Source: a virus. Taken from it: a stretch of DNA of 64,000 nt. Location of the stretch: the IMG/VR virus record IMGVR_UViG_3300032229_000533, positions 96,001-160,000 of that record. One strand, written 5' to 3'. Below are positions 1 to 64,000 of the stretch, one piece after another. The notes under the pieces were generated by a model, which saw only the letters and a program-made list of their open reading frames with translations, made no database searches and was not told the DNA's origin. Numbering within the stretch: the stretch's first letter is position 1; every line of letters begins with the position of its first letter. The translations under genes were made by a program, and so were the position numbers.

Positions 1-121
1 AAAACATACCACCCAAGCAGGGTCGTCTTTGGATGAATTAGAAAGATTAATAACTTCAAATGGGTTTACCGCACTTGAACAAATTTTTGGAGATAAATTA
101 TTTTATAAAAATTAAGATACA

Positions 122-802
122 ATGGAACATATAACATATAACAAAATATTAATATCTTATCCAATATACCAAATACCTAAAATTATTGAATTACCTCATC
201 AAAAAAGATGGGAGGACGATAATGGAGATTTTACTAAAATTTTAGATTACCCTATAGACAGTACATCGCAAGTTATTGAGCTAGGTGGATACATTGGAGA
301 ATGGACTGAAAAAATAGTTAATAAGTTTAACCCAAAACTTTTAATCATTGAACCAATACCAATGTTTGTAAAACAACTAAAAAGTAAATTTAGTGATAAC
401 CCAAATGTTATTATTGATAATTCTGCAATATCAACTTCAAACAAAAAAATAGAATTACATGTATTAGACTCTAGAACTTCAGAATCAATTAAAGTTTCTA
501 ATAATAAAATAAAAGTTAAAGCGTATAACATTGAACATTTTATTGAAAAATACAATTTAAATAAAATTGATTTAATACAAGTTAATATAGAATGTGAAGA
601 ATACCCTTTATTATTACATTGGATTAACACAGATTTTTTGAAAAATGTAAGATTTATTCAAATACAATTTCACACATTTTGTGATAACTACGAGGAAAAT
701 TATTCTATCATTAGTGAAGGTCTTAAAAATTTAGGATTTGAAATTAGATATAGATATGATTTTGTTTGGGAATCATGGGAAAATAAAAATTTTAATAAAT
801 AA
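122..802 (+). CDS. FkbM-family SAM-dependent methyltransferase
   Basis: VIELGGYIGEW motif I, IIEP, and DLIQVNIECEEY (FkbM-like K/D-x-D-x-E-G-x-E region); lies next to sugar genes. Confidence 0.75.
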   Translation: MEHITYNKILISYPIYQIPKIIELPHQKRWEDDNGDFTKILDYPIDSTSQVIELGGYIGEWTEKIVNKFNPKLLIIEPIPMFVKQLKSKFSDNPNVIIDNSAISTSNKKIELHVLDSRTSESIKVSNNKIKVKAYNIEHFIEKYNLNKIDLIQVNIECEEYPLLLHWINTDFLKNVRFIQIQFHTFCDNYEENYSIISEGLKNLGFEIRYRYDFVWESWENKNFNK

Positions 803-805
803 ATT

Positions 806-1186
806 ATGATTACAATACCTGTTAGTGTTGGAGAATTAATTGATAAATTATCAATCCTTCACGTAAAAAAAATAAAAATAAATAACACAGAAAAATTAGT
901 ACACGTTAATAGAGAATTTGAACTATTATATAATTTTTCTTCAGTTTATTTAAACAACGAAGAAATATCAAAATTATACCATGAATTGGTTGATACTAAC
1001 TCAAAACTATGGGAAATTGAAGATATGTTAAGAGTTATTGAAACTGAGAAAAATTTTGATTCAAAATTTATTGAACTTTCAAGAAGTGTGTATCACACGA
1101 ACGATAAAAGATTCAGTTTAAAAAACGAAATAAACGAAAGAACTTCTTCTGAAATTAGAGAAGTCAAAGAATATGTAGAATATTAA
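806..1186 (+). CDS. conserved hypothetical protein (DUF6165-like)
   Basis: N-terminal IPVSVGELIDKLSIL motif, recognised from memory. Confidence 0.5.
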   Translation: MITIPVSVGELIDKLSILHVKKIKINNTEKLVHVNREFELLYNFSSVYLNNEEISKLYHELVDTNSKLWEIEDMLRVIETEKNFDSKFIELSRSVYHTNDKRFSLKNEINERTSSEIREVKEYVEY

Positions 1187-1188
1187 TT

Positions 1189-2268
1189 ATGAAAAAAATA
1201 TTAGTTCTTGGTGGTGGCGGATTTATTGGAGGTCACTTAGCAAAAAAACTAAAAGATGAAGGCAACTGGGTTAGAGTTGTTGATATTAAAAAACACGAAT
1301 ATTTCACTGAAGATGAAATGTGTGATGAGTTCTTAACTTATGATTTACGTGACCCAAGAAATGTGGAAGCGGTCATTAGGTTAGAACAATTTGGAGATGA
1401 ATTTAGAAAAAATAACATATTACCATTTTCATATCTTAAACAACCTTATTCCGAGTTGGTGCCTTTTGATGAAGTTTATCAACTTGCCGCGGATATGGGT
1501 GGAGCTGGATATATTTTTACAGGAGAACACGATGCAGATGTTATGCATAACTCGGCGATGATTAACTTAAATGTCGCTAAAGAATGTGTTAACTATGGTG
1601 TTAAAAAAGTGTTCTACTCATCATCAGCATGTATGTACCCTGAACATAATCAATTAGACCCAACCAACCCAAATTGTGAAGAGTCTTCTGCGTATCCCGC
1701 AAACCCTGACTCAGAATATGGTTGGGAAAAATTGTTCTCTGAAAGACTATTTTTATCATTTCATAGAAACTATGGATTAAATGTTAGAATCGCAAGATTC
1801 CATAACATCTTTGGACCAATGGGAACTTGGAAAGGTGGTAAAGAAAAATCACCTGCAGCAATGTGTAGAAAAGCGGCTGAAGCTAAAGACGGAGATGTTA
1901 TTGAGGTTTGGGGTGATGGAAAACAAACACGTTCATTTCTTTACATTGATGATTGCGTTGAAGCAGTACAAAGATTAATGGATAGTGATTTTATCGGTCC
2001 TGTTAATATTGGTAGTGAAGAGATGGTTACAATTAACCAATTAGCGGGAATAGCAATTGCAATTTCAGATAAAGATTTAAACATTAAAAATATTGATGGT
2101 CAGGATTTTATTGACAAATATGGGTTTAAATGTCCTTTAGGCGTTAAAGGTAGAAACTCAGATAATAGATTATATAAAGAAAAAATAGGTTGGGAGGTAA
2201 ATCAACCATTATCAATCGGTCTTAAAAAGACATATGAGTGGATTAAATCTCAAGTTGAGAAATCATAA
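1189..2268 (+). CDS. NAD-dependent epimerase, GDP-mannose 3,5-epimerase-like
   Basis: GGGGFIG Rossmann motif, QLAADMGG, SSACMYP, catalytic YGWEK, VWGDGKQTRSF. Confidence 0.85.
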   Translation: MKKILVLGGGGFIGGHLAKKLKDEGNWVRVVDIKKHEYFTEDEMCDEFLTYDLRDPRNVEAVIRLEQFGDEFRKNNILPFSYLKQPYSELVPFDEVYQLAADMGGAGYIFTGEHDADVMHNSAMINLNVAKECVNYGVKKVFYSSSACMYPEHNQLDPTNPNCEESSAYPANPDSEYGWEKLFSERLFLSFHRNYGLNVRIARFHNIFGPMGTWKGGKEKSPAAMCRKAAEAKDGDVIEVWGDGKQTRSFLYIDDCVEAVQRLMDSDFIGPVNIGSEEMVTINQLAGIAIAISDKDLNIKNIDGQDFIDKYGFKCPLGVKGRNSDNRLYKEKIGWEVNQPLSIGLKKTYEWIKSQVEKS

Positions 2269-2288
2269 AAAAATTAAAAACAAAATAG

Positions 2289-3038
2289 ATGGCTAACACA
2301 AGACCAAAGAAATCACCAGTACCAACCCCTTCAATGGAAGAGGGTCACAATAAAACAAGAAAAGAAGTAATTTGTTCAATTTTAAAAAAGAAAACTAAAG
2401 AAAAATTTCTAACTCAAACACAAAAAAGATATTACGATACTTTAATTTCAAGTGAAGTAACAATATGTTCAGGACCAGCTGGTGTAGGTAAAAGTTATAT
2501 TACAATGAAGGCTGCAATTGATTTACTCTCAGACCCAAACACACCTTATGAAAAAATTATTATTGTAAGACCTGCAGTAGAGGCTGAAGAAAAATTAGGT
2601 AGTCTACCTGGTAATGTTGAAGAAAAATTAGACCCTTATATTTTTCCGTCATATTATTTGTTAAATAAAATAATTGGTAAAGAAGTAAGAGAAAAATTAA
2701 AAGAACTTGAAATTGTTGAGGTATTTGCGTTGGCCTTTATGAGAGGTATGAACATTGACAATTCAATTTTAATTTTTGAAGAAGGTCAAAATGCAACACC
2801 AAGTCAAATGAAACTTCTATTGACAAGAATTGGTTTTAATAGTAAATTTTTTATATCAGGGGATGTTGAACAATCTGACAGATATAAAAACAAAACTCAT
2901 AGTGGGTTATGGGACGCAATGGAAAAATTCAGAGATGATAAATATATTTCAACTTTTGAGTTTAAAGATAAAAATGATATTGTTAGAAATCCTCTAATTA
3001 GTAAGATATTACAAAAATACGATAACGAAACGGAATGA
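2289..3038 (+). CDS. phoH: PhoH-like ATPase
   Basis: GPAGVGKS Walker A, RPAVEA, LGSLPG, FMRG, EEGQN, GDVEQSD. Confidence 0.9.
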   Translation: MANTRPKKSPVPTPSMEEGHNKTRKEVICSILKKKTKEKFLTQTQKRYYDTLISSEVTICSGPAGVGKSYITMKAAIDLLSDPNTPYEKIIIVRPAVEAEEKLGSLPGNVEEKLDPYIFPSYYLLNKIIGKEVREKLKELEIVEVFALAFMRGMNIDNSILIFEEGQNATPSQMKLLLTRIGFNSKFFISGDVEQSDRYKNKTHSGLWDAMEKFRDDKYISTFEFKDKNDIVRNPLISKILQKYDNETE

Positions 3039-3631
3039 GAATTGCAATAGAATTAAATGGAGTATTACGAGATACATTAAAAAAAATACAACAAGAGTAT
3101 GAAAAATGGTATTTAGAAAACCCATTCAAAGAAGATGAAGAAAAATCTGATTATGAAGTAATTTCTGATTTAACAACTTTAGATATTTTAAAACATCTTA
3201 AGTTTAAAGATGAAGATGAATTGTACAATTTTTTATACAAGGAACACACTATGGAAATTTTTGGTCACGCAGGTTCAGTAGAAACTTCAAGTATGATGGA
3301 CTTTAATGACTTTTATTTAGATATGAGAGACAATCATGATATTCTAATTGTTTCCGATGAAATAGGTAAATCAAAACCAGCTTCATTATTTTTTATATCA
3401 AAATTTGGTTGTCTTGTTGAAACGGTTAAATTTTACAGTGAACCAACAATTATTTCAATGTGGGACTCAATTGACATTTTACTTACTGCGAATCCTAACT
3501 TATTATTAAATCATCCAAACGGAAAAACTGTTATTAAATATGAAACATCATATAATCAAGATATTAAAACTGAATATTCAATAACAAAATTAAAAGAATT
3601 GCAAACAAAAATAAAAGAGATATATGATTAA
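3035..3631 (+). CDS. HAD-fold 5'-nucleotidase-like protein with degenerate catalytic motif
   Basis: IAIELNGVL in place of IAIDxDGVL; overall HAD/NT5C-like layout. Confidence 0.5.
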   Translation: MRIAIELNGVLRDTLKKIQQEYEKWYLENPFKEDEEKSDYEVISDLTTLDILKHLKFKDEDELYNFLYKEHTMEIFGHAGSVETSSMMDFNDFYLDMRDNHDILIVSDEIGKSKPASLFFISKFGCLVETVKFYSEPTIISMWDSIDILLTANPNLLLNHPNGKTVIKYETSYNQDIKTEYSITKLKELQTKIKEIYD

Positions 3632-3905
3632 AGTATTAGGAGAAAACTACTATATTGATTTAGACAAGGTTGAAGAATATTTGGACATGTCTGACCAATA
3701 TCCTGAAGGAGAAAATTCAGGTAGCACAGAAACAAAGATTAACATCATAAAATTTGAAATGGTAAAAATGTTGATGGATACCGTTTTAACTGAACATGAA
3801 GAGATTGATGAACAGTTAGGAATGAAATCAAGTTCAAACACAAGTATACCTTTCAGATTAGCATTTAATAGCTTATTAAATAAAAAACTTATAAATCATT
3901 ATTAA
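3624..3905 (+). CDS. hypothetical protein
   Basis: ORF translationally coupled within the operon. Confidence 0.6.
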   Translation: MIKVLGENYYIDLDKVEEYLDMSDQYPEGENSGSTETKINIIKFEMVKMLMDTVLTEHEEIDEQLGMKSSSNTSIPFRLAFNSLLNKKLINHY

Positions 3906-3906
3906 T

Positions 3907-4959
3907 ATGGATACATCGTTAAACGAAAAAGTAAAACAATCAATTCAGAATCTAAAAGATAAGAACTCAAGAATTTATTTTCTTATTCAAGATACTAAGG
4001 GTAACGCAAAAGCGTCAGTTAGATTAATTTATCAAATGGCAAAGTCGCTATTGGATGCAGGATTTAATCCTATAATTCTCCATGAGAAAAAAGAATATGC
4101 TGGAGTTGTTGCTTGGCTTGACGAAGAATATATGTCAATTCCTCACAGAGCAATTGAAGGTCAAAACTTAGAGATTGCACCTGAAGATTTTATTGTTGTA
4201 CCTGAAGTATTTGGGTATGTTATGGAACAAATTAAAAACTTACCTTGTGGTAAAATAGTTTTTACTCAAAACTACAATCACATTGTTGAAACTCTACAAC
4301 CTGGTCAAAATTGGGCACAATATGGATTTTTTAAATGTTTAACAACTACTACAAAACAACAAGAATATATTGAAACTGTAATGAGACAATCAAGTTTTGA
4401 TATTATTAAACCTTTAATTACTGACAGTTTTTATCCAAAAAACCTACCTCCAATGCCAATTATTGGTGTTCACACTAAAGACCAATCAGATACGATTAAT
4501 ATAATTAAAACGTTCTATTTGAAATTCCCACAATACAGATGGTTTACATTTAGAGATTTAAGAGGTCTTTCTGAAAAAGAATTTGCAAACTCATTGAGAG
4601 ATTGTTTTGTTAGTGTTTGGATTGACGATGAAAGTGGTTTTGGTACTTTCCCATTAGAATCTATGGCGTCAGGAGTACCTGTTATTGGTAAGGTTCCAAA
4701 TATTCAACCTGAATGGATGAATGACGATAATGGTGTTTGGATTACAAACAAAACACTAATATGTGATTTTATTGCGGATTATATCCAAAATTGGTTGGAA
4801 GATAATATCAAAACTGAACTTTATGAAAACATGAAGAAAACAGTTGAAAACTACACAAATAAACAAGAATTTGACTCTACTGTAATTTCGTTATTTGAAA
4901 ATTACCTAAACGTAAGAGCAGAATCATTTGAACAACAAATATCTAAAACAGAAGAATAA
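3907..4959 (+). CDS. GT-B (GT4-like) glycosyltransferase
   Basis: C-terminal ESGFGTFPLESMASGVPVIG matches the GT4 E-x-F-G-x-x-x-x-E signature. Confidence 0.65.
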   Translation: MDTSLNEKVKQSIQNLKDKNSRIYFLIQDTKGNAKASVRLIYQMAKSLLDAGFNPIILHEKKEYAGVVAWLDEEYMSIPHRAIEGQNLEIAPEDFIVVPEVFGYVMEQIKNLPCGKIVFTQNYNHIVETLQPGQNWAQYGFFKCLTTTTKQQEYIETVMRQSSFDIIKPLITDSFYPKNLPPMPIIGVHTKDQSDTINIIKTFYLKFPQYRWFTFRDLRGLSEKEFANSLRDCFVSVWIDDESGFGTFPLESMASGVPVIGKVPNIQPEWMNDDNGVWITNKTLICDFIADYIQNWLEDNIKTELYENMKKTVENYTNKQEFDSTVISLFENYLNVRAESFEQQISKTEE

Positions 4960-4960
4960 T

Positions 4961-5767
4961 ATGAAAGAAAAATTATCACTATCCATTATACTACCTATTA
5001 AATCATCTAAATCTAGAGATTTTAATGAGTACTTTGAAAAAGCAATGAATTCAATTAAAACACAAACTGTTGATATTGAAGAATTAATAATTGTCCACAC
5101 ACCTGAAGAATCATTAGTTGAACATTTAAATGGTTATGATTTTGAATCGTTAAATGTTACAAAATTGTTATGGGATAAAGAACCTAGTTATGCGGAACAA
5201 GTAAATTATGGTATTAAGAACGCTAAAGGTACTTGGGTTTCATTATTTGAATTTGATGATGAGTATGCTTCAATTTGGTTTAAAAATGTTAAAAAATACA
5301 TTGAATCTTTCCCTGAAACTCAAGTATTTTTACCCGTAGTGGTTGAAACTGACGAAAAAGGTTTATTCGCAGGATTTACTAACGAAGCAACATTTGCGGC
5401 AAATTTTAGTCAAGAAATGGGATTCTTAACTAATGAAACTTTACAAGAATATCAAAATTTCCAAACAGCTGGTGCGGTTATTAAAAAACAAATTATTGAA
5501 GATTTTGGAGGATTTAAACCTTCAATCAAATTGACTTTTGTTTATGAGTTTTTATTAAGATTAACTTACAATTCTGTGTCAATTATGACAATACCTAAAC
5601 TTGGGTATAAACATACCAACATGAGAGAAGGTTCTATTTTTTGGAATTATAAATTTGGTGAAAACAAAATGTTAGAAGATGAGGTTAAATTTTGGGTTCA
5701 AACTGCAAAGAAAGAATTTTTCTTTGTTGACGATAGGGTCATAAAATATCAATCAGAAAATGGATAA
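4961..5767 (+). CDS. GT-A (GT2-like) glycosyltransferase
   Basis: LSIILPI start, NYGIKNAKGTWVSLFEFDD (DxD-like); ATG at 4961 preferred to the track start at 4928. Confidence 0.6.
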   Translation: MKEKLSLSIILPIKSSKSRDFNEYFEKAMNSIKTQTVDIEELIIVHTPEESLVEHLNGYDFESLNVTKLLWDKEPSYAEQVNYGIKNAKGTWVSLFEFDDEYASIWFKNVKKYIESFPETQVFLPVVVETDEKGLFAGFTNEATFAANFSQEMGFLTNETLQEYQNFQTAGAVIKKQIIEDFGGFKPSIKLTFVYEFLLRLTYNSVSIMTIPKLGYKHTNMREGSIFWNYKFGENKMLEDEVKFWVQTAKKEFFFVDDRVIKYQSENG

Positions 5768-6516
5768 TGCTAGAAACTCTATCTGCAACAACAGAAGATG
5801 TTTCATCTAAAAAAAGGGGTAGGAAAACGGTAAATGTAAATTATTTTGATGTTAGAGAAGAGACCGCGGTAAGAAATTTTTTATTAGCAGAAACTTCAGA
5901 AGAGAAGAACAAAATATATAACGAATTCTTAAGAGGTCCTTTAGATAAGATGATATCATCTATTATTAGAAGATATAAACTATATCGTAAAGATATGGAT
6001 TTTAATGAAATTCATTGTGATACTCATTCATTTTTAATGACCAAGGTTGATAAATTCAAACCTTCAAAAGAAAAAAAGGCATACTCTTATTTTGGTACTA
6101 TTTGTAAAAATTACTTAATGGGCCAAATAATAAAAGACCAAAAAGAAACTAACAGAAAAGTTTCTTATGAAGATATGTCAGAAAGTATTGAGCAAAGACC
6201 TGATATGATGTATCGTATTGATGAATATCAAGTTGACACTAGTATTATAATTACAGAATATCTAAGAGAATTAAAGGACTTTATTGAGGGTGAGAATTTA
6301 AATGATAATGAAAAAAAATTAGGTTATGCGTTAATTGATTTATTTGATAACTATGAGTCTATATTCTCTGGTGCTGATAATAATAAGTTTAATAAAAATG
6401 TAATTCTTTTGTCTTTAAGAGAAATGACAAATTTAAGTACAAAAGAAATTCGTAGTTCAATGAAAAGGTTCAAAAAATTATATACTTTTATTCAAAGTAA
6501 AATGAAAACCGATTAA
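5767..6516 (+). CDS. sigma70-like / gp55-like phage transcription factor
   Basis: Region-2-like KFKPSKEKKAYSYFGTICKNYL; short sigma-sized protein upstream of structural genes. Confidence 0.55.
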   Translation: MLETLSATTEDVSSKKRGRKTVNVNYFDVREETAVRNFLLAETSEEKNKIYNEFLRGPLDKMISSIIRRYKLYRKDMDFNEIHCDTHSFLMTKVDKFKPSKEKKAYSYFGTICKNYLMGQIIKDQKETNRKVSYEDMSESIEQRPDMMYRIDEYQVDTSIIITEYLRELKDFIEGENLNDNEKKLGYALIDLFDNYESIFSGADNNKFNKNVILLSLREMTNLSTKEIRSSMKRFKKLYTFIQSKMKTD

Positions 6517-6531
6517 AAAGTATTTATAGAT

Positions 6532-6900
6532 ATGCCTAGACCACAACGTAAAGAAATTAATTTTAGTAAAGATTCAATCCTATCTTTAATGCAAGAAATA
6601 TATAATGAACTTGTAGAACAAAGACAAACAGCAATTAGGATTCAAAATAAAATGTTATCAATGTTAAAAGACCCTAATGATATGATGACTATTGGACCTG
6701 TGATTGAAAAACAACAAAAAATTGTAAACGATTGCGTTGAGAAAAAAATTAGTTTATCTAAACTACAATCAAGTATTTGGGAAAAATCTAACAGCAATAA
6801 TAATGAATCTTTTTCTCTTGCGGATTTAGATGACGACCTTATTCAAAATTTAATTGATAAGGATATTTCTAATGATGAAGAGACTTATAAAATGAAGTAA
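6532..6900 (+). CDS. hypothetical protein (late)
   Basis: ORF preceded by TATTTATA at 6521-6528. Confidence 0.6.
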   Translation: MPRPQRKEINFSKDSILSLMQEIYNELVEQRQTAIRIQNKMLSMLKDPNDMMTIGPVIEKQQKIVNDCVEKKISLSKLQSSIWEKSNSNNNESFSLADLDDDLIQNLIDKDISNDEETYKMK

Positions 6901-6902
6901 TA

Positions 6903-9005
6903 ATGGCGGATTTAAATCAAAGTTATGATACTGCAAAAAGTCAAATAAGTGCTCTCAAATCTTATAAAGAGATTTCAGCTGGTACTAAAGAACTAAAAAA
7001 ATCTGCAGGTAATTCATTTTCACAATCAGCTGCAAAGCTAAATTCTTCTTTAGATAAAGTTTCAAATCAACAAAAAAGGTATTTAAGAGACCAACCAACA
7101 TCATTTGACCAATTAACTCAATTAATAAGTATTACAAGTGGTAGTGGGTCGAGTTCTACAAGATTGTTAAAACAAAAACTTTTAGAAGTTGTTGTTAAAA
7201 TAGAACCTCAAGTACAAAAACTTATAACCGAAGAGGCGTTAAAAGCTTTAGGTTGTTCACAAGAACAAACATTTAAAGGATATGATAAGTCAAATTTACA
7301 ACTAAATCCTTTAACAACACTTCCAGCTGGTGAAGGAATTTATGTGCCAGTACAATCTTTAGATTTAGCAAATTTACTAAAAAATCCTGTTGATAGTAAA
7401 TTAGGTAAAATTTCATTTGAAAAAAATGACCCGACAGTTAAATCAGGAGTATTTAAACCTTATTCAGGTCCTCTTCCATTCCCAATGAATAAGACATTAA
7501 ATCTTAGAATGGAGAATTCAAATTTATCTAGGTCATACTATCAAGAGTATGGTAAGAATTACCAAGGAACATCAGGTTTAGATTTATTTGATTTTGTTTA
7601 CAGTACAACAAACCAATATGGTGTAAACCAACCTTGTTATAGAGTCGCATTAATTGATAAACCTGCAAACACTTTAACAATATCAGGAATAACTTCAGGT
7701 GAAAAAATCAATAAAGTTGGAGAATTTTTAAATGACTATTATTCAACAATTAGATTGGTTGACAAAGTTGATTTTGTTGCAATACTCTTAAATATAATTT
7801 CTGGAGTACTTAATATTCAATCTAATTTAAGCGCTCAAGAAATAGAAAAAGGAACACAATTTTCTTTAATTATTCAAAGAATATTAGGTCTTTGTTTTGA
7901 CAATAGAAGGGAAATTGATGTTAGTGGTGTTTCAAAAGTTGCCGAATTAGATGGTGTTGATGATTCATTTTTTGAATTAACTGAAGTTGATTTGAGAAAT
8001 ATTGAAATTAGAATATCTAATATTCAAAATGGTGTCATGGAATTTGAAGATTGTGAAAACGTTAAATTACCTGTTGATTACGAGACATTAATTGATGAAT
8101 TAATTAAATTTAGAGATACTGTTGATGACCAAACACCTGAACAACAAGTAAAAAGTATTAGTAACATTTTAGATACATTATATCAAAATCCTGATTGGCA
8201 AGCATTTTTACCAACAAATTTTAATCTTGAAGTTGCGGTTAATAAAGAAATTATTAAACAAATTCCTTTAGCGGTTGCATCCGCAATACTGAGTCCTAAA
8301 GTATTATTTCCAATTTTTACTCTATTACAAGTTGTTGAAGGTCAAGCAAAAAATACATATAATCAAGCGGTAACCTCAGGTAATACATATATACAATCGG
8401 GTAATACAACTCTTGGTGGGGTAAATAATATCATTAATAACGGAGTAGATTTTTTAAAAGTATTTAGAAGTTTTAATATCCAATTAATTTCAAAAATAGG
8501 TTCAATTTTCTTAAAGGCGTTGTACGACATCTTAAAAAGAGATATTTTACTTTTAGTTAGTTCGGTAATTTCAGATATTTCAAAATCACAGAAGTTAAAA
8601 AGATATACAATAATTTTAAGATTGGTTAACATACTTTTAATATTAGCCCAATTACTTGATGATTATAGAAAATGTAAATCACTAATTAACGACATTTTAT
8701 CGTTATTAAGAACAATATTTGGAGAGTCGGATGGAGCAATACCATTTCCACTACTATTACTTACCGAGTTTTTACCAGGAACTTCACCTGAAAGGTCAAC
8801 AATAAATACAATTGAATTATTACAGGGGGTTGGTATACCAACTGGAGTATTACCTGATGGTTCACCTAATTTAATGGGAATATATAATTTAATGACACAT
8901 AAAGGTGCTGATAAAGAAGAGTCTGAAAATGGTAAAGTTGAAGGTACAGTAATTGTTCCTCCATTAACTGGTGGCCTACTTAAAGTGTGGGGTAAAAAAA
9001 GATAA
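6903..9005 (+). CDS. large hypothetical protein, probably virion/baseplate associated
   Basis: 700-aa ORF in the late operon upstream of the gp5-like gene. Confidence 0.55.
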   Translation: MADLNQSYDTAKSQISALKSYKEISAGTKELKKSAGNSFSQSAAKLNSSLDKVSNQQKRYLRDQPTSFDQLTQLISITSGSGSSSTRLLKQKLLEVVVKIEPQVQKLITEEALKALGCSQEQTFKGYDKSNLQLNPLTTLPAGEGIYVPVQSLDLANLLKNPVDSKLGKISFEKNDPTVKSGVFKPYSGPLPFPMNKTLNLRMENSNLSRSYYQEYGKNYQGTSGLDLFDFVYSTTNQYGVNQPCYRVALIDKPANTLTISGITSGEKINKVGEFLNDYYSTIRLVDKVDFVAILLNIISGVLNIQSNLSAQEIEKGTQFSLIIQRILGLCFDNRREIDVSGVSKVAELDGVDDSFFELTEVDLRNIEIRISNIQNGVMEFEDCENVKLPVDYETLIDELIKFRDTVDDQTPEQQVKSISNILDTLYQNPDWQAFLPTNFNLEVAVNKEIIKQIPLAVASAILSPKVLFPIFTLLQVVEGQAKNTYNQAVTSGNTYIQSGNTTLGGVNNIINNGVDFLKVFRSFNIQLISKIGSIFLKALYDILKRDILLLVSSVISDISKSQKLKRYTIILRLVNILLILAQLLDDYRKCKSLINDILSLLRTIFGESDGAIPFPLLLLTEFLPGTSPERSTINTIELLQGVGIPTGVLPDGSPNLMGIYNLMTHKGADKEESENGKVEGTVIVPPLTGGLLKVWGKKR

Positions 9006-9006
9006 T

Positions 9007-9210
9007 ATGAGTAAAGAAGAATTTGAAAATATAGTAAAAGAATTAGGTGATTTGAAAAATCTACCTAATACTAAGTTAATTGAAATCATGGATAAACTAA
9101 CCACTGATTTTGATTTAACAAAAAATAACATAATTGGTCTAACTGTTTATTTAGATAGTGTAGAAGAATTATATAATAAAACATTAAAAGAATACCAATC
9201 TAGAGCATAA
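9007..9210 (+). CDS. hypothetical protein
   Basis: Short coiled-coil-like ORF; ATG at 9007; coupled to next gene (TAATG). Confidence 0.55.
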   Translation: MSKEEFENIVKELGDLKNLPNTKLIEIMDKLTTDFDLTKNNIIGLTVYLDSVEELYNKTLKEYQSRA

Positions 9211-11036
9211 TGAATAATAATACATTACTTTATCAGGGAGTTGTACTTGATAATGAAGACCCGATGATGTTAGGTAGGGTTAGAGCCAGATTTCAAAATC
9301 CGCCATCTGACATGGGTAGTTATGATGATATTATAAAATCAATTAAAAACCCACCTTGGAATGAAGAAAAAGATAAGTGGACCCCAAGAGACCCTTTTGT
9401 TTTTACCCCGCTTATACCATACTTTATTTATCAAGTACCAAAAAACGAGGAATTAATTCAATTAATGTATCTTAACAAAGATTACAAATTCCAAAACCAA
9501 TATTACATACAAAGTAATTTTTCAACACCTACTGCAACAAAATTTGAATACAATCAAGGTAGTAATAAATTTACGGGTATGGGTACCCAGTTTGTCGCGC
9601 CAAAACCATTAAAAAATCAAGATGGTACTTACACTAATTCTGCAATTCATAAAGGTGTATTTCCAGAACCTGGTGATAATGGAGTATTAGGTCGTGGTAG
9701 TGCAGATGTTATTGTAAAAGAAAATGAAGTATTAATTAGGGCAGGTAAATTTAGAGGTACTTCCCTTGAGCCAAACGTTATTCCATCAGGAAATCCTAAA
9801 AGAGGATTTTTACAATTATCAAAATTTAATCTAACAAAAGTTAAACAACCTGATAAAATTGTTACACAACTTAACGAAGAAATTGTTTCAGTAAAACATC
9901 TAATTGAATGGGTTATTACAAATCCTGAAAATACTCAAGAAAAATTTACAGGTACTGTTTATCTTTATAGGTTAAAAAATGATTTATCTACTAACTCAAA
10001 AAATTTAACTGTTGGTAGTGCGGTCAAAGAAAATTTAAAATCATTAGTTGCTTCTGAAACTTTTAGTTTATTATCTAAATTAGAAGTTGTTGCATTTATA
10101 AATAATTTTATACAAACTTGTAATACCTCAAACACAACAAAATCAGGGATTCAATTATTTACCGACACAAATAATAAATTTCCAATTTTTTATAGACCAA
10201 ACAATTTAACATATAATATTTTAAAATCATCGGTACCGCCAGCTCCAATATACAATCAAAATTATTATTCTATTGGGTACAAAACTTTGGCTCCTATTCC
10301 TAGTGTTAATTGTAATGTTACAATACAAGTTATTGATGTTGTAAGTGCTAATGTTGTTGCAACTGGTACCGCAGACGGAAATGAAAATTTATTAGATGAA
10401 CTTTATCAAAGTGTTGTTAGTCAAGTAACAAATAGTTTAATTTCACAAAAAATAGAGAATGTATTGTTACCAACTGTTGATGAGTTAGACGGTACAACAA
10501 TAACTGCACCAACAACAATTAATACCGCAGAATCTACCGCATCATTTAGAAATGTTACGGAGATTTACAATCAAATAAAATTAAAACCAGCATTAAGAAT
10601 TCCTGGATACGGTTTAATTTATGCTCAAGATAAAGTTGGGGTTCCAACAAACTTACAATCAACAACTGTTCCACAATCAAAATCTTTTGCCGACCCAACA
10701 ACATATGGAGCATTGGCTAGTGATTACCTATACTTATTATCACATAACTCATCAATACCTGGTAAAGGTAAAATTAACTTTGATAACACTTTATATGGTA
10801 TTAATCTTGACCAATTTGTAGATGAAATACTTCCAAAAACATCAAGTTTAGTTAGAGGTGAAGAACTTTTAGAGTTAATTAATATGATTGTTAGATTTCT
10901 TACGACACACACCCATGCATACCCTGGACTACCTCCAGTGCCTGTTACACAAGATGGGTCAAACATTGCGGATATGTTAACGGAAATGCAAAATGCATAC
11001 ACAAAAATTCTTAATAGCAATATCCGACTTAATTGA
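9210..11036 (+). CDS. baseplate hub/spike protein, T4 gp5/VgrG-like
   Basis: N-terminal GVVLDNEDPMMLGRVRAR (gp5 OB fold) and C-terminal THTH metal-binding spike motif. Confidence 0.65.
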   Translation: MNNNTLLYQGVVLDNEDPMMLGRVRARFQNPPSDMGSYDDIIKSIKNPPWNEEKDKWTPRDPFVFTPLIPYFIYQVPKNEELIQLMYLNKDYKFQNQYYIQSNFSTPTATKFEYNQGSNKFTGMGTQFVAPKPLKNQDGTYTNSAIHKGVFPEPGDNGVLGRGSADVIVKENEVLIRAGKFRGTSLEPNVIPSGNPKRGFLQLSKFNLTKVKQPDKIVTQLNEEIVSVKHLIEWVITNPENTQEKFTGTVYLYRLKNDLSTNSKNLTVGSAVKENLKSLVASETFSLLSKLEVVAFINNFIQTCNTSNTTKSGIQLFTDTNNKFPIFYRPNNLTYNILKSSVPPAPIYNQNYYSIGYKTLAPIPSVNCNVTIQVIDVVSANVVATGTADGNENLLDELYQSVVSQVTNSLISQKIENVLLPTVDELDGTTITAPTTINTAESTASFRNVTEIYNQIKLKPALRIPGYGLIYAQDKVGVPTNLQSTTVPQSKSFADPTTYGALASDYLYLLSHNSSIPGKGKINFDNTLYGINLDQFVDEILPKTSSLVRGEELLELINMIVRFLTTHTHAYPGLPPVPVTQDGSNIADMLTEMQNAYTKILNSNIRLN

Positions 11037-11055
11037 TATTTATAAATAAAAAATA

Positions 11056-12576
11056 ATGTCAATTTTAAGGTCATACGTAGATAAGAACAACACAATACAA
11101 TCAAATTCATATGTTAATACGGGTAGAAATCCTATTATTGAATTGAATTTTGGTGCGTCTGATTTTATCGTTCCAAATTATGGTTATAGTAGATTACTGT
11201 TTAACTTAGATTTAAGTCTATTAAGAGAAAATATTGCATCAGGTGTAATATCAACAGGATGTACAACAGGAATGACTCACGTTCTTAGTATGACAAATAC
11301 GTCATCATTTGATAATGAGTTGTTAAACACTTTCATGTCAAATGAAAGAAGAAGAGCAACTTCATTTGATTTAATTTTATTTAGAATACCAAAGACATCA
11401 GGCAGTACAGGAAACCCTCAACCTTGGGATGAAGGTGTTGGATTTGATTATAGTGATTCTAATGTTAACCAAAATAGCCCATACGGTGGTTCTACTCCAA
11501 TAACTTATGTTGATAGTAGAGCATTCTCAACAAGACCGTCAAATTGGTACCAAACAACTACGATTAGTGGTTGGTCTCAATCAGGTGTTTATAACAACAA
11601 AAATGAAGGTTCCGTAAATTTCTCAGGTCTAACTATTGTTGCAAGACAACATTTTGAACTTGGTAATGAGAATATTAATATGGATATGACCAATGAGATA
11701 AATGGTATATTAAACGGTACTATCACAGGTGTTACAGGTTGGGGAATTGCATACTTACCACAAATTGAAAACATTACAGGTTTAACTGACAGTTATAGTG
11801 TGGCGTTCTTTTCAAGACACACTCAAACATTTTATCAACCATTCCTTCAAACAACTTATGATGATTTAATTAAGGACAATAGAAACTTATTCTTGAAGAG
11901 CCAAGAAAATAAACTTTATTTGTATGTTTATCAAAATGGTGATTATAAGAATTTAGATTCAAACCCCGTTGTTAGAATTGAGGACCGAAATGGTGACGCA
12001 GTTACTGGTATGGCAACATTATCTACTTGTTTAAGAACAAGAGGAATATATGAAGTTATAGTACCTAATGGATTTTCAGGTTCTCCAACACCATGTCAAT
12101 ATTATGATATTTGGTCAGGTTTAACAATTAATGGACAAGCTTTACCAAATGTTACCAATCAATTTACATTACAACAATATAGTTCAGGTATTCAAATAGG
12201 TTCAACTTCAAAAGAACCTGAGATATATGGATTTGATTTTTACGGTATATTACAAGATGAAAAAATACTAAATTCAGATATCAGAAAAGTTGGGGTTACA
12301 ATTAAAAAAGCTTACACTGGTCAAGTTTTATTACAAGATATTTCCGCTTTCTATAGAGTTTACGTTAGAGAAGGAACAACTGAAGTATTAGTTCAAGATT
12401 GGACTCCAATCAATAGAACACCAAACGAGTATTACTTTATGTTTGATACGAGAGATAAAATACCTAATCAATATTATGTTGATATTCAAGTGAATACTTC
12501 AGGAGAGAAAGATACTTATAAGAAACAATTAACCTTTAACATAGTAAATAAAAAACAAAATTATCCTACAATATAA
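11056..12576 (+). CDS. putative virion structural protein
   Basis: Beta-rich, T/G/N-rich 506-aa ORF; late motif TATTTATA at 11037-11044. Confidence 0.5.
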   Translation: MSILRSYVDKNNTIQSNSYVNTGRNPIIELNFGASDFIVPNYGYSRLLFNLDLSLLRENIASGVISTGCTTGMTHVLSMTNTSSFDNELLNTFMSNERRRATSFDLILFRIPKTSGSTGNPQPWDEGVGFDYSDSNVNQNSPYGGSTPITYVDSRAFSTRPSNWYQTTTISGWSQSGVYNNKNEGSVNFSGLTIVARQHFELGNENINMDMTNEINGILNGTITGVTGWGIAYLPQIENITGLTDSYSVAFFSRHTQTFYQPFLQTTYDDLIKDNRNLFLKSQENKLYLYVYQNGDYKNLDSNPVVRIEDRNGDAVTGMATLSTCLRTRGIYEVIVPNGFSGSPTPCQYYDIWSGLTINGQALPNVTNQFTLQQYSSGIQIGSTSKEPEIYGFDFYGILQDEKILNSDIRKVGVTIKKAYTGQVLLQDISAFYRVYVREGTTEVLVQDWTPINRTPNEYYFMFDTRDKIPNQYYVDIQVNTSGEKDTYKKQLTFNIVNKKQNYPTI

Positions 12577-13043
12577 TGAAAACAGTTAAATTAACAGAAT
12601 CAGATATCACAAGATTAGTTAAAAGAGTATTATCTGAGCAAGAAGTTGAACAATCAAATTACATGTTCTTTTCTAATTTAAAACAAATGAAAAGACAAAT
12701 TGAAATGATGTTAGACATGGACCCTAACATGATTGACGATATTATTCAAAATGGTCATGATTGGGCTGATGACCACATCTCAGAAGCAAAAACAAATATG
12801 GACCAAGTATTTGATTTCTTAAAAAATGAAATGGATAAGGAATCAGAATATGTGGATTATGAAGAAATGACTGAAGGTAGAAAAAAAACAGGTACAAAAC
12901 TTTGTGCTAGAGGTAAGGCAGCGGCAAAAGCTAAATTTGACGTGTATCCCTCAGCTTATGCAAATGGGTTCGCCGTTCAAGTATGTAAAGGTAGGATGCC
13001 AGGTTTAGACGGTAAAAAACATTGCTCAGGAGCGTACTGTTAA
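12576..13043 (+). CDS. hypothetical protein with KAKFDVYPSAYAN motif
   Basis: ORF; N-terminal KLTESDITRLVKRVLSE leader; basic Cys-containing C-terminal module. Confidence 0.6.
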   Translation: MKTVKLTESDITRLVKRVLSEQEVEQSNYMFFSNLKQMKRQIEMMLDMDPNMIDDIIQNGHDWADDHISEAKTNMDQVFDFLKNEMDKESEYVDYEEMTEGRKKTGTKLCARGKAAAKAKFDVYPSAYANGFAVQVCKGRMPGLDGKKHCSGAYC

Positions 13044-13113
13044 TTTTTTTAAATACGTTTTTCTTATTCAAATTTTTTGATTATCTTTGTTGTGTTATAT
13101 TAATCCAACAAAA

Positions 13114-13515
13114 ATGAATTCACATCTACACAAACTAAGACGACTAATCCAAAAATGGTATATCTCATTAGTAAGAATGACAACTCCTCATATTGAGAAA
13201 TCTGAATACGAAAGAGACTGTATTGCAATTTGTAAAAAACTAATTTCAAAAGAAGACACGGTACTTTTACTCACCCCAATTTCCCACAAACGTTATATTA
13301 GAAATGAAGAATTACAAATCTTTGTGATTCTTGAAGGTCATACTGTTAAAGTTATTAACCACGTATATTCTTACACTGTATTTTTAGAACAAAAAGAGTG
13401 GGATAACGTTATTCATTACTTTGATAATGAAGTAGAAAAACGTAGAGAAGAATTTGAAAAAGAAATCACTTCAAATATTAAGCATTCACTACAAAACATT
13501 TTACAGAATATCTAA
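13114..13515 (+). CDS. hypothetical protein (early-type promoter)
   Basis: ATG at 13114 downstream of TATCTTTG (13082-13089). Confidence 0.55.
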   Translation: MNSHLHKLRRLIQKWYISLVRMTTPHIEKSEYERDCIAICKKLISKEDTVLLLTPISHKRYIRNEELQIFVILEGHTVKVINHVYSYTVFLEQKEWDNVIHYFDNEVEKRREEFEKEITSNIKHSLQNILQNI

Positions 13516-13850
13516 TGAAGAAAAATAATTCATTTAAGACGACATTCTACTTGGGGTTAACTATATTACTAATTATTGGGTCAGTAGTATCCTTAATTGT
13601 AGTTAACGTATTTAATGTTTTAACCACTAAATTTGCTAAGGATAAAGATAAAGTTGAAATTTATATTGATAATGTTACACCTGAAAAAGAAATTATTCAC
13701 GATACAGTATATATTGACAAACCTACTGTTAAAATTAATAACACTCTTAAGGATGTTACCACTGTAACTCCAAAAAGTTTACCTGTAACACAAAGTGAAA
13801 AGGATACCGATAATGTAACTAAATCAATAATTACGGATACGATTAAATAG
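13515..13850 (+). CDS. single-pass membrane protein
   Basis: Hydrophobic segment FYLGLTILLIIGSVVSLIVVNVF; DTV/DTI motifs. Confidence 0.55.
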   Translation: MKKNNSFKTTFYLGLTILLIIGSVVSLIVVNVFNVLTTKFAKDKDKVEIYIDNVTPEKEIIHDTVYIDKPTVKINNTLKDVTTVTPKSLPVTQSEKDTDNVTKSIITDTIK

Positions 13851-14535
13851 AATTTTTGTATTCGTTAAGTATTGTTGTAATTGTATCTCTTAACGATTCA
13901 TTTTTAGGTTTGTATGATACCATAGTTGGCTTGTTACCTTTACCAACTTTAGGGTCTTTTTTCTCTTCTCTTCTTTTTTGAGAACATGCTGATTTTTTTT
14001 GAGCATCTGTCATTTTGGATGCAACACCTGCGGCTCTACATTTAGGATAACCTTTAGAATCTGCTTCAGGTCTACCACACGGTGGATGACCACCACCTTC
14101 TTTTTTTCTACATATATTAACCCAAGGACCTTTTGGTTGTTTTGAACCTTTTGGTTTTTTCTTTGTTCCAAACCAAACTGCCAAATCTTCTTTTAATGGA
14201 CCTACAGCTTGTTGTATAATTTTTTCGGGGTCTTCAACATCACCAAGAACACTACCTTCATCATCATTTTGCCCTGTATAAAAACTTTTCAAATAAGCAT
14301 CTACCTGAGATATTCTATCAGTTCTTCTTTCAATACGGGCTCTTTCTTCAGGAGTTTCTTTAAAATCACCGTCAGCTTCTTCATAGGCTAACTCAGCGTT
14401 ATCATAATTATAAACATCAATAGTGAAAGGGGCAACTTGTTTGTCAGTCCAAGGTTGTGGTGAAAGCACAATTGGAACTTTGAAATGTCCTGCATTTCCT
14501 GAACCAGTTGCTTCACTTATTCTATTTTTTTTCAT
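13843..14535 (-). CDS. hypothetical late protein with basic Cys-containing domain
   Basis: ORF; WVNICR...PCGR...YPKCR motif; upstream TATTTATA. Confidence 0.6.
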   Translation of the reverse strand: MKKNRISEATGSGNAGHFKVPIVLSPQPWTDKQVAPFTIDVYNYDNAELAYEEADGDFKETPEERARIERRTDRISQVDAYLKSFYTGQNDDEGSVLGDVEDPEKIIQQAVGPLKEDLAVWFGTKKKPKGSKQPKGPWVNICRKKEGGGHPPCGRPEADSKGYPKCRAAGVASKMTDAQKKSACSQKRREEKKDPKVGKGNKPTMVSYKPKNESLRDTITTILNEYKNSI

Positions 14536-14568
14536 ATACTTATACTATAAATATACGGATAATACATT

Positions 14569-14775
14569 ATGGAACAACAAAAACAACCAATATTATTTCT
14601 ATTTGAAGATGTTGCAATATACAAACCTGAAGACATTGATAATTTGATAGATTCCCTAACTGAAGAACAAGCAAAATTTATGTTGATAAGGGCGGTTCAA
14701 ATGGCTTATAAGAATGGATTATATTCTTTAACTGAATCAGAACTTGTTTCAAAATCGCTTAGAATTTTAAAATAA
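14569..14775 (+). CDS. hypothetical protein
   Basis: 68-aa ORF ending at a bidirectional terminator. Confidence 0.5.
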   Translation: MEQQKQPILFLFEDVAIYKPEDIDNLIDSLTEEQAKFMLIRAVQMAYKNGLYSLTESELVSKSLRILK

Positions 14776-14803
14776 AAAAAGGAGTCTCACGGGACTCCTT
14801 TTT
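14774..14803. terminator. bidirectional intrinsic terminator
   Basis: GGAGTC/GACTCC stem flanked by A- and T-tracts between convergent genes. Confidence 0.75.
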
Positions 14804-14805
14804 AT

Positions 14806-15528
14806 TTATAACTTATTTCCGCAAGACGGACAAAATTTATATTTTGATTTTGTCTTGGTACCACACTCAGTACAATAATGTTTAATGTCATCTGTAGTTT
14901 TATTTTTAATACCTAATGGTAATATCTTGAAAATAATTTGACGAGATGCATTATATTCAAAATTTTGATACGAATTAATAAATTGTTGTTTTGATTTACC
15001 ACCTTTTTCAACCCTACCTGTTTCAATAGTATTACTAACGGATGAAGTGTTAGAATAATATGACATTGGAGCAGAATTTGATGTTGTAAATGTCATATCA
15101 CCATAGTACGGTGAACCTGTATGGATTGTGGTATTTACGTTACCTCCTAATGTTAAACCATAATTTGGTTGATAAGTTTGTTCGTTATAGAACTCAATTC
15201 TAACATCCCCGTTTAAATCAATTGCCGTCCTGTTTGCCGACGTATCTTTTACTTCGTAGGTACTGAACTCAAACTTGTTGTTAGTGTCAAGGAAACGTTC
15301 TAAAAACACTCTCTGACCTGGTTTAATAACAACACCACCTGTTGAGATGTATTCACCATTCAATTTAATTTTACAGAGAACAGATTTTTGTGTTGGGTTA
15401 TGAATTTCAAATTCAAAATTATCCTTATCTCCAAGGAAAACGGTGTTACCGTTGTAGACTTTAAGACGCGACTTTTTCTTTGTGATGTGAGCAGTCGGTT
15501 TACCCACGTTTGTTGTTGTGTAATACAT
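14806..15528 (-). CDS. hypothetical protein with C-terminal zinc ribbon
   Basis: CTECG...CPSCG at the C-terminus. Confidence 0.65.
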   Translation of the reverse strand: MYYTTTNVGKPTAHITKKKSRLKVYNGNTVFLGDKDNFEFEIHNPTQKSVLCKIKLNGEYISTGGVVIKPGQRVFLERFLDTNNKFEFSTYEVKDTSANRTAIDLNGDVRIEFYNEQTYQPNYGLTLGGNVNTTIHTGSPYYGDMTFTTSNSAPMSYYSNTSSVSNTIETGRVEKGGKSKQQFINSYQNFEYNASRQIIFKILPLGIKNKTTDDIKHYCTECGTKTKSKYKFCPSCGNKL

Positions 15529-15539
15529 TTTCTTTAATT

Positions 15540-15625
15540 TTATAATAGTTAATGACTATGTTACCAATACCTTCGTGTCCGTGAATACTCAACAGCTTGT
15601 TAGGGCTGGGGACTGATAAACTAAA
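15540..15625 (-). ncRNA. candidate structured 5'UTR / cis-regulatory RNA
   Basis: GC-rich island in a ~100-nt leader with nested GTCC/GGAC and CAGC/GCTG helices and an ATAGT/ACTAT hairpin. Confidence 0.4.
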
Positions 15626-15665
15626 ATCTAAAAATAAATATAATCAATTTGAGATTTTGGTAAAC

Positions 15666-15698
15666 AAAAAAAGGGAGACAATTTCTTGTCTCCCTTTT
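15666..15698 (-). terminator. intrinsic terminator after major capsid gene
   Basis: GGGAGACA/TGTCTCCC 8-bp stem with U-tract on the minus strand. Confidence 0.85.
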
Positions 15699-15719
15699 GG
15701 TATCTAAATAAGATATTGA

Positions 15720-17525
15720 TTATCTCAATTCTCTTAAGTCGAATGTTCTAACACCATCAACTGTGATACGTCCGTAGAATCTGTTATTCACCATTTTCTT
15801 AGCGTATCTAGTCATGATACCTTTGATTGGTGTAAAGTTGAACGGATTGTACATAGTTGGAGTTAATTGTAGAGGTACGTACGGTGCGTAGATGTAACCT
15901 GTGTCTAACAATGATGTTCCTTTGTGTCCCATTAACACTTGGTTAGGTGGGAAGTAAGGGTCACGGTAAACTTGGTAACGACCTGCTAATGTACCAACTC
16001 TTTCAATACCCATGTTGTATTGGTCTTGCTCAGGAGCTGCATTTGATACGTGGAAATATTCCAAGTCATCAAAGATTGCACTGATTTCAGAAGAAACAAC
16101 AATCCAGTTTGCTCCACCTCTTAATGTAGATTTGTGGATTTGTGCTGAAATTTGGTTGATTGCTGTGATTAAAGTTTGGTTCCAATCTTTTTGAGTGTAA
16201 GGAACTGCACTTGAACCAAGACGTTTCCAACCATTGTAGTCCCATCTTAAGTTCCAAGCTGCACCTTTACGTAAATCTCTTAAGATTTCACGGTCGATTT
16301 CAGCCGCAACTTGTTCAGATAATAAAGCTGTTAATTCAGCTTCAGCATCAATGTTGTGGAACGCTGCAACGTCTTGAGCCATTTCTGGAGACCATTGAGC
16401 TCTTAATTTTCTTTCAGTTACAGAAACTGTTACTGACATAAGGTCAAACGATACCTCACCGATTCTATCTTCAAACTCTAAGTTTTTGTAGATTCTGTAA
16501 GTTCCCGTAAATGCTGCGTTACTTGCAGTTGTTGAAGAGAATGTTGAACCTGTGTAACCGTCCATAGAACCACCACAAGTGATACATACTGGAACTTGTA
16601 AGTCAACTTCTAAGTAGATTTTACCTTCAGCGTCACATAAGTTGTCATATTGACCACCATCAGTTTTACTGTTAGGGAATACTAACGTAGCGTTGTTGTT
16701 ACCGTATTGTACAATACCTTTACCGTATCTTTGAGTTACAACTCTGAATAAGTAAGGATTACTTGCGTTTGCCGCAGTTGTTGGGTTACCAGCAACTCCG
16801 TAGATAGTTAAATCAGATAAGAAAGCTTCGTTATCCATTGGTTGACCATCAGGACCGATTAATTTACCAGCTCCATCAGATGCAAAACCTGACATAACAA
16901 CTAATACTTTTCTGTAATCAGAAGTAGTATAAGCTGAAGGTACTAAATTGTCATCTAACCAAGCAACAGTAACAACTGGTGCAGTGATTGCTGAATATTG
17001 TCCTTTAGAATAGTCAAATAAACCTGGTGGGTCTAATGCTGGTTCGTTACCTTCGTAGAATCTATCGTAAAGGTCTTTAGTGTTGTTGTAATCGTAACCA
17101 CTGTTTGGAGTTTGGTCCGAAGCTGCGTTTGGTGAACCATACGGTGCATAGTGAATACCTGTATTCGCTAAGTTAGTTGGGTCAGTGTACGCTTGGATGT
17201 TAGGTACAAAGTAGAATAATTTACCAATAGGTAAGTTCATAGCTTGTACTGATACGATGTCATTCGCTAATAATTTAGAGAATACACGTCTAACAATTGG
17301 GAAAACTACTGTTTCAAATGCACCTGTATCAGATGTAGATGATGCTTCATTGATTAAGAATGATGCTTGGTTTTCGTATAATTGTGCTACGTTTTCTCTC
17401 ATGTGACCTTTAAGACCTTCTAAAAAGCCTAATTTGTCCCATTTGTTGATTGTGTCTTCTTTGATAACTTTAAGGTGTTTTAAACCGATATTACCAACAA
17501 GACCTGATTCTAATAATGCTCCCAT
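15720..17525 (-). CDS. major capsid protein (T4 gp23-like)
   Basis: TERKLRAQWSPEMAQDVAAFHNIDAEAELTALLSEQVAAEIDREI, YAPYVPL and GIMTRY motifs. Confidence 0.95.
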   Translation of the reverse strand: MGALLESGLVGNIGLKHLKVIKEDTINKWDKLGFLEGLKGHMRENVAQLYENQASFLINEASSTSDTGAFETVVFPIVRRVFSKLLANDIVSVQAMNLPIGKLFYFVPNIQAYTDPTNLANTGIHYAPYGSPNAASDQTPNSGYDYNNTKDLYDRFYEGNEPALDPPGLFDYSKGQYSAITAPVVTVAWLDDNLVPSAYTTSDYRKVLVVMSGFASDGAGKLIGPDGQPMDNEAFLSDLTIYGVAGNPTTAANASNPYLFRVVTQRYGKGIVQYGNNNATLVFPNSKTDGGQYDNLCDAEGKIYLEVDLQVPVCITCGGSMDGYTGSTFSSTTASNAAFTGTYRIYKNLEFEDRIGEVSFDLMSVTVSVTERKLRAQWSPEMAQDVAAFHNIDAEAELTALLSEQVAAEIDREILRDLRKGAAWNLRWDYNGWKRLGSSAVPYTQKDWNQTLITAINQISAQIHKSTLRGGANWIVVSSEISAIFDDLEYFHVSNAAPEQDQYNMGIERVGTLAGRYQVYRDPYFPPNQVLMGHKGTSLLDTGYIYAPYVPLQLTPTMYNPFNFTPIKGIMTRYAKKMVNNRFYGRITVDGVRTFDLRELR

Positions 17526-17569
17526 TTTAGTATTTGTTTTTGTTTTTAGTTTATTTTAATTTTATTTTT

Positions 17570-19132
17570 TTACCCTAATTTACCCATTAAATCTTTCATT
17601 CTTAAGAACTGAGGATTTTCATAAGTTTTTGATTCAATTAGAGTAGTTGATGAACCTGTAGTTACTGTTTTATTTAATTTTGCACTTACCGACTCATTAA
17701 TTGATTTTGTTTCTACCTTAGATAATTCGTCTTTGATTGACTTATAAAGATTTTTAGATTCTTTTAAAGTTTCAACATCGTCAAATCTTCTTAGGATGTT
17801 TATTTTTTCTTTCTTAGTAGTTGAGTGTTCTGTGAACAATCTTGTAGCATAAGCTAAATTTGAATTGAAGATTGCAACTTCATTAAGTTTTTCTCTAAAA
17901 ACATTTAATGCTTTTCTGTACTCTTCATTCTTTTCTCTCAACATTCTAACTTCTTCTTGAGTAGATTCAACTTTAACACCACCTTTACCATAAACATAGT
18001 TTCTGTTATTAGTGATACCTTTTCTTAATCCTCTACCTTCTTTAGACCCCATGCCGTATGTTCTAGCAGCTTCTTTGGTTTCTTCTTTTTCAAACGCTTT
18101 TTCTCCTTTAGAATTTGACATACCTTTTTTAGTAGTGTAATCTTCTTTACCTTTCATGGTTTTAGATTTATCACCTCTATTCATTCCGTAATCGCCTTCT
18201 TTAGTTTCAGTTTTAACAACTTTAGACTTACCTTCCATGTTAGCACCTTTTTTGTAATCAAATTTTGCTTTACCCGTACCAACAGATTTAGGACCTTGTT
18301 TCATGTCTTCTTTAAATCCACCTGTTGTTTTCTTGTAATCAAATTTAGGTTTACCCATACCAACACCTTTAGGTTTGATGTTTTCATTAGTTAAATCTTC
18401 CATGTCATCTTCTTCCATCATTTCAGAATCCTCTTCATCCATCATTTCAGAATCATCTTCTTCCATCATTTCAGAATCCTCTTCATCCATCATTTCAGAA
18501 TCGTCATCTAATGTAATTTCGTAAACAACTTCTTCGTCTTCTTCAGACATATCTTCAGAATCCACATCTGACATATTTCCACTAAAAATAGCGTCAATAA
18601 CATCATCAACTGACTCATCAAATTCTCCATCATCATACATCATATCATCTTCCATCATGTCATCAGACATCATATCATCTTCCATCATGTCGTCTTCTGA
18701 TTCACCAAGCTTAACAAGATATTCTACATCAGCATTGTCGTCAGATAAATGAACATTCTCACCGTCTTTTTTAACAATGATTCCGTCATCTTCACCCATC
18801 GCTTTGAATACTTTCAAAATTTCTTCGTCAGAAGCGTCAGTTAAATCAATTGGAGTTTCGTCTGAATCCATACCAAAGTCCATGTCCATATCTTCATCAT
18901 CTGAATCAACGTCCATGTCTAAGTCTACTTCATCATTATCAGCGGACATATCCATGTCAGCATCTAATTCAACCTCATCTTCGTCAGATTGCTCGGAAAG
19001 AGATTCTTTTACTAGTTGATTGATTTCTTCCTTCATAGTAGAAGCAAGTATTCCTTTTGCGTTTTCGGCTATAGCTTCTTCAACTTGTTTCATTTGAATA
19101 AGAGCCTCTTGAACTAATTTGTTTTCTTTCAT
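17570..19132 (-). CDS. prohead scaffolding/core protein (gp22-like)
   Basis: Very acidic repeat-rich protein with coiled-coil C-terminus, between protease and capsid genes. Confidence 0.75.
   Translation of the reverse strand: MKENKLVQEALIQMKQVEEAIAENAKGILASTMKEEINQLVKESLSEQSDEDEVELDADMDMSADNDEVDLDMDVDSDDEDMDMDFGMDSDETPIDLTDASDEEILKVFKAMGEDDGIIVKKDGENVHLSDDNADVEYLVKLGESEDDMMEDDMMSDDMMEDDMMYDDGEFDESVDDVIDAIFSGNMSDVDSEDMSEEDEEVVYEITLDDDSEMMDEEDSEMMEEDDSEMMDEEDSEMMEEDDMEDLTNENIKPKGVGMGKPKFDYKKTTGGFKEDMKQGPKSVGTGKAKFDYKKGANMEGKSKVVKTETKEGDYGMNRGDKSKTMKGKEDYTTKKGMSNSKGEKAFEKEETKEAARTYGMGSKEGRGLRKGITNNRNYVYGKGGVKVESTQEEVRMLREKNEEYRKALNVFREKLNEVAIFNSNLAYATRLFTEHSTTKKEKINILRRFDDVETLKESKNLYKSIKDELSKVETKSINESVSAKLNKTVTTGSSTTLIESKTYENPQFLRMKDLMGKLG
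18405..18700 (-). repeat. coding tandem repeats (EDDSEMMDEEDSEMM; MMEDDMM)
   Basis: ~24-nt period repeats of tccatcatttcagaatc inside the scaffold gene. Confidence 0.85.
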
Positions 19133-19280
19133 ATAGAAAATCTATTTATTTTAACTAATAAATATTACCAAAAAACAAAAAATATCATTTTTGATTGATA
19201 TATCTTTTATTTTTCAATACTTTATGATTATTAATCTTGCGGAAATGCAATATTGTATCAACATATAAATATGTACAAGC

Positions 19281-19310
19281 AAAAAAAAAGTGGTCAAAAT
19301 TGACCACTTT
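19281..19310 (-). terminator. intrinsic terminator
   Basis: AGTGGTCAA/TTGACCACT stem with minus-strand U-tract; late promoter motif at 19264-19271 immediately downstream. Confidence 0.7.
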
Positions 19311-19335
19311 AATTTAATTAGCTTATTTTAACCAA

Positions 19336-19545
19336 TTATTCAATAACTTCATCTATTTTACTTTCAGACACTGAAGTGATTCTCCAATCATGAGTAAACC
19401 CTTCATATTTTGCCGTAACCTTTGCTTCTACATCGGTAACAGAATATCCTCTTACAAGTTTCTCTTCTCTGATTTTTTTAATTTTACCACTGTTTTCGTC
19501 AGGTAAATCATACTGAACTTTTGCTACAAAAAATTTTTCTTCCAT
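19336..19545 (-). CDS. hypothetical protein
   Basis: 69-aa ORF in the head module. Confidence 0.6.
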   Translation of the reverse strand: MEEKFFVAKVQYDLPDENSGKIKKIREEKLVRGYSVTDVEAKVTAKYEGFTHDWRITSVSESKIDEVIE

Positions 19546-19553
19546 AATTAATT

Positions 19554-20276
19554 TTATTTTCCCAAATAATCGGTTAATTTTTTCATTAAGTCAACTCCTT
19601 TGGATTGGAATTCTGAATTTTCTGGTGATTTATGTCGTTTTTCTTCTTCTAAGTTTTCTTCGTACTTGCTTCTATCATCAGGATTACTAAACAAATAAGC
19701 CCCTGGTGTTGATGGTGATGATACTAAGTCAAAACAAATTAATTCAAAATCATCTTGTACTTCATTTCTTTCCCCAACCTTTTTTAAAGAACCTACTCCT
19801 CTTGAAGAAACTCCCATTGTAACACCTTGTCTCATTAAGTTAGCCGCTTGGTCTCCTTTAGTTGAAACAATCCCCCTTTCGTGAAATCCTGGTGATGTCA
19901 ACAATTTTAGTTTACCCATCAAGATATTTTTATCCCACCATATATCAGTGATGATGTGAGATACTCTATCCAAGTCAATTAAAGATGACTCAGGGTGATT
20001 AAGTTCTGAAGTTGATAAACCCTTGGCAATTGCCTTCTTATAATTCTCAGCTTCTCTTTTTAATATTCTTTCAGGGTAGAATCTTCCGTTTCTATTTGGT
20101 GTATCGTATTTCTGTAATACGGCATAAAACTCAAATGGGTTTCTATAATCTAAGTTAGCAGCTTCCTTTAACATTTCTGAATTACGAATGTCTTTTGGGG
20201 AAACCCAACCCGCATCCATCTCAATCAATATACCATGACCGACTTCACTTGCTTCTAAAATTCTTAATTGTTTCAT
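19554..20276 (-). CDS. prohead core protein protease (T4 gp21-like)
   Basis: ELNHPE (catalytic His), GVSSRGVGS (catalytic Ser), DLVSSPS. Confidence 0.92.
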   Translation of the reverse strand: MKQLRILEASEVGHGILIEMDAGWVSPKDIRNSEMLKEAANLDYRNPFEFYAVLQKYDTPNRNGRFYPERILKREAENYKKAIAKGLSTSELNHPESSLIDLDRVSHIITDIWWDKNILMGKLKLLTSPGFHERGIVSTKGDQAANLMRQGVTMGVSSRGVGSLKKVGERNEVQDDFELICFDLVSSPSTPGAYLFSNPDDRSKYEENLEEEKRHKSPENSEFQSKGVDLMKKLTDYLGK

Positions 20277-20321
20277 TAATAGTTTTTAAGATAAATATAT
20301 CAAAAGAGTTCTTTATTGATT

Positions 20322-20753
20322 TTATTTAGTTTTTGATATTGAAAAATCAAAGTATTTGTTTTCAATAACATTATCCCTTACAATACTTCTTACTATTTTT
20401 TTAACGGATTCCTTTAATTCAGGAGATTTAAAATCAAATTCTTGATTGGTATACAAATTAACCTCTAAATTAAAAAATGATTTTTTTCCGTGGGATATCC
20501 CACTTGTTCTTAAATCTAAATCAACAATACTATTTTCTTTAAAAAGACTCGTGTCAATTGAATTAAATACGGAATGTTTTATTTCTCGGTTTAGATTACA
20601 CACGACCCGATTCCAATTATCGTGGTCAAATTTGGGGGAGACCCATGATTGAATGTTTATGTATAATGATTTTAAATTTTTAGAATCTACCGTACCATAT
20701 ACCGATTTTATCGGACTGAATAGATTTAACTTTACACTTTTTCCTTTTTTCAT
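20322..20753 (-). CDS. hypothetical protein
   Basis: 143-aa ORF. Confidence 0.6.
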   Translation of the reverse strand: MKKGKSVKLNLFSPIKSVYGTVDSKNLKSLYINIQSWVSPKFDHDNWNRVVCNLNREIKHSVFNSIDTSLFKENSIVDLDLRTSGISHGKKSFFNLEVNLYTNQEFDFKSPELKESVKKIVRSIVRDNVIENKYFDFSISKTK

Positions 20754-20854
20754 TAATTTTCATTGATGTCAATGTTTATTTGTTTTTTTAAAAAATAACA
20801 CAAATAAATTCCATTGTCAAAAATTTTTCAATAAATTGCGATATTTCTAATAAT

Positions 20855-21043
20855 ATGCTAATAGTAGAAGTAAAAAAAGACGGAATAGAAAAAGCCTTGA
20901 AAACTTTAAAGTCTAAAGTTATCAAGACTAAGCAAAATCAAATTCTATTTGAAAAAAAAGAATTTGTTAAAAAATCAGTTGTAAGACGAGCTCAGGTGTT
21001 GAAAGCGTCGTATGTGCAAAAAGTAAAAAATTCTTTAAATTGA
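20855..21043 (+). CDS. rpsU: ribosomal protein bS21 homologue
   Basis: MLIVEVK..IEKALKTLK..EFVKKSVVRRAQVLKASYVQ aligns by eye with Bacteroidetes bS21; basic 62-aa protein. Confidence 0.85.
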   Translation: MLIVEVKKDGIEKALKTLKSKVIKTKQNQILFEKKEFVKKSVVRRAQVLKASYVQKVKNSLN

Positions 21044-21733
21044 TTCTTCTAAGTTTTTTAACTTAAGGAAATTCAATTGGTCAAACTTTTCAGTTTTCAA
21101 CCTATCTATGGTTTCAGACAATTTTGTCTTTAACTCAAATTCCTCTTCTTTTTCTAAGATGACATTAAGTTTACTAATCGCACTTTCACGAATAGTTTCA
21201 AACTTGTCTTCAAGAGATTTTGAATCTTCAGAAATTAATTGAAGGAATTCTTTTTTAGATGATTCATCAAGATTTTCAACATATTTGTTCAAAGTTTGGT
21301 TTGCAATACTAACCATTGATTTCAATGGGATATTGATAGATTCTTTAACAATATTATTTGTTGAAGTTAACACACTTGTAATATTTTTTTTGGAATTAAC
21401 CCTTTCTAACAAATTTAATTTATTTGTATAAACAAGGGCGTCAATATCGGAATATCTATTTTGAACATTCTCAGATAAAGTTCTTGGTAATTTAATACTT
21501 GGCAGTAATTGTTGGATTAAACTAATACCTTCTTCTAAGAAGTCTTTAGCATCAGATTCGTTTAGTCCTTGAGGAGTACTCAATTGGTCGTACAAAGAAT
21601 ACAATTTAGACATAGTTTTGTTACTCAAAACATTTTGTTTGAATTCTTTCAACGATTTCTTAAATTCCTTTTCATCTTTGTAGGATTCAAGAAGATTGTT
21701 TTCAATTATGGATTTGATTTTTCCGAAAGTCAT
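21035..21733 (-). CDS. hypothetical head-module protein
   Basis: Helical 232-aa ORF with late promoter motif at 21750-21757. Confidence 0.65.
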   Translation of the reverse strand: MTFGKIKSIIENNLLESYKDEKEFKKSLKEFKQNVLSNKTMSKLYSLYDQLSTPQGLNESDAKDFLEEGISLIQQLLPSIKLPRTLSENVQNRYSDIDALVYTNKLNLLERVNSKKNITSVLTSTNNIVKESINIPLKSMVSIANQTLNKYVENLDESSKKEFLQLISEDSKSLEDKFETIRESAISKLNVILEKEEEFELKTKLSETIDRLKTEKFDQLNFLKLKNLEESI

Positions 21734-21757
21734 TATAGTGTGTTTTCAATATAAATA

Positions 21758-23614
21758 TTAGGAATTTAGTAACTTATCCAATTCTTTTGAAATTTCTCCT
21801 AAAGATTCTTGAGCTTGACCTAAATCTAAAAATGTTGACCCTTCTAATAGGTTACTTTCAACCAATAAATTCATGTTTTTAATCTTTGATTCTGGTGTAA
21901 CCGCAGCTTCTCCACCTTCAGGTGCTCCACCTTCTGCTGGTGGTGGAGGTGCCGCCTCTTCACCTCCAGCTGGCGGTGCAGTTTCAAAACCACCTCCACC
22001 TCCAAATGATTCTTCACCACCTGTTGTAGTTGTTGCTGCAGCTGTTGCAGTTCCTCCTGTAGTATTACCATAAAGTTTATCTATATTATCAAATAAACCT
22101 GTTTTACTAATAACCGTAGGAGTTGCTTTAAGTTCTTCACCAACCGCTCTTTCAATTCTTTGTTGTTGTAAATCCAATCTAATTTCTTCATCAGACCAAT
22201 TAAATATGTGTTTCTTAGCCCAAGTTGAAGATGTTGGTTGAATACCATTTCCTGGGTCAGCAACTAAATCTTTATACAATAAAACTTTTTCTTTCCAAAC
22301 ATCAATTTTTAATAAATCCGCTTGTGTTGATGGATTAGACAAACCTAATGTAAAGTTTTGTAATTCGTCTTCAAATCCCAATAAGAATAAGTGAATGATT
22401 GCAATTTTGTTTAACTCCGCAATCATACTTTTTTGAATTCTGTTGATTGTACGAGCAAAACGAATATCTTGTAATGATAAATTTTTACCATCACCAACAA
22501 CTTCTTCAAAACCTAAAAATGCTTTAGGTACACGAAGAGCCGTTAATAATTTCTTTTGAATATATTCAATATCGGCAATCTCTGATAAGTTAGTTGCTCC
22601 TGGTAATGTTGTAATTGGGTCTGGTGCTGCAGGGTCACGAACAGGAATAAAATAATCTTGGTCTACCGCCATTTGGTTAAACCTCATATCAACATTACCT
22701 GTTTTAGCATCCACAACTTGTTCTCTCTTGAACTTGTTGGCAACACGGTTTACATATGCTTCAACGTCGTCATCGTTCATGTTTCCAACAAACACCTTAA
22801 ACATTCTTCGTTCAGGTGCTCTTGACGTACGATAGATTAACATCGCATCTTCAGATAACAATAATTGTTTCCAAATACGTCTTGCCTTTTCTAACATGGA
22901 AGTACCGTACGGAAGTTTTCGGTCATCACCTAATAATCTAAAGTGAGCTATTTCCCATGATTGGAATTCCATATTTCTATTTTTCCAAGTAAAATGAAGA
23001 GCCTTTTTATTCTCATCTTTTTCTTGTGTAATATCCACAGTAATTTTGGCAGATACTCCAACCTCATGACGTTCAATTTCAATTGTTGGTAATTGTTGAC
23101 AACCAATAATACCTTTTTCAGGGTCTAATTTAAGGTAAACAAAGTTATCACCATACTTACAAGTGTTTCTTGTCCACATTGGTAAGTTGGTGTTAATATC
23201 AAGTGCATTATTAAATAAATCCGCTAATACAGATTTAATACGTTTTGATTCAGAATAAATTTGAAGGATAAAGCCATCTTCGTTTGTTGTTGTAGATTCT
23301 TCAGAATAAATGTCTAACGCCGCTGAAATTTCAGGAGTGTATTCCATTGATTCATAATCATACTGAGCGGATAATCTTGATGGTTCATAATAAATCGCTT
23401 GAGAGTATAAATTGTTTTCAACTTTAGCCCATTGATTTGTTAAATAAAATGTTTGTTGCGCTTGGAGTTTTTCTCTTTCGTAATCATCGCGATTTGGAGT
23501 ACGCAAAAGTTCTTTTTTATCAAACTTAAAAGTTGGATAATCTTGTTTTAATAAAGAGTTTGGTCCAAATGTTTTGGACAACCTCTGCCATACCGTTAAA
23601 TTATTATCACTCAT
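21758..23614 (-). CDS. portal vertex protein (T4 gp20-like)
   Basis: HFRL..PYGTSMLEKARRIWKQL..EDAMLIYRTSRAPERR, LPGATNL, LRVP. Confidence 0.93.
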   Translation of the reverse strand: MSDNNLTVWQRLSKTFGPNSLLKQDYPTFKFDKKELLRTPNRDDYEREKLQAQQTFYLTNQWAKVENNLYSQAIYYEPSRLSAQYDYESMEYTPEISAALDIYSEESTTTNEDGFILQIYSESKRIKSVLADLFNNALDINTNLPMWTRNTCKYGDNFVYLKLDPEKGIIGCQQLPTIEIERHEVGVSAKITVDITQEKDENKKALHFTWKNRNMEFQSWEIAHFRLLGDDRKLPYGTSMLEKARRIWKQLLLSEDAMLIYRTSRAPERRMFKVFVGNMNDDDVEAYVNRVANKFKREQVVDAKTGNVDMRFNQMAVDQDYFIPVRDPAAPDPITTLPGATNLSEIADIEYIQKKLLTALRVPKAFLGFEEVVGDGKNLSLQDIRFARTINRIQKSMIAELNKIAIIHLFLLGFEDELQNFTLGLSNPSTQADLLKIDVWKEKVLLYKDLVADPGNGIQPTSSTWAKKHIFNWSDEEIRLDLQQQRIERAVGEELKATPTVISKTGLFDNIDKLYGNTTGGTATAAATTTTGGEESFGGGGGFETAPPAGGEEAAPPPPAEGGAPEGGEAAVTPESKIKNMNLLVESNLLEGSTFLDLGQAQESLGEISKELDKLLNS

Positions 23615-23651
23615 AGTTTAAATTTACTAATTACCTTGATAATATAAATAG

Positions 23652-25415
23652 TTAGCGCGAACCAAATAACCATCCATATTTTTGGTAATCAGCCTTGGTG
23701 GCCTCACCTTGATTATTCATACCATTACCCCTACCCATTTGTGGAACCATTGGGTTAAAGAAATCAGAAGAGTTTTTATTTTCATTAACCGTGGTTGCCC
23801 ATGAGTTAATCATTGCTTTAGTATGATTAGTTACTTTCTCTAAAGATTGAAACGATTTTTCCGCAACATACAACGCCATGGAAACACCCATAATACAGTC
23901 ATCATGATGACCTTTTTGGTGGTCAGGTCTACCGTTGATATATACAAACGTATTCATTTCATTGTATAATCTATTTGAATATACTTTAAATCCATGCCTA
24001 ACACCTTCTTCAAATGATGCAATAATCTGAACCCTTTTAGAGTTAAAATTAATACCAGGAATTTTTTCGTTAATTTTTGGGTCCCATTTCCACTTATTAC
24101 TTGTATCAACGTTATCAATATATAAACCACCCTGATAGTTTAATTCTTGTAATTTTCTCGCAGTAGAAATACCCATACCCCCTGTGATATCAATTACACA
24201 GTAAGCATTATACATTGTCCCCCATTTATATGCTATTTCAGCCAATACATCAGGTGGAATTTTTGCAACGTATTCTAATACTTGTTCTCTTTCATCAAAA
24301 TCAATAATTTGGATACACGAAAAGTCCTCAGAATCACCACGAGATACATCCACACCCATAACGTATTTGTGACCGTTTACAGGTTCTTTAAATATCCACA
24401 ATGAACCACCCATAAGTTTAGCTTGTGGTTCACGTAAAGTATTTTTAGCAATACCTTGCATTAATTCAGATTCAAATACGTTATCACCTGAACCTAAGAA
24501 GTTACATTCCAACTCTTGAGCTACTTTTCTTCGGTCAAACTTTAACTTTTTAACCATACTTTCAAACCACGCAGAACATGGTTTATATCCTTGGGAGATG
24601 TAATCAGTTACAACAGAATGGTCTCTGTCGTATGGATTTTCCATAGACAAATCAACAATATCTTTATCAGAATATTCTTCTCGGTTTAACAAATAGTGAA
24701 CCAAATCATTAGTTTTAACCATATACAAATCTTTTGTATATCTTGGGTCACGATACCAAAACATCTCAGATATTTTGAAATCGTTCATGTTTCTTAATGA
24801 CTGGTCATAGATTTCATAGTAGATTGGGTCATATCCGTTTGGAGTGGATACAACAATAACTTTACCCCCTGTAGATAGGGACGCCATACACGCAGACCAG
24901 AAATCTGAATCCGCTTCAATAAACGCCGCCTCGTCAAATACAAGGATAGTAGGGGTATAACCCCTCAAAGCATCCTTTGACGTTGCAACCGCTTTTACTT
25001 CACAGTCGTTACTTAATTTGAAATGTCTTTGGGAATTTTTTTCTTTTGAAAAAGTAACTCCGACCCATGCAGGCCATTGTTCTGTAAACCCTCTCACCTT
25101 GTTAGCCATCTCCATTGAGGTATCTAACTTGTTTGCAATTATAAGGATTTTTTCAGGTTTGTTCTTTTTGGCAAATACTAATCTTTTAGATATCCATGCC
25201 GCAGTTACGGTGGATACACCTGCCTGACGATACTTCAATGCAATATTTTCATTGTAGTTATCGTAATCTTCAATTAAACTAACTTGGTCGGGAAATAAGT
25301 CCAATGGGACATATTTGGATACGGTATTATCGTATGTTTGTAAGTAAGTACGAAGTGCGTAAGGAGTATTCCTCATACACTTCGTAACTTCAATAATCAG
25401 TTGTTCTCTATTCAC
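23652..25415 (-). CDS. terminase large subunit (gp17-like)
   Basis: KYRQAGVST, Walker B ILVFDEAAF, STPNG, nuclease GVDVSRG and HDDCIM; GTG start. Confidence 0.93.
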   Translation of the reverse strand: MNREQLIIEVTKCMRNTPYALRTYLQTYDNTVSKYVPLDLFPDQVSLIEDYDNYNENIALKYRQAGVSTVTAAWISKRLVFAKKNKPEKILIIANKLDTSMEMANKVRGFTEQWPAWVGVTFSKEKNSQRHFKLSNDCEVKAVATSKDALRGYTPTILVFDEAAFIEADSDFWSACMASLSTGGKVIVVSTPNGYDPIYYEIYDQSLRNMNDFKISEMFWYRDPRYTKDLYMVKTNDLVHYLLNREEYSDKDIVDLSMENPYDRDHSVVTDYISQGYKPCSAWFESMVKKLKFDRRKVAQELECNFLGSGDNVFESELMQGIAKNTLREPQAKLMGGSLWIFKEPVNGHKYVMGVDVSRGDSEDFSCIQIIDFDEREQVLEYVAKIPPDVLAEIAYKWGTMYNAYCVIDITGGMGISTARKLQELNYQGGLYIDNVDTSNKWKWDPKINEKIPGINFNSKRVQIIASFEEGVRHGFKVYSNRLYNEMNTFVYINGRPDHQKGHHDDCIMGVSMALYVAEKSFQSLEKVTNHTKAMINSWATTVNENKNSSDFFNPMVPQMGRGNGMNNQGEATKADYQKYGWLFGSR

Positions 25416-25421
25416 AAAATG

Positions 25422-26708
25422 TTATTTAGGTAGTGTTATACCTAAACCACTTAAAAAGTCATCTAAACCATCATCGTCATCCTCATCTGAATCAATATTT
25501 TCTTCTTCTTTGTAGTTTTCAAATTCTTCTTTCATTTGAATCGCTTCTTTCATGATTTCTTTAAATCTTGAGGTGGCTTTTTTAACTTTTGAAGAATCTT
25601 CAGAGATGGCATTTCCAATAATTTCTAAAAACTCTTGTGCTGGTATTTGATATAACAATATATGGAACCAGTTTATTAGTCCTTTATTATCTTGGTCATA
25701 CATTTCATCGGGTAATGCAAATCTAATTTTTTCAACAATTTCAGGACCAATTCTTAATTGCATTGGTTCATTAGATAAAATGTCTGTTTGACCTTGTACT
25801 TTTTGACGAAGACTTGGTTCTTTTGGTAATCCGTGTCTACCTTTAGCTTCTTCTAATCCTTTAATAATTTCATGACAAAGAATCGGGAAAATCATACCTG
25901 TAGCCATGATTTTTGTGTCAGGTTGTGATTCACCTTCTTCTCCACCTTCATCTTCATCGGCATCACCTAATTCTACTTTACCTGCAACACCTTGACCTGT
26001 TTGACTCATCATTTCAATCATTTGTTCCATACTAAAATACAAGAAATCATTGATTGCCATAATACCCAAATAATCTCTATAAAGAGACGGGTCAATAGCA
26101 TCTAATCTTGCTTTAACTTCAGGTTTTTGAAAAAGATAATGTCCTTTTTTTGCAGCACCTTGGATAATTGCGTTAATAATATTTCTTTTGTGTTTTTCTA
26201 ACTCTAAAATTTCTTCGTCGGTTAAATCTTCAATATCAAAAGATGGGAATTCCAAAGATTCTTCCTTTTCTTCTTCATCCTCTTTATCATCTTCAGGTTC
26301 AAATCTAAAATTACCAGTATCTGGCATACCTAAAGTAGCTTCAATTTGATACCAATCTGCAGGAACTTCGGCCTCATCTAAAGACGCTTCTTTTGCTAAA
26401 TCAATAAGTTCATCCCTATTAGCTGCTTCTATTCTCATAATATTAGGAAGCTTTCTCATCATTTCTTGGTAAATCATACCTTGAACTTGTTTAGAACTAA
26501 GGTCTTCTATTCCAGTTACTTGTCTTAATTTATTAGCAACTTTTTGAAATCTACTACTAACTAATCTTTGAACATCTTGGGTTCCTCTTTGTAGTGCAGG
26601 ATTACTTGCGTAAATATTTTCAGGACTTCCCAATTTTCTTTCCAAATTTGGGTCCATTCTTTCAGGTCTATTACCGTAATCTATTTGTTCGTTAAATTTC
26701 TTTGCCAT
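25422..26708 (-). CDS. hypothetical protein
   Basis: 428-aa ORF in the late operon. Confidence 0.65.
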   Translation of the reverse strand: MAKKFNEQIDYGNRPERMDPNLERKLGSPENIYASNPALQRGTQDVQRLVSSRFQKVANKLRQVTGIEDLSSKQVQGMIYQEMMRKLPNIMRIEAANRDELIDLAKEASLDEAEVPADWYQIEATLGMPDTGNFRFEPEDDKEDEEEKEESLEFPSFDIEDLTDEEILELEKHKRNIINAIIQGAAKKGHYLFQKPEVKARLDAIDPSLYRDYLGIMAINDFLYFSMEQMIEMMSQTGQGVAGKVELGDADEDEGGEEGESQPDTKIMATGMIFPILCHEIIKGLEEAKGRHGLPKEPSLRQKVQGQTDILSNEPMQLRIGPEIVEKIRFALPDEMYDQDNKGLINWFHILLYQIPAQEFLEIIGNAISEDSSKVKKATSRFKEIMKEAIQMKEEFENYKEEENIDSDEDDDDGLDDFLSGLGITLPK

Positions 26709-26711
26709 AAA

Positions 26712-27575
26712 TTATTTCTTTAATAAGTTCATTATCACATCAATCACTTTGTCTTTAGCCTGTTCAGGTGAAACTTTTGTCGCTTTTGGTGCGGGATTTT
26801 CACCAGGGTTTGGGTTTTTACCAGGATGAGCAGGTCTACTTGGTTTTGTAGTTGGTTTTGTTGTTGGTTTTGTTGTAGGTGCGGGTGCAGTTTGTTGTTC
26901 TTTTGTTTCACTTTTTTTTGCCTTTGGAGCAGGATTCTCTCCAGGGTTTGGGTTTTTACCAGGATGTGCAGGTCTTGTTGTAGGTCTTGTTGTAGGTTTT
27001 GTTTTTGGTTTTGTTGGTGCAACCGCTGGTTCTGATTCTGAAAGAACCTTCATTAAATCGCCTTTTGTAATTCTTGGGGGTATATGTTTTTCCACTATTC
27101 TTTCTATTTGAGTTTCCAAGAACAAAGATACAGGATTTTTCCCTTCTTTCAATTGTTTTTTTACTTCTCTTACACATCTCTCCCACTTTCTTGATTTTTT
27201 AGGTCCGACTTGTGAATGACAAATAGCCCAAGGATTTGGACCATCTTTTTCTTCCATCATTCCCATACCATCTGTTTCATCACCAAATCCATCATCAGAT
27301 GAAGGGCCTACTTGATGAGGGTCTTGAGTTTCAGTATCTTTATTTGGGTCTAAAGTTACTTCTTCTTCTTCATCAAGTTCTTTTTCATAAACTTGAAATG
27401 GTTTTTTTTCACTTTTTAACTTATTAATTGTTGCGGAATCTGTTTTTGACACCATTGTTTGTTCAACAAATAATTTTTTATGTAAAGTATCAATTTGTGA
27501 CTCAGTTAATCTACTAACTGTTTTAGACGATAAACCTTTATCAATCAATTCAAGGGCTTTTTTATTAACTTTCAT
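26712..27575 (-). CDS. hypothetical protein with duplicated Pro/Thr-rich module
   Basis: Two copies of PTT(K/R)PTT..RPAHPGKNPNPGENPAPKA. Confidence 0.65.
   Translation of the reverse strand: MKVNKKALELIDKGLSSKTVSRLTESQIDTLHKKLFVEQTMVSKTDSATINKLKSEKKPFQVYEKELDEEEEVTLDPNKDTETQDPHQVGPSSDDGFGDETDGMGMMEEKDGPNPWAICHSQVGPKKSRKWERCVREVKKQLKEGKNPVSLFLETQIERIVEKHIPPRITKGDLMKVLSESEPAVAPTKPKTKPTTRPTTRPAHPGKNPNPGENPAPKAKKSETKEQQTAPAPTTKPTTKPTTKPSRPAHPGKNPNPGENPAPKATKVSPEQAKDKVIDVIMNLLKK
26780..27020 (-). repeat. intragenic duplication (RPAHPGKNPNPGENPAPKA x2)
   Basis: Visible nucleotide duplication ccagggtttgggtttttaccaggatg. Confidence 0.85.
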
Positions 27576-27960
27576 ATACTAATTTTTTTTCAAATTCTAA
27601 AATTAAGTCTCTTTCATAGAGTTTATCTTTAATTTCCTGTTCAGAACTACCAAATCTAAAAACCATTCTTTTTTGTCCTTCAGATTCTTCTTGTTCCCAG
27701 GCTAACGCAACAACGTCATCCATTGCGTCTATCATACAAAAAAAATCGGAGTTCTGAATCAATTCCAATTTTAAATCAGTATTTCTCAGAACTCCTACTT
27801 TCTTAATATATTGTAATTCAGGTGGAGTTGGATAACCGTTGGAAGGTTTACTTTCCCAAGATTCTCCCCAAACGTCCAAACTATCTGAAAATATAAATTC
27901 GTATAAATTATCTCCCTTATAGTTAGGACCTAGTCCGTTAACATAAGTTAAATAGCTCAT
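27565..27960 (-). CDS. hypothetical protein
   Basis: 131-aa ORF overlapping neighbours in the operon. Confidence 0.6.
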   Translation of the reverse strand: MSYLTYVNGLGPNYKGDNLYEFIFSDSLDVWGESWESKPSNGYPTPPELQYIKKVGVLRNTDLKLELIQNSDFFCMIDAMDDVVALAWEQEESEGQKRMVFRFGSSEQEIKDKLYERDLILEFEKKLVYES

Positions 27961-29201
27961 ATCAAATCTCCGTTTGGTGTAATTCTTACTTGACCTGTTT
28001 TAGTTTCAAAAACTAAATTCTTTTTGTTTGTGATTCCAACAAATTTAGAATTTAAATTTTCTTTTACAAATTTCTTAGCTGCTAATTCTTGTTCAATAGT
28101 TTCAGTCATTTTAACAACTGATTCCATAATCTGATTAACTATTGATTTTTTCTTCGCAGTTTCTTGGATTTGTTTTTCTTTACCTTCTCTAATTTCTTTT
28201 TTAGAAACCTCAAAATATTTTGAAATTACTTTGTCTACTTTTGATTCACTAAAAATACTATCAAAGATTGCTCCATTACCATAATCTTCTTCTTCCATTT
28301 CATACCCCTCAACAGGAATATCCATATCAGCTTGAATATCTTCAACTTCAGTATCGTCAGTCATATCTTCACCGTCCATATCATCTTCTTGACCAAAATC
28401 TTCAGTTTCATCTTCTTCAAATTTAGACATGATGTCTTCCTTATCTTCCTCTGATAATGATTTTAAATCTAATGAAGATAATACCATATTAATTACATAC
28501 TTAATATCTTCAGAAGTCATTCCTTCTTGAGAATCAAGGGTTCTAATTTTTTGAGTTAATTTACCTGTAAGTTTTTGAATTGTTTTAAACGTAACTTGTC
28601 CTTCATTTTCTTCTCCACCTTCTTCAGCGTTAACGTCAACATCAATGTCAACATCATCTACTTCAGGTGCGTCATCTACTTCAGGTGCATCATCTACTTC
28701 AGGTGCATCTTCCATTCCCATGTCTTCACCTCCACCCATTGGTGATGGTGGTAATTCAGGTGATGGTACTGCTGGTGGTGCCGCTGGTGGTGCAATAGGT
28801 GCCTCAGCTGCAGGTTCAGGTTTTGGGGTTTTTAATGTGAATTTTTTTTGTTCACCATACAATGAAACACCTTCTTCGTTTTCATTAATTCTGTTTAATT
28901 CTCCCGCAACAAGATTTAATCTTTTAAACGCTTGCGAATATGAAGAATAGTATTTTCTATTTTTCATAGGTTCAATATATTCAGTTTCAGATTCAGAAAT
29001 AGTTTTCTTAATAATATATCCTTGTCTTTCTCTTACAATTTCATACTTGTTTCCGTCGGCAAGAGACACTGAATATTCAGATTTTGCAGTTTCATTAATT
29101 GATTTTGGCATCACTTCTTTGAAACGAGCGATTTCCATAATTCTACTTATTTTGTCTTGGCCTGTTAGTTTTTCACTACCAATTGGTTTTAAGTCTGCCA
29201 T
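27957..29201 (-). CDS. acidic hypothetical protein (probable head-internal/scaffold-like)
   Basis: Acidic low-complexity linkers, APEVDD x3, KISRIMEI motif. Confidence 0.6.
   Translation of the reverse strand: MADLKPIGSEKLTGQDKISRIMEIARFKEVMPKSINETAKSEYSVSLADGNKYEIVRERQGYIIKKTISESETEYIEPMKNRKYYSSYSQAFKRLNLVAGELNRINENEEGVSLYGEQKKFTLKTPKPEPAAEAPIAPPAAPPAVPSPELPPSPMGGGEDMGMEDAPEVDDAPEVDDAPEVDDVDIDVDVNAEEGGEENEGQVTFKTIQKLTGKLTQKIRTLDSQEGMTSEDIKYVINMVLSSLDLKSLSEEDKEDIMSKFEEDETEDFGQEDDMDGEDMTDDTEVEDIQADMDIPVEGYEMEEEDYGNGAIFDSIFSESKVDKVISKYFEVSKKEIREGKEKQIQETAKKKSIVNQIMESVVKMTETIEQELAAKKFVKENLNSKFVGITNKKNLVFETKTGQVRITPNGDLI
28654..28707 (-). repeat. 18-nt coding tandem repeat x3 (APEVDD)
   Basis: tcatctacttcaggtgcN repeated three times. 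Confidence 0.9.
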
Positions 29202-29220
29202 ATTTTCTTATTTTATATTT

Positions 29221-29415
29221 TTAATTATTTAATCCGTTAAACCCACCTAAGGTTATCGCGTTTAGTTGTATGATTGGTTCATTGTCTGCGTTAGAAAATA
29301 CGGGGTGAGGAGCAACCCCATTAGCAGGACCTCCCTCTGTTATTGAACCACCACTAAAATTACCTAAAATTCCAACGGTATACTCGTATTGTGTATTTGC
29401 AGAATATGTTGCCAT
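29221..29415 (-). CDS. hypothetical protein
   Basis: 64-aa ORF with late motif upstream. Confidence 0.55.
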   Translation of the reverse strand: MATYSANTQYEYTVGILGNFSGGSITEGGPANGVAPHPVFSNADNEPIIQLNAITLGGFNGLNN

Positions 29416-29462
29416 GTGTTTTAATTTTCTTAATAAATATACGACCGATACAAATAATTTAA

Positions 29463-30188
29463 CTATTCTTGAATTGTTCTTTCAATAGACAACTCTTTAT
29501 CCGTCTCTTTATTTACGGTATCAAATAATTTTTCTATGTGACCCGACCTTCTTAAAAATTTAAAAACCAAATTTTCATAAGATAATTCACCATCTTTTTC
29601 TAATCCAGACTTTCTATAATCTTTAAGTTTAGTCTTAATTGTTTCTAAATTTTTATCCTCGTCAATCGCGGTATCAATCTTTTCTGTCCAAGATTTTATC
29701 TTTTTTTCAAGAACTGATTTGTCAATTTCGTTTTTGAATTTTTTTGGTTTGCTAACCCATTCATCATTCATAACAGAATATACCCCTGAACTATAATGTG
29801 GTTCTTCTGCATCTTGTGCATATAACTCAACATCGTAACCAAAAATTTTGATATTATGTTTGTCGTTAAAAACTTGTTTTTTTAAATTGAATAATTCTTT
29901 ATATAAGTCACTTTGTTTTTCATATTGTTTTAAATCAACAATTACATGTAAATCAAAGTCTGAAAATTCTGACCAATTAAAATTTGCTAATGAACCTGTA
30001 AGATGAATATCGTCAACAAAAACATCATCACCTAAATAATCAATAAACTCTTCTGAAATACGCATAAGAGCTTTTCTAACCTTTGGTATCATTACCGATT
30101 TGTTAGGTTCTTTCGGATTTTCCCAAATTTTTGGGTTTAGTGTATCCTTAATTGAAAAGCTATCAAGAATTTTTTGGAAATTATTCAT
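29463..30188 (-). CDS. pol-beta-superfamily nucleotidyltransferase
   Basis: LTGSLANFNWSEFSDFDLHV (GS..DxD) and third Asp region YDVELY. Confidence 0.75.
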   Translation of the reverse strand: MNNFQKILDSFSIKDTLNPKIWENPKEPNKSVMIPKVRKALMRISEEFIDYLGDDVFVDDIHLTGSLANFNWSEFSDFDLHVIVDLKQYEKQSDLYKELFNLKKQVFNDKHNIKIFGYDVELYAQDAEEPHYSSGVYSVMNDEWVSKPKKFKNEIDKSVLEKKIKSWTEKIDTAIDEDKNLETIKTKLKDYRKSGLEKDGELSYENLVFKFLRRSGHIEKLFDTVNKETDKELSIERTIQE

Positions 30189-30209
30189 CCTATATAAATA
30201 GTAAGAATA

Positions 30210-30452
30210 TTAAAGTTTTTTATATGGGTATTTTTTTGCGATATCTGTGGTAAAGAATTTACCTTGAGATTCGGCTAATCTAAGTTTTGTGTAAACTTGG
30301 TGTGGGACACCATCGTATTTGTATTTTGCTCCGTTATTAAATTCAACAACTAAATCTTTTGTTTCAGTGTCATATTCAGTTGATTTAATGTTTGACGATT
30401 TGATTTCGTTTTTAATCTTCGTCCCAATTATCTCCTCTTTTATTATAGCCAT
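30210..30452 (-). CDS. KTSC domain protein
   Basis: SSNIKSTEYD..LVVEFNNGAKYKYDGVP..Y..L..AESQGKFF. Confidence 0.85.
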   Translation of the reverse strand: MAIIKEEIIGTKIKNEIKSSNIKSTEYDTETKDLVVEFNNGAKYKYDGVPHQVYTKLRLAESQGKFFTTDIAKKYPYKKL

Positions 30453-30744
30453 TTTTACTTAGTGGGGTTAAATCGTTTATTTTTTCCATTAATGGTTTCA
30501 TGTAGTTCACTAACTCAGTAAATGTAATATCAAAACCATAATCTTTAACTTGATTAAATAAAGCCTTTTGAGTATCCCCAAATTTGTGAAATAGTTCCAT
30601 CATCATTGGTGAATATGTTGGTGGTTTTTCCAAATCATTTTCACTAAATCCCAATCTTTGGAATTCCTGTCTTAATTCAAGATAAGTCTCAAGTAATTCT
30701 TTGGTCCCTAACGTATCATTTAAAAATTTTTCAAATGGCTTCAT
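30412..30744 (-). CDS. hypothetical protein
   Basis: 110-aa ORF with TATTTATA upstream (30748-30755). Confidence 0.6.
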   Translation of the reverse strand: MKPFEKFLNDTLGTKELLETYLELRQEFQRLGFSENDLEKPPTYSPMMMELFHKFGDTQKALFNQVKDYGFDITFTELVNYMKPLMEKINDLTPLSKNGYNKRGDNWDED

Positions 30745-30785
30745 GTATATAAATACGAAACCCCCACTAAATGTGAGGGTTTAAT

Positions 30786-31220
30786 TTAAGACTTCAATTT
30801 TTTCAACTCATCTCTAATCTCAATTGATTTTTCAAAATTTTGTTCTTCAATTGATTTTTTTAATTCTAATTCAAGTTTTTTAATTGAATCTTGATTTGTT
30901 TCATAGTTTTTAATTTCATCTCTGAGTTTTACCGCTTCTTCAAAGTTTTCATCTTCAATAGCAATTTGAAGTTTTTTCTTTAAAGCATTTAAACCAGAAC
31001 TTTTATTGGTGCCATTAGAACTATTGGTTCTAACAAAGTTGGTTATGTAAATGCTACCGTCTGGTGATGAATAGGTCTCTTTTGTCCAATCACCTAATTC
31101 GTCATTTCCTTTTTCACTTTTACTATCATTTGGCATCCCACCAAACATAGAATCGAATTGACTAAAAATTGCGTCAAAGTCTCCAAAGATGTCGTTAATG
31201 TTTTTTCTTCTTCTAAACAT
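30786..31220 (-). CDS. UVR (UvrB/UvrC motif) domain protein, candidate Clp adaptor
   Basis: Two L..AIE.ENFE.A..LRD motifs; divergent from the clpC-like gene. Confidence 0.7.
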   Translation of the reverse strand: MFRRRKNINDIFGDFDAIFSQFDSMFGGMPNDSKSEKGNDELGDWTKETYSSPDGSIYITNFVRTNSSNGTNKSSGLNALKKKLQIAIEDENFEEAVKLRDEIKNYETNQDSIKKLELELKKSIEEQNFEKSIEIRDELKKLKS

Positions 31221-31420
31221 GTTTCTTTTGTTTTTTTAATTTTATTTTATATCTTTGTAATATCAAATTTTATTCCGATGATAAATATACGTCATTTTTT
31301 CAGATAAGACAAATATTATCTGACATTATGACATACTAAAAAAATATTTATGACAATTTGTCAAATTATTTGGAGATGAACAAAATTTGTACTTACTTTG
31401 TAAACCAAAATATATAAAAT

Positions 31421-33436
31421 ATGAACGACTTAATGGACGATGACGACAAAATGATGAGTAAAAAATCAAAATCATCAACAGATACAAACACACCTGTATT
31501 AGACAACTTCAGTAGAGACTTAAATAGCTTAGCTGAGGAAGGTAAACTTGACCCTGTTATTGGTCGTGACCGAGAGATTTTGAGAATCGCTCAGATTTTA
31601 TCTCGTAGAAAGAAAAACAACCCAATTATCCTTGGTGAACCTGGTTGTGGTAAAACCGCTCTTGTTGAAGGTTTGGCGATTAAAATTGTAAACGGGGAAT
31701 GTCCTCGTAACTTGGTCGACAAACGTATTGTTAACCTTGACCTGACTTCAGTTGTTGCTGGTACAAAGTACCGTGGACAATTTGAAGAACGTATGAAAGT
31801 TATCATTGAAGAACTTCAGGCAAACCCTAACATCATCGTATTCATTGATGAGATTCACACATTGGTTGGTTCAGGGAATTCTTCAGGTTCAATGGATGGT
31901 TCAAACATATTCAAACCAGCACTTTCTCGTGGTGAACTTCAATGTATTGGAGCAACTACATTGGATGAATTCCGTAAGAACATTGAGAAAGATGGGGCAT
32001 TGGAACGTAGATTCCAAAAAGTAATTGTTGAACCATCCTCAGTTGAAGAAACAATCCAAATCCTTAAGAATGTTCGTAACAAATACGAAAACTTTCACAA
32101 GGTAAACTATAGTGATGAAGTTATTGAAACTTGTGTAAAGTTGGCTGACCGTTACATTACTGACCGTGAATTCCCTGACAAAGCGTTTGACATCTTGGAT
32201 GAGGTTGGAGCAAGAATGCAAACTGACCTAAAAGTTCCTGACATCATTGAAGAACTTAAAAAGAAAGCGGCGGACATCAAACAACAAAAAATTGATGTGG
32301 TTAAAAAACAAAACTATGAGCAGGCGGCTGAACTTCGTGATAAAGAGAAGAAATTGTTGACCAAACTTGACCAAGAAAAAATTAAGTTTGAAGAACAATT
32401 GGCTAAAGAGAAACAAACCATCCTATTGGAACACGTATACGATGTTGTTTCAAACATGACCAAAATCCCTGTTAGCAAAATGAGTGTTGATGACACCAAA
32501 GCTTTATTGGATTTGGACAAGAACTTGATTGACAAAGTTATCGGTCAAAACAACGCGGTTGTTAAGATTGCAAAATCAATCAAAAGAAACCGTTTGGGTA
32601 TTAAAGACCCTAACCGTCCAATTGGTTCATTTGTATTCTTGGGTTCAACAGGTGTTGGTAAAACATACTTGGCAAAACAATTGGCTAAGGAGATGTTTGG
32701 TTCTGAAGATTCACTTATCCGTGTGGATATGTCTGAATACCAAGAAAAACATACCGTATCTAAATTGGTTGGGGCTCCTCCAGGTTATGTTGGATACGAA
32801 GAAGGTGGATTGTTAACTGAGAAAGTTAAAAACAAACCATATTCAGTTATCTTGTTTGACGAGGTGGAAAAGGCACACAAAGATGTATTCACCATCTTAC
32901 TTCAAATCTTGGATGATGGTCACGTTACGGATAGTTTGGGTCGTAAAATCAACTTCAAAAACACGTTGATTATCTTGACATCAAACTTGGGTGTTAAAAA
33001 ACTACAGGACTTTGGAACAGGTATTGGTTTCTCTTCTAACTCTTATAGTAACGAAGAGGCTAAGAAACAAATGTTGATGAAGGAAATGAAGAATTTCTTC
33101 TCCCCTGAGTTCTTAAACCGTATTGATGATACGATTGTATTTAATTCATTGTCTCAAGAAGATATTAAAAAAATTACAGATATTGAATTGAAGAAATTGG
33201 TGTCTCGTCTTGTTGATATGAAATACAACATTACTTATGATGAATCATTGGTTGAGTATTTGTCTAAGATTGGATTTGACGAATTGTACGGAGCTCGTCC
33301 ATTGAAAAGAGCTATTCAAGATAAGGTTGAAGACCTATTGTCTGAAGAAGTTCTAACAGGTAAGATGATTGAGGGTAAAACCTATCTTATCAAAGTGGTG
33401 GATGAAAATGTGGTGGTCCAAAAGAAAGGACGATAA
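31421..33436 (+). CDS. clpC: ClpC-like Hsp100 AAA+ ATPase lacking the N-terminal domain
   Basis: D1 GEPGCGKT/IDEIH, UVR-like M-domain NYEQAAELRD, D2 GSTGVGKT/FDEVEK, ClpP-docking IGF loop (TGIGF). Confidence 0.88.
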   Translation: MNDLMDDDDKMMSKKSKSSTDTNTPVLDNFSRDLNSLAEEGKLDPVIGRDREILRIAQILSRRKKNNPIILGEPGCGKTALVEGLAIKIVNGECPRNLVDKRIVNLDLTSVVAGTKYRGQFEERMKVIIEELQANPNIIVFIDEIHTLVGSGNSSGSMDGSNIFKPALSRGELQCIGATTLDEFRKNIEKDGALERRFQKVIVEPSSVEETIQILKNVRNKYENFHKVNYSDEVIETCVKLADRYITDREFPDKAFDILDEVGARMQTDLKVPDIIEELKKKAADIKQQKIDVVKKQNYEQAAELRDKEKKLLTKLDQEKIKFEEQLAKEKQTILLEHVYDVVSNMTKIPVSKMSVDDTKALLDLDKNLIDKVIGQNNAVVKIAKSIKRNRLGIKDPNRPIGSFVFLGSTGVGKTYLAKQLAKEMFGSEDSLIRVDMSEYQEKHTVSKLVGAPPGYVGYEEGGLLTEKVKNKPYSVILFDEVEKAHKDVFTILLQILDDGHVTDSLGRKINFKNTLIILTSNLGVKKLQDFGTGIGFSSNSYSNEEAKKQMLMKEMKNFFSPEFLNRIDDTIVFNSLSQEDIKKITDIELKKLVSRLVDMKYNITYDESLVEYLSKIGFDELYGARPLKRAIQDKVEDLLSEEVLTGKMIEGKTYLIKVVDENVVVQKKGR

Positions 33437-33438
33437 TT

Positions 33439-33466
33439 AAAGGGGGATTTATTCCCCCTTTTTTTA
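33439..33466 (+). terminator. intrinsic terminator
   Basis: AGGGGGA/TCCCCCT stem followed by a T-tract. Confidence 0.8.
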
Positions 33467-33479
33467 TATTTATTATTTG

Positions 33480-34244
33480 ATGAAAGAACTAATCAGAAAA
33501 ATATTGTTAGAAGCTGTTAAAGACGGTAAGGTTATCTGTGATAAATGTGGATGGTCTTGGGACATTTCTGATGGTGGTGATGACCTATATATGTGTCATA
33601 AGTGTGGTCATGATAACACACCCAAATCTCAATCTAACTTAAATAGATTATTGGAAAAATTCAAAATGAATTTTCCTGAAGAGTTAAGACCAAAGGTTGA
33701 TATTATAGAAAAATTTGTGGTCAATTATATTCAGGACCATAATTTTACAGTTAAGTTTCTTAACTCATGTTCTACAGGGTTTGCTGGTGTTAGAACAAAA
33801 GAACAAATCATTATTTGTTCACCAAATTCAATGTCAACTCTTGGTGATTTTATTTACACCATATTCCATGAAATAAGGCATGAGGAACAAATAGATAAAA
33901 ATAGAATGGGATTAGATAATCCATTAACCGATTACGATTTAGATGATTTTGAAACATTATCTCAAAAATATTGGGAGTTAGAACTGGATGCCGACAGATT
34001 TGGAAAAGAAATGATTGCCAAACTTATTATTAAACTTGGGTTACCTATGGAAGTCGCAAAACAAAATTTAAGTTTATCTCAATATATTCAAAATTATCCT
34101 TTGGCGTCAAAAATGATTATGATGTCTTTACAACAAATTGTTAACGGAATTAAAGACATAAAAAAATCGGGTGGAGAATTTTCTGATATTCAAGACCACC
34201 CGATTGTTAAAAGACATTTAGATAAGTTGGAAAACTTGATTTAA
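33480..34244 (+). CDS. zinc-ribbon plus HExxH metallopeptidase-like protein
   Basis: CDKCGW..CHKCGH; FHEIRHEEQ; ELDAD. Confidence 0.55.
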   Translation: MKELIRKILLEAVKDGKVICDKCGWSWDISDGGDDLYMCHKCGHDNTPKSQSNLNRLLEKFKMNFPEELRPKVDIIEKFVVNYIQDHNFTVKFLNSCSTGFAGVRTKEQIIICSPNSMSTLGDFIYTIFHEIRHEEQIDKNRMGLDNPLTDYDLDDFETLSQKYWELELDADRFGKEMIAKLIIKLGLPMEVAKQNLSLSQYIQNYPLASKMIMMSLQQIVNGIKDIKKSGGEFSDIQDHPIVKRHLDKLENLI

Positions 34245-35080
34245 AAAACACTTCTTGTTCTCCAATCGTATTGCATTGACTTTTTGTAGTGTAATTTGTT
34301 TCCAAGATTTTCAATCATTTTTTTACCCATATCAATTCCGTTAAAAACATCTTCAACAACCACATACTCATGTTTTGTATGATAGTGGTAATATCCAATT
34401 GAAATATTGATACAAGAGAAGTTAAACTTACCTCTTAAAGCGTATACGTCAGTATAAGGATGAACCATGTATTCCATGTAGTTTTGGTCCATTCCTTCAG
34501 TCAATACTTTATCACAAGACTCAAAGAATTCTGAATCTCTGTCAAATAAAACTTGACCAAAACATCTTTCTGTTACCATCCAATTCTCAGGTGCGTCAAA
34601 TTGAATTCCATACCCAACATTTGTAAAGAATTCTTCACTTGCTTTAAGTGAACCATGACAACCTGTTTCTTCAGATACGAAAAAGGCTGCTTTAACATTT
34701 GGTAATTCTTGTAGTAAAGTTAAACAAGCGAAAACACCGCATTTATCATCACCACCAATACCAGTTGGGTTTCCTTGGTCGTTATACGCTTTGTAAGATA
34801 GTTTTTTCTCTCCTTGAGCATTATCCAACATTTCTTCACTAATGTTAATTGTGTCAATGTTGTGAACTGTGTCGGTATGGGAAATAACACATGGAAAATA
34901 AAAATCTTCAGGTAATTCTGATGATTCTTGTTTTGTTGCGTAAACGTTATTGTATTCATCAACAAAATGTGGAATATTATTTTCGGTTAACCAATTAACC
35001 AAAAACGCAACCATTCTTTCTTCTTGATATGTCTTAGTTGGAACGCTTAATACGTCCTTTAGTAGTTGTAAATTATTCAT
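34241..35080 (-). CDS. M20/M28-family metallopeptidase
   Basis: SHTDTVH, GGDDKCG, SEETGCHGS, YHTKHE. Confidence 0.75.
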   Translation of the reverse strand: MNNLQLLKDVLSVPTKTYQEERMVAFLVNWLTENNIPHFVDEYNNVYATKQESSELPEDFYFPCVISHTDTVHNIDTINISEEMLDNAQGEKKLSYKAYNDQGNPTGIGGDDKCGVFACLTLLQELPNVKAAFFVSEETGCHGSLKASEEFFTNVGYGIQFDAPENWMVTERCFGQVLFDRDSEFFESCDKVLTEGMDQNYMEYMVHPYTDVYALRGKFNFSCINISIGYYHYHTKHEYVVVEDVFNGIDMGKKMIENLGNKLHYKKSMQYDWRTRSVF

Positions 35081-35104
35081 GAAGCAAATATAAGAAATTT
35101 ATTC

Positions 35105-36919
35105 TTAAACTTCAAACAAATCAAATAATTGTGGTGAATATAATAAATTGTTGAAATTTTCTTCGGACAATTTTAATCTACGCATACCCTTGGATTGCTT
35201 TTCAAGCATAATAGTAAGTTTCATATCTTCTCGGTCAAATCCTTCAACTTTAAATGAAACATTCTTATCAATAGGTAATTTATTCCATCTATTTAATCCA
35301 AATTTTTTAACAATTCTATTTCTAAACGCTAAAAACTCTTTAATTTTTTCTCCGCCAGCATCTTCATCCTCATCAAGTTTTTCTAAAATTTTTTCAAATC
35401 GTCTTTCAACAACATTATTGAATGCATTTGAATCAAAATTATCATAATCTTGGTATTCATATGAATTTTCTTGCCAACCACCTAATCGTCCTGTACCTGA
35501 ATATTCAACAATTTGATTAAACAAAGAGATTGCATCTATTTTTGGTAATTGTAATCTTGTTGACCACATTAATAAGTTGGCTGCGGTTGTTGCAATTTGG
35601 TCATAATCTCTAACAAGTGTAAACCCAATTGACTCTAAAAAATTGTTAACTTCGTTCTCAATTGAATTTCTTGCGGTTGTTAACATCTCACTATTCTTTT
35701 CGGATGCATAATCACCAAGAATCCAATCCATTTCATCTTCAAATAAACTTAATAATGTTTCTGATAATTTAACTTTATAATCATCATTATCTAAATTAAA
35801 TTCTTTTTCAGGTAATATTAATTCGGCAATTTCTTTTAACTTTTCCTTATTTTCTTCATTAAGCTCACCATAGACTACATAACCTTGTTTAAAATCATCT
35901 TCAACAGTATATGAATCCATAAATTCATAACTACCATAAGTTGAATTAATGGCATTTAAAAACCATTGGTCATCTTCAGATATATCTAAAGTTTTAAAAA
36001 ACTTGTCGTCTTCATCAAAATCAATTACAATAGTACTTTGACCTAATGGGTCTGAAGGTTTAACTTTAAGTATGGCATCGTCAGAATCCTCCAATTCACG
36101 ATAATCAATTTTACCTCTGGTAAATGCTCTAAGGGCTTTAATAAATTCACCTGAACCTATTAATTCATCAATTAAGTCATTTTGATTTGGGAACGTTTCT
36201 CTTAAGTCTTCCAAAGAGACCAATCTATCTTGAGCGTTATAAACTTCGGTTTTTCTATCTTCCGTGTTTCTATACAACGCCATTTTGGTATTTTCTTTTT
36301 TCTTAATGAAATAATATAACAAACCTGTTTTAATGTATTTTTCAAAATACCCTGAACTACCAGAACTAGCGGTACACCATTTGGTGTTTGCGCCATAATA
36401 ACAAGATGCCGCATGAGATTTTGGTCTAATAACCAAAACGTCATCATCTTCATATAATCTTTCTGCTTGAGATTTTAACTCTCTTTCTTTTTCTCTTTCA
36501 GTTTTCTTACTATCAACAACCTCCATCAAAGTTCTAATAAACTCAGGATTTTCATATTGGTTAATATCTTTAAATGACTTGGCAATTCCCACAATGTTTG
36601 GAACTACCACGTTTCTTTCCCTAAAAATTGTTTCAGCTTTCCAAATATCGTCTTCAGTTATTCTATTAACATTATTGTGGAACCATGGAATAACCATACT
36701 CAAAATGTCTCTAATTGCATCTTGTTGTGTGATATTAAGACCACCTCTTTGTCCTGCAAGTTGCGGGATAATCTTTTCTAATTGTTTACCAATATAGTCA
36801 ACGTATTTGTATCCTGTTGGGTCTACAGATAGCATACGGTCAATAAATGTACCATCATACTCAAACCTCTGTTTTAGACGTTTTGCAACATCTTCTTTTC
36901 TACCTTCTATTATTATCAC
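35105..36919 (-). CDS. hypothetical late protein with YG.xTxWCT domain (paralog 1)
   Basis: ASCYYGANTKWCTAS, LYYFI; N-terminus IIE-GRKED. Confidence 0.65.
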   Translation of the reverse strand: MIIIEGRKEDVAKRLKQRFEYDGTFIDRMLSVDPTGYKYVDYIGKQLEKIIPQLAGQRGGLNITQQDAIRDILSMVIPWFHNNVNRITEDDIWKAETIFRERNVVVPNIVGIAKSFKDINQYENPEFIRTLMEVVDSKKTEREKERELKSQAERLYEDDDVLVIRPKSHAASCYYGANTKWCTASSGSSGYFEKYIKTGLLYYFIKKKENTKMALYRNTEDRKTEVYNAQDRLVSLEDLRETFPNQNDLIDELIGSGEFIKALRAFTRGKIDYRELEDSDDAILKVKPSDPLGQSTIVIDFDEDDKFFKTLDISEDDQWFLNAINSTYGSYEFMDSYTVEDDFKQGYVVYGELNEENKEKLKEIAELILPEKEFNLDNDDYKVKLSETLLSLFEDEMDWILGDYASEKNSEMLTTARNSIENEVNNFLESIGFTLVRDYDQIATTAANLLMWSTRLQLPKIDAISLFNQIVEYSGTGRLGGWQENSYEYQDYDNFDSNAFNNVVERRFEKILEKLDEDEDAGGEKIKEFLAFRNRIVKKFGLNRWNKLPIDKNVSFKVEGFDREDMKLTIMLEKQSKGMRRLKLSEENFNNLLYSPQLFDLFEV

Positions 36920-36962
36920 CGTTGATTTTTATTATAAATACCAATTTTGTTTGGAATTTCCA

Positions 36963-36980
36963 TATTTATTCTTACCTTTG
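36963..36980 (+). promoter_or_regulatory. tandem late (TATTTAT) and Bacteroidetes-type (TACCTTTG) promoter motifs upstream of tmRNA
   Basis: TATTTAT at 36963-36969; TACCTTTG at 36973-36980. Confidence 0.55.
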
Positions 36981-37086
36981 TATAAGAAATCACGGGTGAC
37001 TCCCTTAATAGTTAAGGCTGACCTTAAGCATCTGACGTATGTCTATACAGGGGGTGAAAGTGATTTTTTATCGTTCTTAAAATTAT

Positions 37087-37468
37087 GGGGGTGCATGGTA
37101 TTGATTGGCATTGTTGGGGATAAGTGGCACGTCGGAGCTGAATTAACTTCGTTATCAACTGGTTTAAACAATCAAATGGCAATACTTTTGCTAAGCTTGC
37201 GGCTTTAGGTCTTACTAAAGAAGAAGCTGTTGTTACTATCTAAGATAGGGAACAACAACGGGGTCGGTGAACATTAACCTAGCAACAGAAGTTCTTACAA
37301 AGGTGGAAAAATGACTAAACCCAAAATTGAGTCGTCCATTGGTTATTAGTTTACGATGGTGAAGAACAAACTGAATATTTTGGAACATTAGAAAATGTTA
37401 TCCTAAACGTGTAGTCATTTATTGTCAAAATGAGCAAGACGAGGGTTCGAATCCCTCCACCTCCACCA
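37087..37468 (+). ncRNA. ssrA: tmRNA
   Basis: GGGGGTG/CACCTCC acceptor stem with G3.U wobble, GAGGG-TTCGAAT-CCCTC T-arm, ACCA end, 382 nt, internal tag ORF 37178-37243. Confidence 0.93.
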
Positions 37469-37470
37469 AA

Positions 37471-37500
37471 TTAAGGGTTCCAAAACGGAACCCTTTTTTT
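37471..37500 (+). terminator. intrinsic terminator after tmRNA
   Basis: AAGGGTTCC/GGAACCCTT stem plus T-tract. Confidence 0.85.
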
Positions 37501-37527
37501 ATTTATATTCTTTTATATATTTTAAAA

Positions 37528-37911
37528 ATGGGAACAAATTGTAATATATGTAGTACTAATTGTTTTGGTAGAGAAGGTTACCATGGTAGTTGTTGTACTT
37601 TAGAAGATAGAGATTGGATTATAGGTCCTCACAACGACACTAAAGAATTTACTGAAAGATTATCATCAAAATTAGGTAGAGAAATTCAAGAAGAAGAAAT
37701 CTTTATAAATTACGATGAAGGGAGTAAATTATTTCCAAATAAATCAACTTGGCAAAATCCTAAATCTTACCCTGCATTGAGAGTGGATTTTTTTCACCCA
37801 AGACTCCCATGTATTTTTTACAACACAAAAATCAAAGCATGTACAATGTATGATATTCGTCCTAATACTTGTGAAAGATACGAATGTGATTACTTGGCAA
37901 ATAATACATAA
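37528..37911 (+). CDS. YkgJ-family (CxxCxxCC) putative Zn/Fe-chelating protein
   Basis: CNICSTNC..SCC..CIFY..CTMYDIRPNTCERYEC. Confidence 0.75.
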   Translation: MGTNCNICSTNCFGREGYHGSCCTLEDRDWIIGPHNDTKEFTERLSSKLGREIQEEEIFINYDEGSKLFPNKSTWQNPKSYPALRVDFFHPRLPCIFYNTKIKACTMYDIRPNTCERYECDYLANNT

Positions 37912-37935
37912 CCAATTACCAATATATTTATTTGT

Positions 37936-39444
37936 ATGAGATTAGCGCCAATCCTTATACAAGAGGGTCGTAAAGAAGATTTACGTAAAAAATACACTGA
38001 AAAATTCAAAGAATATCCAGAAAACTTGGATTTTATTTTAGGTATTGCCGATTTAGCCGATACTAATTTTAAGTACGGTGATTTTGTATTAAAAAATACA
38101 CATCCAAATGCATCACCAGAAGAAGTTGAACACATTATAGACCTTGTTAAAGATTTTGACAGATTTCAACAAGCCTTAGAAGTTAAAGATATAAACAAGT
38201 ATAATCTTTATCAGTTATCAAACGCATTAGACAAACACAAAGACACTTCAAAGTCACAACAAAAAAAATCATTTGACACATCAGGCGCCAAAAAAATATT
38301 TGAAGATAAAAATATTTTAATTGTTAGACCTTTAACTTACGAAGCATCTTGTAAATATGGTTCAGGGACTAGATGGTGTACCACAATGGCGGGTCAACCA
38401 TCTTATTTCAAAAATCATACCTCAGAAGACCAAGCATTATATTACATTATTCTTAAAAACTTTAACCGAGACAACAAGTTTTACAAAATAGCAATACATA
38501 AGACACCAAATACTGAAACTTGGTATGATTCTTCAGATGAAAGAATGTCGGAAAGAGAAAAAGAAGTTTTTAACTTAGGTGCTCCAAAAGTAATTGAAAC
38601 CATTAAAAACGATTATTCAGAATACATTAAAGAAAGAGGGCAATCATTTTTCAAAAAACTATTTGATTTTAATAATTACAAATTTGAAGATGTATCGTCG
38701 GCATTCAAAGGAACAAAAAATAAAATCGGTCTTGAGTTTCAAAAACCAGATATAGTTCCTGATATGCCAGGCCACGCAACAATGGAATTGAATATTTCTG
38801 TGGATGAGGAAAATATAGACCAATATTTAGTTATGATTACTTATGATGTTGGTAATAAAATCAATTTTGATATTGGATATTCAGGTGATAATTTTGAAAT
38901 TGAGCCTGAATTTGATTTTGGTATAGAAAACGTATCAACTCGTTTCCAAATACCTGTAGGGTTTTTAACCAATCCATCTAATGAAAACATTAAATCATTC
39001 TTCAATGAACTTTGTTGGACAATCTCAAAACAAATTGTTTATAGAATGAAAAACAATAGTGAGTTCATGTCATCTATTCACGGTGGAAACGCTGTATGGT
39101 TACCAAATAGAATGAGTTATGGGTACACTTTCAAAAGAAAAGATTCTGGTTTAATTAAAAAACTTGTTGATTATTTAGATTCTAATAAAAAAGGAACAAA
39201 ATTAGATTTTTTAGTTGATATCGGTTCTTTAGAAAAGAAAGATATTAACGGAAAACCGTTCTTTTCAAGAAAAAATGCAAATGATTGGCAGATACCGTCA
39301 GCTTATAGAGGTCAATATAGCGGTCTGTTTAATTCAGCAAAACTTGCAGGTATATTAGATTACGACAAAAAAGGTAATCAGTTTTATTTGAAAAAAGGTC
39401 CGAATTTTGAAGCGTTTAAGTCAGGACAATTAAGTGCACTTTAA
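37936..39444 (+). CDS. hypothetical late protein with YG.xTxWCT domain (paralog 2)
   Basis: ASCKYGSGTRWCTT, LYYII; N-terminus IQE-GRKED. Confidence 0.65.
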   Translation: MRLAPILIQEGRKEDLRKKYTEKFKEYPENLDFILGIADLADTNFKYGDFVLKNTHPNASPEEVEHIIDLVKDFDRFQQALEVKDINKYNLYQLSNALDKHKDTSKSQQKKSFDTSGAKKIFEDKNILIVRPLTYEASCKYGSGTRWCTTMAGQPSYFKNHTSEDQALYYIILKNFNRDNKFYKIAIHKTPNTETWYDSSDERMSEREKEVFNLGAPKVIETIKNDYSEYIKERGQSFFKKLFDFNNYKFEDVSSAFKGTKNKIGLEFQKPDIVPDMPGHATMELNISVDEENIDQYLVMITYDVGNKINFDIGYSGDNFEIEPEFDFGIENVSTRFQIPVGFLTNPSNENIKSFFNELCWTISKQIVYRMKNNSEFMSSIHGGNAVWLPNRMSYGYTFKRKDSGLIKKLVDYLDSNKKGTKLDFLVDIGSLEKKDINGKPFFSRKNANDWQIPSAYRGQYSGLFNSAKLAGILDYDKKGNQFYLKKGPNFEAFKSGQLSAL

Positions 39445-39665
39445 GCTTTTTTAGATAATCTGCGAAAGTAGATATATAATCCAAAAAATACTGCCGCAAC
39501 ACAATACAACACGAAGTTGGCTTTCCATAAACTTCCTGTCCATAATATTAGTCCATACTGAACAGCATCGAACCCAAAAGGATTGAAGAATAGAGCTATC
39601 ATTAAAAATAGTTGGGATAAGTTGTCTTGGAATATTCTTCTCCAAGTTCTGTTTTCTACTGTCAT
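39441..39665 (-). CDS. small membrane protein
   Basis: Two hydrophobic segments; NPFGFD motif. Confidence 0.55.
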   Translation of the reverse strand: MTVENRTWRRIFQDNLSQLFLMIALFFNPFGFDAVQYGLILWTGSLWKANFVLYCVAAVFFGLYIYFRRLSKKA

Positions 39666-39739
39666 CTTCCATATATTACCGTTAAAAGTTTATGCCCAAT
39701 GGACTTGGTAATCCATAATAAATATACTATATTTGCGTA

Positions 39740-40330
39740 ATGAAAGTTATATTTTTGGACCATGATGGAGTAATTTGTCTATCCACAGAGTGGGGAGGTC
39801 GTTACAAAAAAAGAGATAAGTGGGGAGGTGCTAAATTATCTATGTCACCAACGTCAATGCCTGTTGAATACCGTTTTGACAATTTCAATCAAAAGGCAAT
39901 TAAAGTACTTAATGAAATTCTAGAAGAAACAGGTGCCGAAATTGTAGTATCATCTGATTGGAAACGTTGGGCAACCGTTGAGGAAATGGGTGAGTATTAC
40001 GAATCAAAAGGTATTAGTAAAAAACCAATTGCGTTTACACCCGATTTAGGTCAATGTACTTGGCATAATGAAAATGTTTGGGTTTGGTCAAAAGAATGGG
40101 ATTTAGAAATGTGTCGTGTGATTGAAATTAAACAATACTTACACGACCATCCTGAAATCACCCATTGGGTTTCAATTGACGACCTTGATATGGGCAAAAC
40201 AGGTAAAAAATGGGGTATAGAGTTTGAACATGACTGGGCTTTAGATAATTTTGTCTTAACGCCAAGAGGTAACGAAGGAATTAAACAATCAGGAATAAAA
40301 GAAAAAATATTTAAATTTTTAAATGACTAA
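39740..40330 (+). CDS. HAD domain protein (Swiss-Army-Knife RNA-repair-like)
   Basis: FLDHDGVI, IVVSSDW, IKQYL..WVSIDDLD; TATATTTG promoter at 39730-39737. Confidence 0.7.
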   Translation: MKVIFLDHDGVICLSTEWGGRYKKRDKWGGAKLSMSPTSMPVEYRFDNFNQKAIKVLNEILEETGAEIVVSSDWKRWATVEEMGEYYESKGISKKPIAFTPDLGQCTWHNENVWVWSKEWDLEMCRVIEIKQYLHDHPEITHWVSIDDLDMGKTGKKWGIEFEHDWALDNFVLTPRGNEGIKQSGIKEKIFKFLND

Positions 40331-40508
40331 TATTAAAGAAATTTTGGAAAAAGAAGGACCGATGTTAAAATTATCTAATGTTGCCCCTGAAGGGTTTGTT
40401 TTGGTCCATGAAAAAACAATAGAGGATTTAAAAGATTTTGATACTTGGAAATCTTGGAAAAATAATGATATAACTATTAAAGAACTAAACAATAAAAACT
40501 TTGAATAA
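40323..40508 (+). CDS. hypothetical protein
   Basis: 61-aa coupled ORF. Confidence 0.5.
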   Translation: MTNIKEILEKEGPMLKLSNVAPEGFVLVHEKTIEDLKDFDTWKSWKNNDITIKELNNKNFE

Positions 40509-40511
40509 AGT

Positions 40512-40694
40512 ATGAGTAAATTATATAGAACTAAATCATCTGTAATTGCTGGTGTATGTAAAGGATTAGGGGATTATTTTAATATTGATGAATCACTAAT
40601 TAGGATTTTATTTGTCATATTGTTATTTACACCATTTCCAATCATTTTAACATATTTATTACTATGGATATCATTTCCTGAAAAAGAAATATGA
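40512..40694 (+). CDS. PspC-domain membrane protein
   Basis: LYR..SVIAGVCKGLGDYFNID..LIRILFV..YLLLWI. Confidence 0.85.
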   Translation: MSKLYRTKSSVIAGVCKGLGDYFNIDESLIRILFVILLFTPFPIILTYLLLWISFPEKEI

Positions 40695-40862
40695 GAAAAA
40701 TAAAAGAACTATTTGTAAATTTTTTTAAATTAATTTTTAAAATCAAAACAAAAAAAATTAAAGTAGACGAAATTATTGAACCTGAGGTTAAAAGATTAAC
40801 TTATACAAAGAGAACCGACAATTAGTCGGTTTTTTTTATTTACCTCAAACTATTTATATTAC

Positions 40863-42032
40863 ATGAGTAGTCAAACAAAATTAATTAAAGATATATTATC
40901 AATTTACGATACAATTCTTGAAAACAAGAATATATCTGAAGCCAGCGACGTATACGACAACGTAGATTTTGAAAATATTGGTCATGGTAATCCTTCATCT
41001 GATAATATTAATACAGCTCTTTTACAGGACGTTCAAACAGCTGCAAAGTCCGCTGGTCTTAAAGTAGATATTACAACTGCAGTAAGTGGTCATGGTACAA
41101 AAACTAAAAGTGGTAATACGAGTAGACACCCATCAGGAAACGCTGTTGATATTGCAAAAATTAATGATAAGGCAGTAAGTTTATCTAATCGTGCTGATGC
41201 AGATAAATTAGTCGCTGCGTTAGTATCAATGGGTTACACCAAAAATTCCGAAGGACCAAGTAACCCTAAGGCGGTTTTAACTTTTGGAGTTCAAGGTCAT
41301 GACGACCACGTTCACGTATCAAATACTACTTCATCTACAAGTCAGGCTCCAAAAACGTCTTCAAATACAACAACTTCAAGTGATGATACCTCATCAAGTG
41401 AAGCAACATCATCAAGTGAAACATCAACGACAACTAAGAATAGTAAAGGTAATTCATTTGCAAGGGAAATTGGAAAGTCTATATTAAACGCAGTTGGAAT
41501 TAACGAAGAAAAAGTATATTCAAGTTTTGGAGATAATATACAATCAAGATATGGTACAATTGTAATACCAAAAGAAAATAATACAAAGATTAAAAGTCCT
41601 GTAGAGGGTGTAATAACAAGTTATTATACTTCAGATTGTGATAATCAAATTGTTATTAAATTTGATAATGGTGGTAATATAGGATATTTGGAATACTGTG
41701 GTATCTCAACAATTTTAGTTCGTGATGGACAAACTGTTAGTAAAGGAACAATAATTGGTAAAACAGATTCAGATGTTAGAGTTACCTTATACGATTTAAA
41801 TAAAAAAAGAGAAAATATTAATACAGATAAAGAAAAAAAATTAAAAGATAAAGACAAGGATAAAGATAAGGATAAAGACAAAAATAAGAGTAAAGAACGT
41901 GATTTATACGGTAAAAACGAATATTCAAAACTTTTTATTAATTCATACAGAAATTTAAAAAAATCTTTTAAACCAAAAGACACCAAAAAAATAGAAGAAA
42001 ATATAAATAGAATTAAAGGTCTATTAAAATAA
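40863..42032 (+). CDS. putative virion-associated peptidoglycan peptidase (M15/LAS fold plus degenerate M23-like domain)
   Basis: SRHPSGNAVDIA and HDDHVHV Zn ligands; KSPVEGVI..VRDGQTVSKGTIIG; S/T linker and DK repeats. Confidence 0.6.
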   Translation: MSSQTKLIKDILSIYDTILENKNISEASDVYDNVDFENIGHGNPSSDNINTALLQDVQTAAKSAGLKVDITTAVSGHGTKTKSGNTSRHPSGNAVDIAKINDKAVSLSNRADADKLVAALVSMGYTKNSEGPSNPKAVLTFGVQGHDDHVHVSNTTSSTSQAPKTSSNTTTSSDDTSSSEATSSSETSTTTKNSKGNSFAREIGKSILNAVGINEEKVYSSFGDNIQSRYGTIVIPKENNTKIKSPVEGVITSYYTSDCDNQIVIKFDNGGNIGYLEYCGISTILVRDGQTVSKGTIIGKTDSDVRVTLYDLNKKRENINTDKEKKLKDKDKDKDKDKDKNKSKERDLYGKNEYSKLFINSYRNLKKSFKPKDTKKIEENINRIKGLLK

Positions 42033-42061
42033 AAAAACCCACCGATTGGTGGGTTTTTTGT
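42031..42061. terminator. bidirectional intrinsic terminator
   Basis: AAACCCACC/GGTGGGTTT stem with flanking A/T tracts. Confidence 0.8.
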
Positions 42062-42077
42062 TTCAGTTAAAATCTAA

Positions 42078-42248
42078 TTACTTAGTTTCAACTTTAGCGG
42101 TATCAACTACAGTTGCAGTTGAATCAACTACCATTGTTGAATCAACGGCTACTACTGTAGAATCTGTTGATTTAACTTCAGTTGTTGATGTTCCGTTTTC
42201 GCAAGATGCTAATGCCACGATTGCGAATAATGCTACGATTTGTTTCAT
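42078..42248 (-). CDS. 56-aa lipoprotein (not in ORF track)
   Basis: Manual translation MKQIVALFAIVALASCENGTSTTEVKSTDSTVVAVDSTMVVDSTATVVDTAKVETK; LASC lipobox. Confidence 0.75.
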   Translation of the reverse strand: MKQIVALFAIVALASCENGTSTTEVKSTDSTVVAVDSTMVVDSTATVVDTAKVETK

Positions 42249-42353
42249 AATTGTTTGTTTTGTTTTATTTATAAATTATTTTAATTGTTTCGTTATTGAT
42301 TTAATAAGTATAGGTAAAGGTGAGATAATTGTCAATTATTGGTAATTAATTTT

Positions 42354-43619
42354 TTAAATCATCCAAGAACTAACTTCTTCTAATGACTTGTAAGTTAATT
42401 CATTAAGAGAATTTAAAATTTCCTCAACGTTATTTGGGTCTACACCACCAATTGACATTCTAAACCATCCTTTATTTTCTTTTGAACCAAAATATTCAAA
42501 AGGTACTAACCCAATACCACATCTATTAATTAAAAATTTGGTATAACTTTCAATATTTGTAAATGATAAAGACTCACCCAAATAAATTGAAATATAGATT
42601 CCACCTTCAGGTCTTTGGTAATCAATACGGAATCCTTTATCTTTTAATTCTTGGATTTTATCACATATTTTGTTTGAAATATCTGAATATTGTTTTGTTT
42701 TTGACTTAACAAATTCAACCATATCCTCATAATCATTTAGATATTTTGCAACAGCGTTTTGTTCTGGTTTAGGTGCCCAAGCTCCAATGTGCGAGAAAAC
42801 TTCTGTCATCTTACCTATGATGTCCTGTGGACCAAACATCCAACCAACTCTAATACCTGTTGCACATAATGATTTAGAAATACCATCCACACAAATCAAA
42901 TAGTCACGGACTTCAGGACATAATGTTAATGGGTGAACAAATGAACCCTCAACAGTTAAGTCAGAGTATATTTGGTCAAAGAACAAATACAACGGTCTTG
43001 AACCTACCTGTGATTCTCTAATCTTATTCTCGTTTACTACCAATTCACAGATACTCTTTAATACCTCAGGATTGATTACACGACCTGTTGGGTTTTGAGG
43101 AGAACAAATACAAATTAAAGATGTTTTGTCATTAATTGCCGTGTCAATATCTGACGCTGTTGGAAAAAACGAGTTCTCAGGTTTACATTCAATTTCTTGT
43201 TTAACCGCCCCATGTAAAAAACTATAGTGGTTGTTGTTCCAAGATGGAACAGGATAGATAACTCCATCACCGTCATTAACCAACGCTTTATAAACCGTAT
43301 AGATTAACGGACGAACTCCACCACCAACTAATATCTCATTTTCGGTATAATCAATACCTTGTCTTTTCTTTAGGTATTCACTAACCGATTGTCGTAAATT
43401 TAATTGACCTGCAGACAATGGATAATTGGTTAGGTTTTCATTATAAGAATCAACAATGTAATTTTTTAGTTTTTCTGGGATTGGATTTATACTTGAATCA
43501 AAATCACCAATTGTTAAATTTTGGACTTTTTTTGTTTTTGAAATCTCTTTGATTTGTTGAGAGATTTTGATGATTTCAGAACCTACAATGTTGTTTCCTA
43601 CGTGCGATAATTTTTTCAT
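42354..43619 (-). CDS. class I/II PLP-dependent aminotransferase (AspC-like)
   Basis: SPQNPTG, FDQIY, DGISKSLCATGIRVGW (PLP Lys), P.GGIY, WFRMS. Confidence 0.85.
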   Translation of the reverse strand: MKKLSHVGNNIVGSEIIKISQQIKEISKTKKVQNLTIGDFDSSINPIPEKLKNYIVDSYNENLTNYPLSAGQLNLRQSVSEYLKKRQGIDYTENEILVGGGVRPLIYTVYKALVNDGDGVIYPVPSWNNNHYSFLHGAVKQEIECKPENSFFPTASDIDTAINDKTSLICICSPQNPTGRVINPEVLKSICELVVNENKIRESQVGSRPLYLFFDQIYSDLTVEGSFVHPLTLCPEVRDYLICVDGISKSLCATGIRVGWMFGPQDIIGKMTEVFSHIGAWAPKPEQNAVAKYLNDYEDMVEFVKSKTKQYSDISNKICDKIQELKDKGFRIDYQRPEGGIYISIYLGESLSFTNIESYTKFLINRCGIGLVPFEYFGSKENKGWFRMSIGGVDPNNVEEILNSLNELTYKSLEEVSSWMI

Positions 43620-43658
43620 GTTGCAAATGTAATACTTTATTTTTGTTTTTCAAAATTT

Positions 43659-43747
43659 TGGCGGAAGGTGAGGGGCTCGAACCCTCGCGACTTTTACATC
43701 CTATCAGTTTAGCAAACTGACCCCTTCACCAACTTGGGTAACCTTCC
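43659..43747 (-). tRNA. tRNA-Ser(GCT)
   Basis: Cloverleaf, loop TTGCTAA, long variable arm, CCA encoded. Confidence 0.92.
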
Positions 43748-43748
43748 A

Positions 43749-44069
43749 TTATTTTATTAACTCCAATAGAACATAAGTTAATTTATATCCTGTAAATGCC
43801 CCAAGAGCAGATGGGATTGGAAACACAATCATCTTACCTAAATCGGTAACATACTTTGGTCTGTTAACAATCTTACCCATAAAAAAATAATAGGTGATAT
43901 ATCCTAACAATACCGCCAAATCTGTCTTGGTTGCAATGAATACAACTAATGTTGCACCTATAAATCCAAAGACAAAATTATCTCTAACTCCTTCCCATAT
44001 TTCGTATGGGGTGGCATCTTTATACTCTTTAACAATTTTTTGAAATGATTTTCTATTTCTCTTAAACAT
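43749..44069 (-). CDS. membrane protein
   Basis: Hydrophobic segments; 106 aa. Confidence 0.55.
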   Translation of the reverse strand: MFKRNRKSFQKIVKEYKDATPYEIWEGVRDNFVFGFIGATLVVFIATKTDLAVLLGYITYYFFMGKIVNRPKYVTDLGKMIVFPIPSALGAFTGYKLTYVLLELIK

Positions 44070-44084
44070 ACTCTAATTTTTTTG

Positions 44085-44158
44085 TCGGAATGGGTGGAAT
44101 TGAACCACCGACCATTTGCGTATAAGGCAACCGCTTCTCACCACTGAGCTACATTCCG
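44085..44158 (-). tRNA. tRNA-Ile(TAT)
   Basis: CGGAATG/CATTCCG acceptor, loop CTTATAC, TTCAATT T-loop. Confidence 0.85.
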
Positions 44159-44233
44159 TATCATACAAATATAAAAAAAATCCCTCTGAATTTCAAACTC
44201 AGAGGGATAAATTATTTTTAATAAAAAATTATT

Positions 44234-44704
44234 TTATTTTAAGAATCTCAATTTATAAATAGTACTGTAAATTAATTCTTGAACAGTATCAATTTGATTT
44301 TGAATAAAAGACTCTTTAACTGACTTTCTATTTTTTTCAATATTTTCATCTAACCCTTTAAAGTAAGTTATTAGTTGCTCTGTTGATTTATAATCAACCA
44401 TTTTAATTGTTTTATATCCTGTTAACAAATCGTTTTTACCTTGGTAGCTCTCAACAATTCCGTCAATTAGTTCAACAATCCCATCGTAATACGTACCTAA
44501 TGCAGTATGTTCAGCAAATGATGATTGTGATTTTGTTTGCCAATGAAATACATGTGCCTGACTTCTTGAATGAAGTAATGTTGAAATCATATCAACAATA
44601 TCCCCATCCTCAGCAATATCATCAGCAGTTTCTTTTTTTTCGGCTTCACTCAACTGTATTACTTTATACAATTGTTCTTTTGTCAATGTTACTCTTTTTT
44701 CCAT
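44234..44704 (-). CDS. ferritin-like DUF5856-type protein
   Basis: QAHVFHWQT..SFAEHTALG.YYD..D.IVESYQG; true start at 44704 (track extension overlaps a tRNA). Confidence 0.65.
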   Translation of the reverse strand: MEKRVTLTKEQLYKVIQLSEAEKKETADDIAEDGDIVDMISTLLHSRSQAHVFHWQTKSQSSFAEHTALGTYYDGIVELIDGIVESYQGKNDLLTGYKTIKMVDYKSTEQLITYFKGLDENIEKNRKSVKESFIQNQIDTVQELIYSTIYKLRFLK

Positions 44705-44742
44705 ACATATAAATACCTTGCCATTTGGAAAAAAATTATTTG

Positions 44743-44814
44743 TACCGATGGGAAGAATTGAACTTCCGACAACTTGGATATGAATCAAGTGCTCTACCAC
44801 TGAACTACATCGGC
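44743..44814 (-). tRNA. tRNA-Met(CAT), probably elongator
   Basis: Loop TTCATAT; paired G1.U72 (not initiator-like); Met versus Ile2 is inferred. Confidence 0.8.
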
Positions 44815-44819
44815 ATTAG

Positions 44820-44894
44820 TGGTTTCATAGGGACTCGAACCCCAACGTCTTTTCGTCCGTAGCGAAATGTTTTATCCAATTAAACTATAAAACC
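44820..44894 (-). tRNA. tRNA-Arg(ACG)
   Basis: TTTCG-CTACGGA-CGAAA anticodon arm. Confidence 0.85.
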
Positions 44895-45557
44895 ATTGTT
44901 GTATTTTTGATAATATTTAACCCATTTTCTAATTGCATTATCACTAACATTATATTTTTTACCTGTCCCAACGTAACCAAACTTTTCAATCTCATCTATC
45001 AAATTGTTGTAGTCAGGTCTTTCTGTTTTTCGTCTATCTTTATAATATTCTTCTTTCTCCTTAGTAAAAATTTTTCTCATATCTTCTTTATATGTTTTAC
45101 TTTTTGTGTTTTTACCACAGTGAGTTGGTAGAGTTGCATTACAGTTTGGACAAACTATTCTTAAATTCTCAATCCTATTATCATTCCAAACCCCATTGAT
45201 ATGGTCAATAATTAACGACATCTTTTTTCCCATCCATTCCTCACCTTGACCACATAATTCGCAATTTCTTTTTTTGATACCTGTTTCATATAACCTTTCC
45301 TTCAATCGGCTCCTATTATATGAGGACCCTTCAGTTAGAATATCATCTAATTGAATGGTTTTTTCTTTGGTTGATTGATTTAATTTTTCAATTCTAACTT
45401 CGTCAGGATTAAAGTGGTCTACATTTATATTATATTTTTTCAAATATTTTTTTAAGGTATTAAAATTACCTCCTGCAGCTCTTAACCCAAGTTTATGTAA
45501 ACACTCTGTTTGTGTTTTAGAATTTTTAACAATTTCATCTAATTTAATTTTATCCAT
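44880..45557 (-). CDS. HNH endonuclease (free-standing, homing-like)
   Basis: CELCG..IDHING..NDNRIENLRIVCPNCNA; own late promoter motif; stop codon lies inside tRNA-Arg. Confidence 0.85.
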   Translation of the reverse strand: MDKIKLDEIVKNSKTQTECLHKLGLRAAGGNFNTLKKYLKKYNINVDHFNPDEVRIEKLNQSTKEKTIQLDDILTEGSSYNRSRLKERLYETGIKKRNCELCGQGEEWMGKKMSLIIDHINGVWNDNRIENLRIVCPNCNATLPTHCGKNTKSKTYKEDMRKIFTKEKEEYYKDRRKTERPDYNNLIDEIEKFGYVGTGKKYNVSDNAIRKWVKYYQKYNNGFIV

Positions 45558-45621
45558 AATTCGAACCTTTAATTATAAATATGTCGAACCATGTAAAAAT
45601 TTATAGTAGAAATAAAAAAAG

Positions 45622-45692
45622 TTGTCCCTGGAGGATTCGAACCTCCACAATTTCCGTCAAAGGGAAATGTCCTGCCATTAGACGAAAGGACA
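45622..45692 (-). tRNA. tRNA-Gln(TTG)
   Basis: TTTCC-CTTTGAC-GGAAA arm. Confidence 0.9.
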
Positions 45693-45699
45693 ATTTGTG

Positions 45700-45781
45700 T
45701 GGGAGTAGTAGGACTCGAACCTACGAACTCAAAAGAGGTTTGATTTACAGTCAAATGCAGTTGCCGCTGTGCCATACTCCC
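45700..45781 (-). tRNA. tRNA-Tyr(GTA)
   Basis: Loop CTGTAAA, long variable arm. Confidence 0.9.
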
Positions 45782-45786
45782 ATTAG

Positions 45787-45858
45787 CACGGATGGAGAAT
45801 TACGATATCCCGACACCTAGTTTTGGAGACTAGTGCTCTGCCCCTGAGCTACATCCGT
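45787..45858 (-). tRNA. tRNA-Trp(CCA), atypical T-loop
   Basis: CTAGT-CTCCAAA-ACTAG arm; T-loop ATCGTAA. Confidence 0.8.
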
Positions 45859-45870
45859 ATTTTTTTTTTG

Positions 45871-45941
45871 AGGTCGGTATAGGATTTGAACCTATGTAAG
45901 CGGTTTTGCAGACCGACGCCTAACCACTCGGCCAACCGACC
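45871..45941 (-). tRNA. tRNA-Cys(GCA)
   Basis: Loop CTGCAAA, U73 discriminator. Confidence 0.92.
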
Positions 45942-45947
45942 TTTTAG

Positions 45948-46022
45948 TGTCCCCGATGGGACTCGAACCCATGACTCCTTCATTAAAAGTGAAGTGCTCT
46001 AAACCAACTGAGCTACGAAGAC
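45948..46022 (-). tRNA. tRNA-Lys(TTT)
   Basis: CTTCA-CTTTTAA-TGAAG arm. Confidence 0.92.
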
Positions 46023-46028
46023 ATTAAG

Positions 46029-46100
46029 TTGTCACGATAGGATTTGAACCTATGACCGCTTCCGTATCAGAGAAGAACTCTACCACTGAGTTACGTGACA
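46029..46100 (-). tRNA. tRNA-Ile(GAT)
   Basis: Loop CTGATAC. Confidence 0.9.
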
Positions 46101-46107
46101 ATAAAAT

Positions 46108-46440
46108 TTATTGTGGTAAAAAAAACATGTTAACAATTACATCCCAAAACCAATTTCTTGGAATTTCTTCACATTCAATTCTACCATTTTGAAAATACGT
46201 TGTTTTATAATACATTGTCGGTGACTTTTGAATTAAAACCCTGTGTTTTGGAGTAAACAACATTGTTTCGGTTAATGATTCATATTCTTTGTCCCATTTT
46301 GCAAACACCTCATGCTCCGAACCTTCAATTATTATTTTTCCTATCTTACCTGTCTTCCATTCAACAATTTCAGTTTTTAATTCAAATCTCTGTGAATGTG
46401 ATAATATTGGTAATAAAAGGAACAGAACAATTATTTTCAT
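46108..46440 (-). CDS. hypothetical secreted protein
   Basis: Signal-peptide-like MKIIVLFLLLPILSHSQ. Confidence 0.55.
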   Translation of the reverse strand: MKIIVLFLLLPILSHSQRFELKTEIVEWKTGKIGKIIIEGSEHEVFAKWDKEYESLTETMLFTPKHRVLIQKSPTMYYKTTYFQNGRIECEEIPRNWFWDVIVNMFFLPQ

Positions 46441-46470
46441 TTTTTTATTTTTTTAATTTAAATAATATTG

Positions 46471-46553
46471 CGGAGGATGAGGGAATCGAACCCCCAAGGC
46501 TTTTACACCCAGCTGATTTCAAGTCAGTGTCCTCGTCCATTCGGGCACCCTCC
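46471..46553 (-). tRNA. tRNA-Ser(TGA)
   Basis: Loop CTTGAAA, long variable arm, G73. Confidence 0.9.
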
Positions 46554-46586
46554 GTATAACCGACCTAGCTCGGTAAACACATCGGA

Positions 46587-46665
46587 TGGGGTGACTAACG
46601 GGAGTCGAACCCGCGACCTCTTGAACCACAATCAAGCGCTCTAAACCAACTGAGCTATAGCCAAC
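46587..46665 (-). tRNA. tRNA-His(GTG)
   Basis: Loop TTGTGGT, G-1:C73, CCA encoded. Confidence 0.9.
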
Positions 46666-46674
46666 ATGTAAAAG

Positions 46675-46795
46675 GTAGGGTTGACTTTATCAGGAATCCA
46701 GTCTCACGACTTCACACACCATTAGAGAGTTGGGTATTACTACCTATCCTTAGTGTGTACCCTTGCGTCACGTCTCTCCACGATTATCAACCTAC
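46675..46795 (-). ncRNA. unclassified structured RNA (module C)
   Basis: Closing helix GTAGGTTGA/TCAACCCTAC; GNRA hairpins GGTA-GTAA-TACC and AGTC-GTGA-GACT; crossing GAGAG/CTCTC and ACACAC/GTGTGT. Confidence 0.65.
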
Positions 46796-46813
46796 GCATT
46801 TTACTACCATTTG

Positions 46814-46913
46814 TAGTCAGGACAGGATTCGAACCTGTAATGGTATTATACATTCCCATTTCCCCTATGATTGGGAGTGCCAATGGTTTATAAGCCAATT
46901 CCACCACCTGACT
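46814..46913 (-). tRNA. aberrant type-II tRNA-like RNA 1 (no assignable anticodon)
   Basis: Perfect AGTCAGG/CCTGACT acceptor, A73, canonical T-arm ACAGG-TTCGAAT-CCTGT; 22-nt D-loop and 13-nt anticodon-position loop. Confidence 0.7.
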
Positions 46914-47304
46914 ATTTTATTAACCCCCACACCTCTTTACAATACTTCTCATTCTCAACCGCCTCAATCTCCATCGGGTGATTCTCATACCCATACTTTT
47001 TCAACATCTTATAGTACTTGCTCGCCACAGGTTGTAATGTGTGAGTGTATTCGTGTAATGTTGTTGTAATCAAATCACTAACATTTTTACAATTATTTTT
47101 AAACACTATAATTGTATGAGTGTCGGGACGATATTCACCATACTTCAAAAAGTCATCGTTTTTACTCTGAGATTTCACAATCGCTTTACAAAAACCTTTT
47201 CTTTTATTCACCCCAAACATAACCTCACAAATACCAATTGTTTTATCAACAATTTGTCTAATCTCTTTGTGTGTTAAAGTCTTCAAATTAGTGTTTATTC
47301 TCAT
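46912..47304 (-). CDS. SprT-like HExxH metalloprotease domain protein
   Basis: LHEYTHTLQ..YENHPMEIEA; start at 47304 downstream of TATCTTTG. Confidence 0.6.
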   Translation of the reverse strand: MRINTNLKTLTHKEIRQIVDKTIGICEVMFGVNKRKGFCKAIVKSQSKNDDFLKYGEYRPDTHTIIVFKNNCKNVSDLITTTLHEYTHTLQPVASKYYKMLKKYGYENHPMEIEAVENEKYCKEVWGLIK

Positions 47305-47368
47305 ATTATATCCCCGTTTTGTTACACAAAGATACGGAATATTCCCCAAATCACCAAAAAAAGTTTTG

Positions 47369-47501
47369 TAGTCAAGGTCGGACTCGAACCGAATACCGTT
47401 CTTGACGGATTAGACAACCTTATAACGTCTCGCGTCCAAATGGTTATGGACCGTGGTGTTTTTCGGACTTGGGTACCTTCCCGCATTACGCCCACTTGAC
47501 T
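47369..47501 (-). tRNA. aberrant type-II tRNA-like RNA 2 with ~50-nt D-loop insertion
   Basis: AGTCAAG/CTTGACT acceptor, A73, TCGG-TTCGAGT-CCGA T-arm, CCGT/ACGG variable arm, AGAC/GTCT stem with 11-nt loop. Confidence 0.7.
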
Positions 47502-47504
47502 AAC

Positions 47505-47705
47505 CCCAGTTGTTCGTTCATCTCGGAGATGGGTGCTCCTGCACGTGTTTCCACCCACGGGATGGTAGCTTTTCTCCTCGGTATTGTAGGACCGAGTGCC
47601 TGTTGAGCAACCATTGGCTACTAATGGTTTTGTTTACCCCCTTCACCAGCTTAATGGACTGGCTGCCATATCGGAAGTGGGGGTTTCCTGTTATTTCAGG
47701 ACTTC
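47505..47705 (-). ncRNA. unclassified structured RNA (module B)
   Basis: Serial hairpins CCTG/CAGG, CCAGT/GCTGG, AACCATT/AATGGTT, CTCGGT/ACCGAG, CGTG/CACG, CATCT/AGATG. Confidence 0.55.
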
Positions 47706-47706
47706 G

Positions 47707-47779
47707 TGGTAAGGGTTGGAATCGAACCAACGGCACAGGGATTTTCAGTCCCTTGCTCTACCTACTGAGCTACCATACC
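47707..47779 (-). tRNA. tRNA-Phe(GAA)
   Basis: AGGGA-CTGAAAA-TCCCT arm. Confidence 0.92.
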
Positions 47780-47784
47780 AAATT

Positions 47785-48090
47785 TGAGGTTGAGACCCTC
47801 TGTGTTGTAGTGTACGATTATGTTTTCCATAATTCAAGTAATGTCACTCATCTTTATATCTCCTTTCTCAAGGGAACAACACAATATTGTTGATAATGAT
47901 GGAGTACCCGTCTCGCTCCAATCTTAAGTGCTTCTTCAGTTTTACGAGGTCCTCGGCACTGTCCTTTTCAGGGGGTGATGAATTCCAATTCCATTCTGAA
48001 GAGTCGACCTTCGTTGAATGGGGAAAACCATTATCAATTCCTTTCGTCGGGGGAGTAGGTCACCAACTTCTTTAACCCCTACTCCCCCAC
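47785..48090 (-). ncRNA. unclassified structured RNA (module A)
   Basis: Perfect 11-bp stem 48049-48059/48078-48088; CTTCAG/CTGAAG, CGAG/CTCG, GGAG/CTCC, GTGTTGT/ACAACAC. Confidence 0.55.
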
Positions 48091-48097
48091 ATTATTG

Positions 48098-48169
48098 TAG
48101 TCGGTACGGGAATCGAACCCGTCTTTTATCCGTGAAAGGGATATGTCCTAACCGATAGACTAACCGACC
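48098..48169 (-). tRNA. tRNA-Glu(TTC)
   Basis: TATCC-CTTTCAC-GGATA arm. Confidence 0.92.
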
Positions 48170-48176
48170 AATTGTG

Positions 48177-48249
48177 TAGTCCCTGTAGGACTCGAACCTA
48201 CGACTGCTTGCATGTAAGGCAAGAGCTCTACCAACTGAGCTAAAGGACT
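48177..48249 (-). tRNA. tRNA-Val(TAC)
   Basis: CTTGC-CTTACAT-GCAAG arm. Confidence 0.92.
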
Positions 48250-48262
48250 ATTTTTTTCCAAC

Positions 48263-48274
48263 ATGTCAAAGACC
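48263..48274 (-). promoter_or_regulatory. boxA-like antitermination element
   Basis: GGTCTTTGACAT, near-identical to the copy at 51610-51621; resembles rRNA-operon boxA. Confidence 0.6.
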
Positions 48275-48294
48275 TATTTTGTTTTTCAACGATA

Positions 48295-48302
48295 CAAAGG
48301 TA
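48295..48302 (-). promoter_or_regulatory. Bacteroidetes-type -7 promoter element (TACCTTTG)
   Basis: Matches TAnnTTTG upstream of a tRNA sub-operon. Confidence 0.65.
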
Positions 48303-48334
48303 ATACATTTTTTTTAAAGTTTTGGACTAAAAAC

Positions 48335-48371
48335 AAAAAACCCCAAACTTTTTTTCAAAGTTCGGGGTTTT
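48335..48371 (-). terminator. intrinsic terminator (attenuator 1)
   Basis: CCCCGAACTT/AAGTTTGGGG stem followed by TTTTTTGTTTTT. Confidence 0.85.
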
Positions 48372-48422
48372 AATATCTTGTTATTTCTAACTTGTTATTA
48401 ACGTACTACCTTATATCCGAAC

Positions 48423-48506
48423 TCAATTTTGCATATGACGATACCAGCTACAGAATACCTCTTGTTGCTTAATAACCGACGACATATGTTTAATTGATGT
48501 TCTCAT
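48423..48506 (-). CDS. 27-aa putative leader peptide 1
   Basis: MRTSIKHMSSVIKQQEVFCSWYRHMQN*; stop codon overlaps candidate antiterminator strand GAGTTCGG (48417-48424). Confidence 0.6.
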   Translation of the reverse strand: MRTSIKHMSSVIKQQEVFCSWYRHMQN

Positions 48507-48569
48507 TGTTTTATAATTATTACAATAATACGAAAAGTTTCGTATTTGTCAAATATTTTTTTGTTTTAG

Positions 48570-48642
48570 TACCCCAAGAGGGATTCGAACCCTCAAAAAC
48601 TTGTTCCTAAGACAAGCGTGTATACCGTTCCACCATCGGGGT
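48570..48642 (-). tRNA. tRNA-Leu(TAG), short variable loop
   Basis: CTTGT-CTTAGGA-ACAAG arm; 5-nt variable region; A73. Confidence 0.85.
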
Positions 48643-48648
48643 GTTCAT

Positions 48649-48736
48649 CACATCGTACAGGCATTCTACTCCCAGCTCCGAGGAATTGTATCTAACTTAG
48701 CCCTTCTCCACCGCTGTATGGGTACCTGAGGATATG
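48649..48736 (-). ncRNA. unclassified rod-like structured RNA (module F)
   Basis: Nested CATATC/GATGTG, CAGGTA/TGCCTG and CAGC/GCTG helices. Confidence 0.45.
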
Positions 48737-48742
48737 ATTTTG

Positions 48743-48816
48743 TATCCCCGATTGGATTCGAACCAATGACCCACAGCTTAGAAGGCTGTTGCTCTATCCA
48801 ACTGAGCTACGGAGAC
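48743..48816 (-). tRNA. tRNA-Arg(TCT)
   Basis: ACAGC-CTTCTAA-GCTGT arm. Confidence 0.92.
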
Positions 48817-48825
48817 ATATTTTTG

Positions 48826-48913
48826 TGGTACCGAGAGCGGGACTCGAACCCGCACGAACATTACTGTCCAAGGGATTTTAAGTCCCTCGTGTCTACCTTT
48901 TCACCACCTCGGC
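48826..48913 (-). tRNA. tRNA-Leu(TAA)
   Basis: AGGGA-CTTAAAA-TCCCT arm, long variable arm, CCA encoded. Confidence 0.92.
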
Positions 48914-48961
48914 GTCTTGTTTTGTTGTACAAATATAGGAAATAAAATTGGATACTACAAC

Positions 48962-49681
48962 TTATAGAGAAAAATTTTCTTCAAATAATGTATTTGAATC
49001 ATTTTCTTCTGTGTTGTAAGTGTGTTCTAATTCAACGGTTGAATTGTTGAAATTAAAGATGAATCGTCCGTCAGAACCTTCGTTGATTTCCCAACCACCG
49101 AAATGACTTTCAAGTTGACTATAACACCAATCTTCAATTGAGGCAGGAACTGCATCACTTGTTTCATCAAATGAACTTTCAATATAACCAGAATCTCCAC
49201 CACCATTGTAACTTAGAGTTAGGATACCATCACTTGGAACTTCAACATCTTGCATGTCTTCTTCCATCCACTTATCAAATCTTGATTTATCCTCGTCAGA
49301 ATCATACTCAACTGTATTACCATCACCTCTATCGTAATATGAATAATTGTGAGTTACGGTAAGTTCTTTTCTCTTACAATCAATTTCAATATCAATGTTT
49401 TGATAACTCATTGTATCCATATCAGGAGATTCATATGCACCCTCAGAAATAACATGATTCATTACTTTTTTAAGAATTGGTGTCAATCCGTCAGGTAACT
49501 CTGCTCTATAGTTATTTTCAAAATGTTGTATACGTCTCCAATCAATGTCATCATGTGACAAGTCATATTGGTCTGAATCCAATTCAATACTAATTACTCC
49601 TTCTGTCATACCCAATGACGCAAGATAGTTACAAGTTCTGTTTAAGTATTTTTTTTCGTCTGGGGTTAAAATTTCTGCCAT
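48962..49681 (-). CDS. conserved phage protein (DUF6878-like)
   Basis: YNGGGDSGYI..GGWEINEGSDG motifs; start at 49681. Confidence 0.6.
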   Translation of the reverse strand: MAEILTPDEKKYLNRTCNYLASLGMTEGVISIELDSDQYDLSHDDIDWRRIQHFENNYRAELPDGLTPILKKVMNHVISEGAYESPDMDTMSYQNIDIEIDCKRKELTVTHNYSYYDRGDGNTVEYDSDEDKSRFDKWMEEDMQDVEVPSDGILTLSYNGGGDSGYIESSFDETSDAVPASIEDWCYSQLESHFGGWEINEGSDGRFIFNFNNSTVELEHTYNTEENDSNTLFEENFSL

Positions 49682-49692
49682 ATTAATAAATA

Positions 49693-50040
49693 TCAATCTT
49701 CTATTTTAAGTGTCCTCAACATCCATTGAGGTCGTTTATTTTCTAAAATATTGTTCATCCATTCTTTTGCTGATGGTAAATAATTGTTACAATCTTCTTT
49801 TACGTGTTGTTCTCCAACATAACGAGTGTAAACTATTTTTCCATCACTATTAATGAATTCTGGTCCAAACCTTTTTTCCATTTCAAAAATCCCTTCGCTA
49901 TGATGTCTGAACATTCTATGTAAAGAATCTCCCATCCAACCTTTGGTTTCATCTAACCATTCGTGTAAATGAATATAATCTTCAGGTTTACCACCAAACT
50001 TTTTTGCGGAACTTTTTGCATGTATATTAGGATGTGCCAT
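49693..50040 (-). CDS. conserved phage protein (DUF6915-like)
   Basis: MAHP..HAKSSAKKFGG..DY..H.W.D..HRMFRHHSEG..GEQHVKED. Confidence 0.7.
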   Translation of the reverse strand: MAHPNIHAKSSAKKFGGKPEDYIHLHEWLDETKGWMGDSLHRMFRHHSEGIFEMEKRFGPEFINSDGKIVYTRYVGEQHVKEDCNNYLPSAKEWMNNILENKRPQWMLRTLKIED

Positions 50041-50058
50041 ATTTTATTTATTTATTTG

Positions 50059-50132
50059 TGGAGAAGGAGGGACTCGAACCCGCGACTTCTTGAATGCAAA
50101 TCAAGCGCTCTAGCCAACTGAGCTACATCCCC
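50059..50132 (-). tRNA. tRNA-Ala(TGC)
   Basis: G3.U70, loop TTTGCAT. Confidence 0.92.
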
Positions 50133-50140
50133 AAACACTT

Positions 50141-50257
50141 TTAGTATAAACCATCTGTAATTGATTTATAGATAAGTACAACCATTCCGATTGCCCACGC
50201 ACTTACCGCTAATATAATTACGGTGTCTTTCAGTGTAATTTTCTTTAACAACTTCAT
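50141..50257 (-). CDS. 38-aa single-pass membrane peptide (not in ORF track)
   Basis: MKLLKKITLKDTVIILAVSAWAIGMVVLIYKSITDGLY*; TATCTTTG element upstream. Confidence 0.5.
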   Translation of the reverse strand: MKLLKKITLKDTVIILAVSAWAIGMVVLIYKSITDGLY

Positions 50258-50330
50258 AATGTTTTTTTAATGGTTTTCAAAATAGGTTACAAAGATAAAT
50301 AAAAAGGTTTAATTACCAAAAATATTTTTG

Positions 50331-50404
50331 AGCCTCCTGTCGGATTCGAACCAACGACATTCGCATTACAAGTGCGACGCTCTGGCCAACTGAGCTAAGG
50401 AGGC
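50331..50404 (-). tRNA. tRNA-Thr(TGT)
   Basis: TCGCA-CTTGTAA-TGCGA arm. Confidence 0.92.
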
Positions 50405-50410
50405 GTTTTC

Positions 50411-50490
50411 GGTAAAGAATAGTCACGACCACCTCTGTTTCTCTTTACCTGTTATTCAATCGTGGCACAATGTGGTACGACCCTAACTGA
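50411..50490 (-). ncRNA. unclassified two-hairpin RNA (module E)
   Basis: GGTAAAGA/TCTTTACC and GTCGT/ACGAT stems with loop-loop complementarity ACCAC/GTGGT. Confidence 0.45.
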
Positions 50491-50496
50491 ATCTTG

Positions 50497-50570
50497 CGGT
50501 TCGGACGGGACTCGAACCCGCGACCTCCTGCGTGACAGGCAGGCATTCTAACCAGCTGAACTACCGAACC
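50497..50570 (-). tRNA. tRNA-Asp(GTC)
   Basis: CCTGC-CTGTCAC-GCAGG arm. Confidence 0.93.
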
Positions 50571-50574
50571 AAAA

Positions 50575-50780
50575 TTCCCCACCTGAGATTCCAGTGAGTG
50601 GATTTTTCTTCTGTTTTCCTATTGAAAACACGAGACGGTCTTACCCGCACATAAACGTCAAACATACTCGGTGGGTTTGTTACGCCCAGGCTCCGACGAA
50701 CCCCCTCTCTAAAGTCGTGGAAGGCTACAACTATACCATTATTAAGAAACGGTACCAAATCTATTGGGTATCTCTTACCC
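50575..50780 (-). ncRNA. unclassified structured RNA (module D)
   Basis: GC-rich 200-nt spacer with GGGTA/TACCC, CGAC/GTCG, GTTTT/AAAAC and CCAC/GTGG helices. Confidence 0.5.
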
Positions 50781-50784
50781 CTTG

Positions 50785-50857
50785 AGCGGTAGACAGGTCT
50801 CGAACCTGCGACTTCGTACTTGGAAGGAACGCGCTCTACCAACTGAGCTACTACCGC
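50785..50857 (-). tRNA. tRNA-Gly(TCC)
   Basis: Loop CTTCCAA, U73. Confidence 0.9.
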
Positions 50858-51387
50858 ATTATTAAATTGTCATGTATTTCAAAATGACAATTTGAACAAA
50901 CTAACATACACTTATCAACTTCATTTTTTAAGTTTTCAAAACTAAGACTTTTTCCTGATATCTGAAAATCTTTTTCTTTTGGGGTTTTATGATGAAATTG
51001 TAATGCTCTATCACATTTATTATACCCACATATTTCACATTTTCCACCCTTATATTCTATCAATTCACGTTTTTTTCTTTTTCTCCACGATATTACATTT
51101 TCTGAATTTGTTTTAGGAATTTTATCTCTTGTAATAACGTATTTTTTAACTGTTTCAAATGCATGTCCCTTAAGTTTTGCAACTTTTTTCAAAGAACCAA
51201 TTTCATCATACAAAACTTGTAACTCTTTCTTTTCCTCGTCACTCAAAGACACATCCTCACCTCCAAGTTTATGTAAGTTACAATGATAAGATACAGTTGA
51301 CATAGCACAATTCAATTCGTTACAAATTTCTTTATACGTTTTACCTGATTTTCTTAATTCTATAATTTTTTCGGAGTATCTACCCAT
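50851..51387 (-). CDS. HTH-HNH endonuclease (homing-like)
   Basis: N-terminal HTH; GGKCEICGY..ALQFHH..VCSNCHFEIH; stop codon lies inside tRNA-Gly. Confidence 0.82.
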   Translation of the reverse strand: MGRYSEKIIELRKSGKTYKEICNELNCAMSTVSYHCNLHKLGGEDVSLSDEEKKELQVLYDEIGSLKKVAKLKGHAFETVKKYVITRDKIPKTNSENVISWRKRKKRELIEYKGGKCEICGYNKCDRALQFHHKTPKEKDFQISGKSLSFENLKNEVDKCMLVCSNCHFEIHDNLIMR

Positions 51388-51432
51388 AATTAATATTTTA
51401 ATTAATAAATATTAGACACTTCGTAAAAAATG

Positions 51433-51516
51433 CTGGTACGGTAGGATTCGAACCTACGATGTGGTCACCCAGTCAGGTTAACAGCCTGATGCTCTCGGCC
51501 TCTAAGCGACGTACCA
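51433..51516 (-). tRNA. tRNA-Asn(GTT) with long variable arm
   Basis: TCAGG-CTGTTAA-CCTGA arm; 15-nt variable region containing TGG-GTGA-CCA; G73. Confidence 0.85.
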
Positions 51517-51522
51517 ATTATG

Positions 51523-51595
51523 TAGAGTAGACAGGGGTCGAACCTGCACGCACTTGCTCCCAAAGCAAGGGACCTACCAATTGGTCAACTACTCT
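51523..51595 (-). tRNA. tRNA-Pro(TGG)
   Basis: CTTGC-TTTGGGA-GCAAG arm. Confidence 0.9.
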
Positions 51596-51609
51596 ATTTT
51601 ATTTCCCAC

Positions 51610-51621
51610 ATGTCAAAGAAC
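51610..51621 (-). promoter_or_regulatory. boxA-like antitermination element
   Basis: GTTCTTTGACAT upstream of the first tRNA of the unit. Confidence 0.65.
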
Positions 51622-51625
51622 ACTA

Positions 51626-51633
51626 CAAATATA
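51626..51633 (-). promoter_or_regulatory. Bacteroidetes-type -7 promoter element (TATATTTG)
   Basis: Matches TAnnTTTG. Confidence 0.65.
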
Positions 51634-51649
51634 CAAAAGAAAACCTTTA

Positions 51650-51688
51650 AAAACAAAAAACCCCGAACTTTTTATGTTCAGGGTTTTT
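51650..51688 (-). terminator. intrinsic terminator (attenuator 2)
   Basis: CCCTGAAC/GTTCGGGG stem followed by TTTTTTGTTTTT. Confidence 0.85.
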
Positions 51689-51712
51689 AAATTTTGGCTT
51701 CTTAGTATTCCA

Positions 51713-51802
51713 TTATTTAAAGTCTGAACATGAGCATAGAGTGCCTAACCCGTCATTTGTCGGTGTTAAATTCGCTCTATCAAGTGTGTTCAAATTTTTC
51801 AT
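51713..51802 (-). CDS. 29-aa putative leader peptide 2
   Basis: MKNLNTLDRANLTPTNDGLGTLCSCSDFK*; late motif TATTTATA at 51811-51818; contains ATGTTCAG complementary to the terminator 5' arm. Confidence 0.6.
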   Translation of the reverse strand: MKNLNTLDRANLTPTNDGLGTLCSCSDFK

Positions 51803-51844
51803 AATGTTTCTATAAATATAGTCAAAAATTTAAAAAATCAACCC

Positions 51845-52105
51845 CTACAGGTATTTTTTGAATAAATCTTCCAAAGTTTTTTCATCTTCTTGTGAAAGAC
51901 GGTAATATTTTTCTTTCAATAGGTCCATTTTCTCAATGAAAACTCCCTCTAAAACTCCAATGTTTTTTTCAGTATCTTCTACTGCGGATGGACTAATATG
52001 TCCTCCCTCAATTAGAGCTTCAATAAGTTCTTTAATGTCTCGTTTGTTACATGCTGATACAAACTCATCGGCATCAACGTCTACGTATGTGTCAAATTCT
52101 GGCAT
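51845..52105 (-). CDS. hypothetical protein
   Basis: Start MPEFDTY at 52105 downstream of TATATTTG. Confidence 0.6.
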   Translation of the reverse strand: MPEFDTYVDVDADEFVSACNKRDIKELIEALIEGGHISPSAVEDTEKNIGVLEGVFIEKMDLLKEKYYRLSQEDEKTLEDLFKKYL

Positions 52106-52190
52106 GATATGTTTTTTTTTTAAATTGTACAATGCAAATATAAGGACTATTTTGGAACATTCCAACTATTTATTAAGATAAATTATTGAA

Positions 52191-53357
52191 ATGAAGTTAA
52201 ACAGAAAAAACATATTAAAAGAGGGTTTATTTACAAATTTACTTAAAACTTCAGTTAAAACATTACCATCAACTTTCAAATATCTTGATGATATTACAAG
52301 ATTAATGACCCCTGAAGTCAAAGCAATCGCCAACACAACTACACCAGCAATTCTGAATGTAAGTGAAGGAACTGCAAAAAGATTTTATAAAGATTTTTTT
52401 CTATCAACAAACCAATTGTCAAGAAATGCTACTAAAGTTTCAATGGAAGGGTTAACTCAAAAAGGTATTCAAAATTTAATAGGATTGAAAAAAAATATAT
52501 CTGACTTATTAAACTTGACTAATGTGTCTCCTGGTGCAAAAATAGATGCAAAAAACCTAATAAATGTTGTACATAGTACAAAGAATGGGGTTGATAATTT
52601 AGTTAATGAGTTGAAATTAGTTAAACCAAATAGTGCGGATTTAACAGTTGCAAAAGAAATGCAGACACAAATTGATGATGTTATTTCTAAAAATAATACA
52701 ATTTTTAAAAATGCGACCATGGGGACATCTACATCAACTAACCCAAAACCAGTTGTTAAACCAAAAGTCGAGCCAAAATCACTAACTAAACCAAAAGTTG
52801 AACCTAAACCAATAGTTAAACCAAAAGTTGAGCCAAAACCAACGGTTAAAACAAAAGTTGAACCAAAAGTTAAATCATCATCGCCTAAAGTTAAAATACC
52901 TGTGGGAAACTTCAACGAAGTCCAAATTATAAGAGGTTCGTATAACCTTCCAACACAAAAATCTGCACGTTTTGTTGACCAACTGCTTGAAAAATCTTTC
53001 TATGAGGGGTTTGGAAAACGTCACGATATGTGGTCAGATGAAATTATAAATCAATTAACCCCTGAAACAAAAAGTTATTTGTTACAATTGAAAAAAAATC
53101 TTGAAAAAGAAGGTTTGTTGTATACAAATGGATTTACACAAGAATTTAAAAGGTTACCAAAAACGGCAGATGAAGAAATAAAATTACTTTCTGGAAATCA
53201 TTGGGGTGGACTTGGAAGAAGAATGGGTGCACAAAATTCAATCAAATCTTTACCTATCCCAAGCAATAGTGTAATTCAAAATTTATTAGACAAGACAATG
53301 CAATCATCCAAGAAAGAAGAGATTTTGCAACTTTATAAAACTTTGTTTAATAAGTAA
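52191..53357 (+). CDS. hypothetical late protein with KPKVEPK repeats
   Basis: TATTTAT at 52167-52173; NILKE-G leader; repeats at ~52745-52870. Confidence 0.65.
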   Translation: MKLNRKNILKEGLFTNLLKTSVKTLPSTFKYLDDITRLMTPEVKAIANTTTPAILNVSEGTAKRFYKDFFLSTNQLSRNATKVSMEGLTQKGIQNLIGLKKNISDLLNLTNVSPGAKIDAKNLINVVHSTKNGVDNLVNELKLVKPNSADLTVAKEMQTQIDDVISKNNTIFKNATMGTSTSTNPKPVVKPKVEPKSLTKPKVEPKPIVKPKVEPKPTVKTKVEPKVKSSSPKVKIPVGNFNEVQIIRGSYNLPTQKSARFVDQLLEKSFYEGFGKRHDMWSDEIINQLTPETKSYLLQLKKNLEKEGLLYTNGFTQEFKRLPKTADEEIKLLSGNHWGGLGRRMGAQNSIKSLPIPSNSVIQNLLDKTMQSSKKEEILQLYKTLFNK

Positions 53358-53514
53358 ATTTAATTGTATCCCCTTCTGAATAACGAATACCTGAGAAAAT
53401 AACACCTGTTTGTGTTGTGTCACCCAAAGACTTAACTTCGTACTTGTATTGTCCGTTGTCTACTGTTTGACAACACAATACCAAAAATAGTTTAATTCCA
53501 ATTATTGTTTTCAT
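53347..53514 (-). CDS. 55-aa putative secreted peptide (not in ORF track)
   Basis: MKTIIGIKLFLVLCCQTVDNGQYKYEV..., coupled to the upstream ORF. Confidence 0.4.
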   Translation of the reverse strand: MKTIIGIKLFLVLCCQTVDNGQYKYEVKSLGDTTQTGVIFSGIRYSEGDTIKFTY

Positions 53515-53810
53515 TTTGTCAATAACATTAAAATTTTCTCTTTTGCTTCTTCAGTTGTGGAGTTATTTCGTCCACCAATATTCCACTCAATTTCTTCATC
53601 CATCCCAATTACTCGGCGATATTTCCAATCATAAACGGTAATGACTTCAGCGTTATCCAATTCTCTAATCCATTCCATTGTAACTTTTCCGTCACTACTT
53701 CTACCATTGGTCATTTCACCCAATGATTTGATTAATTGATTTGGTGTCGCTTTAAATGTGCTTCCGTGAAAACTCGTTCCGTTTGCGCTTGCTGTTGGCA
53801 TGTGTAACAT
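53511..53810 (-). CDS. conserved phage hypothetical protein
   Basis: GTSFHG..DGKVTMEW..TVYDWK..WNIGG motifs. Confidence 0.6.
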   Translation of the reverse strand: MLHMPTASANGTSFHGSTFKATPNQLIKSLGEMTNGRSSDGKVTMEWIRELDNAEVITVYDWKYRRVIGMDEEIEWNIGGRNNSTTEEAKEKILMLLTK

Positions 53811-53849
53811 AATTTGTTTTTATTAAGGATACAAAGATAATATTTTTTT

Positions 53850-54236
53850 CTAACTTGCCAACTCCTGATTTAACTTTTTTTCCAAACCTGAAATAATATA
53901 TGATGCCGTCATGTAGTTGGTTGCAAGTGGTGTGTTATATACATTACAAATCCTTAACAACATATTCACATCAACTTGGTGGGGATGAACCTCCAATGGG
54001 TCAATAAAGAACACAACCCCTGAGATTTCACCATCGGCAATCATTGATGCAATTTGGGCGTCACCACCAAGTGGTCCTGACTTCATACATTCAACATCCA
54101 ATCCCGCGTGTTCAATATGTTTTCCTGTGGTACCTGTCGCAATAACCTCAACCCTTTTGAAAAAATCCAACCTTTTCATAACAAAGGCAACCATGTCAGC
54201 CTTCTTTCCATCGTGAGCAATAACAGCAATTTTCAT
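53850..54236 (-). CDS. mgsA: methylglyoxal synthase
   Basis: IAVIAHDGKK, ATGTTG, SGPLGGDAQI, DPLEVHPHQVDV, LATN. Confidence 0.93.
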   Translation of the reverse strand: MKIAVIAHDGKKADMVAFVMKRLDFFKRVEVIATGTTGKHIEHAGLDVECMKSGPLGGDAQIASMIADGEISGVVFFIDPLEVHPHQVDVNMLLRICNVYNTPLATNYMTASYIISGLEKKLNQELAS

Positions 54237-54238
54237 AA

Positions 54239-54544
54239 TTATTTTTGTTTTTCGTGAATTGAATTCTTACAATTTCCTTTGTGAGTCCCCCAAGTAAAAT
54301 GACTATTTCCTGGTGAAACTACAATATATTCACATCCTTCTAAAGTGTAAATTTGGTAATATCTATCGTATGGTTCTGTAGAGGTACCAAGTTGTTTAAT
54401 TTCAACAGGTTGTGATACCGTGTTTGGTTCAGGTTCCTTTTTAATATTAAAGTTACAACCTGATAATACTGTCATTAAAATCATTGATAGGATGATTATC
54501 AATATTCCTGCGGACAATCGTTTCATTACTTTTTCGTTATACAT
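54239..54544 (-). CDS. putative lipoprotein
   Basis: Hydrophobic signal ending LSGC; GCEYI..THKGNCKN. Confidence 0.65.
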   Translation of the reverse strand: MYNEKVMKRLSAGILIIILSMILMTVLSGCNFNIKKEPEPNTVSQPVEIKQLGTSTEPYDRYYQIYTLEGCEYIVVSPGNSHFTWGTHKGNCKNSIHEKQK

Positions 54545-54559
54545 ATTTTAAAATTTTTG

Positions 54560-54633
54560 TGGACCCTGCAGGATTTGAACCTGCGACCATCACATTATGA
54601 GTGTGCCGCTCTGACCGTCTGAGCTAAGGGTCC
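54560..54633 (-). tRNA. tRNA(CAT), probably Ile2 (lysidine-type)
   Basis: GGACCCT acceptor and CTCATAA loop resemble bacterial Ile2; identity inferred. Confidence 0.8.
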
Positions 54634-54797
54634 ATTGGAATGTTTAGAATAACACCAAATCTCCGTTGATGTTATCCCAATCATCTGAAACTGGTGACAT
54701 TACAACAATGGTTGTATCTTCAGTTTCTTCTTGGGTTTTGATTGTTGGTTCGTTTTTCATGTTGCAAATATATAACATTTAAATATATCACACAAAT

Positions 54798-55211
54798 TTA
54801 TTCTACGGTGTGTTCCCATTGAACTCTAACACAATTTTGAGGTAACCTATGAATGTGTCTGTAATTGTTAATATACCCCATCATATTAGCACTTCCAATT
54901 GCATTTGCTGAGTGTACAACAACATCAACAACAGGACTTCCATCCATCCATTTTTCAACCAACCATTTGGTACAATCCATACCAGTTTTTTCGGTGATGT
55001 TGTCGTAGTTCAATTCGTAATTGTGGTAAACATTCTTATGCCATTCAACCATTGCACTATGACCCAAGTCATGGTCCAAAGAAATTAATTCAATATTTTC
55101 CAAACCAATTTCATTAATTTTATCTACGAATTGCTCGTAGTCTCTAACAACAACCCAATTCTCCACATCAACTGGAGTTCTTACGTCATCTAAGTAAATT
55201 CTTTTTTTCAT
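54798..55211 (-). CDS. cyclic-phosphate-processing receiver-domain protein
   Basis: IYLDDVRTP, ISLDHDLG, TGMDCTKWL, VHSANAIG. Confidence 0.75.
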   Translation of the reverse strand: MKKRIYLDDVRTPVDVENWVVVRDYEQFVDKINEIGLENIELISLDHDLGHSAMVEWHKNVYHNYELNYDNITEKTGMDCTKWLVEKWMDGSPVVDVVVHSANAIGSANMMGYINNYRHIHRLPQNCVRVQWEHTVE

Positions 55212-55268
55212 AACACAAATATAAAATAAAATTTGGAGTTTCAAAACTCTTTTAAGATATTTATAGTT

Positions 55269-55307
55269 ATGATGACAAACAAAACCTCAGTGGTCTTTTG
55301 GAATTGA
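55269..55307 (+). CDS. 12-aa putative leader peptide 3
   Basis: MMTNKTSVVFWN* directly after TATTTATA (55258-55265), upstream of a terminator and the HNH gene. Confidence 0.4.
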   Translation: MMTNKTSVVFWN

Positions 55308-55384
55308 AGTCATATAATGAGAACTTAGGTGTAAAGAGGATTGGAAATCTCTAACCATAAACAATCTAAATCAATACAATATTC

Positions 55385-55422
55385 AAAAGGGGTGAAAAAT
55401 TTTTCATCCCTTTTTTGTTTTT
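55385..55422 (+). terminator. intrinsic terminator upstream of HNH gene
   Basis: GGGGTGAAAA/TTTTCATCCC stem followed by TTTTTTGTTTTT. Confidence 0.8.
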
Positions 55423-55460
55423 TGTATGAAAATAACTTATTCTTTTAAAAAACTATAAAA

Positions 55461-55949
55461 ATGAGCGGAGTATTAGTGCTGAATTATGATTATACCCCAT
55501 TGAATATAACTTCAACAAGGAGGGGGTTTGTACTTGTAGATAAAGGTAAAGCGGAGATTGTAAAATCTGACGAGAACCCTATTATTGCAGGTTTTAACAC
55601 CTATGTTAGACCTTTAATTATTAGACTATTAAGTTATATTAAACATAATACAAGGAATATTAGGGTTAACAGAACAAGGATTTATAAAAGGGACAATCAT
55701 GAATGTGTTTATTGCGGGTCAAAAAAACAATTAACTTTAGACCACGTAATACCTAAATCAAGAGGAGGACGTAATGAATGGACTAATTTGGTGACATGTT
55801 GTTTTAAATGTAACCTTAGAAAAGGAAACAAGACTCCTGAAGAAGCAAAAATGACAATGAACGTAAAACCATATGTTCCGTCATTGTTAAATGAAAATGG
55901 ATTATTAAATAAAGTGTGGAATGATTATCAACAATCCTTTGTTTATTAG
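55461..55949 (+). CDS. McrA-like HNH endonuclease
   Basis: VLVLNYDYTPL, CVYCG, TLDHVIPKSRGG, NLVTCCFKCNLRKG. Confidence 0.9.
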   Translation: MSGVLVLNYDYTPLNITSTRRGFVLVDKGKAEIVKSDENPIIAGFNTYVRPLIIRLLSYIKHNTRNIRVNRTRIYKRDNHECVYCGSKKQLTLDHVIPKSRGGRNEWTNLVTCCFKCNLRKGNKTPEEAKMTMNVKPYVPSLLNENGLLNKVWNDYQQSFVY

Positions 55950-55987
55950 AAAAAATTACTAAAATTATAAAAAAGAAAAATTAAAAA

Positions 55988-56284
55988 ATGGAAAATTACA
56001 CAAACCCAGAACAAACAGGGCAAGAACAAAACCCTCAAGATTTACTAAACGCATCAATGTTGTTTGCAAGAGCATTAGGTCTTATTTTTAAAGAAGACGA
56101 AGGTATTGTTGTTGATGTTAATGGAGATGTTAAGTTGGGAGACGATGTTAAAAAAGTAATCGTATTCAGACAAAACAACCAAATTCACATTTTCAAATGT
56201 GATGAAGACGTTGAAGAAGGTATGGCAGTTAATTTAGGTCCAAACCCTGAAGAAGCACAAGAACCTGAAACAACACAAGAATAA
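55988..56284 (+). CDS. hypothetical protein
   Basis: 98-aa acidic ORF. Confidence 0.55.
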   Translation: MENYTNPEQTGQEQNPQDLLNASMLFARALGLIFKEDEGIVVDVNGDVKLGDDVKKVIVFRQNNQIHIFKCDEDVEEGMAVNLGPNPEEAQEPETTQE

Positions 56285-56307
56285 AATTTAAACTTTAGTA
56301 TTATTGA

Positions 56308-57972
56308 ATGAGGACATTAGGATTTTCTGTTGGCCACGATAAAGGTGCTGTAATAATTGAAAACGGTAAAGTTGTTGTTGGTATAACTCAAGAAAGATTA
56401 TCAAGAATTAAACATGATGGGGCATATCAAGGTGGTGCATTACCTTATGAGTCCATCTTATATTGCCTAAATTATTTAGGTATTACAATTAAAGATATAA
56501 ATTCTATTGTCTATAGTACTACAGAGATTATTGATAATGTTGAGGAACAGTTTAAAAAATATTTTGGTATTTCTGTTTCTCTTACATTTATCCCTCATCA
56601 CTTGGCACATGCATATTCATCATTCTTCAGTTCAGGATTTGAAGATGCAGCAGTAATTGTTGCAGATGCGTCAGGAAGTATTTTAAATCATTTAAATAAG
56701 TTACCCAATTGGTACCCAAATGTTACAAAAGAAGGATTAAATCCTGAAGAAGATTGGGCAGAAGGTATTTCAATTTATCATTTAACTAGAAATACAAATA
56801 AAGAAGTTTATAAAAAATGGATAAAATATCCCGTCCCATTAGAAACTGACGATGATGTTTCAGTTGGTACATTATATTCTGAAGGTTCACTACAATTAAT
56901 ATATGAACCAAATAACCACACTTGGCCTGCAGGTAAATTAATGGGGTTAGCATCTTATGCTAATCAAGATATTGTAAATGAGGCACCATATTATATTGTG
57001 GAAAAAGATGGTGATATTTTTATTCCAAACAAAAGGATTTATCCAAAAGTAACATACAGTTCAGATTTTTATTCTAAGGCATGTGTCGCTGGAATTTATC
57101 AGAGAGAACAAGAAAGAGTGTCAATTATGTTGGCAAATAAAGCCAAAGAATTAACAGACTCTAATAATGTTTGCGTCGCTGGAGGGTCATTTTTAAATTG
57201 TAATTCAAATGAAAAAATATTAAACTCAGGTCTTTTTGAGAATTCATATTTTGTTCCACCTGCAGATGATAGTGGTATTCCATTAGGATGTGCATGGTTT
57301 GCATATCAAGAATTATTAGACATTAAAGAAACTGAAATGTTTAGTCCATATATTGGTAAAACATATTCAAGACTAGAAGTTATTGAAGCAATCAATAAAC
57401 ACAAAATTTTGAATTTTAAAGAATACGACAATATGGAAGAACTAAACAATGATGTCTCAAACTTATTGGTTGAGAATAGAGTTATTGGTTGGTTCCAAGG
57501 TGGTTCAGAAATAGGTCCAAGAGCTTTGGGTAACCGTTCAATTTTGGCGTCACCAATTAATCCTTGGATGTCAGGTCATATTAATGCCGATATTAAAAAA
57601 CGAGAATGGTACAGACCATTCGCACCTGCAGTATTGTTTGAATATCAAAAAGATATTTTTGAATCTGATGTTTATTCACCATACATGATGGTAACAACTT
57701 CAGTTAAAGAGAATTGGAGAAATAGAATACCCGCAGTGACCCATATTGATTATTCTGCAAGACATCAATCAGTCACCGAATCAAGTAACAACAAATTCTA
57801 TAATTTAATTAATAGTTTTTACAATAAGACGGGAGTTCCAGTGTTACTTAACACAAGTTTCAATGGTCCTAAAGAACCTATAGTTGAAAGTCCTTATGAT
57901 GCAATTAGAACGTTTTTAGAAACAGGATTAGACCATGTTGTTATCAACAATTTCATGATTAGTAAAAATTAA
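56308..57972 (+). CDS. carbamoyltransferase (CmcH/NodU family)
   Basis: GHD, QERLSRIKH, HHLAHA, GKLMGLA, DDSG, GPRALGNRS, KKREWYRPFAP, LNTSFN. Confidence 0.92.
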   Translation: MRTLGFSVGHDKGAVIIENGKVVVGITQERLSRIKHDGAYQGGALPYESILYCLNYLGITIKDINSIVYSTTEIIDNVEEQFKKYFGISVSLTFIPHHLAHAYSSFFSSGFEDAAVIVADASGSILNHLNKLPNWYPNVTKEGLNPEEDWAEGISIYHLTRNTNKEVYKKWIKYPVPLETDDDVSVGTLYSEGSLQLIYEPNNHTWPAGKLMGLASYANQDIVNEAPYYIVEKDGDIFIPNKRIYPKVTYSSDFYSKACVAGIYQREQERVSIMLANKAKELTDSNNVCVAGGSFLNCNSNEKILNSGLFENSYFVPPADDSGIPLGCAWFAYQELLDIKETEMFSPYIGKTYSRLEVIEAINKHKILNFKEYDNMEELNNDVSNLLVENRVIGWFQGGSEIGPRALGNRSILASPINPWMSGHINADIKKREWYRPFAPAVLFEYQKDIFESDVYSPYMMVTTSVKENWRNRIPAVTHIDYSARHQSVTESSNNKFYNLINSFYNKTGVPVLLNTSFNGPKEPIVESPYDAIRTFLETGLDHVVINNFMISKN

Positions 57973-58024
57973 TTTTGCACTTTAATTCTTTTTACTTACA
58001 TTTGCATAAACAAATAGATAGAAT

Positions 58025-58705
58025 ATGAATTACGGACAAGAATTTCAATCGTACTACACGAAACATTTAGGTAAACCATCATCACATTTGGATTACTTTG
58101 CTCAACACGTTGAGTCATCAATGACCCCCTACATTTTGGAAGAAAGAGAGATGAGGGTAACCCAAATGGATATCTTTTCTCGTTTGATGAGAGACCGTTT
58201 ATTGTGGGTTGCGGGTCCTGTTAACGACCACATGTCAACAATTGTTCAAGCTCAATTGATGTTCTTGGATTCAACAGACAAAGCGGATATTACAATGCAT
58301 ATTGATTCTCCTGGTGGAAGTGTTAAATCAGGATTATCTATGGTAGATGTTATGGAATATATTTCTTGTGACATTAGAACTGTAAATACAGGTATGGCAG
58401 CATCTATGGGTTCAGTATTATTAGGTGCGGGTACAAAAGGTAAACGTTCATCACTTCGTTTTTCAAGAACAATGTTACACCAATCTTCAGGTGGTGCAGG
58501 AGGAAACATTCAAGACGCTCGTATCAACATGATTGAGTGGGAAAAAGTTAACAACATCTTATTTGATTTGTTGGGAAAATACTGTGGTAAACCTGCAGAA
58601 CAAGTTATGAATGACGCAACTCGTGATTTATGGTTAAGTGCCGAAGAAGCTCTTGAGTACGGTATTATTGACGAAATCGTTAAAACAAAAAAGAAGGGTA
58701 ATTAA
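58025..58705 (+). CDS. clpP: ATP-dependent Clp protease proteolytic subunit
   Basis: DIFSRLMRDR, IDSPGGSV, GMAASMG (Ser), MLHQ (His), RDLW (Asp); TACATTTG promoter. Confidence 0.95.
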   Translation: MNYGQEFQSYYTKHLGKPSSHLDYFAQHVESSMTPYILEEREMRVTQMDIFSRLMRDRLLWVAGPVNDHMSTIVQAQLMFLDSTDKADITMHIDSPGGSVKSGLSMVDVMEYISCDIRTVNTGMAASMGSVLLGAGTKGKRSSLRFSRTMLHQSSGGAGGNIQDARINMIEWEKVNNILFDLLGKYCGKPAEQVMNDATRDLWLSAEEALEYGIIDEIVKTKKKGN

Positions 58706-58797
58706 CCCTTCTTCTCTGAGATTTTGGAACACCCCCTTCGTTTTAGTTCTCATTTATATTCAAGAGCTTTCACTCTTTGAATGCCTTTACCCCGTGG

Positions 58798-59541
58798 TTA
58801 ACTAACTGCGGGGTTTACTTTATTTTTTACGGTATTTACCGCTGTTTGAACATTATCAGTAACATTAGTTGCTGCAGTTTTAACAGTATCTGAAGTATCA
58901 TCTTTTACTTTTTCAACTACCTTTTTTGCGTTATCACTAAATTTACCAAGTATACCACAAACTGTGTTTCCAAGACCTTTTTCAATACCTTGAATAAATT
59001 CGCTTCCTTCCAATACATCACCCATAGTATTTCTAATAAAACTATATCCAGAACCTGTTAAACCTTTACTTGTTTGAATTTGCATAACAATTGCTTCAGA
59101 AATACCTTCTGCAACTAACTTTGTCATTAATTTACAATCATTAAAAGATTTTATAACATCTGAAGGTCTTGATGTTAGGTATGCTGTTAAAAAATTAGTA
59201 AAAAATCCCTCACCAAATAATGGAGTTAATATTTTTTTGAACATTGGTTCAAAAATTGTTTGGGTTAAATTACCAAACCACCCACCGAATAGTTGTGACA
59301 TTAGTGAACCTAAATTTTGTTCAGTAATTAAACCATTTTCTTGTAAGAAAGTAACTTCCTGAATAAACTTTAAACTTAACTTAAGTTGTTTTTCTTCAGA
59401 TAAAGATTTAAAATCTTTTTCACTTTCAATACCTTCAAATATAATTGAAATTCTATTTTTGATTAAAGATTCTTCAATTAAACGTTTTTCTTTTCTTTCT
59501 TTAGTTTCAAGTAAAGATTTTCTAACTTTTTTCTCTAACAT
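58798..59541 (-). CDS. hypothetical protein
   Basis: 247-aa ORF in a late operon. Confidence 0.6.
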   Translation of the reverse strand: MLEKKVRKSLLETKERKEKRLIEESLIKNRISIIFEGIESEKDFKSLSEEKQLKLSLKFIQEVTFLQENGLITEQNLGSLMSQLFGGWFGNLTQTIFEPMFKKILTPLFGEGFFTNFLTAYLTSRPSDVIKSFNDCKLMTKLVAEGISEAIVMQIQTSKGLTGSGYSFIRNTMGDVLEGSEFIQGIEKGLGNTVCGILGKFSDNAKKVVEKVKDDTSDTVKTAATNVTDNVQTAVNTVKNKVNPAVS

Positions 59542-59548
59542 AAATTTA

Positions 59549-60592
59549 TTAGTTTAATCTCCATTTAGCGTCGTCACCAGCTCTTGATGGACCACCGATT
59601 CCACCACTCATAATTTCTAAGTAGTTATCCATTCTACGTCCACCTGACAATATTCCCCAATCTCCACCATATTCATTTTTACATGCTTGAGTTTTAGCCT
59701 TTAACGCTTCAAATTCATTAGGTTCTAATGGTCTTTTCTTTTTGAATGCTAAGTAATACGCTTCAATAGTTTTTTTACAATCTTTTGAGTTTGTAGGAAT
59801 TCTATTTTGAAGTGATTGTTGTATTGTTGTTGTAATTGTTTCGTCCTTAACGGTAACTGTAGGGTCAAAATACATTATTAAATCTTGTGAAAAATATCCT
59901 TCAGATGCTGGACTAACAACTCTTGAAACCCAAGTTTTTGCTTGTTCAGGGTCTAAGTCTTTTCTTAATTTAGCACCTTGTGATGTCCATTTTGTAATAA
60001 TATCTTTTTGGTCTTTAGTTAAAGCTTCCCCAATACCTGAAGAGGCAACTCTTCTATAAAGTGTGGTACCATTAAAATCTTTTTTCTCATACATAACAGG
60101 GTTTTCAATATTCTGTTCTGTATCAGTTTTTAGTAAATCTTCTTTTGTTTTCCAATCACCTTCTTTTTTTGTTTTATCAACATTTGTTTTTGCCGCGGCT
60201 TCAGCATCTGCGGTCATAGCAGGACATGCCCATTTTTTATTAGAAGCTGATAATGTTTTTTTACCTGTAGCGTCAGTTGATACAACGTCAAAAGTATAAT
60301 CGTCTTTTATATATAATTCATCACCTTTCTTAAAATATTTATTTGCAGAATCATAATCAGCAACTTTATATAAAACACTTGGTTTACCAGGAGCACTTTT
60401 AATTACACCGCCAACCGCAATTTTACATTTCTTGTCTCTTGCCGCTTTTAAAAATTCAACACCTGTTAGTTGAGTTGCTTGCTCATTCACCATAAGTCTT
60501 GTAACTTTAGACTGAAGAGCTTTTTTAAATAAATTATGTTGCTCAAGAATTTCTCTTTTTTCTTGTTCGTTAGCTTCAAATATTAGTTTCAT
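59549..60592 (-). CDS. hypothetical protein
   Basis: 347-aa ORF; EKREILEQH leader. Confidence 0.6.
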   Translation of the reverse strand: MKLIFEANEQEKREILEQHNLFKKALQSKVTRLMVNEQATQLTGVEFLKAARDKKCKIAVGGVIKSAPGKPSVLYKVADYDSANKYFKKGDELYIKDDYTFDVVSTDATGKKTLSASNKKWACPAMTADAEAAAKTNVDKTKKEGDWKTKEDLLKTDTEQNIENPVMYEKKDFNGTTLYRRVASSGIGEALTKDQKDIITKWTSQGAKLRKDLDPEQAKTWVSRVVSPASEGYFSQDLIMYFDPTVTVKDETITTTIQQSLQNRIPTNSKDCKKTIEAYYLAFKKKRPLEPNEFEALKAKTQACKNEYGGDWGILSGGRRMDNYLEIMSGGIGGPSRAGDDAKWRLN

Positions 60593-60615
60593 ATTGTTGT
60601 TTTTTATTTTAATTA

Positions 60616-61698
60616 TTATTGTTCAACCGCTGGTTCAGACGCTGGTGATGTCGGTTCATCTACCGAAGTTTCAATTTCATCTGTAGTATAATCTTCATAA
60701 CCTGTAACGCCAGTTGTTGCAGTACCTGTTGTTGTAGTATCAGTTGTTGTAGTACCAGTTGTTGCAGTACTACCAGTTGTTGCTGATACACCTGAATCAC
60801 CACATACCGCAATAATTGTTTCAGTTGTAATTACTGTCCCGTCTTGACTTCTACTTTCTAAATATTCTTGTGTGATTGGCCCAAAATTACCTGTTTGATA
60901 TCTTGTCGGCATTTTTAAACAAGCTTGAACTTTTCTAATAGTTTCGTTTTTACAATATTGTTTGATTGGTAATGTTTCAGGACATGAAGTGTATTTACCT
61001 CCACCAGTTCCACCACTACCTCCATCAGCATTGGAGTTATCTGCAGGAATATCCGATGGTGCTTCAGCATTGCTATCATGGTAATACCACCATAACGCAA
61101 GTGCACCAATACCAAGTGGAACACCCCATTTTTTAACTCTCGCCCAATTCCATCCTTTTTTAGTTACACCTTCAACTAATTCTTGTTGTTCTTTAGCAGT
61201 AATTTTTGCCAAATCTTTTTGAACTTGAGGTGTTTTTGCTATAGTAGGTTTTAGTTCTTTTGTACTTCCACCAAACAATTTTTTAGTTTTAGCTACGACA
61301 TTTTTAACACCTGTTGAAGCTTTAGCCGCTATTTTTGTTAATACATTTTTTTCTTGTTTTAAAATGTTCAAACCCTCAGCCCTTATCGTTTTTGCAATTT
61401 CAACTCTAAGGGCAGACTTTTCAGGGTTAGTTAATGCTCTGCCTAACTTTCCGTAAATATCTTTATAAAGTTGGGCCATGTTTACTAAGTCACCTTTTTT
61501 AACTGACGCTTCAACCGCCTCATAACCTTGTTTCTTTACCATTTGTTTAATTGAATTACTAACTTGTTGACGGGTAACTTTTGCAAGTTCCGCTCTAGCA
61601 ATACCTTTAATAATATCATCGGGTTGCTCATTAATTGACATCAGTTCAGATATCCTTCTAATTTCTGTTAAGATTTCTTTATTTATATTTGAATTCAT
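60616..61698 (-). CDS. hypothetical protein with TM segment, peptidoglycan-binding-like region and Thr-rich tail
   Basis: WGVPLGIGALALWWYY; IRKVQACL..TGNFGPIT; TTGT repeats. Confidence 0.55.
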   Translation of the reverse strand: MNSNINKEILTEIRRISELMSINEQPDDIIKGIARAELAKVTRQQVSNSIKQMVKKQGYEAVEASVKKGDLVNMAQLYKDIYGKLGRALTNPEKSALRVEIAKTIRAEGLNILKQEKNVLTKIAAKASTGVKNVVAKTKKLFGGSTKELKPTIAKTPQVQKDLAKITAKEQQELVEGVTKKGWNWARVKKWGVPLGIGALALWWYYHDSNAEAPSDIPADNSNADGGSGGTGGGKYTSCPETLPIKQYCKNETIRKVQACLKMPTRYQTGNFGPITQEYLESRSQDGTVITTETIIAVCGDSGVSATTGSTATTGTTTTDTTTTGTATTGVTGYEDYTTDEIETSVDEPTSPASEPAVEQ

Positions 61699-61731
61699 TT
61701 TTTTTTTCTTTTTCTATAAATATGTTTATTT

Positions 61732-63237
61732 TTATAATCCACTTTGCATTTGTTCTATTTTTTTAATTTCTTCCTTATCCCTTGCACTTTTGGCAATTAA
61801 TTTTGAAGCACTAAGTAGTGTTGACATAATTTTTTCTTTTGCCCTTTGAGGTATTAATTTCATTACACCACTTTCATCCATAGTTACTCCTATTGCACTA
61901 AGTTGCGCACCATCAACAACACCTATTTCTTTTACTTTTACTCCCTGTTTAGCAAAACATGCTTGAAGTATTTTAACAGCGTTTAATGTATTTTCATTAA
62001 ATGTATTACCACCATCAATAGTTTTTGGGTCAATTTTTTGACATTTAAGTTCTCCTGTTGTAAAAGCGGCATTATATAACCCACTTTTAAAAAAATCATT
62101 AAGTAATCCAACATCAGTTCCTGTACTTCCTTTACTTAACGTTCTTTGTTTTGCCACCCAACCAGCGACAAGTCCAGTTGCGGTTGCTGCGGCACCTTGT
62201 TTACTGAAAAGTTGTGAAATAAATTTTTCAACAGTAATGAAAATATTATCAATGAACCCAAGAACAGAATCTATAACAGGTTTAGCCTTTGGAATATATT
62301 TTATAATTAAGTCACCAAAACTTTTTATAGTACTCTTTAACCATGGCATTTTTTCTAATAAAGCCTTCAACATTTTAACCGTTGAGGACGGGGCTTTTTT
62401 AATCCCTTGCTTCAATCCAGCTTTAGTTGCGGAACCTGCCGCGGCAGTAAATGCTAAAGATATTAAGTCTGTTACTAAAAACATGTAAGGATTTGATGCT
62501 CTATCAGGGTCTTCAGGGTCATAATTTTTGTTTTTAATTTCCCACATATCCAAAATAACAATCATTACCCAAACTAATTTATTTGCGCCTGTAGTCACAG
62601 GTATCATGGCAGTAACAACATCAACAACGGTACCAATTGCGGTCATTGAATTTCTTCTAATCCATCTTAACGCAGGTACAAACGCACCCATTAATAATTT
62701 ATTGGCATATTCCTTACCAAGACTTAAAGCTTTATTCCCAAGTTCTTTTGTTTTATCAACAACTTTGGAACCTATTTTTGATGCGTTTTTAGTAGACCAA
62801 AAATCTTTATTAAATGGATTGTAAGTTTGTTCTAAGATAACACCACTTGTGTGATATTCTTTTATGATTTGTGATACAGTTTCTTTTGTCCATTCAATAC
62901 CTTCTAAAACAAATTCAACTGTTCTTGAAGCCTCTTCACGTAACATATCAACAGGTGCCGTTAACATTAAAGATTCTTTAATAATTTCAGTAATAACCCA
63001 AGTATTTTCCCATATATTACCAATTAGTTTTCCACCTGAAAACACCTCATCCATGTAAATAACATATTTTTTATTTTCTGTTATTACAAAATCAAAGACA
63101 TAGTTGTTTAATTCAACCGAGGTTGATTGTGGCTTTAAGACATTTAAATTCTCATTCAAAGTTTTTGATGAATCGTAACTCATCCTTAACTTAATTGCTT
63201 GTAATGCCTCTTCTGGTGAATATTTTGGTTGTATCAT
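61732..63237 (-). CDS. hypothetical late protein with C-terminal peptidoglycan-binding-like region
   Basis: LSKGSTGTDV..FNENTLNAVKILQ; late motif at 63246-63253. Confidence 0.55.
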   Translation of the reverse strand: MIQPKYSPEEALQAIKLRMSYDSSKTLNENLNVLKPQSTSVELNNYVFDFVITENKKYVIYMDEVFSGGKLIGNIWENTWVITEIIKESLMLTAPVDMLREEASRTVEFVLEGIEWTKETVSQIIKEYHTSGVILEQTYNPFNKDFWSTKNASKIGSKVVDKTKELGNKALSLGKEYANKLLMGAFVPALRWIRRNSMTAIGTVVDVVTAMIPVTTGANKLVWVMIVILDMWEIKNKNYDPEDPDRASNPYMFLVTDLISLAFTAAAGSATKAGLKQGIKKAPSSTVKMLKALLEKMPWLKSTIKSFGDLIIKYIPKAKPVIDSVLGFIDNIFITVEKFISQLFSKQGAAATATGLVAGWVAKQRTLSKGSTGTDVGLLNDFFKSGLYNAAFTTGELKCQKIDPKTIDGGNTFNENTLNAVKILQACFAKQGVKVKEIGVVDGAQLSAIGVTMDESGVMKLIPQRAKEKIMSTLLSASKLIAKSARDKEEIKKIEQMQSGL

Positions 63238-63261
63238 TGTATTATTATAAATATATTAAGG

Positions 63262-63510
63262 TTACCAAATTTGGTTCGCACTACCTCTAGTTAATCCTGT
63301 CTCCCATTTTTCACCGCCTTTACCTAACATATTAGCTTTACCTCTTTTTGTTTGATATGAATCTGACCATTTAGGAACACTACCTCCACCTCCTCCTGAT
63401 GATGGTGATGATGGTGCCGCTGCGGCTTCTTGTTCTCCCATTTCTTCTTTAGAATCCTTACCTGAATACTTGTTGAAGAAGTCTATTAAAAAATCTACGT
63501 CTAAATTCAT
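63262..63510 (-). CDS. hypothetical protein
   Basis: 82-aa ORF; TKRGKANML..WETGLTRGSAN; late motif upstream. Confidence 0.6.
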   Translation of the reverse strand: MNLDVDFLIDFFNKYSGKDSKEEMGEQEAAAAPSSPSSGGGGGSVPKWSDSYQTKRGKANMLGKGGEKWETGLTRGSANQIW

Positions 63511-63557
63511 AGTAATAAATATTTTTGTTATTAGAAAAAATTTATTATATTTGCCCT

Positions 63558-64000
63558 ATGGGAAAATTATATCTTATATTAGTTTTATTCTTACTGACAT
63601 CTTGTGAAAAGTTTGTACTTGAAACAAGTGATGTGACTTTAAGCGGTAAGTATGTTGTGTCAAAGTTGGACATTACTAGTGTTGACCAAAATACAAGTTA
63701 TGATTCGTTATATACTGTTGGGGATACGTATGTTAATCCTATATTACCTGACCCAATAGACTCAATTGTAGTTAATAGGTTTTATTTACACTTTGATTAT
63801 TCAACTGTTAGAATGAATCAGTTAGGTGTTAATCCTACAGGTAGAGACCTTTGGCAATATGGTTCATCACCAAATGAAATATTCTACAGAATATTATCTA
63901 ACAATTCTTATAATAGAGGGTTTTTACAATTTGATTACGTTACTGTAGATGGTTCAGCAAGGACCCTAACCTTTTTAATTGAAGATGATGGGTTTGAATC
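63558..64000 (+). CDS. putative lipoprotein (truncated by window end)
   Basis: MGKLYLILVLFLLTSCEK lipobox; TATATTTG upstream. Confidence 0.6.
   Translation, partial: MGKLYLILVLFLLTSCEKFVLETSDVTLSGKYVVSKLDITSVDQNTSYDSLYTVGDTYVNPILPDPIDSIVVNRFYLHFDYSTVRMNQLGVNPTGRDLWQYGSSPNEIFYRILSNNSYNRGFLQFDYVTVDGSARTLTFLIEDDGFE

Follow-up and report, generated by a model that had tools for sequence, protein, structure and literature searches.

Two units on the minus strand of a phage genome fragment are, as judged from their sequence, likely to be ribosome-mediated transcription attenuators of tRNA genes that the phage itself carries, and the phage probably makes these extra tRNAs only during a ribosomal shortage of the same tRNAs. 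Both units lie in the 64,000-nt stretch of IMGVR_UViG_3300032229_000533 that we analysed (hereafter the window), and all coordinates are positions within it. The evidence points to a large phage of Bacteroidota, and as to the host it reaches Bacteroidota only; no cultured relative was found in the phage collection. The sequence and comparative evidence for both units fits ribosome-mediated attenuators. The decisive part of the case is the comparison across phage contigs, which strongly supports the core of this reading, namely leader-peptide attenuation before phage tRNA genes (as an initial annotation of this DNA had proposed, and as both the leader-array match and the antiterminator complement argue), followed by an rrn-type boxA.

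Anatomy of the two units and their relatives

All elements of both units are on the minus strand. Unit 1 begins with a TATTTATA promoter-like motif (51811-51818), conserved in L073-L078, whose function as a promoter is presumed, and which lies 8 nt 5' of the start codon of leader ORF 1 (51713-51802; 29 codons plus stop), whose frame and length are conserved in the same relatives. Because the start follows the presumed promoter motif so closely, the mRNA of leader 1 would be nearly leaderless. Region 1 occupies codons 4-6 (51787-51793), and region 2, the candidate antiterminator strand, lies inside the last codons (51723-51732). An intrinsic terminator (51645-51686) then separates the leader from the tRNAs, with regions 3 and 4 forming the stem 51686-51658 and a T-rich tail that doubles as the -33 TTTG (51657-51654) of the next promoter. 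The host-type -7 element of that promoter, TAnnTTTG (51626-51633), is found 20 nt downstream of the TTTG, and its position, unlike its two free bases, is constant in relatives. A boxA-like element (51602-51620; 17 of 18 positions match the 18-mer that we searched for) precedes tRNA array 1 (48569-51595), in which tRNA-Pro, starting at 51595, is followed by Asn, Gly, Asp, Thr, Ala, Leu(taa), Arg(tct) and Leu(tag), with interspersed ORFs (HNH, DUF6915, DUF6878).

Unit 2 repeats this order, which is borne out as a common plan, as the initial annotation had it, both by the anatomy in the window and by conservation in relatives. Its TAATTATA promoter-like motif (48512-48519), conserved in class B relatives and a promoter only by presumption, stands 5 nt 5' of the start codon of leader ORF 2 (48423-48506; 27 codons plus stop), and a sigma-70-like match is found nearby (48552-48525). 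Region 1 spans codons 2-5 (48492-48502) and region 2 overlaps the TGA stop (48417-48424). The intrinsic terminator (48329-48370; stem 48370-48338), again between leader and tRNAs, has the same T-rich tail as that of unit 1, and between it and the box lies a TAnnTTTG -7 element (48295-48302), also conserved in class B relatives. The boxA-like element (48255-48273) matches the 18-mer exactly (18/18). Array 2 (44742-48249) opens with tRNA-Val at 48249 and continues with Glu, Phe, His, Ser(tga), Ile(gat), Lys, Cys, Trp, Tyr, Gln, Arg(acg) and Met, with ORFs and tRNA-like RNAs interspersed; tRNA-Trp (45858-45787) was found by Rfam only.

About 50 related units with a common architecture occur in IMG/VR phage contigs, and a rule-based search, for a terminator no more than 130 nt ahead of a tRNA together with a short ORF ending just upstream, gave 47 non-redundant units. 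Both units are present with their order unchanged in L030, L055, L061, L068 and L076-L078. The conserved leader position expected in the initial annotation was found when related phages were compared, with frame, length and architecture kept.

Leader codons and the tRNAs downstream

All 9 tRNA species of array 1 have one or more cognate codons in leader 1, and all 13 species of array 2 are likewise represented in leader 2. When windows of the phage's ORFs served as controls, coverage as complete as that of leader 1 was reached in 0.43% of cases; of 9,303 windows, each of 27 codons and drawn from long ORFs of the phage, none covered all 13 species. The match is far higher in frame than in the +1 and +2 frames (for leader 1 against array 1, 0.75 compared with 0.39 and 0.32), and its limitation to one frame lends indirect support to translation of the leaders. 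Eight residues of leader 1 have no tRNA in array 1 by ARAGORN (Lys2, Cys23, Ser24, Cys25, Ser26, Phe28, Lys29 and the initiator Met); the corresponding residues of leader 2 are Thr3, Trp21 and Asn27, of which Trp21 is matched by the tRNA-Trp that Rfam alone detected. Across 12 leader classes, every amino acid of an array is present in its leader, and among 40,320 permutations none matches leaders to arrays as well as the true pairing. Coverage is full in 38 of the 47 rule-picked units, as against 18% of mismatched pairs.

Having viewed the window, we predicted matching leaders at other arrays and then examined the complete jumbo phages G001 and G002. There, a His/Gln/Pro-rich leader (with HIQPQPQQHPQ) stands 5' of a Pro-His-Gln array, a Tyr/Lys-rich leader (with YYYSKKSYKK) stands 5' of a Lys-Tyr array, and a leader rich in D/E/V/L/A/W stands 5' of an Asp/Glu/Val/Leu/Ala/Trp array; at a Thr/Cys/Ser/Phe/Gly/Asn/Arg array, amino acids with a tRNA in the array make up 90% of the leader. 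The leaders would hence be specific sensors for the tRNA species of their own arrays. The initial annotation had seen in them a sensor of translation stress; a sensing of translation remains probable, whereas a general stress gauge does not fit, since the codons of each leader match its own array. Each regulatory codon occurs 1-5 times in the window leaders, without the long runs of classical attenuators, and sensitivity to any single tRNA may therefore be low.

This correspondence bears on two other explanations. According to the first, the units are ordinary gene ends, in which small protein genes, or ORFs that arose by chance, are followed by normal terminators, the arrays have promoters of their own, and any resemblance to attenuators is coincidental. 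Such an account would suit the class A leaders, which are partly hydrophobic and conserved as peptides, but it leaves the best-of-all pairing of leaders with arrays in 12 classes unexplained, as it does the relatives of leader 1, in which substitutions are mostly non-synonymous and yet composition, frame and length are unchanged. Taken with the terminator evidence given below, we regard it as extremely unlikely.

The second explanation dispenses with translation: the leader triplets, which do match the anticodons of the downstream tRNAs, would pair directly with these (uncharged) tRNAs and stabilise the antiterminator in the manner of a T-box, a class of RNA that likewise regulates genes of the tRNA system. 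We consider this very unlikely, because the matching triplets are confined to one frame that is bounded by a start and a stop and is conserved, the other two frames being far poorer, and because region 2 always lies within the ribosome footprint of the stop codon or shortly 5' of it. Moreover, Rfam searches relaxed to E = 1 matched neither a T-box nor any other riboswitch, and the leaders contain 9-19 different specifier-like triplets, a number not known from any T-box. Sensing by a translating ribosome remains the reading that we prefer.

Antiterminator pairing and the proposed switch

To judge the antiterminators, we compared the 47 units with 31 ordinary terminators from the same genomes. 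Upstream complementarity to the terminator 5' arm averages z = -3.0 (-13.9 kcal/mol) in the units and z = -0.2 (-5.8 kcal/mol) in the ordinary terminators (Mann-Whitney p = 2e-11). The upstream complement is specific to terminators that precede tRNAs, which speaks against ordinary gene ends. In the window, region 2 of unit 1 complements the 5' arm and loop of the terminator (duplex -10.6 kcal/mol, z ~ -2) and region 2 of unit 2 complements the 5' arm (-12.1 kcal/mol, z ~ -1.9); few members of the family have weaker antiterminators than these, which face terminators of -14.6 and -18.9 kcal/mol, respectively.

Two other terminators of the window lack an upstream complement. The first (44208-44180, minus strand; z = -0.23) is an ordinary terminator, not an attenuator, with an overlapping TAnnTTTG promoter, followed by tRNA-Ile(tat) and tRNA-Ser(gct) (43659-44208). 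The compaction of terminator and promoter is found here too, and to that extent the arrangement in the two units would be compatible with plain gene ends. The second (55385-55414; z = -0.17, the level of ordinary terminators) ends a small transcript on the plus strand, 5' of an HNH gene, in which a TATTTATA motif is followed by about 120 nt and then the terminator; it shares the T-rich tail of both units and is conserved as an RNA in relatives (55258-55427). It had been put forward as a third leader, an interpretation that we rejected, as L061, L055 and L068, which are more distantly related, no longer have its 12-codon ORF and as an antiterminator is absent.

Covariation between terminator and antiterminator, which the initial annotation had named as a check, was found at two levels. 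Regions 2 and 3 change together between classes, the pairing of unit 1 changing together with that of unit 2, and within class A the 2:3 pairing has 12 cells changed on both sides, a number reached by 1 of 500 shuffles. The 1:2 pairing in class A is maintained in 97% of cells, without covariation. An anti-antiterminator formed by regions 1 and 2 appears in the minimum-free-energy fold of unit 1 (z = -5.9) and in the fold of unit 2 (z = -5.3), and also in a ribosome-mask model of unit 1, in which an untranslated leader lets region 1 pair with region 2. In this model the probability that the terminator 5' arm is sequestered is 0.21 when no ribosome is present; it is 0.58-0.63 for ribosome positions at codons 2-15 and 18-21, drops to 0.23-0.32 for codons 16-17, and is 0.08-0.14 from codon 23 to the stop. 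The contrast is weak in unit 2, where an equilibrium model gives a modest difference only (0.72 versus 0.45).

From the anatomy, conservation, covariation and codon-tRNA correspondence observed here we infer how leader translation and switching would proceed. Four segments of the RNA take part: region 1 falls among the early codons, region 2 at the last codons or stop, and regions 3 and 4 are the terminator arms. With sufficient aminoacyl-tRNAs, the ribosome would reach the stop and cover region 2, regions 3 and 4 would fold, and transcription would end. With no ribosome loaded, region 1 would hold region 2, and termination would follow likewise. If a charged tRNA is lacking and the ribosome stalls within the leader, the free region 2 would pair with region 3, preventing the terminator and allowing read-through into the array. 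As each leader has a codon for every tRNA species of its array, any single shortage would switch on the whole array, and the newly made tRNAs would act as negative feedback, closing the loop. The coupling of transcription to translation is poorly characterised in Bacteroidota.

Promoters, boxA and comparison with known systems

Within the window alone, short motifs are at chance level (an 11-nt box with one mismatch has 6 matches versus 6.2 expected), and the evidence for the box comes from outside it. We found the 18-mer at 70 loci of IMG/VR, which represent 49 distinct contexts; almost always it lies 5-15 nt ahead of the tRNA that opens an array, and it also sits between tRNA-Ala and the 5' end of the 23S gene in the rrn operons of many Bacteroidota genomes, which is the position of boxA. 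This position, together with the GTTCTTT core, leads us to assign it as boxA; we found no paper that names the Bacteroidota 18-mer as such. The role of boxA in NusB/NusE binding and antitermination is known from work in E. coli (PMC10250234). The phage's copy of the host rrn boxA probably recruits NusB/NusE-type factors that let the polymerase cross the long untranslated array, most likely by giving it Nus-dependent processivity or Rho resistance. An rrn-type boxA, as the initial annotation suggested, is indeed present, but it would not gate the arrays, because it is placed 3' of the attenuator and of the second promoter (in the window the box, of 18-19 nt, follows the TAnnTTTG -7 element by 5-21 nt).

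The two kinds of promoter motif are both associated with genes: 31 of 54 TATTTATA sites genome-wide lie at most 40 nt upstream of an ORF start, versus 3.4% of random positions, and the two-part TTTG/TAnnTTTG motif is upstream of ORFs in 50% of sites, versus 6.6%. A host-type TAnnTTTG promoter between terminator and boxA implies that in the phage's clade the array also has a constitutive input and that the attenuator cannot be the sole control; the attenuator would add demand-regulated transcription from the phage-type TATTTATA-like promoter, a division of timing between promoters that we infer. The conserved promoter between each window terminator and its array is also what ordinary gene ends would show. 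In other clades, however, TAnnTTTG is absent between the terminator and the first tRNA, a distance of only 12-25 nt in units without the box and 30-111 nt in units with it. Most of these units have TAnnTTTG 9-68 nt (mostly 24-57 nt) before the leader start, and transcription of their tRNAs would therefore have to pass the terminator.

The internal promoter, conserved in the clade, and the comparative weakness of the window antiterminators raise a further alternative, in which the attenuator works in other jumbo phages while here an inserted TAnnTTTG has taken over and the units merely end upstream transcription. We think this unlikely: every tRNA species of the two arrays still has a codon in the corresponding leader, relatives at 70-88% DNA identity, among them the seven named above as carrying both units, retain frame, length and regions 1-4, and leader 1 keeps its own conserved promoter-like motif.

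Our literature searches found no report of demand-sensing transcription control of phage tRNA genes, and no published description of tRNA genes under leader-peptide control with leader codons that match the tRNAs downstream. The closest relatives in mechanism are the trpL, hisL, leuL, thrL, ilvL and pheL attenuators of Proteobacteria. There, as we propose for the phage units, a short leader with many regulatory codons is translated, the RNA can form 1:2, 2:3 or 3:4 hairpins as alternatives, an intrinsic terminator precedes the controlled genes, and a stalled ribosome promotes read-through. These attenuators regulate enzymes, whereas the phage units, which are phage-borne and have a Bacteroidota-type promoter context, would regulate tRNA genes; one phage leader samples up to 19 amino acids with one or a few codons each, in contrast to the classical run of one or two. 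We found no sequence or Rfam relationship between the two. The pheST attenuator of E. coli (pheM leader) is a case of leader-peptide attenuation of a translation-apparatus gene and senses the supply of charged tRNA-Phe; it is chromosomal and controls a synthetase in response to a single amino acid, and not tRNA genes.

T-box riboswitches are similar in sensing tRNA status through a terminator/antiterminator switch 5' of genes of the aminoacylation system, but they bind tRNA directly, without a ribosome, while the phage specifier triplets form an ORF; the phage units have no T-box features and no Rfam T-box match, whether at the gathering score or with E relaxed to 1. The rrn antitermination leader (boxA, NusB/NusE, rrnTAC) and the lambda nut site differ from the phage box, which heads tRNA arrays and lies 3' of an attenuator. 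Finally, phage tRNA clusters have been described as supply or counter-defence, with phage tRNAs replacing missing or cleaved host tRNAs, as when a T5 tRNA neutralises PARIS (PMC11464382). Those reports concern the tRNAs themselves, whereas the units described here would concern the control of their transcription.

Leader codons and the tRNA genes downstream

The two minus-strand units are built as the initial annotation claimed, each with a short ORF (29 codons in unit 1, 27 in unit 2), a strong intrinsic terminator with a common T-rich tail, a TAnnTTTG promoter, a 19-nt box that hardly differs between the two and then a tRNA gene. Short motifs within the window alone do not rise above chance, and the case for these units depends on comparison with other genomes. 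In the window, leader 1 consists mostly of the amino acids of its downstream tRNAs, and leader 2 of the complementary set. We treated this mirroring as a prediction and tested it on new genomes, two complete jumbo phages of 349 and 327 kb, both of which carry a terminator and a short ORF ahead of every tRNA sub-array. In these phages, a leader containing HIQPQPQQHPQ precedes a Pro-His-Gln array, and one containing YYYSKKSYKK precedes a Lys-Tyr array. For the Thr/Cys/Ile/Ser/Phe/Gly/Asn/Arg array, 90% of the leader residues are ones for which the array has a tRNA; the leader of the Asp/Glu/Val/Leu/Ala/Trp array is rich in D, E, V, L, A and W; in one variant, where two tRNA-Arg genes have joined the Pro-His-Gln array, the leader contains Arg; and leaders of arrays covering 17-19 amino acids contain 19 different amino acids.

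Across 12 classes, no array amino acid is missing from its own leader, and for the eight informative classes the true assignment of leaders to arrays outranks every other of the 40,320 permutations. With the ORF chosen purely by rule, full coverage is reached by 38 of 47 non-redundant units, compared with 18% of mismatched pairs, and in several of those that fall short the cause is a mistaken choice of ORF, a start codon that is probably GTG, or a merged array. The match is reading-frame specific and, for nearly all tRNA species, extends to the anticodon. In the window, cognate codons are present in leader 1 for 9 of 9 tRNA species and in leader 2 for 13 of 13, a coverage attained by 0.43% (leader 1 set) and 0 of 9,303 (leader 2 set) of the equal-length windows from the phage's own long ORFs.

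Conservation of leader position in related phages, which the initial annotation had named as a check, was found as well. In L073-L078, close relatives with 70-72% identity in the neighbouring protein, leader 1 has exactly 29 codons with start and stop kept, its codon changes are mostly amino-acid-altering, and the TAnnTTTG after the terminator is retained, with its two free bases varying. The T-rich tail is conserved because it supplies the -33 TTTG of this following promoter. Units 1 and 2 are both present, in the same order, in L030, L055, L061, L068 and L076-L078, and at most loci collected for comparison the sequence upstream of the box shows a promoter, a short ORF, a terminator-complementary stretch at the ORF end and a terminator, as in the window. 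No close relative of this contig was found among deposited phage genomes, and public phage genomes searched with the array and with single units gave tRNA or trivial matches only and no cultured relative. A match in LR756504, a 636-kb uncultured phage, was rejected as a similar terminator only, lying after a different short ORF and before an EF-G-like gene, with no tRNAs nearby.

The window covers positions 96001-160000 of an IMG/VR virus contig that is 182 kb long (completeness estimate 61%), and ARAGORN places 24 tRNA genes on its minus strand at 43659-54633. Rfam adds two further minus-strand matches: a tRNA-Trp at 45858-45787 (anticodon CCA, 47 bits) with an unusual T arm, missed by ARAGORN, whose array slot holds a normal tRNA-Trp in relatives, and, at 46913-46814, 100 nt with weak similarity to a tRNA (30.5 bits), which sit in a 1-kb stretch (46665-47705) between tRNA-His and tRNA-Phe without convincing ORFs. 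The ORFs interspersed among the tRNAs vary from relative to relative; here they encode DUF6915, DUF6878 and DUF5856 proteins and two minus-strand HNH endonucleases (44880-45557, and 50851-51387 with an additional HTH domain), both probably homing endonucleases.

Predicted pairing of the leader end with the terminator

The layout of both units is the classical one of 1:2, 2:3 and 3:4 pairings, where regions 1 and 2 are the early and late leader segments, regions 3 and 4 the terminator arms, and 2:3 the antiterminator. Each leader ORF folds as a long self-hairpin (z = -5.9 in unit 1, -5.3 in unit 2), so that early region 1 holds late region 2. In unit 1, 7-10 nt in the last ORF codons are complementary to the 5' arm of the terminator, and in unit 2 the complementary stretch overlaps the stop codon; between the two units this pairing differs at one position, which is changed on both strands. 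For 47 units, the upstream complement to the terminator 5' arm has a mean z of -3.0 (-13.9 kcal/mol), whereas 31 ordinary terminators of the same genomes give -0.2 (-5.8 kcal/mol; p = 2e-11), and in most units the complementary strand ends 1-26 nt ahead of the end of the stop codon.

The initial annotation had proposed looking for covarying terminator/antiterminator pairs, and these were recovered at two levels. Between classes, region 2 changes together with the terminator, and in the class with the best sampling, compensatory changes are seen where the 2:3 helix is extended, with 12 cells changed on both sides, a number reached by 1 of 500 shuffles. Some of the 2:3 extensions are not common to the terminator 3' arm, indicating that the 2:3 pairing is itself under selection. 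Regions 1 and 2 of the same class are 97% paired, yet invariant.

We also used a crude equilibrium model in which a 28-nt ribosome footprint is masked and the nascent RNA is folded up to the terminator loop. In unit 1, the probability that the 5' arm is sequestered stands at 0.21 without a ribosome. A ribosome at codons 2-15 or 18-21 raises it to 0.58-0.63, one at codons 16-17 gives 0.23-0.32, and between codon 23 and the stop the value falls to 0.08-0.14. This modelled profile is as expected of an attenuator and lends the reading weak support; for unit 2 and three further classes, the contrast is modest or, in the Lys/Tyr class, oddly placed.

In many Asp/Glu/Val/Leu leaders from other phages, 12-14 nt just 5' of the terminator are identical or nearly so to the 3'-terminal sequence of 16S rRNA in Bacteroidota (CACCTCCTTTCT). 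The stretch lies between region 2 and the terminator in L026, L025, L004, L057 and other units of the best-sampled class, and it is absent from both window units.

Taken together, codon mirroring, 2:3 complementarity and conservation strongly support the attenuator reading of the initial annotation, and the family is, on this comparative evidence, probably a tRNA-sensing attenuator system.

Promoters, the boxA-like element and neighbouring genes

In other clades, a host-type TAnnTTTG lies 9-68 nt (mostly 24-57) upstream of most leaders, and none occurs between the terminator and the first tRNA, a distance of 12-25 nt without a box and 30-111 nt with one. In units with such an upstream promoter, tRNA transcription would thus need to pass the terminator, and in some clades the gated route appears to be the sole one. 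In the window's clade, a TAnnTTTG stands between terminator and box, and the motif TATTTATA occurs 8 nt ahead of leader 1, with a one-mismatch variant ahead of leader 2. Within the window's own contig, 31 of 54 TATTTATA sites lie 3-39 nt upstream of an ORF start, compared with 3.4% of random positions that fall within 40 nt upstream of one. This motif is probably a phage-specific promoter, from which many mRNAs would have very short 5' leaders. The phage of the window would then likely combine a constitutive input from the host-type promoter with a demand-regulated input from the phage-type promoter. Because internal promoters are present, we hold a strong regulatory role in this particular phage to be somewhat less probable than the attenuator reading of the family.

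The box, taken as 18 nt, occurs at 70 IMG/VR loci in 49 distinct contexts, nearly always 5-15 nt ahead of an array's first tRNA. Bacterial genomes carry this 18-mer too, mainly those of Bacteroidota, where it sits between tRNA-Ala and the 23S rRNA 5' end. In rrn operons this is where the spacer boxA lies (PMC10250234), and the assignment of the box as boxA is supported by this position and by sequence identity. The identity with the Bacteroidota rrn 18-mer, together with the TAnnTTTG promoters, indicates, at the level of the phylum, a Bacteroidota host. As a promoter element the box was rejected, since many loci have a TAnnTTTG 7-25 nt ahead of it and the box itself occurs within rrn spacers. 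The further idea that boxA gates the arrays did not hold: it lies after both the constitutive and the demand-regulated input, and hence does not gate; most likely it would shield the untranslated array from premature, Rho-type termination. Box-tRNA units of the phage type were also seen in L105, a contig binned as Candidatus Shapirobacteria that has the terminator as well, and in L123, a Saprospirales MAG; both match IMG/VR phage loci and are therefore probably phage contigs binned with bacterial genomes.

Of the three leader units originally proposed, only the one ahead of the HNH gene fell away. In this plus-strand element (55258-55427), a TATTTATA motif is followed by about 120 conserved nt and by a terminator that has the T-rich tail of the units, and the transcript would measure about 150 nt. 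Only the nearest relatives have its 12-codon ORF, whereas L061, L055 and L068 have lost it and keep the RNA blocks; the fold of the element is unremarkable (z = -1.5), and its terminator has no upstream complement (z = -0.17). On these grounds it was rejected as a leader-peptide attenuator, and it is better described as a conserved small transcript, perhaps an sRNA or a regulatory 5' leader. The minus-strand ORF at 54778-54644 (44 codons, preceded by a TAnnTTTG promoter), which ends 10 nt ahead of tRNA-Met(54633), was likewise rejected as a leader unit because no terminator lies between the two, and they are apparently co-transcribed. The terminator ahead of tRNA-Ile(tat) is an ordinary one and was dismissed as an attenuator. 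A full-length tmRNA gene (37087-37468, plus strand; Rfam 90.5 bits) lies 6 kb from the arrays, and ribosome rescue by a phage tmRNA may be functionally related to the adjacent stalling-based sensors.

Among 30 tRNA loci of three Bacteroidota genomes, a small sample of hosts, we found simple TAnnTTTG promoters and no leader-plus-terminator unit, and hence no sign in this sample that the system is used by hosts. Host Thr-Tyr-Gly-Thr tRNA operons on Bacteroidota chromosomes (L168/L193, L178) have a short hairpin and T-run right after TAnnTTTG, without an ORF, which may be a different promoter-proximal control element.

Proposed control of tRNA supply and its relation to known attenuation

Genes for tRNAs are usually viewed as controlled at their promoters, through growth rate and the stringent response, and phage tRNAs as passively expressed cargo. 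We consider it likely, with a little less assurance than for the attenuator family itself, that jumbo phages possess a modular homeostat of tRNA supply, in which the tRNA complement is divided into sub-arrays, each gated by a leader peptide that serves as a barcode, with a codon for all of the tRNA species under its control. A shortage of any one charged tRNA would then switch on just the matching sub-array, and possible causes of such shortages are a mismatch in codon usage, the shut-off of the host or defence nucleases that cleave tRNAs. Phage tRNAs have been described as counter-defence (PMC11464382), a plausible reason for such a sensor, although the link is speculation.

Rfam yielded no known leader, riboswitch or sRNA family, either at its gathering score or with E relaxed to 1 (NsiR1 and YrlA appear as weak rows far below threshold), and full-text searches of the literature brought up no account of attenuation acting on tRNA genes or of phage tRNAs whose expression is regulated. 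If true, this would be the first class of attenuators with non-coding RNA genes as targets, and the first case of viral tRNAs controlled by demand sensing. It would account for the grouping of jumbo-phage tRNA genes, allow one to read from sequence which tRNAs a phage treats as limiting, and give an experimental handle on how phages monitor translation capacity, including possible responses to anticodon nucleases. The leaders would also be ready-made codon-specific sensors for Bacteroidota, a phylum for which few regulatory parts are known.

The mechanism proposed for the phage units is of the known kind, leader-peptide attenuation, and codon-specific attenuation of tRNA genes would carry this textbook mechanism to a new class of targets. 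Set against the known systems, the novelty is threefold: tRNA genes are the target, the element is borne by a jumbo phage of Bacteroidota, and a multi-amino-acid barcode is matched to a multi-tRNA array.

Follow-up and report, generated by a model that had tools for sequence, protein, structure and literature searches.

Enterobacterial attenuators, including trpL, hisL, leuL, pheL, thrL, and the ilvL leader of ilvGMEDA, control transcription through the position of a ribosome on a leader ORF, which decides between a terminator and an antiterminator. Some of them, such as thrL and the multivalent ilvL, respond to several amino acids rather than a single one. T-box riboswitches need neither an ORF nor a ribosome, as one uncharged tRNA is bound directly by means of a specifier codon. 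Attenuation of amino-acid operons has been covered by reviews and models (PMC1183508, PMC3082878). Additionally, ribosome stalling on the short ORFs of the ermBL, mef/mel, and bmrCD leaders reportedly remodels the RNA downstream and switches expression on (PMC8274638, PMC4335068, PMC4191407). Phage tRNAs have been linked in recent work to the evasion of tRNA-cleaving host defences (PMC10264068, PMC11555353, PMC11464382). Why large phages carry tRNA arrays and how these arrays are expressed remains an open question in the field.

The locus described here, attenuator unit 1, precedes such an array in a phage genome. It is likely to represent a ribosome-mediated (leader-peptide) transcription attenuator whose sensor codons are the codons of the tRNAs in the following array, a reading for which expression data are lacking. 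Like the enterobacterial attenuators, it combines a short leader ORF with an intrinsic terminator whose 5' arm can alternatively engage in an antiterminator pairing. However, the genes under its putative control are tRNAs rather than biosynthetic enzymes, and its sensor consists of about one or two codons for each of 13–15 tRNA species instead of a tandem run of one codon. It further differs in its phage origin and in a Bacteroidota-type context without Shine-Dalgarno sequences, with a boxA following and a second candidate promoter present in most units. Like T-box riboswitches, unit 1 is proposed to read tRNA status and to act as a terminator/antiterminator switch upstream of translation-related genes, but it would read many tRNAs through translation, and an Rfam search gave no T-box match on the unit. 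In antibiotic-sensing leaders the stall results from a drug together with a specific nascent peptide, whereas the signal proposed for unit 1, a physiological inference, is the availability of cognate tRNAs; no arrest motif is evident in its leader. A full-text literature search found no description of leader-peptide attenuation of tRNA genes, the nearest known systems being the attenuators of amino-acid operons, above all the multivalent ilv and thr leaders. The form is new in that the leader codons match tRNA genes and not biosynthetic genes.

The window, meaning the whole stretch of 64,000 nucleotides under analysis, comprises bases 96001–160000 of a 182-kb IMG/VR virus record and has a GC content of about 32%. 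As the record reaches 182 kb with only 61% completeness by the CheckV estimate, it is assigned to a jumbo phage. The phage genes are devoid of Shine-Dalgarno sequences, and TAnnTTTG or TATTTAT boxes stand ahead of many of them. The lack of Shine-Dalgarno sequences and the TAnnTTTG boxes point to a putative host of Bacteroidota type, which fits the AU-rich start context of the leader ORF. A TATTTAT(A) box recurs 10–25 nt before the starts of many ORFs, for example 13843–14535, 21035–21733, 44880–45557, and 60616–61698, and is also present before the leader of a sister unit. Being distinct from the host-type TAnnTTTG, it probably marks a phage-specific (middle or late) promoter class.

On the minus strand between 43.6 and 54.6 kb, 24 tRNAs are reported by ARAGORN and two more by Rfam alone, one of the latter being a tRNA-Trp whose anticodon CCA was read from the sequence. 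The only three terminator-like sites of this strand between 43 and 55.5 kb (51688–51656, 48371–48337, and 44208–44180) split these tRNAs into array A, array B, and a short tail. Array A lies behind terminator 51688–51656 and holds Pro, Asn, Gly, Asp, Thr, Ala, Leu, Arg(UCU), and Leu. Array B (48249–44180, minus strand) begins with Val, Glu, Phe, His, Ser(UGA), Ile(GAU), and Lys and continues with Cys, Trp, Tyr, Gln, Arg(ACG), and Met up to terminator 44208–44180, all called by ARAGORN or Rfam. Beyond this terminator lies the tail of Ile(UAU) and Ser(GCU). Two relatives, L008 and L010, carry these 15 tRNAs without a break, the tail being joined to array B. The original prediction placed Val, Glu, module A, Phe, module B, and RNA 2 under the control of unit 1; the putatively controlled unit extends well beyond Phe, to terminator 44208–44180.

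HNH and DUF genes are inserted within array B of the window. Altogether, two HNH homing-endonuclease genes (44880–45557 and 50851–51387) and a DUF5856 gene (44234–44800), all on the minus strand, lie inside the tRNA arrays; the DUF5856 gene carries the PHROG label 'starvation-inducible regulator', and L008 and L010 are free of these insertions. A full-length tmRNA gene occurs near the arrays (37087–37468, plus strand; Rfam 90.5 bits). Additionally, a tRNA-like element of 100 nt (46814–46913, minus strand) has a clear acceptor stem and T arm around a long internal insertion. It is barely above the Rfam tRNA threshold (30.5 bits), was missed by ARAGORN, and could be an intron-containing or degenerate tRNA. 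Adjoining tRNA-Ala is a DUF6915 protein (49693–50040, minus strand) with its nearest cultured relatives (at most 57% identity) in large Bacillus (Tsamsa-like) phages and remoter ones (about 42%) in Streptomyces phages, which hints at a link to tRNA biology. The spacers between the tRNAs give fold z-scores of only -0.8 to -1.3 and lend no support to further structured RNAs.

Unit 1 itself is laid out on the minus strand as follows. The candidate leader promoter (48553–48523) comprises a TTTG/TTGACA box at 48553–48547 and, 16–19 nt downstream, a TATTATTG box at 48530–48523. It is the best sigma-70-like match of the region (11/12) and deviates at one position from TTTG-N19-TAnnTTTG, the pattern of Bacteroidota promoters. 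All homologues keep TTTGACA as well as the spacing, and the equivalent units in other phage records carry canonical TAnnTTTG boxes 18–37 nt upstream of the leader ATG; promoter activity is inferred from these motifs. The leader ORF (48506–48423) runs from ATG to TGA over 27 codons, and its translation is identical to the peptide of 27 residues originally proposed. Its start context is AU-rich, as in the other genes of the phage, and its translation is an inference without ribosome data. The antiterminator strand, region 2 (GAGTTCGG, 48424–48417), overlaps the TGA at 48425–48423 in the window, as had been predicted.

A long and irregular hairpin, P1 (regions 1:2, 48502–48419), spans the ORF, and at its base GAAC (48502–48499) pairs with GUUC (48422–48419). 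The single-sequence fold of the P1 region, terminator included, has a z-score of -5.0. P1 also appears when 28 sequences are folded jointly by RNAalifold, where one compensatory pair (U-A to C-G) and several changes compatible with wobble pairing are seen. Support for this predicted hairpin is moderate. The linker between regions 2 and 3 (48416–48372) contains a conserved GGU and an A-rich 22-mer; the GGU (48410–48408) is predicted to pair with ACC (48368–48366). The near-invariant 22-mer (48399–48378), located between the antiterminator strand and the terminator, consists of two AAUAAC repeats around a GUUA-GAAA-UAAC mini-hairpin (48391–48380) that is present in the consensus fold. Pausing, protein binding, or structural spacing might be its role. 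The intrinsic terminator (regions 3:4, 48371–48327) consists of a 15-bp stem (48371–48337) with a loop of 5 nt, and its T-rich tail reaches about 48327. The 5' arm includes the core of region 3, CCGAACU (48365–48359). This stem is the top terminator-like site of the scan and is kept in all homologues. It lies 52 nt past the stop codon and 87 nt ahead of tRNA-Val, and it is the first terminator after the upstream Leu-Arg-Leu tRNAs. Against Rfam, unit 1 reaches the threshold of no family; the weak matches to NsiR1, PyrG leader, and BTnc060 are driven by the terminator.

The feature judged decisive for unit 1, on the predicted reading frame, is the codon content of its leader. Codons 4–26 are without exception read by tRNAs of the array behind the leader, from Val to Ser(GCU), and 14 of the 15 anticodons of that array are sampled. 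The wobble rule as scored gave 15/15 by letting Ile(UAU) read AUG and was discounted to 14/15; AUA, the codon that Ile(UAU) reads, is present in the leaders of several relatives. At the amino-acid level, 24 of the 26 residues belong to the set of the array and all 13 of its amino acids are covered, with a joint P of 8e-7 computed against the amino-acid frequencies of the phage itself. With respect to this match, leader 1 ranks first among 176 small ORFs in the window. The choice of synonymous codons agrees as well. For instance, the Arg codon is CGU, matching the Arg(ACG) of the array, whereas the sister leader uses AGA and has its own Arg(UCU). The Ser codons UCA, UCG, and AGC match both Ser tRNAs, AGC corresponding to Ser(GCU). 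Leu, Pro, Gly, Asp, and Ala, whose tRNAs sit in the upstream array A, are absent from leader 1. Off-array codons cluster at codons 2–3 and at or after region 2. The mixed composition of the leader had been taken as a sign of general amino-acid sensing, an idea that does not hold, as the tRNA species sampled are those of the array that the leader precedes, and the ones belonging to the sister array are avoided.

In the antiterminator pairing, GAGTTCGG (48424–48417) is complementary to CCGAACTT (48365–48358) in the 5' arm of the terminator, 51 nt downstream. The 8-bp pairing over about 50 nt expected at the outset is thus present, with seven Watson-Crick pairs (AGUUCGG/CCGAACU) plus one G-U. Taken alone it is not significant. 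A 7-bp complement to the arm within about 150 nt upstream arises in 8–12% of dinucleotide shuffles, which places the unit 1 pairing taken alone within chance (P about 0.1). Therefore, the case must rest on comparative evidence. AGTTCGG and CCCCGAAC are invariant in 28 distinct homologues, except for one A-to-G change that still permits a G-U pair. Since AGTTCGG stays invariant both where it is translated and where it follows the stop codon, the constraint acts at the RNA level. Covariation of the 2:3 helix is uninformative within this family because both strands are invariant.

Comparison across units is more telling, as all eight of them show the complementarity with arms of eight different sequences (Fisher combined P 4e-6). 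The pairs include AGUUCGG/CCGAACU, AUGUUCAG/CUGAACAU, GUGUUCAG/CUGAACAC, UGUUCGG/CCGAACA, GGAGAAG/CUUCUCC, UCCGAG/CUCGGA, and UUGUUCCGA/UCGGAACAA. In every unit the complementary segment, 5–9 nt long, lies upstream of the terminator, in most of them near the ORF end; in 5/8 units region 2 falls within the last 5–13 codons of the ORF. The eight units are related and hence not fully independent, and strict complementarity is weak in G003_a, G003_b, and G002_b (5–7 bp, P 0.05–0.6). In unit 2, the sister unit, an 8-bp pairing joins the ORF end to the arm and shows a compensatory A-U to G-C change between clades. Taken together, conservation and covariation put the pairing beyond chance. Furthermore, when truncated transcripts ending before the 3' arm of the terminator are folded, the 2:3 pairing is part of the minimum-energy structure in all states except with a ribosome footprint on region 2, and the GGU:ACC helper pairs appear in these computed folds.

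Protein-anchored and pattern searches of viral and metagenome contigs yielded 28 distinct homologues of unit 1. All of them are followed by tRNA-Val, and their upstream context is variable. The leader ORF is open in 28/28, with 27, 33, or 35 codons. Two indels fall within the shared coding part, both of 3 nt; those outside the ORF measure 1, 2, or 5 nt. In most relatives the TGA is missing because of a 1-nt indel where the ORF ends, and the stop lies 18–24 nt farther downstream. The stop codon overlapping the antiterminator strand, central to the original prediction, therefore holds for the clade of the window but not elsewhere; judged from the alignment, the conserved feature is the placement of region 2 inside the last ORF codons, not the overlap with the stop. 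In the centre of the ORF not even third codon positions vary, which suggests that the RNA is constrained too; this invariance is partly forced by the search patterns used. The family includes 15 peptide variants, among which residues are swapped between clades (I/M, K/V, I/F, H/Y, M/V, and Q/E), and each variant keeps the 13/13 amino-acid coverage. As the sequence changes and the coverage stays, selection looks to be on leader composition rather than on a folded peptide, as far as alignments can tell.

A DNA pattern joining regions 2 and 3 was not strict enough, most of its matches being due to chance, and L011, L014, L017, L018, L140, L143, and L145 were dropped after alignment as chance pattern matches. 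A contig binned into a 'Candidatus Shapirobacteria' MAG (L183:4430–4662) contains the phage junction of post-terminator promoter, boxA, and tRNA-Val and is almost certainly a mis-binned phage contig. No cultured phage with the unit was present in the GenBank phage collection, and thus no ready model phage was found.

The sister unit 2 (51802–51656, minus strand) precedes array A and consists of a 29-codon leader (51802–51713) and the terminator 51688–51656. Its codons 3–22 are all read by its own array A, of which 9/9 anticodons are sampled. Three other phage records (G001–G003) were extended after looking for terminator tails with the box that precedes tRNA-Val behind them, and they gave six further units having different leaders and differently partitioned arrays. 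In each case the leader fits its own array more closely than it fits the sister array of that genome. The residue fractions for own versus swapped arrays are 0.92 and 0.75 versus 0.15 and 0.29 for the window units, 0.81 and 0.74 versus 0.31 and 0.32 for G001, and 0.63 and 0.67 versus 0.34 and 0.29 for G003. Among five further units with complete arrays, anticodon coverage reaches 14/14 (G002_a), 13/13 (G001_a), 11/11 (G003_a), 8/9, and 9/12, which brings the units with a leader-array codon match to seven, unit 1 and the sister unit included. Moreover, the amino acids travel with the tRNA genes. Pro and Asn occur in an array-B-type G002 leader whose array holds those tRNAs. The leader of G001_a has Ala and Asp and that of G001_b has Tyr and Val, each with its tRNA in the array concerned. 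The non-homologous leaders of the other units have the ORF logic in common, and RNA sequence is not shared. The idea of a leader ORF coupled to an antiterminator/terminator switch before tRNAs, put forward in the original prediction, is backed by the in-frame indels, the computed codon-anticodon match, and the pairing covariation across units. Just upstream of the G001_a leader lies a tRNA with the anticodon CUA (amber-reading; labelled 'Pyl' by ARAGORN; L263:11798–11870, minus strand), which suggests possible TAG recoding or suppression in that phage.

Between the terminator of unit 1 and tRNA-Val two more elements are found. The one nearer the terminator, TACCTTTG at 48302–48295 (minus strand), is a Bacteroidota -7 box of the form TAnnTTTG and a candidate internal promoter, P2. 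All homologues keep this motif, the two n positions varying (cc, tc, or ta), and the box is present in 6/8 units (unit 1 and five others) and absent in two. As TAnnTTTG is common in this AT-rich genome (123 matches versus 107 expected), promoter function of P2 is only inferred. Its location between the terminator and tRNA-Val means that control by the attenuator may be partial. A combined -33/-7 promoter made of the two post-terminator TTTG boxes was rejected, as their spacing differs between units (8 nt versus 24–27 nt). A TAnnTTTG -7 box is the better reading of the first of them, and boxA that of the second.

The boxA-type element (TCTTTGACAT..., an 18-mer at 48272–48255, minus strand) ends 5 nt upstream of tRNA-Val, and such an element also precedes tRNA-Pro at 51618–51608. 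The exact 18-mer occurs in 66 genome-contig stretches (67 sites), about half of them from Bacteroidota; 24 sites follow a tRNA 3' end and 13 lie 47–130 nt before the 5' motif of 23S. None of the 67 sites is upstream of 16S, the location being the 16S-23S spacer instead. In Chryseobacterium gleum (L185) it sits between a spacer tRNA and 23S rRNA, the position at which rRNA operons carry the spacer boxA for Nus-factor antitermination. The likeness to the boxA of rRNA operons is twofold, namely identity to a Bacteroidota rRNA spacer element and a place just upstream of untranslated stable-RNA genes. However, the element here lies downstream of an attenuator as a separate module and serves a phage tRNA array. 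By analogy, the 18-mer probably recruits Nus-type antitermination for the untranslated array, its activity and NusB/NusE binding being inferred. The same 18-mer is also found 11 nt upstream of a chromosomal tRNA gene in a Saprospirales MAG (L201:2251–2300), and boxA may be used by host tRNA operons as well.

A working model of unit 1 can be outlined from these elements. Transcription would start at the promoter (about 48553–48523), and the 27-codon leader would be translated while being made. With all array B tRNAs available and charged, the ribosome would quickly arrive at the ORF end and cover region 2 (48424–48417), which would leave region 3 (48365–48359) free, allow the terminator hairpin (48371–48337) to form, and stop transcription. 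If any sampled tRNA were scarce, the ribosome would lag upstream and region 2 would stay free to pair with region 3, aided by GGU:ACC, so that the terminator would be blocked. The polymerase reading through would pick up boxA (48272–48255) and transcribe the array from tRNA-Val on. In this way the phage would regulate its tRNA supply by negative feedback, on top of any output from the candidate internal promoter (48302–48295).

The direction of the switch is inferred. Across units, the stop codon lies 18–52 nt upstream of the terminator arm, and therefore the ribosome would act only through region 2. The negative feedback reading follows from this distance together with the fold preference and the off-array codons at codons 2–3 and at or after region 2, a distribution to be expected if any stall ahead of region 2 leads to readthrough. 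Probably, the phage makes more of the array tRNAs when ribosomes run short of them. The scales tip slightly towards a broader proposal, in which a 'sampler' leader with about one codon per isoacceptor keeps each phage tRNA array under homeostatic feedback. As part of this proposal, depletion of any one isoacceptor, be it through shut-off of the host, through codon demand, or through an anticodon nuclease of the host defence, would stall the ribosome, open the terminator, and lead to resynthesis of the whole array, and the tRNA-supply sensor, possibly a counter-defence circuit, would be of a kind not described for any tRNA genes.

Other explanations of the locus have to be weighed against ribosome-mediated attenuation. 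The terminator 48371–48337 could mark an ordinary operon boundary that ends the Leu-Arg-Leu unit and a small independent gene for a peptide or an RNA, with no regulated readthrough and with array B driven by its own promoter (48302–48295) and boxA. Such an arrangement would suit a strong terminator of 15 bp plus a T run. Moreover, the conserved TAnnTTTG box and the boxA downstream of it could make the array expressible without readthrough, and TATATTTG boxes stand directly before other tRNA clusters of the window, namely Leu(UAA) and Ile(UAU). However, it leaves unexplained why a small ORF is written in the codons of the following array in seven units, and why the ORF end is complementary to whichever terminator arm follows. 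Nor does it account for two units without room for a post-terminator promoter. In these, no gap follows the terminator: the T run of G002_a borders directly on boxA and that of G001_a on tRNA-Ala, and therefore their tRNAs can be made only by readthrough. A plain boundary is accordingly regarded as unlikely.

Attenuation with the reverse polarity would license the array, in that efficient leader translation would promote readthrough and stalling would terminate, the array being made only when translation works. The direction cannot be read from sequence alone, and P1 could be an anti-antiterminator whose opening depends on a translating ribosome. Nevertheless, this variant is given very little credence. 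A terminating ribosome reaches only region 2 and not the terminator hairpin, as the stop lies 18–52 nt upstream; folds with region 2 covered favour the terminator; and the off-array codons cluster at region 2 or beyond it, and a ribosome stalled there would not release region 2. It is harder still to regard the locus as a structured small RNA with a 5' hairpin, an A-rich single-stranded segment, a terminator, and its own promoter, in which the ORF is incidental. The anatomy is typical of trans-acting sRNAs, with a candidate promoter and a terminator in place, the fold z-score is -5, and the hairpin top and the A-rich 22-mer are invariant at the nucleotide level, third codon positions included. 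However, the ORF is open in all 28 homologues with in-frame indels, the codon/anticodon match has a P of about 1e-6, no Rfam family reaches the threshold, and the non-homologous leaders elsewhere share the ORF logic and not the RNA sequence. A trans-acting small RNA would be expected to lack a conserved ORF, whereas unit 1 has one.

Ribosome-mediated attenuation, if true for unit 1, has several implications. The match between leader codons and downstream anticodons is a computational signature that can be used across the tRNA arrays of phages and plasmids. The mechanism would extend classical attenuation from amino-acid biosynthesis to tRNA supply, and its sensor, with a single codon for each isoacceptor in place of tandem runs, would be of a new design. 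Additionally, ribosome-coupled attenuation would gain a further case in systems of Bacteroidota type without Shine-Dalgarno sequences. The mechanism would also provide a concrete and directly testable regulatory mechanism for phage tRNA arrays.

Follow-up and report, generated by a model that had tools for sequence, protein, structure and literature searches.

Large phages often carry many tRNA genes, and how the output of these genes is matched to demand is largely unexplained. In the phage sequence studied here, a short open reading frame, a candidate antiterminator and an intrinsic terminator lie directly ahead of an array of such genes. What does this arrangement sense, and does it govern the tRNA genes behind it? 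We consider it fairly probable that it acts as a ribosome-mediated leader-peptide attenuator, whose most likely signal is the supply of the tRNAs under its own control.

Genomic setting and comparative set

The window (the whole stretch of DNA analysed, 64,000 nt) comprises bases 96001-160000 of one 182,339-bp contig (G+C 32.6%). Encoded proteins include a T4-like major head protein, a portal and a large terminase, and the sequence therefore derives from a large tailed phage. ARAGORN detected 24 tRNAs between window positions 43.6 and 54.6 kb, every one on the minus strand, to which Rfam added a tRNA-Trp (45858-45787, anticodon CCA). The pattern TTTG-N18-20-TAnnTTTG, which we take to be the sigma-A promoter consensus of Bacteroides and Flavobacterium, occurs 15 times in the window versus 3.3 expected copies, which points to a Bacteroidota host.

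A phage GenBank collection yielded no DNA or protein match, either for the region or for a 700-aa neighbour; the comparative set was drawn from IMG/VR viral contigs. Relatives were found via the upstream 86-aa gene, a 17-nt leader pattern, the DUF6915 gene residing within the tRNA unit (80 of ~600 loci kept) and a terminator pattern, and nhmmer together with direct parsing gave ~24 distinct leader variants and 17 distinct combinations of antiterminator and terminator strands. The order of the array is conserved in these relatives, running Pro, Asn, (Asp), Gly, Thr, Ala and then Leu, Arg, Leu, after which come a second leader and terminator, followed by Val or Glu, Phe and the rest. Four loci of the DUF6915 set (L056, L068, L074, L075), in which a protein gene directly precedes the Pro array, have no attenuator, and the element is therefore clade-specific.

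Organization of the cassette

The initial annotation had described, in this order, a leader ORF, an antiterminator, a terminator, a host-type promoter, a boxA-like box and tRNAs. All of these elements were recovered where it had placed them, and their order is real (coordinates below are those of the window, and all features lie on the minus strand). The cassette opens with the motif TATTTATA (51818-51811), which is located 8 nt ahead of the leader's ATG and is a candidate promoter element of the phage. The leader ORF covers 29 codons (51802-51716), from the ATG at 51802-51800 to a TAA stop at 51715-51713. Between the stop codon and the terminator lies a GCCAAA box (51693..51698), which is kept in nearly all variants amid variable flanks. 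The intrinsic terminator (51649..51688) consists of an A tract, an 8-bp G+C stem, a 7-nt loop and a T tract extending to 51649, with arms that the terminator scan places at 51683-51676 and 51668-51661. A bidirectional terminator serving a plus-strand gene was ruled out, as no converging plus-strand gene ends there.

Downstream of the terminator, the host-type promoter, the boxA-like box, tRNA-Pro and tRNA-Asn are likewise present by sequence. The Bacteroidota-type promoter (TTTG, 20 nt, TATATTTG; 51657-51626) has the form TTTG-N20-TAnnTTTG and overlaps the T tract, and the boxA-like 12-mer TCTTTGACATGT (51619-51608) lies 12 nt before tRNA-Pro (51595-51522), the first tRNA of the unit, with tRNA-Asn (51516-51432) being the second. 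The presumed regulated unit (48569..51595) reaches up to the next leader and terminator and contains tRNA-Pro, Asn, an HNH gene, Gly, Asp, Thr, Ala, the DUF6915 and DUF6878 genes, Leu-UAA, Arg-UCU and Leu-UAG. Since the terminator scan shows no minus-strand terminator between 51656 and 48371, we count nine tRNAs in this unit, with the anticodons Pro(UGG), Asn(GUU), Gly(UCC), Asp(GUC), Thr(UGU), Ala(UGC), Leu(UAA), Arg(UCU) and Leu(UAG).

Antiterminator pairing and terminator structure

A perfect 8-nt complementarity between the end of the leader and the terminator had been at the heart of the initial annotation, and it was confirmed. The antiterminator 5' strand ATGTTCAG (region 2; 51731-51724) begins with the final base of codon 24, continues through codons 25-26 and finishes with the opening base of codon 27. 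Its exact reverse complement is CTGAACAT (region 3; 51681-51674), which the antiterminator and the terminator have in common and which takes 6 nt from the terminator's 5' arm and 2 nt from its loop. When the upstream 111 nt were shuffled 100,000 times, 0.47% of the shuffles gave a perfect 8-nt complement to a stretch that includes 5 nt or more of the terminator's 5' arm. Besides, the 191-nt region folds far better than its shuffled versions (z = -5.96).

As the proposed antiterminator demands, the pairing is conserved among relatives, with compensatory changes across the 17 distinct strand combinations. Hardly any variation is seen in the 6-nt core (GTTCAG with CTGAAC). The information resides in the next two pairs beyond it, whose 3' bases belong to the loop and stay unpaired when the terminator forms; the terminator itself is therefore no explanation for their covariation. 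Pairing was scored in A2, a re-alignment from an anchor 8 nt before the core (the MAFFT alignment, A1, had region 2 shifted by one column in two rows), and strand pairs were also tallied directly, outside the alignment. In A2, 95.5% of cells are paired (shuffled mean 87.5%), 11 cells are changed on both sides (shuffled mean 4.2) and the covariation score amounts to 0.193 (shuffled mean 0.071), with 0 of 500 shuffles reaching the observed value for any of the three measures, and sliding the partner strand by 1-3 columns lowers pairing to 7%-46%. The direct tally of the 17 combinations finds the first flanking pair as T-A in 6, A-T in 5, G-C in 2 and mismatched in 4, and the second as A-T in 9, G-C in 3 and mismatched in 5. 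In one lineage, a core pair went from G-C to A-T, the same change being tolerated in the terminator as G.U; three pairs between regions 2 and 3 carry compensatory changes. Cognate strands form paired runs of 7.75 nt on average versus 6.45 nt for swapped strands, and runs of at least 8 nt are found in 62% of the former versus 17% of the latter.

RNAalifold, run on the full alignment A1, returned the terminator as the only consensus structure, with all 10 of its pairs kept, and its result did not include a conserved, covarying helix between a region 1 and region 2. For the window sequence, the MFE fold of the leader pairs a region 1 candidate (TTTGAACA; 51787..51794) with 51731-51724, a tentative pairing that could form in the untranslated leader, and in leader-only MFE folds the antiterminator core is paired at 4-6 of its 6 positions in every variant. 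Across variants, folding energies range from -11 to -14.6 kcal/mol for the terminator and from -8 to -14 kcal/mol for the antiterminator duplex.

The antiterminator strand also falls within a ribosome footprint of the stop, as had been annotated. In the window and its group of 29-codon leaders, 8 nt separate the strand from the stop codon, and a terminating ribosome would therefore cover it. The stop lies even closer to the strand, or overlaps it, in L024, L043, L021 and L067; in a clade whose leaders end in SEASGW it follows region 2 by 14 nt, and masking by a terminating ribosome is borderline there. We regard the attenuator itself as well supported.

Proposed mechanism

Given conserved parts, a frame that stays open, covarying regions 2 and 3 and the match in composition described below, we infer a scheme in which the start site, translation of the leader, stalling, ribosome-polymerase coupling and the direction of the response would combine as follows. 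Transcripts starting at or upstream of the TATTTATA motif would carry the 29-codon frame. If the frame is not translated, region 2 would be held in a leader hairpin and the terminator would form; if a ribosome reaches the stop codon, region 2 would be covered and the terminator would form again. When a cognate charged tRNA is scarce, the ribosome would stall at any of codons 2-20 and leave region 2 free. Region 2 could then pair with region 3, no terminator would form, and the polymerase would continue into the Pro-Asn-Gly-Asp-Thr-Ala-Leu-Arg-Leu unit. Codons 3-22 are drawn from the amino acids of the nine tRNAs, and the loop would therefore amount to negative feedback on tRNA supply. The host-type promoter past the terminator may provide a baseline level in this phage, and the attenuator may be the sole gate in some relatives. 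A shortage of charged tRNA that stems from amino-acid starvation would give the same signal, and extra tRNA would be no cure for it.

Leader codons and the downstream tRNA set

Codons 3-22 encode solely Asn, Leu, Thr, Asp, Arg, Ala, Pro and Gly, each at least once, and these eight amino acids match exactly those of the nine tRNAs that precede the next terminator. Codons are present for each of the eight amino acids and for each of the nine anticodons, including both Leu isoacceptors as well as AGA for Arg-UCU, and 17 of 20 codons can be decoded through Watson-Crick or G:U wobble pairing. Lys at position 2 and the tail supply the residues that do not belong to the set; the last seven residues, at which a stall would mask region 2, are mostly foreign to it. 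We delimited a sensing zone (codons 2-20; 51743..51799), i.e. the A-site positions at which a stalled ribosome would not yet have reached the antiterminator strand, its boundary being deduced from a ribosome front edge of ~13 nt. Within this zone, 18 of 19 residues belong to the unit's set against a background of 0.47 (binomial P=1.4e-5, an approximate value as the zone was defined after the pattern had been seen), which no other of the genome's 641 small ORFs reaches (runner-up, 15).

The same tendency is seen in the relatives, where 18 distinct leaders have 281 of 348 zone residues within the set of their own unit, and Ser, Cys, Trp and Tyr occur not once in these 348 residues. When in-set positions are replaced, 42 of 49 replacements stay in the set versus 41.5% expected (p=2e-10, the expectation referring to random single-base non-synonymous changes and some columns being imperfectly aligned). 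The mirror between leader and array is in effect one evolutionary observation per leader family, though one that has been maintained through divergence.

An independent sibling cassette of the same layout (48552-48337) precedes the Val-Glu-Phe...Met unit of the same genome. Its leader of 27 codons, whose antiterminator strand overlaps the stop codon, is followed by the same type of terminator, a promoter and the boxA-like 12-mer. As many as 22 of 23 residues of the sibling zone fall within the set of the unit behind that leader (Val, Glu, Phe, His, Ser, Ile, Lys, Cys, Trp, Tyr, Gln, Arg and Met), and no other small ORF of the genome also represents every one of the 13. The two leaders are nearly disjoint in composition, the sibling being complementary and matching its own unit. 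Part order, terminator tail, boxA-like 12-mer and the position of the antiterminator strand at the stop codon are shared between the cassettes, whereas the sibling differs in leader sequence, promoter type (TTGACA/TATTAT-like), amino-acid set and the overlap of the strand with the stop codon itself.

Matched losses of tRNA genes and codons form a further, albeit partial, line of comparison. Both tRNA-Pro and the Pro codon are absent from L021; in L067, tRNA-Thr and tRNA-Arg are missing together with Thr and Arg codons; L069, unlike its relative L045, has lost tRNA-Asp, tRNA-Ala and both codons; and tRNA-Ala and the Ala codon are jointly absent from L055 and L141, from L121 and L136, and from L132. 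On the other hand, Ala codons persist without tRNA-Ala in L030, L031, L024, L021, L126 and L144, Asp codons persist in L032 despite loss of the matching tRNA, L050 has tRNA-Ala and no Ala codon, and the decayed arrays of L040 and L042 are still preceded by the ancestral leader. The resulting presence/absence table (120, 5, 12, 7) gives a Fisher odds ratio of 14 (p=1.2e-4) with shared ancestry ignored, and we treat the match as suggestive only.

These patterns bear on the strongest rival explanation, according to which the attenuator senses overall translation speed or ribosome availability (e.g. upon host shut-off or stress) and the match in composition is inherited chance. Its switch anatomy would be identical to that of our best explanation, and both the sampling of eight amino acids instead of a run of one and the frequent loss of a tRNA without loss of its codons would suit a general sensor well. 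However, such a sensor requires neither a zone nearly free of 12 amino acids, with the four residues named above missing from the 348 zone residues, nor replacements that remain in the set, nor a second leader whose complementary set matches its own unit, and we consider it unlikely. Judging from the codons, the attenuator probably senses its own tRNAs. As to the phage group as a whole, we lean, if only slightly, towards closed-loop supply control, with one leader per array, at least one codon per tRNA and any shortage opening the whole array. Possible sources of shortage in such a loop include codon-usage mismatch, host shut-off and a host anticodon nuclease.

Leader reading frame and its C-terminus

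Among 19 distinct leaders, the reading frame is devoid of stops, versus 72 and 49 in frames 1 and 2, and an ATG ORF of 23-34 codons is retained in ~24 variants, the ATG being invariant. At the sequence level, the leader frame is thus under selection. The encoded peptide is a different matter. No Pfam match was obtained for its 29 amino acids, and its end varies: in the window's clade the leader finishes with Cys-Ser-Cys-Ser-Asp-Phe-Lys, while a 2-nt insertion before the antiterminator strand (L024 and L043) or a 1-nt insertion (L021) causes the same strand nucleotides to be read in other frames that run into new nearby stop codons. In another clade, the frame is six codons longer and ends in SEASGW, whose codons differ between relatives mostly by synonymous changes. 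Changes by codon position amount to 12/16/37 in five near-identical 32-codon leaders, the third position being highest, and are flat in the window's clade (90/81/86), where peptide identity does not appear to be what is conserved.

Because three clades read the strand in different frames, the Cys-Ser codons arise as a side effect of the RNA strand. The initial annotation had laid emphasis on these codons and on cysteine limitation. This part did not hold up: the residues vary with the frame between clades while the nucleotides stay, and a stall at these positions would mask the antiterminator. The emphasis is thus probably wrong, and cysteine sensing was rejected on the same two grounds. We also discarded a RiPP-like precursor, i.e. 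a Cys/Ser/Thr-rich peptide, given the unconserved C-terminus and flanking ORFs (~49.0-54.5 kb) that have no Pfam match to a modifying enzyme.

Could the frame be incidental altogether? A translation-independent RNA switch, set by a protein, a small molecule, uncharged tRNA or polymerase speed, would draw support from the fact that covariation proves RNA pairing only, from the conserved GCCAAA box and from the missing third-position excess in the window's clade. Yet the frame is open in 19/19 variants behind an invariant ATG, a new stop is always close by after frame shifts, RNAalifold shows no conserved aptamer-like structure and no Rfam family, T-box included, matches the leader at E<=1, all of which makes this explanation quite improbable.

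Promoters and the boxA-like box

The TATTTAT core of the TATTTATA motif, the putative late promoter of the initial annotation, is invariant in 20 leader homologs. Genome-wide, 44 of 111 TATTTAT copies (40%) precede the ATG of an ORF (at least 60 aa) by 3-25 nt, versus 4.9% for permuted motifs, and copies are placed ahead of the portal gene as well as several large ORFs within the head/portal/terminase block. It is a genuine phage motif that keeps close to genes. It often stands just 4-6 nt from the ATG; if it were a -10-like element, this spacing would imply leaderless or near-leaderless mRNAs.

The downstream Bacteroidota-type promoter is kept in close relatives with changed nn bases and is absent in L051-type relatives. 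In the latter (L051, L053, L059 and L062), tRNA-Pro begins 6 nt past the T tract with no promoter in between, and read-through is therefore the sole route into the array. In the present phage, a promoter directly follows the terminator, and the attenuator is therefore not the sole input. The previously suggested combination of early basal expression and conditional late read-through is plausible for the window's clade. The boxA-like 12-mer, which we take to resemble a GTTCTTTGA-type boxA, has two exact copies in the window, both before the first tRNA of a unit; in sequence and in placement ahead of untranslated RNA genes, it fits a putative boxA/Nus site.

The least probable explanation, if by a small distance, sees in the cassette an ordinary gene for a small protein, or a small dual-function RNA, that has a promoter and a terminator to itself and whose product would act in trans while the tRNA unit is transcribed separately. 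The succession of promoter-like motif, ORF, strong terminator and a separate host-type tRNA promoter in this phage would suit it, and trans-acting terminated attenuator RNAs and leader peptides are known from Sinorhizobium (PMC6614838, PMC7298713), but the peptide is poorly conserved and has no Pfam match, the frame of its C-terminus differs from clade to clade, the end of the ORF is tied to the terminator loop by covariation, and in L051-type relatives the terminator must be passed to reach a tRNA starting 6 nt past its T tract.

Relation to known systems and implications

Of the elements that characterize leader-peptide attenuators, an open ORF, an intervening terminator, a covarying antiterminator and product-related codons can be recognized in the sequence. 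With the trpL, hisL, leuL, pheL, thrL and ilvGMEDA leaders of Proteobacteria, the cassette shares a short frame, a terminator and an alternative pairing at the end of the frame. In both cases the position of a ribosome would pick the structure and the regulatory codons are related to the operon product, and the multivalent thrL and ilvGMEDA leaders also sample several amino acids. Unlike these amino-acid operon leaders, the cassette would regulate tRNAs instead of enzymes and samples eight amino acids (nine anticodons) through 20 codons that form no runs. It further differs in residing in a phage with Bacteroidota-type promoters, in having a second promoter and a boxA-like box past the terminator, in lacking a conserved 1:2 helix in our analysis and in having no sequence or Rfam relationship to them: the Rfam models of the Trp, His, Leu and Thr leaders went unmatched, and Rfam listed only tRNAs and weak chance matches elsewhere in the region.

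Closer in purpose are the pheST attenuator and the hisS leader peptides (PMC2965389), in which leader-peptide attenuation likewise controls the translation apparatus with charged tRNA as the signal. These leaders control synthetases and sense one amino acid, whereas the product here is a tRNA set. T-box riboswitches are similar in that tRNA status sets the choice between terminator and antiterminator upstream of translation-supply genes. They bind uncharged tRNA directly by means of a specifier loop and the T-box sequence, with no need for an ORF, whereas the ORF is conserved here; regarding T-box features (specifier loop, stem I platform and antiterminator sequence), Rfam gave no match at E<=1 over 51600-51850. 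With rrn-type boxA/Nus antitermination, finally, the locus has in common a boxA-like sequence just before untranslated RNA genes. That system acts on the polymerase rather than sensing translation, and the boxA-like candidate of the present locus is separate from the attenuator and downstream of it.

Leader-peptide attenuation of tRNA genes was not found in the full-text literature searched, an absence that is no proof of novelty. If true, ours would be the first such case, with a leader that amounts to an itemised checklist of its operon's products. Demand-driven control would be achieved in a simple way if a leader reported on the availability of just those tRNAs whose genes lie behind its gate, and ribosome-mediated attenuation would then extend from enzymes to decoding RNAs, in a phage with Bacteroidota-type promoters. 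This raises the questions of whether phage tRNAs are induced when host tRNAs are depleted, e.g. by anticodon nucleases, whether recoding the leader would shift its specificity, and whether the leader might serve as a natural, programmable multi-tRNA sensor. The ~24 natural variants, with or without a downstream promoter, provide natural controls.

Natural variation of the attenuator among relatives

In four of the IMG/VR loci that carry related tRNA arrays (L056, L068, L074 and L075), a protein gene is directly followed by tRNA-Pro, with a promoter-like box only. Since neither a leader nor a terminator precedes tRNA-Pro at these loci, the attenuator is, judging from their arrangement, clade-specific. 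One clade (L051, L053, L059 and L062) possesses a host-type -7-like box (TAATATTG) 5' of the leader and lacks the second promoter, with tRNA-Pro beginning 6 nt downstream of the terminator T tract (e.g. L051:2314-2475). The resulting order of promoter, leader, terminator and genes is the classical one.

As for the close relatives L040 and L042 (IMGVR_UViG_3300043469_001323 and 3300044641_007002), the units of both are devoid of the Thr, Ala and both Leu tRNA genes, and that of L040 additionally of Asn. Despite these losses the leader is almost unaltered, and the tRNA array appears, from these two genomes, to decay faster than the leader. Besides, a GCCAAA box between leader stop and terminator (window 51693-51698, minus strand) is retained in nearly all leader variants of the initial alignment and its re-aligned version (A1, A2), while its flanks are variable.

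A sibling cassette and its tRNA unit

The sibling cassette (window 48337-48552, minus strand), located ahead of the Val-Glu-Phe...Met tRNA unit, comprises a sigma-70-like promoter, a 27-codon leader, a terminator, a host-type promoter and a boxA-like 12-mer, with terminator tail and 12-mer being the same as those of the main attenuator. The stop of the 27-codon leader overlaps the antiterminator strand, and the amino-acid composition of this leader mirrors the downstream unit. A tRNA-Trp with anticodon CCA (window 45787-45858, minus strand), matched by Rfam with 47 bits yet not called by ARAGORN, has an odd T arm and occupies the slot held by Trp(cca) in relatives. With this tRNA, the Trp codon of the second leader is matched as well. 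A further, weak tRNA-like match of 100 nt (window 46814-46913, minus strand; 30.5 bits, slightly over the gathering score), for which ARAGORN made no call, could represent a tRNA that carries an intron or has decayed.

The TATTTAT motif across the genome

Throughout the genome, TATTTAT lies 4-21 nt 5' of ~44 ORF starts (e.g. window 23650, 21757, 20297, 19164, 63253 and 61722), frequently at a spacing of just 4-6 nt. Were it to function as a -10-like element, leaderless mRNAs would be numerous. In reverse complement, it corresponds to the core sequence of the late motif of T4, TATAAATA.

Genes within and beside the tRNA region

In this phage only, tRNA-Asn and tRNA-Gly have an HTH + HNH endonuclease gene between them (window 50851-51387, minus strand). 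Given that ~80 nt separate the two tRNAs in the relative L029, the gene looks like a recent homing-endonuclease insertion within the regulated unit. Adjoining the tRNA region is a gene for a 128-aa protein with a methylglyoxal synthase-like (MGS-like) domain (window 53850-54236, minus strand), which is uncommon among phage genes.
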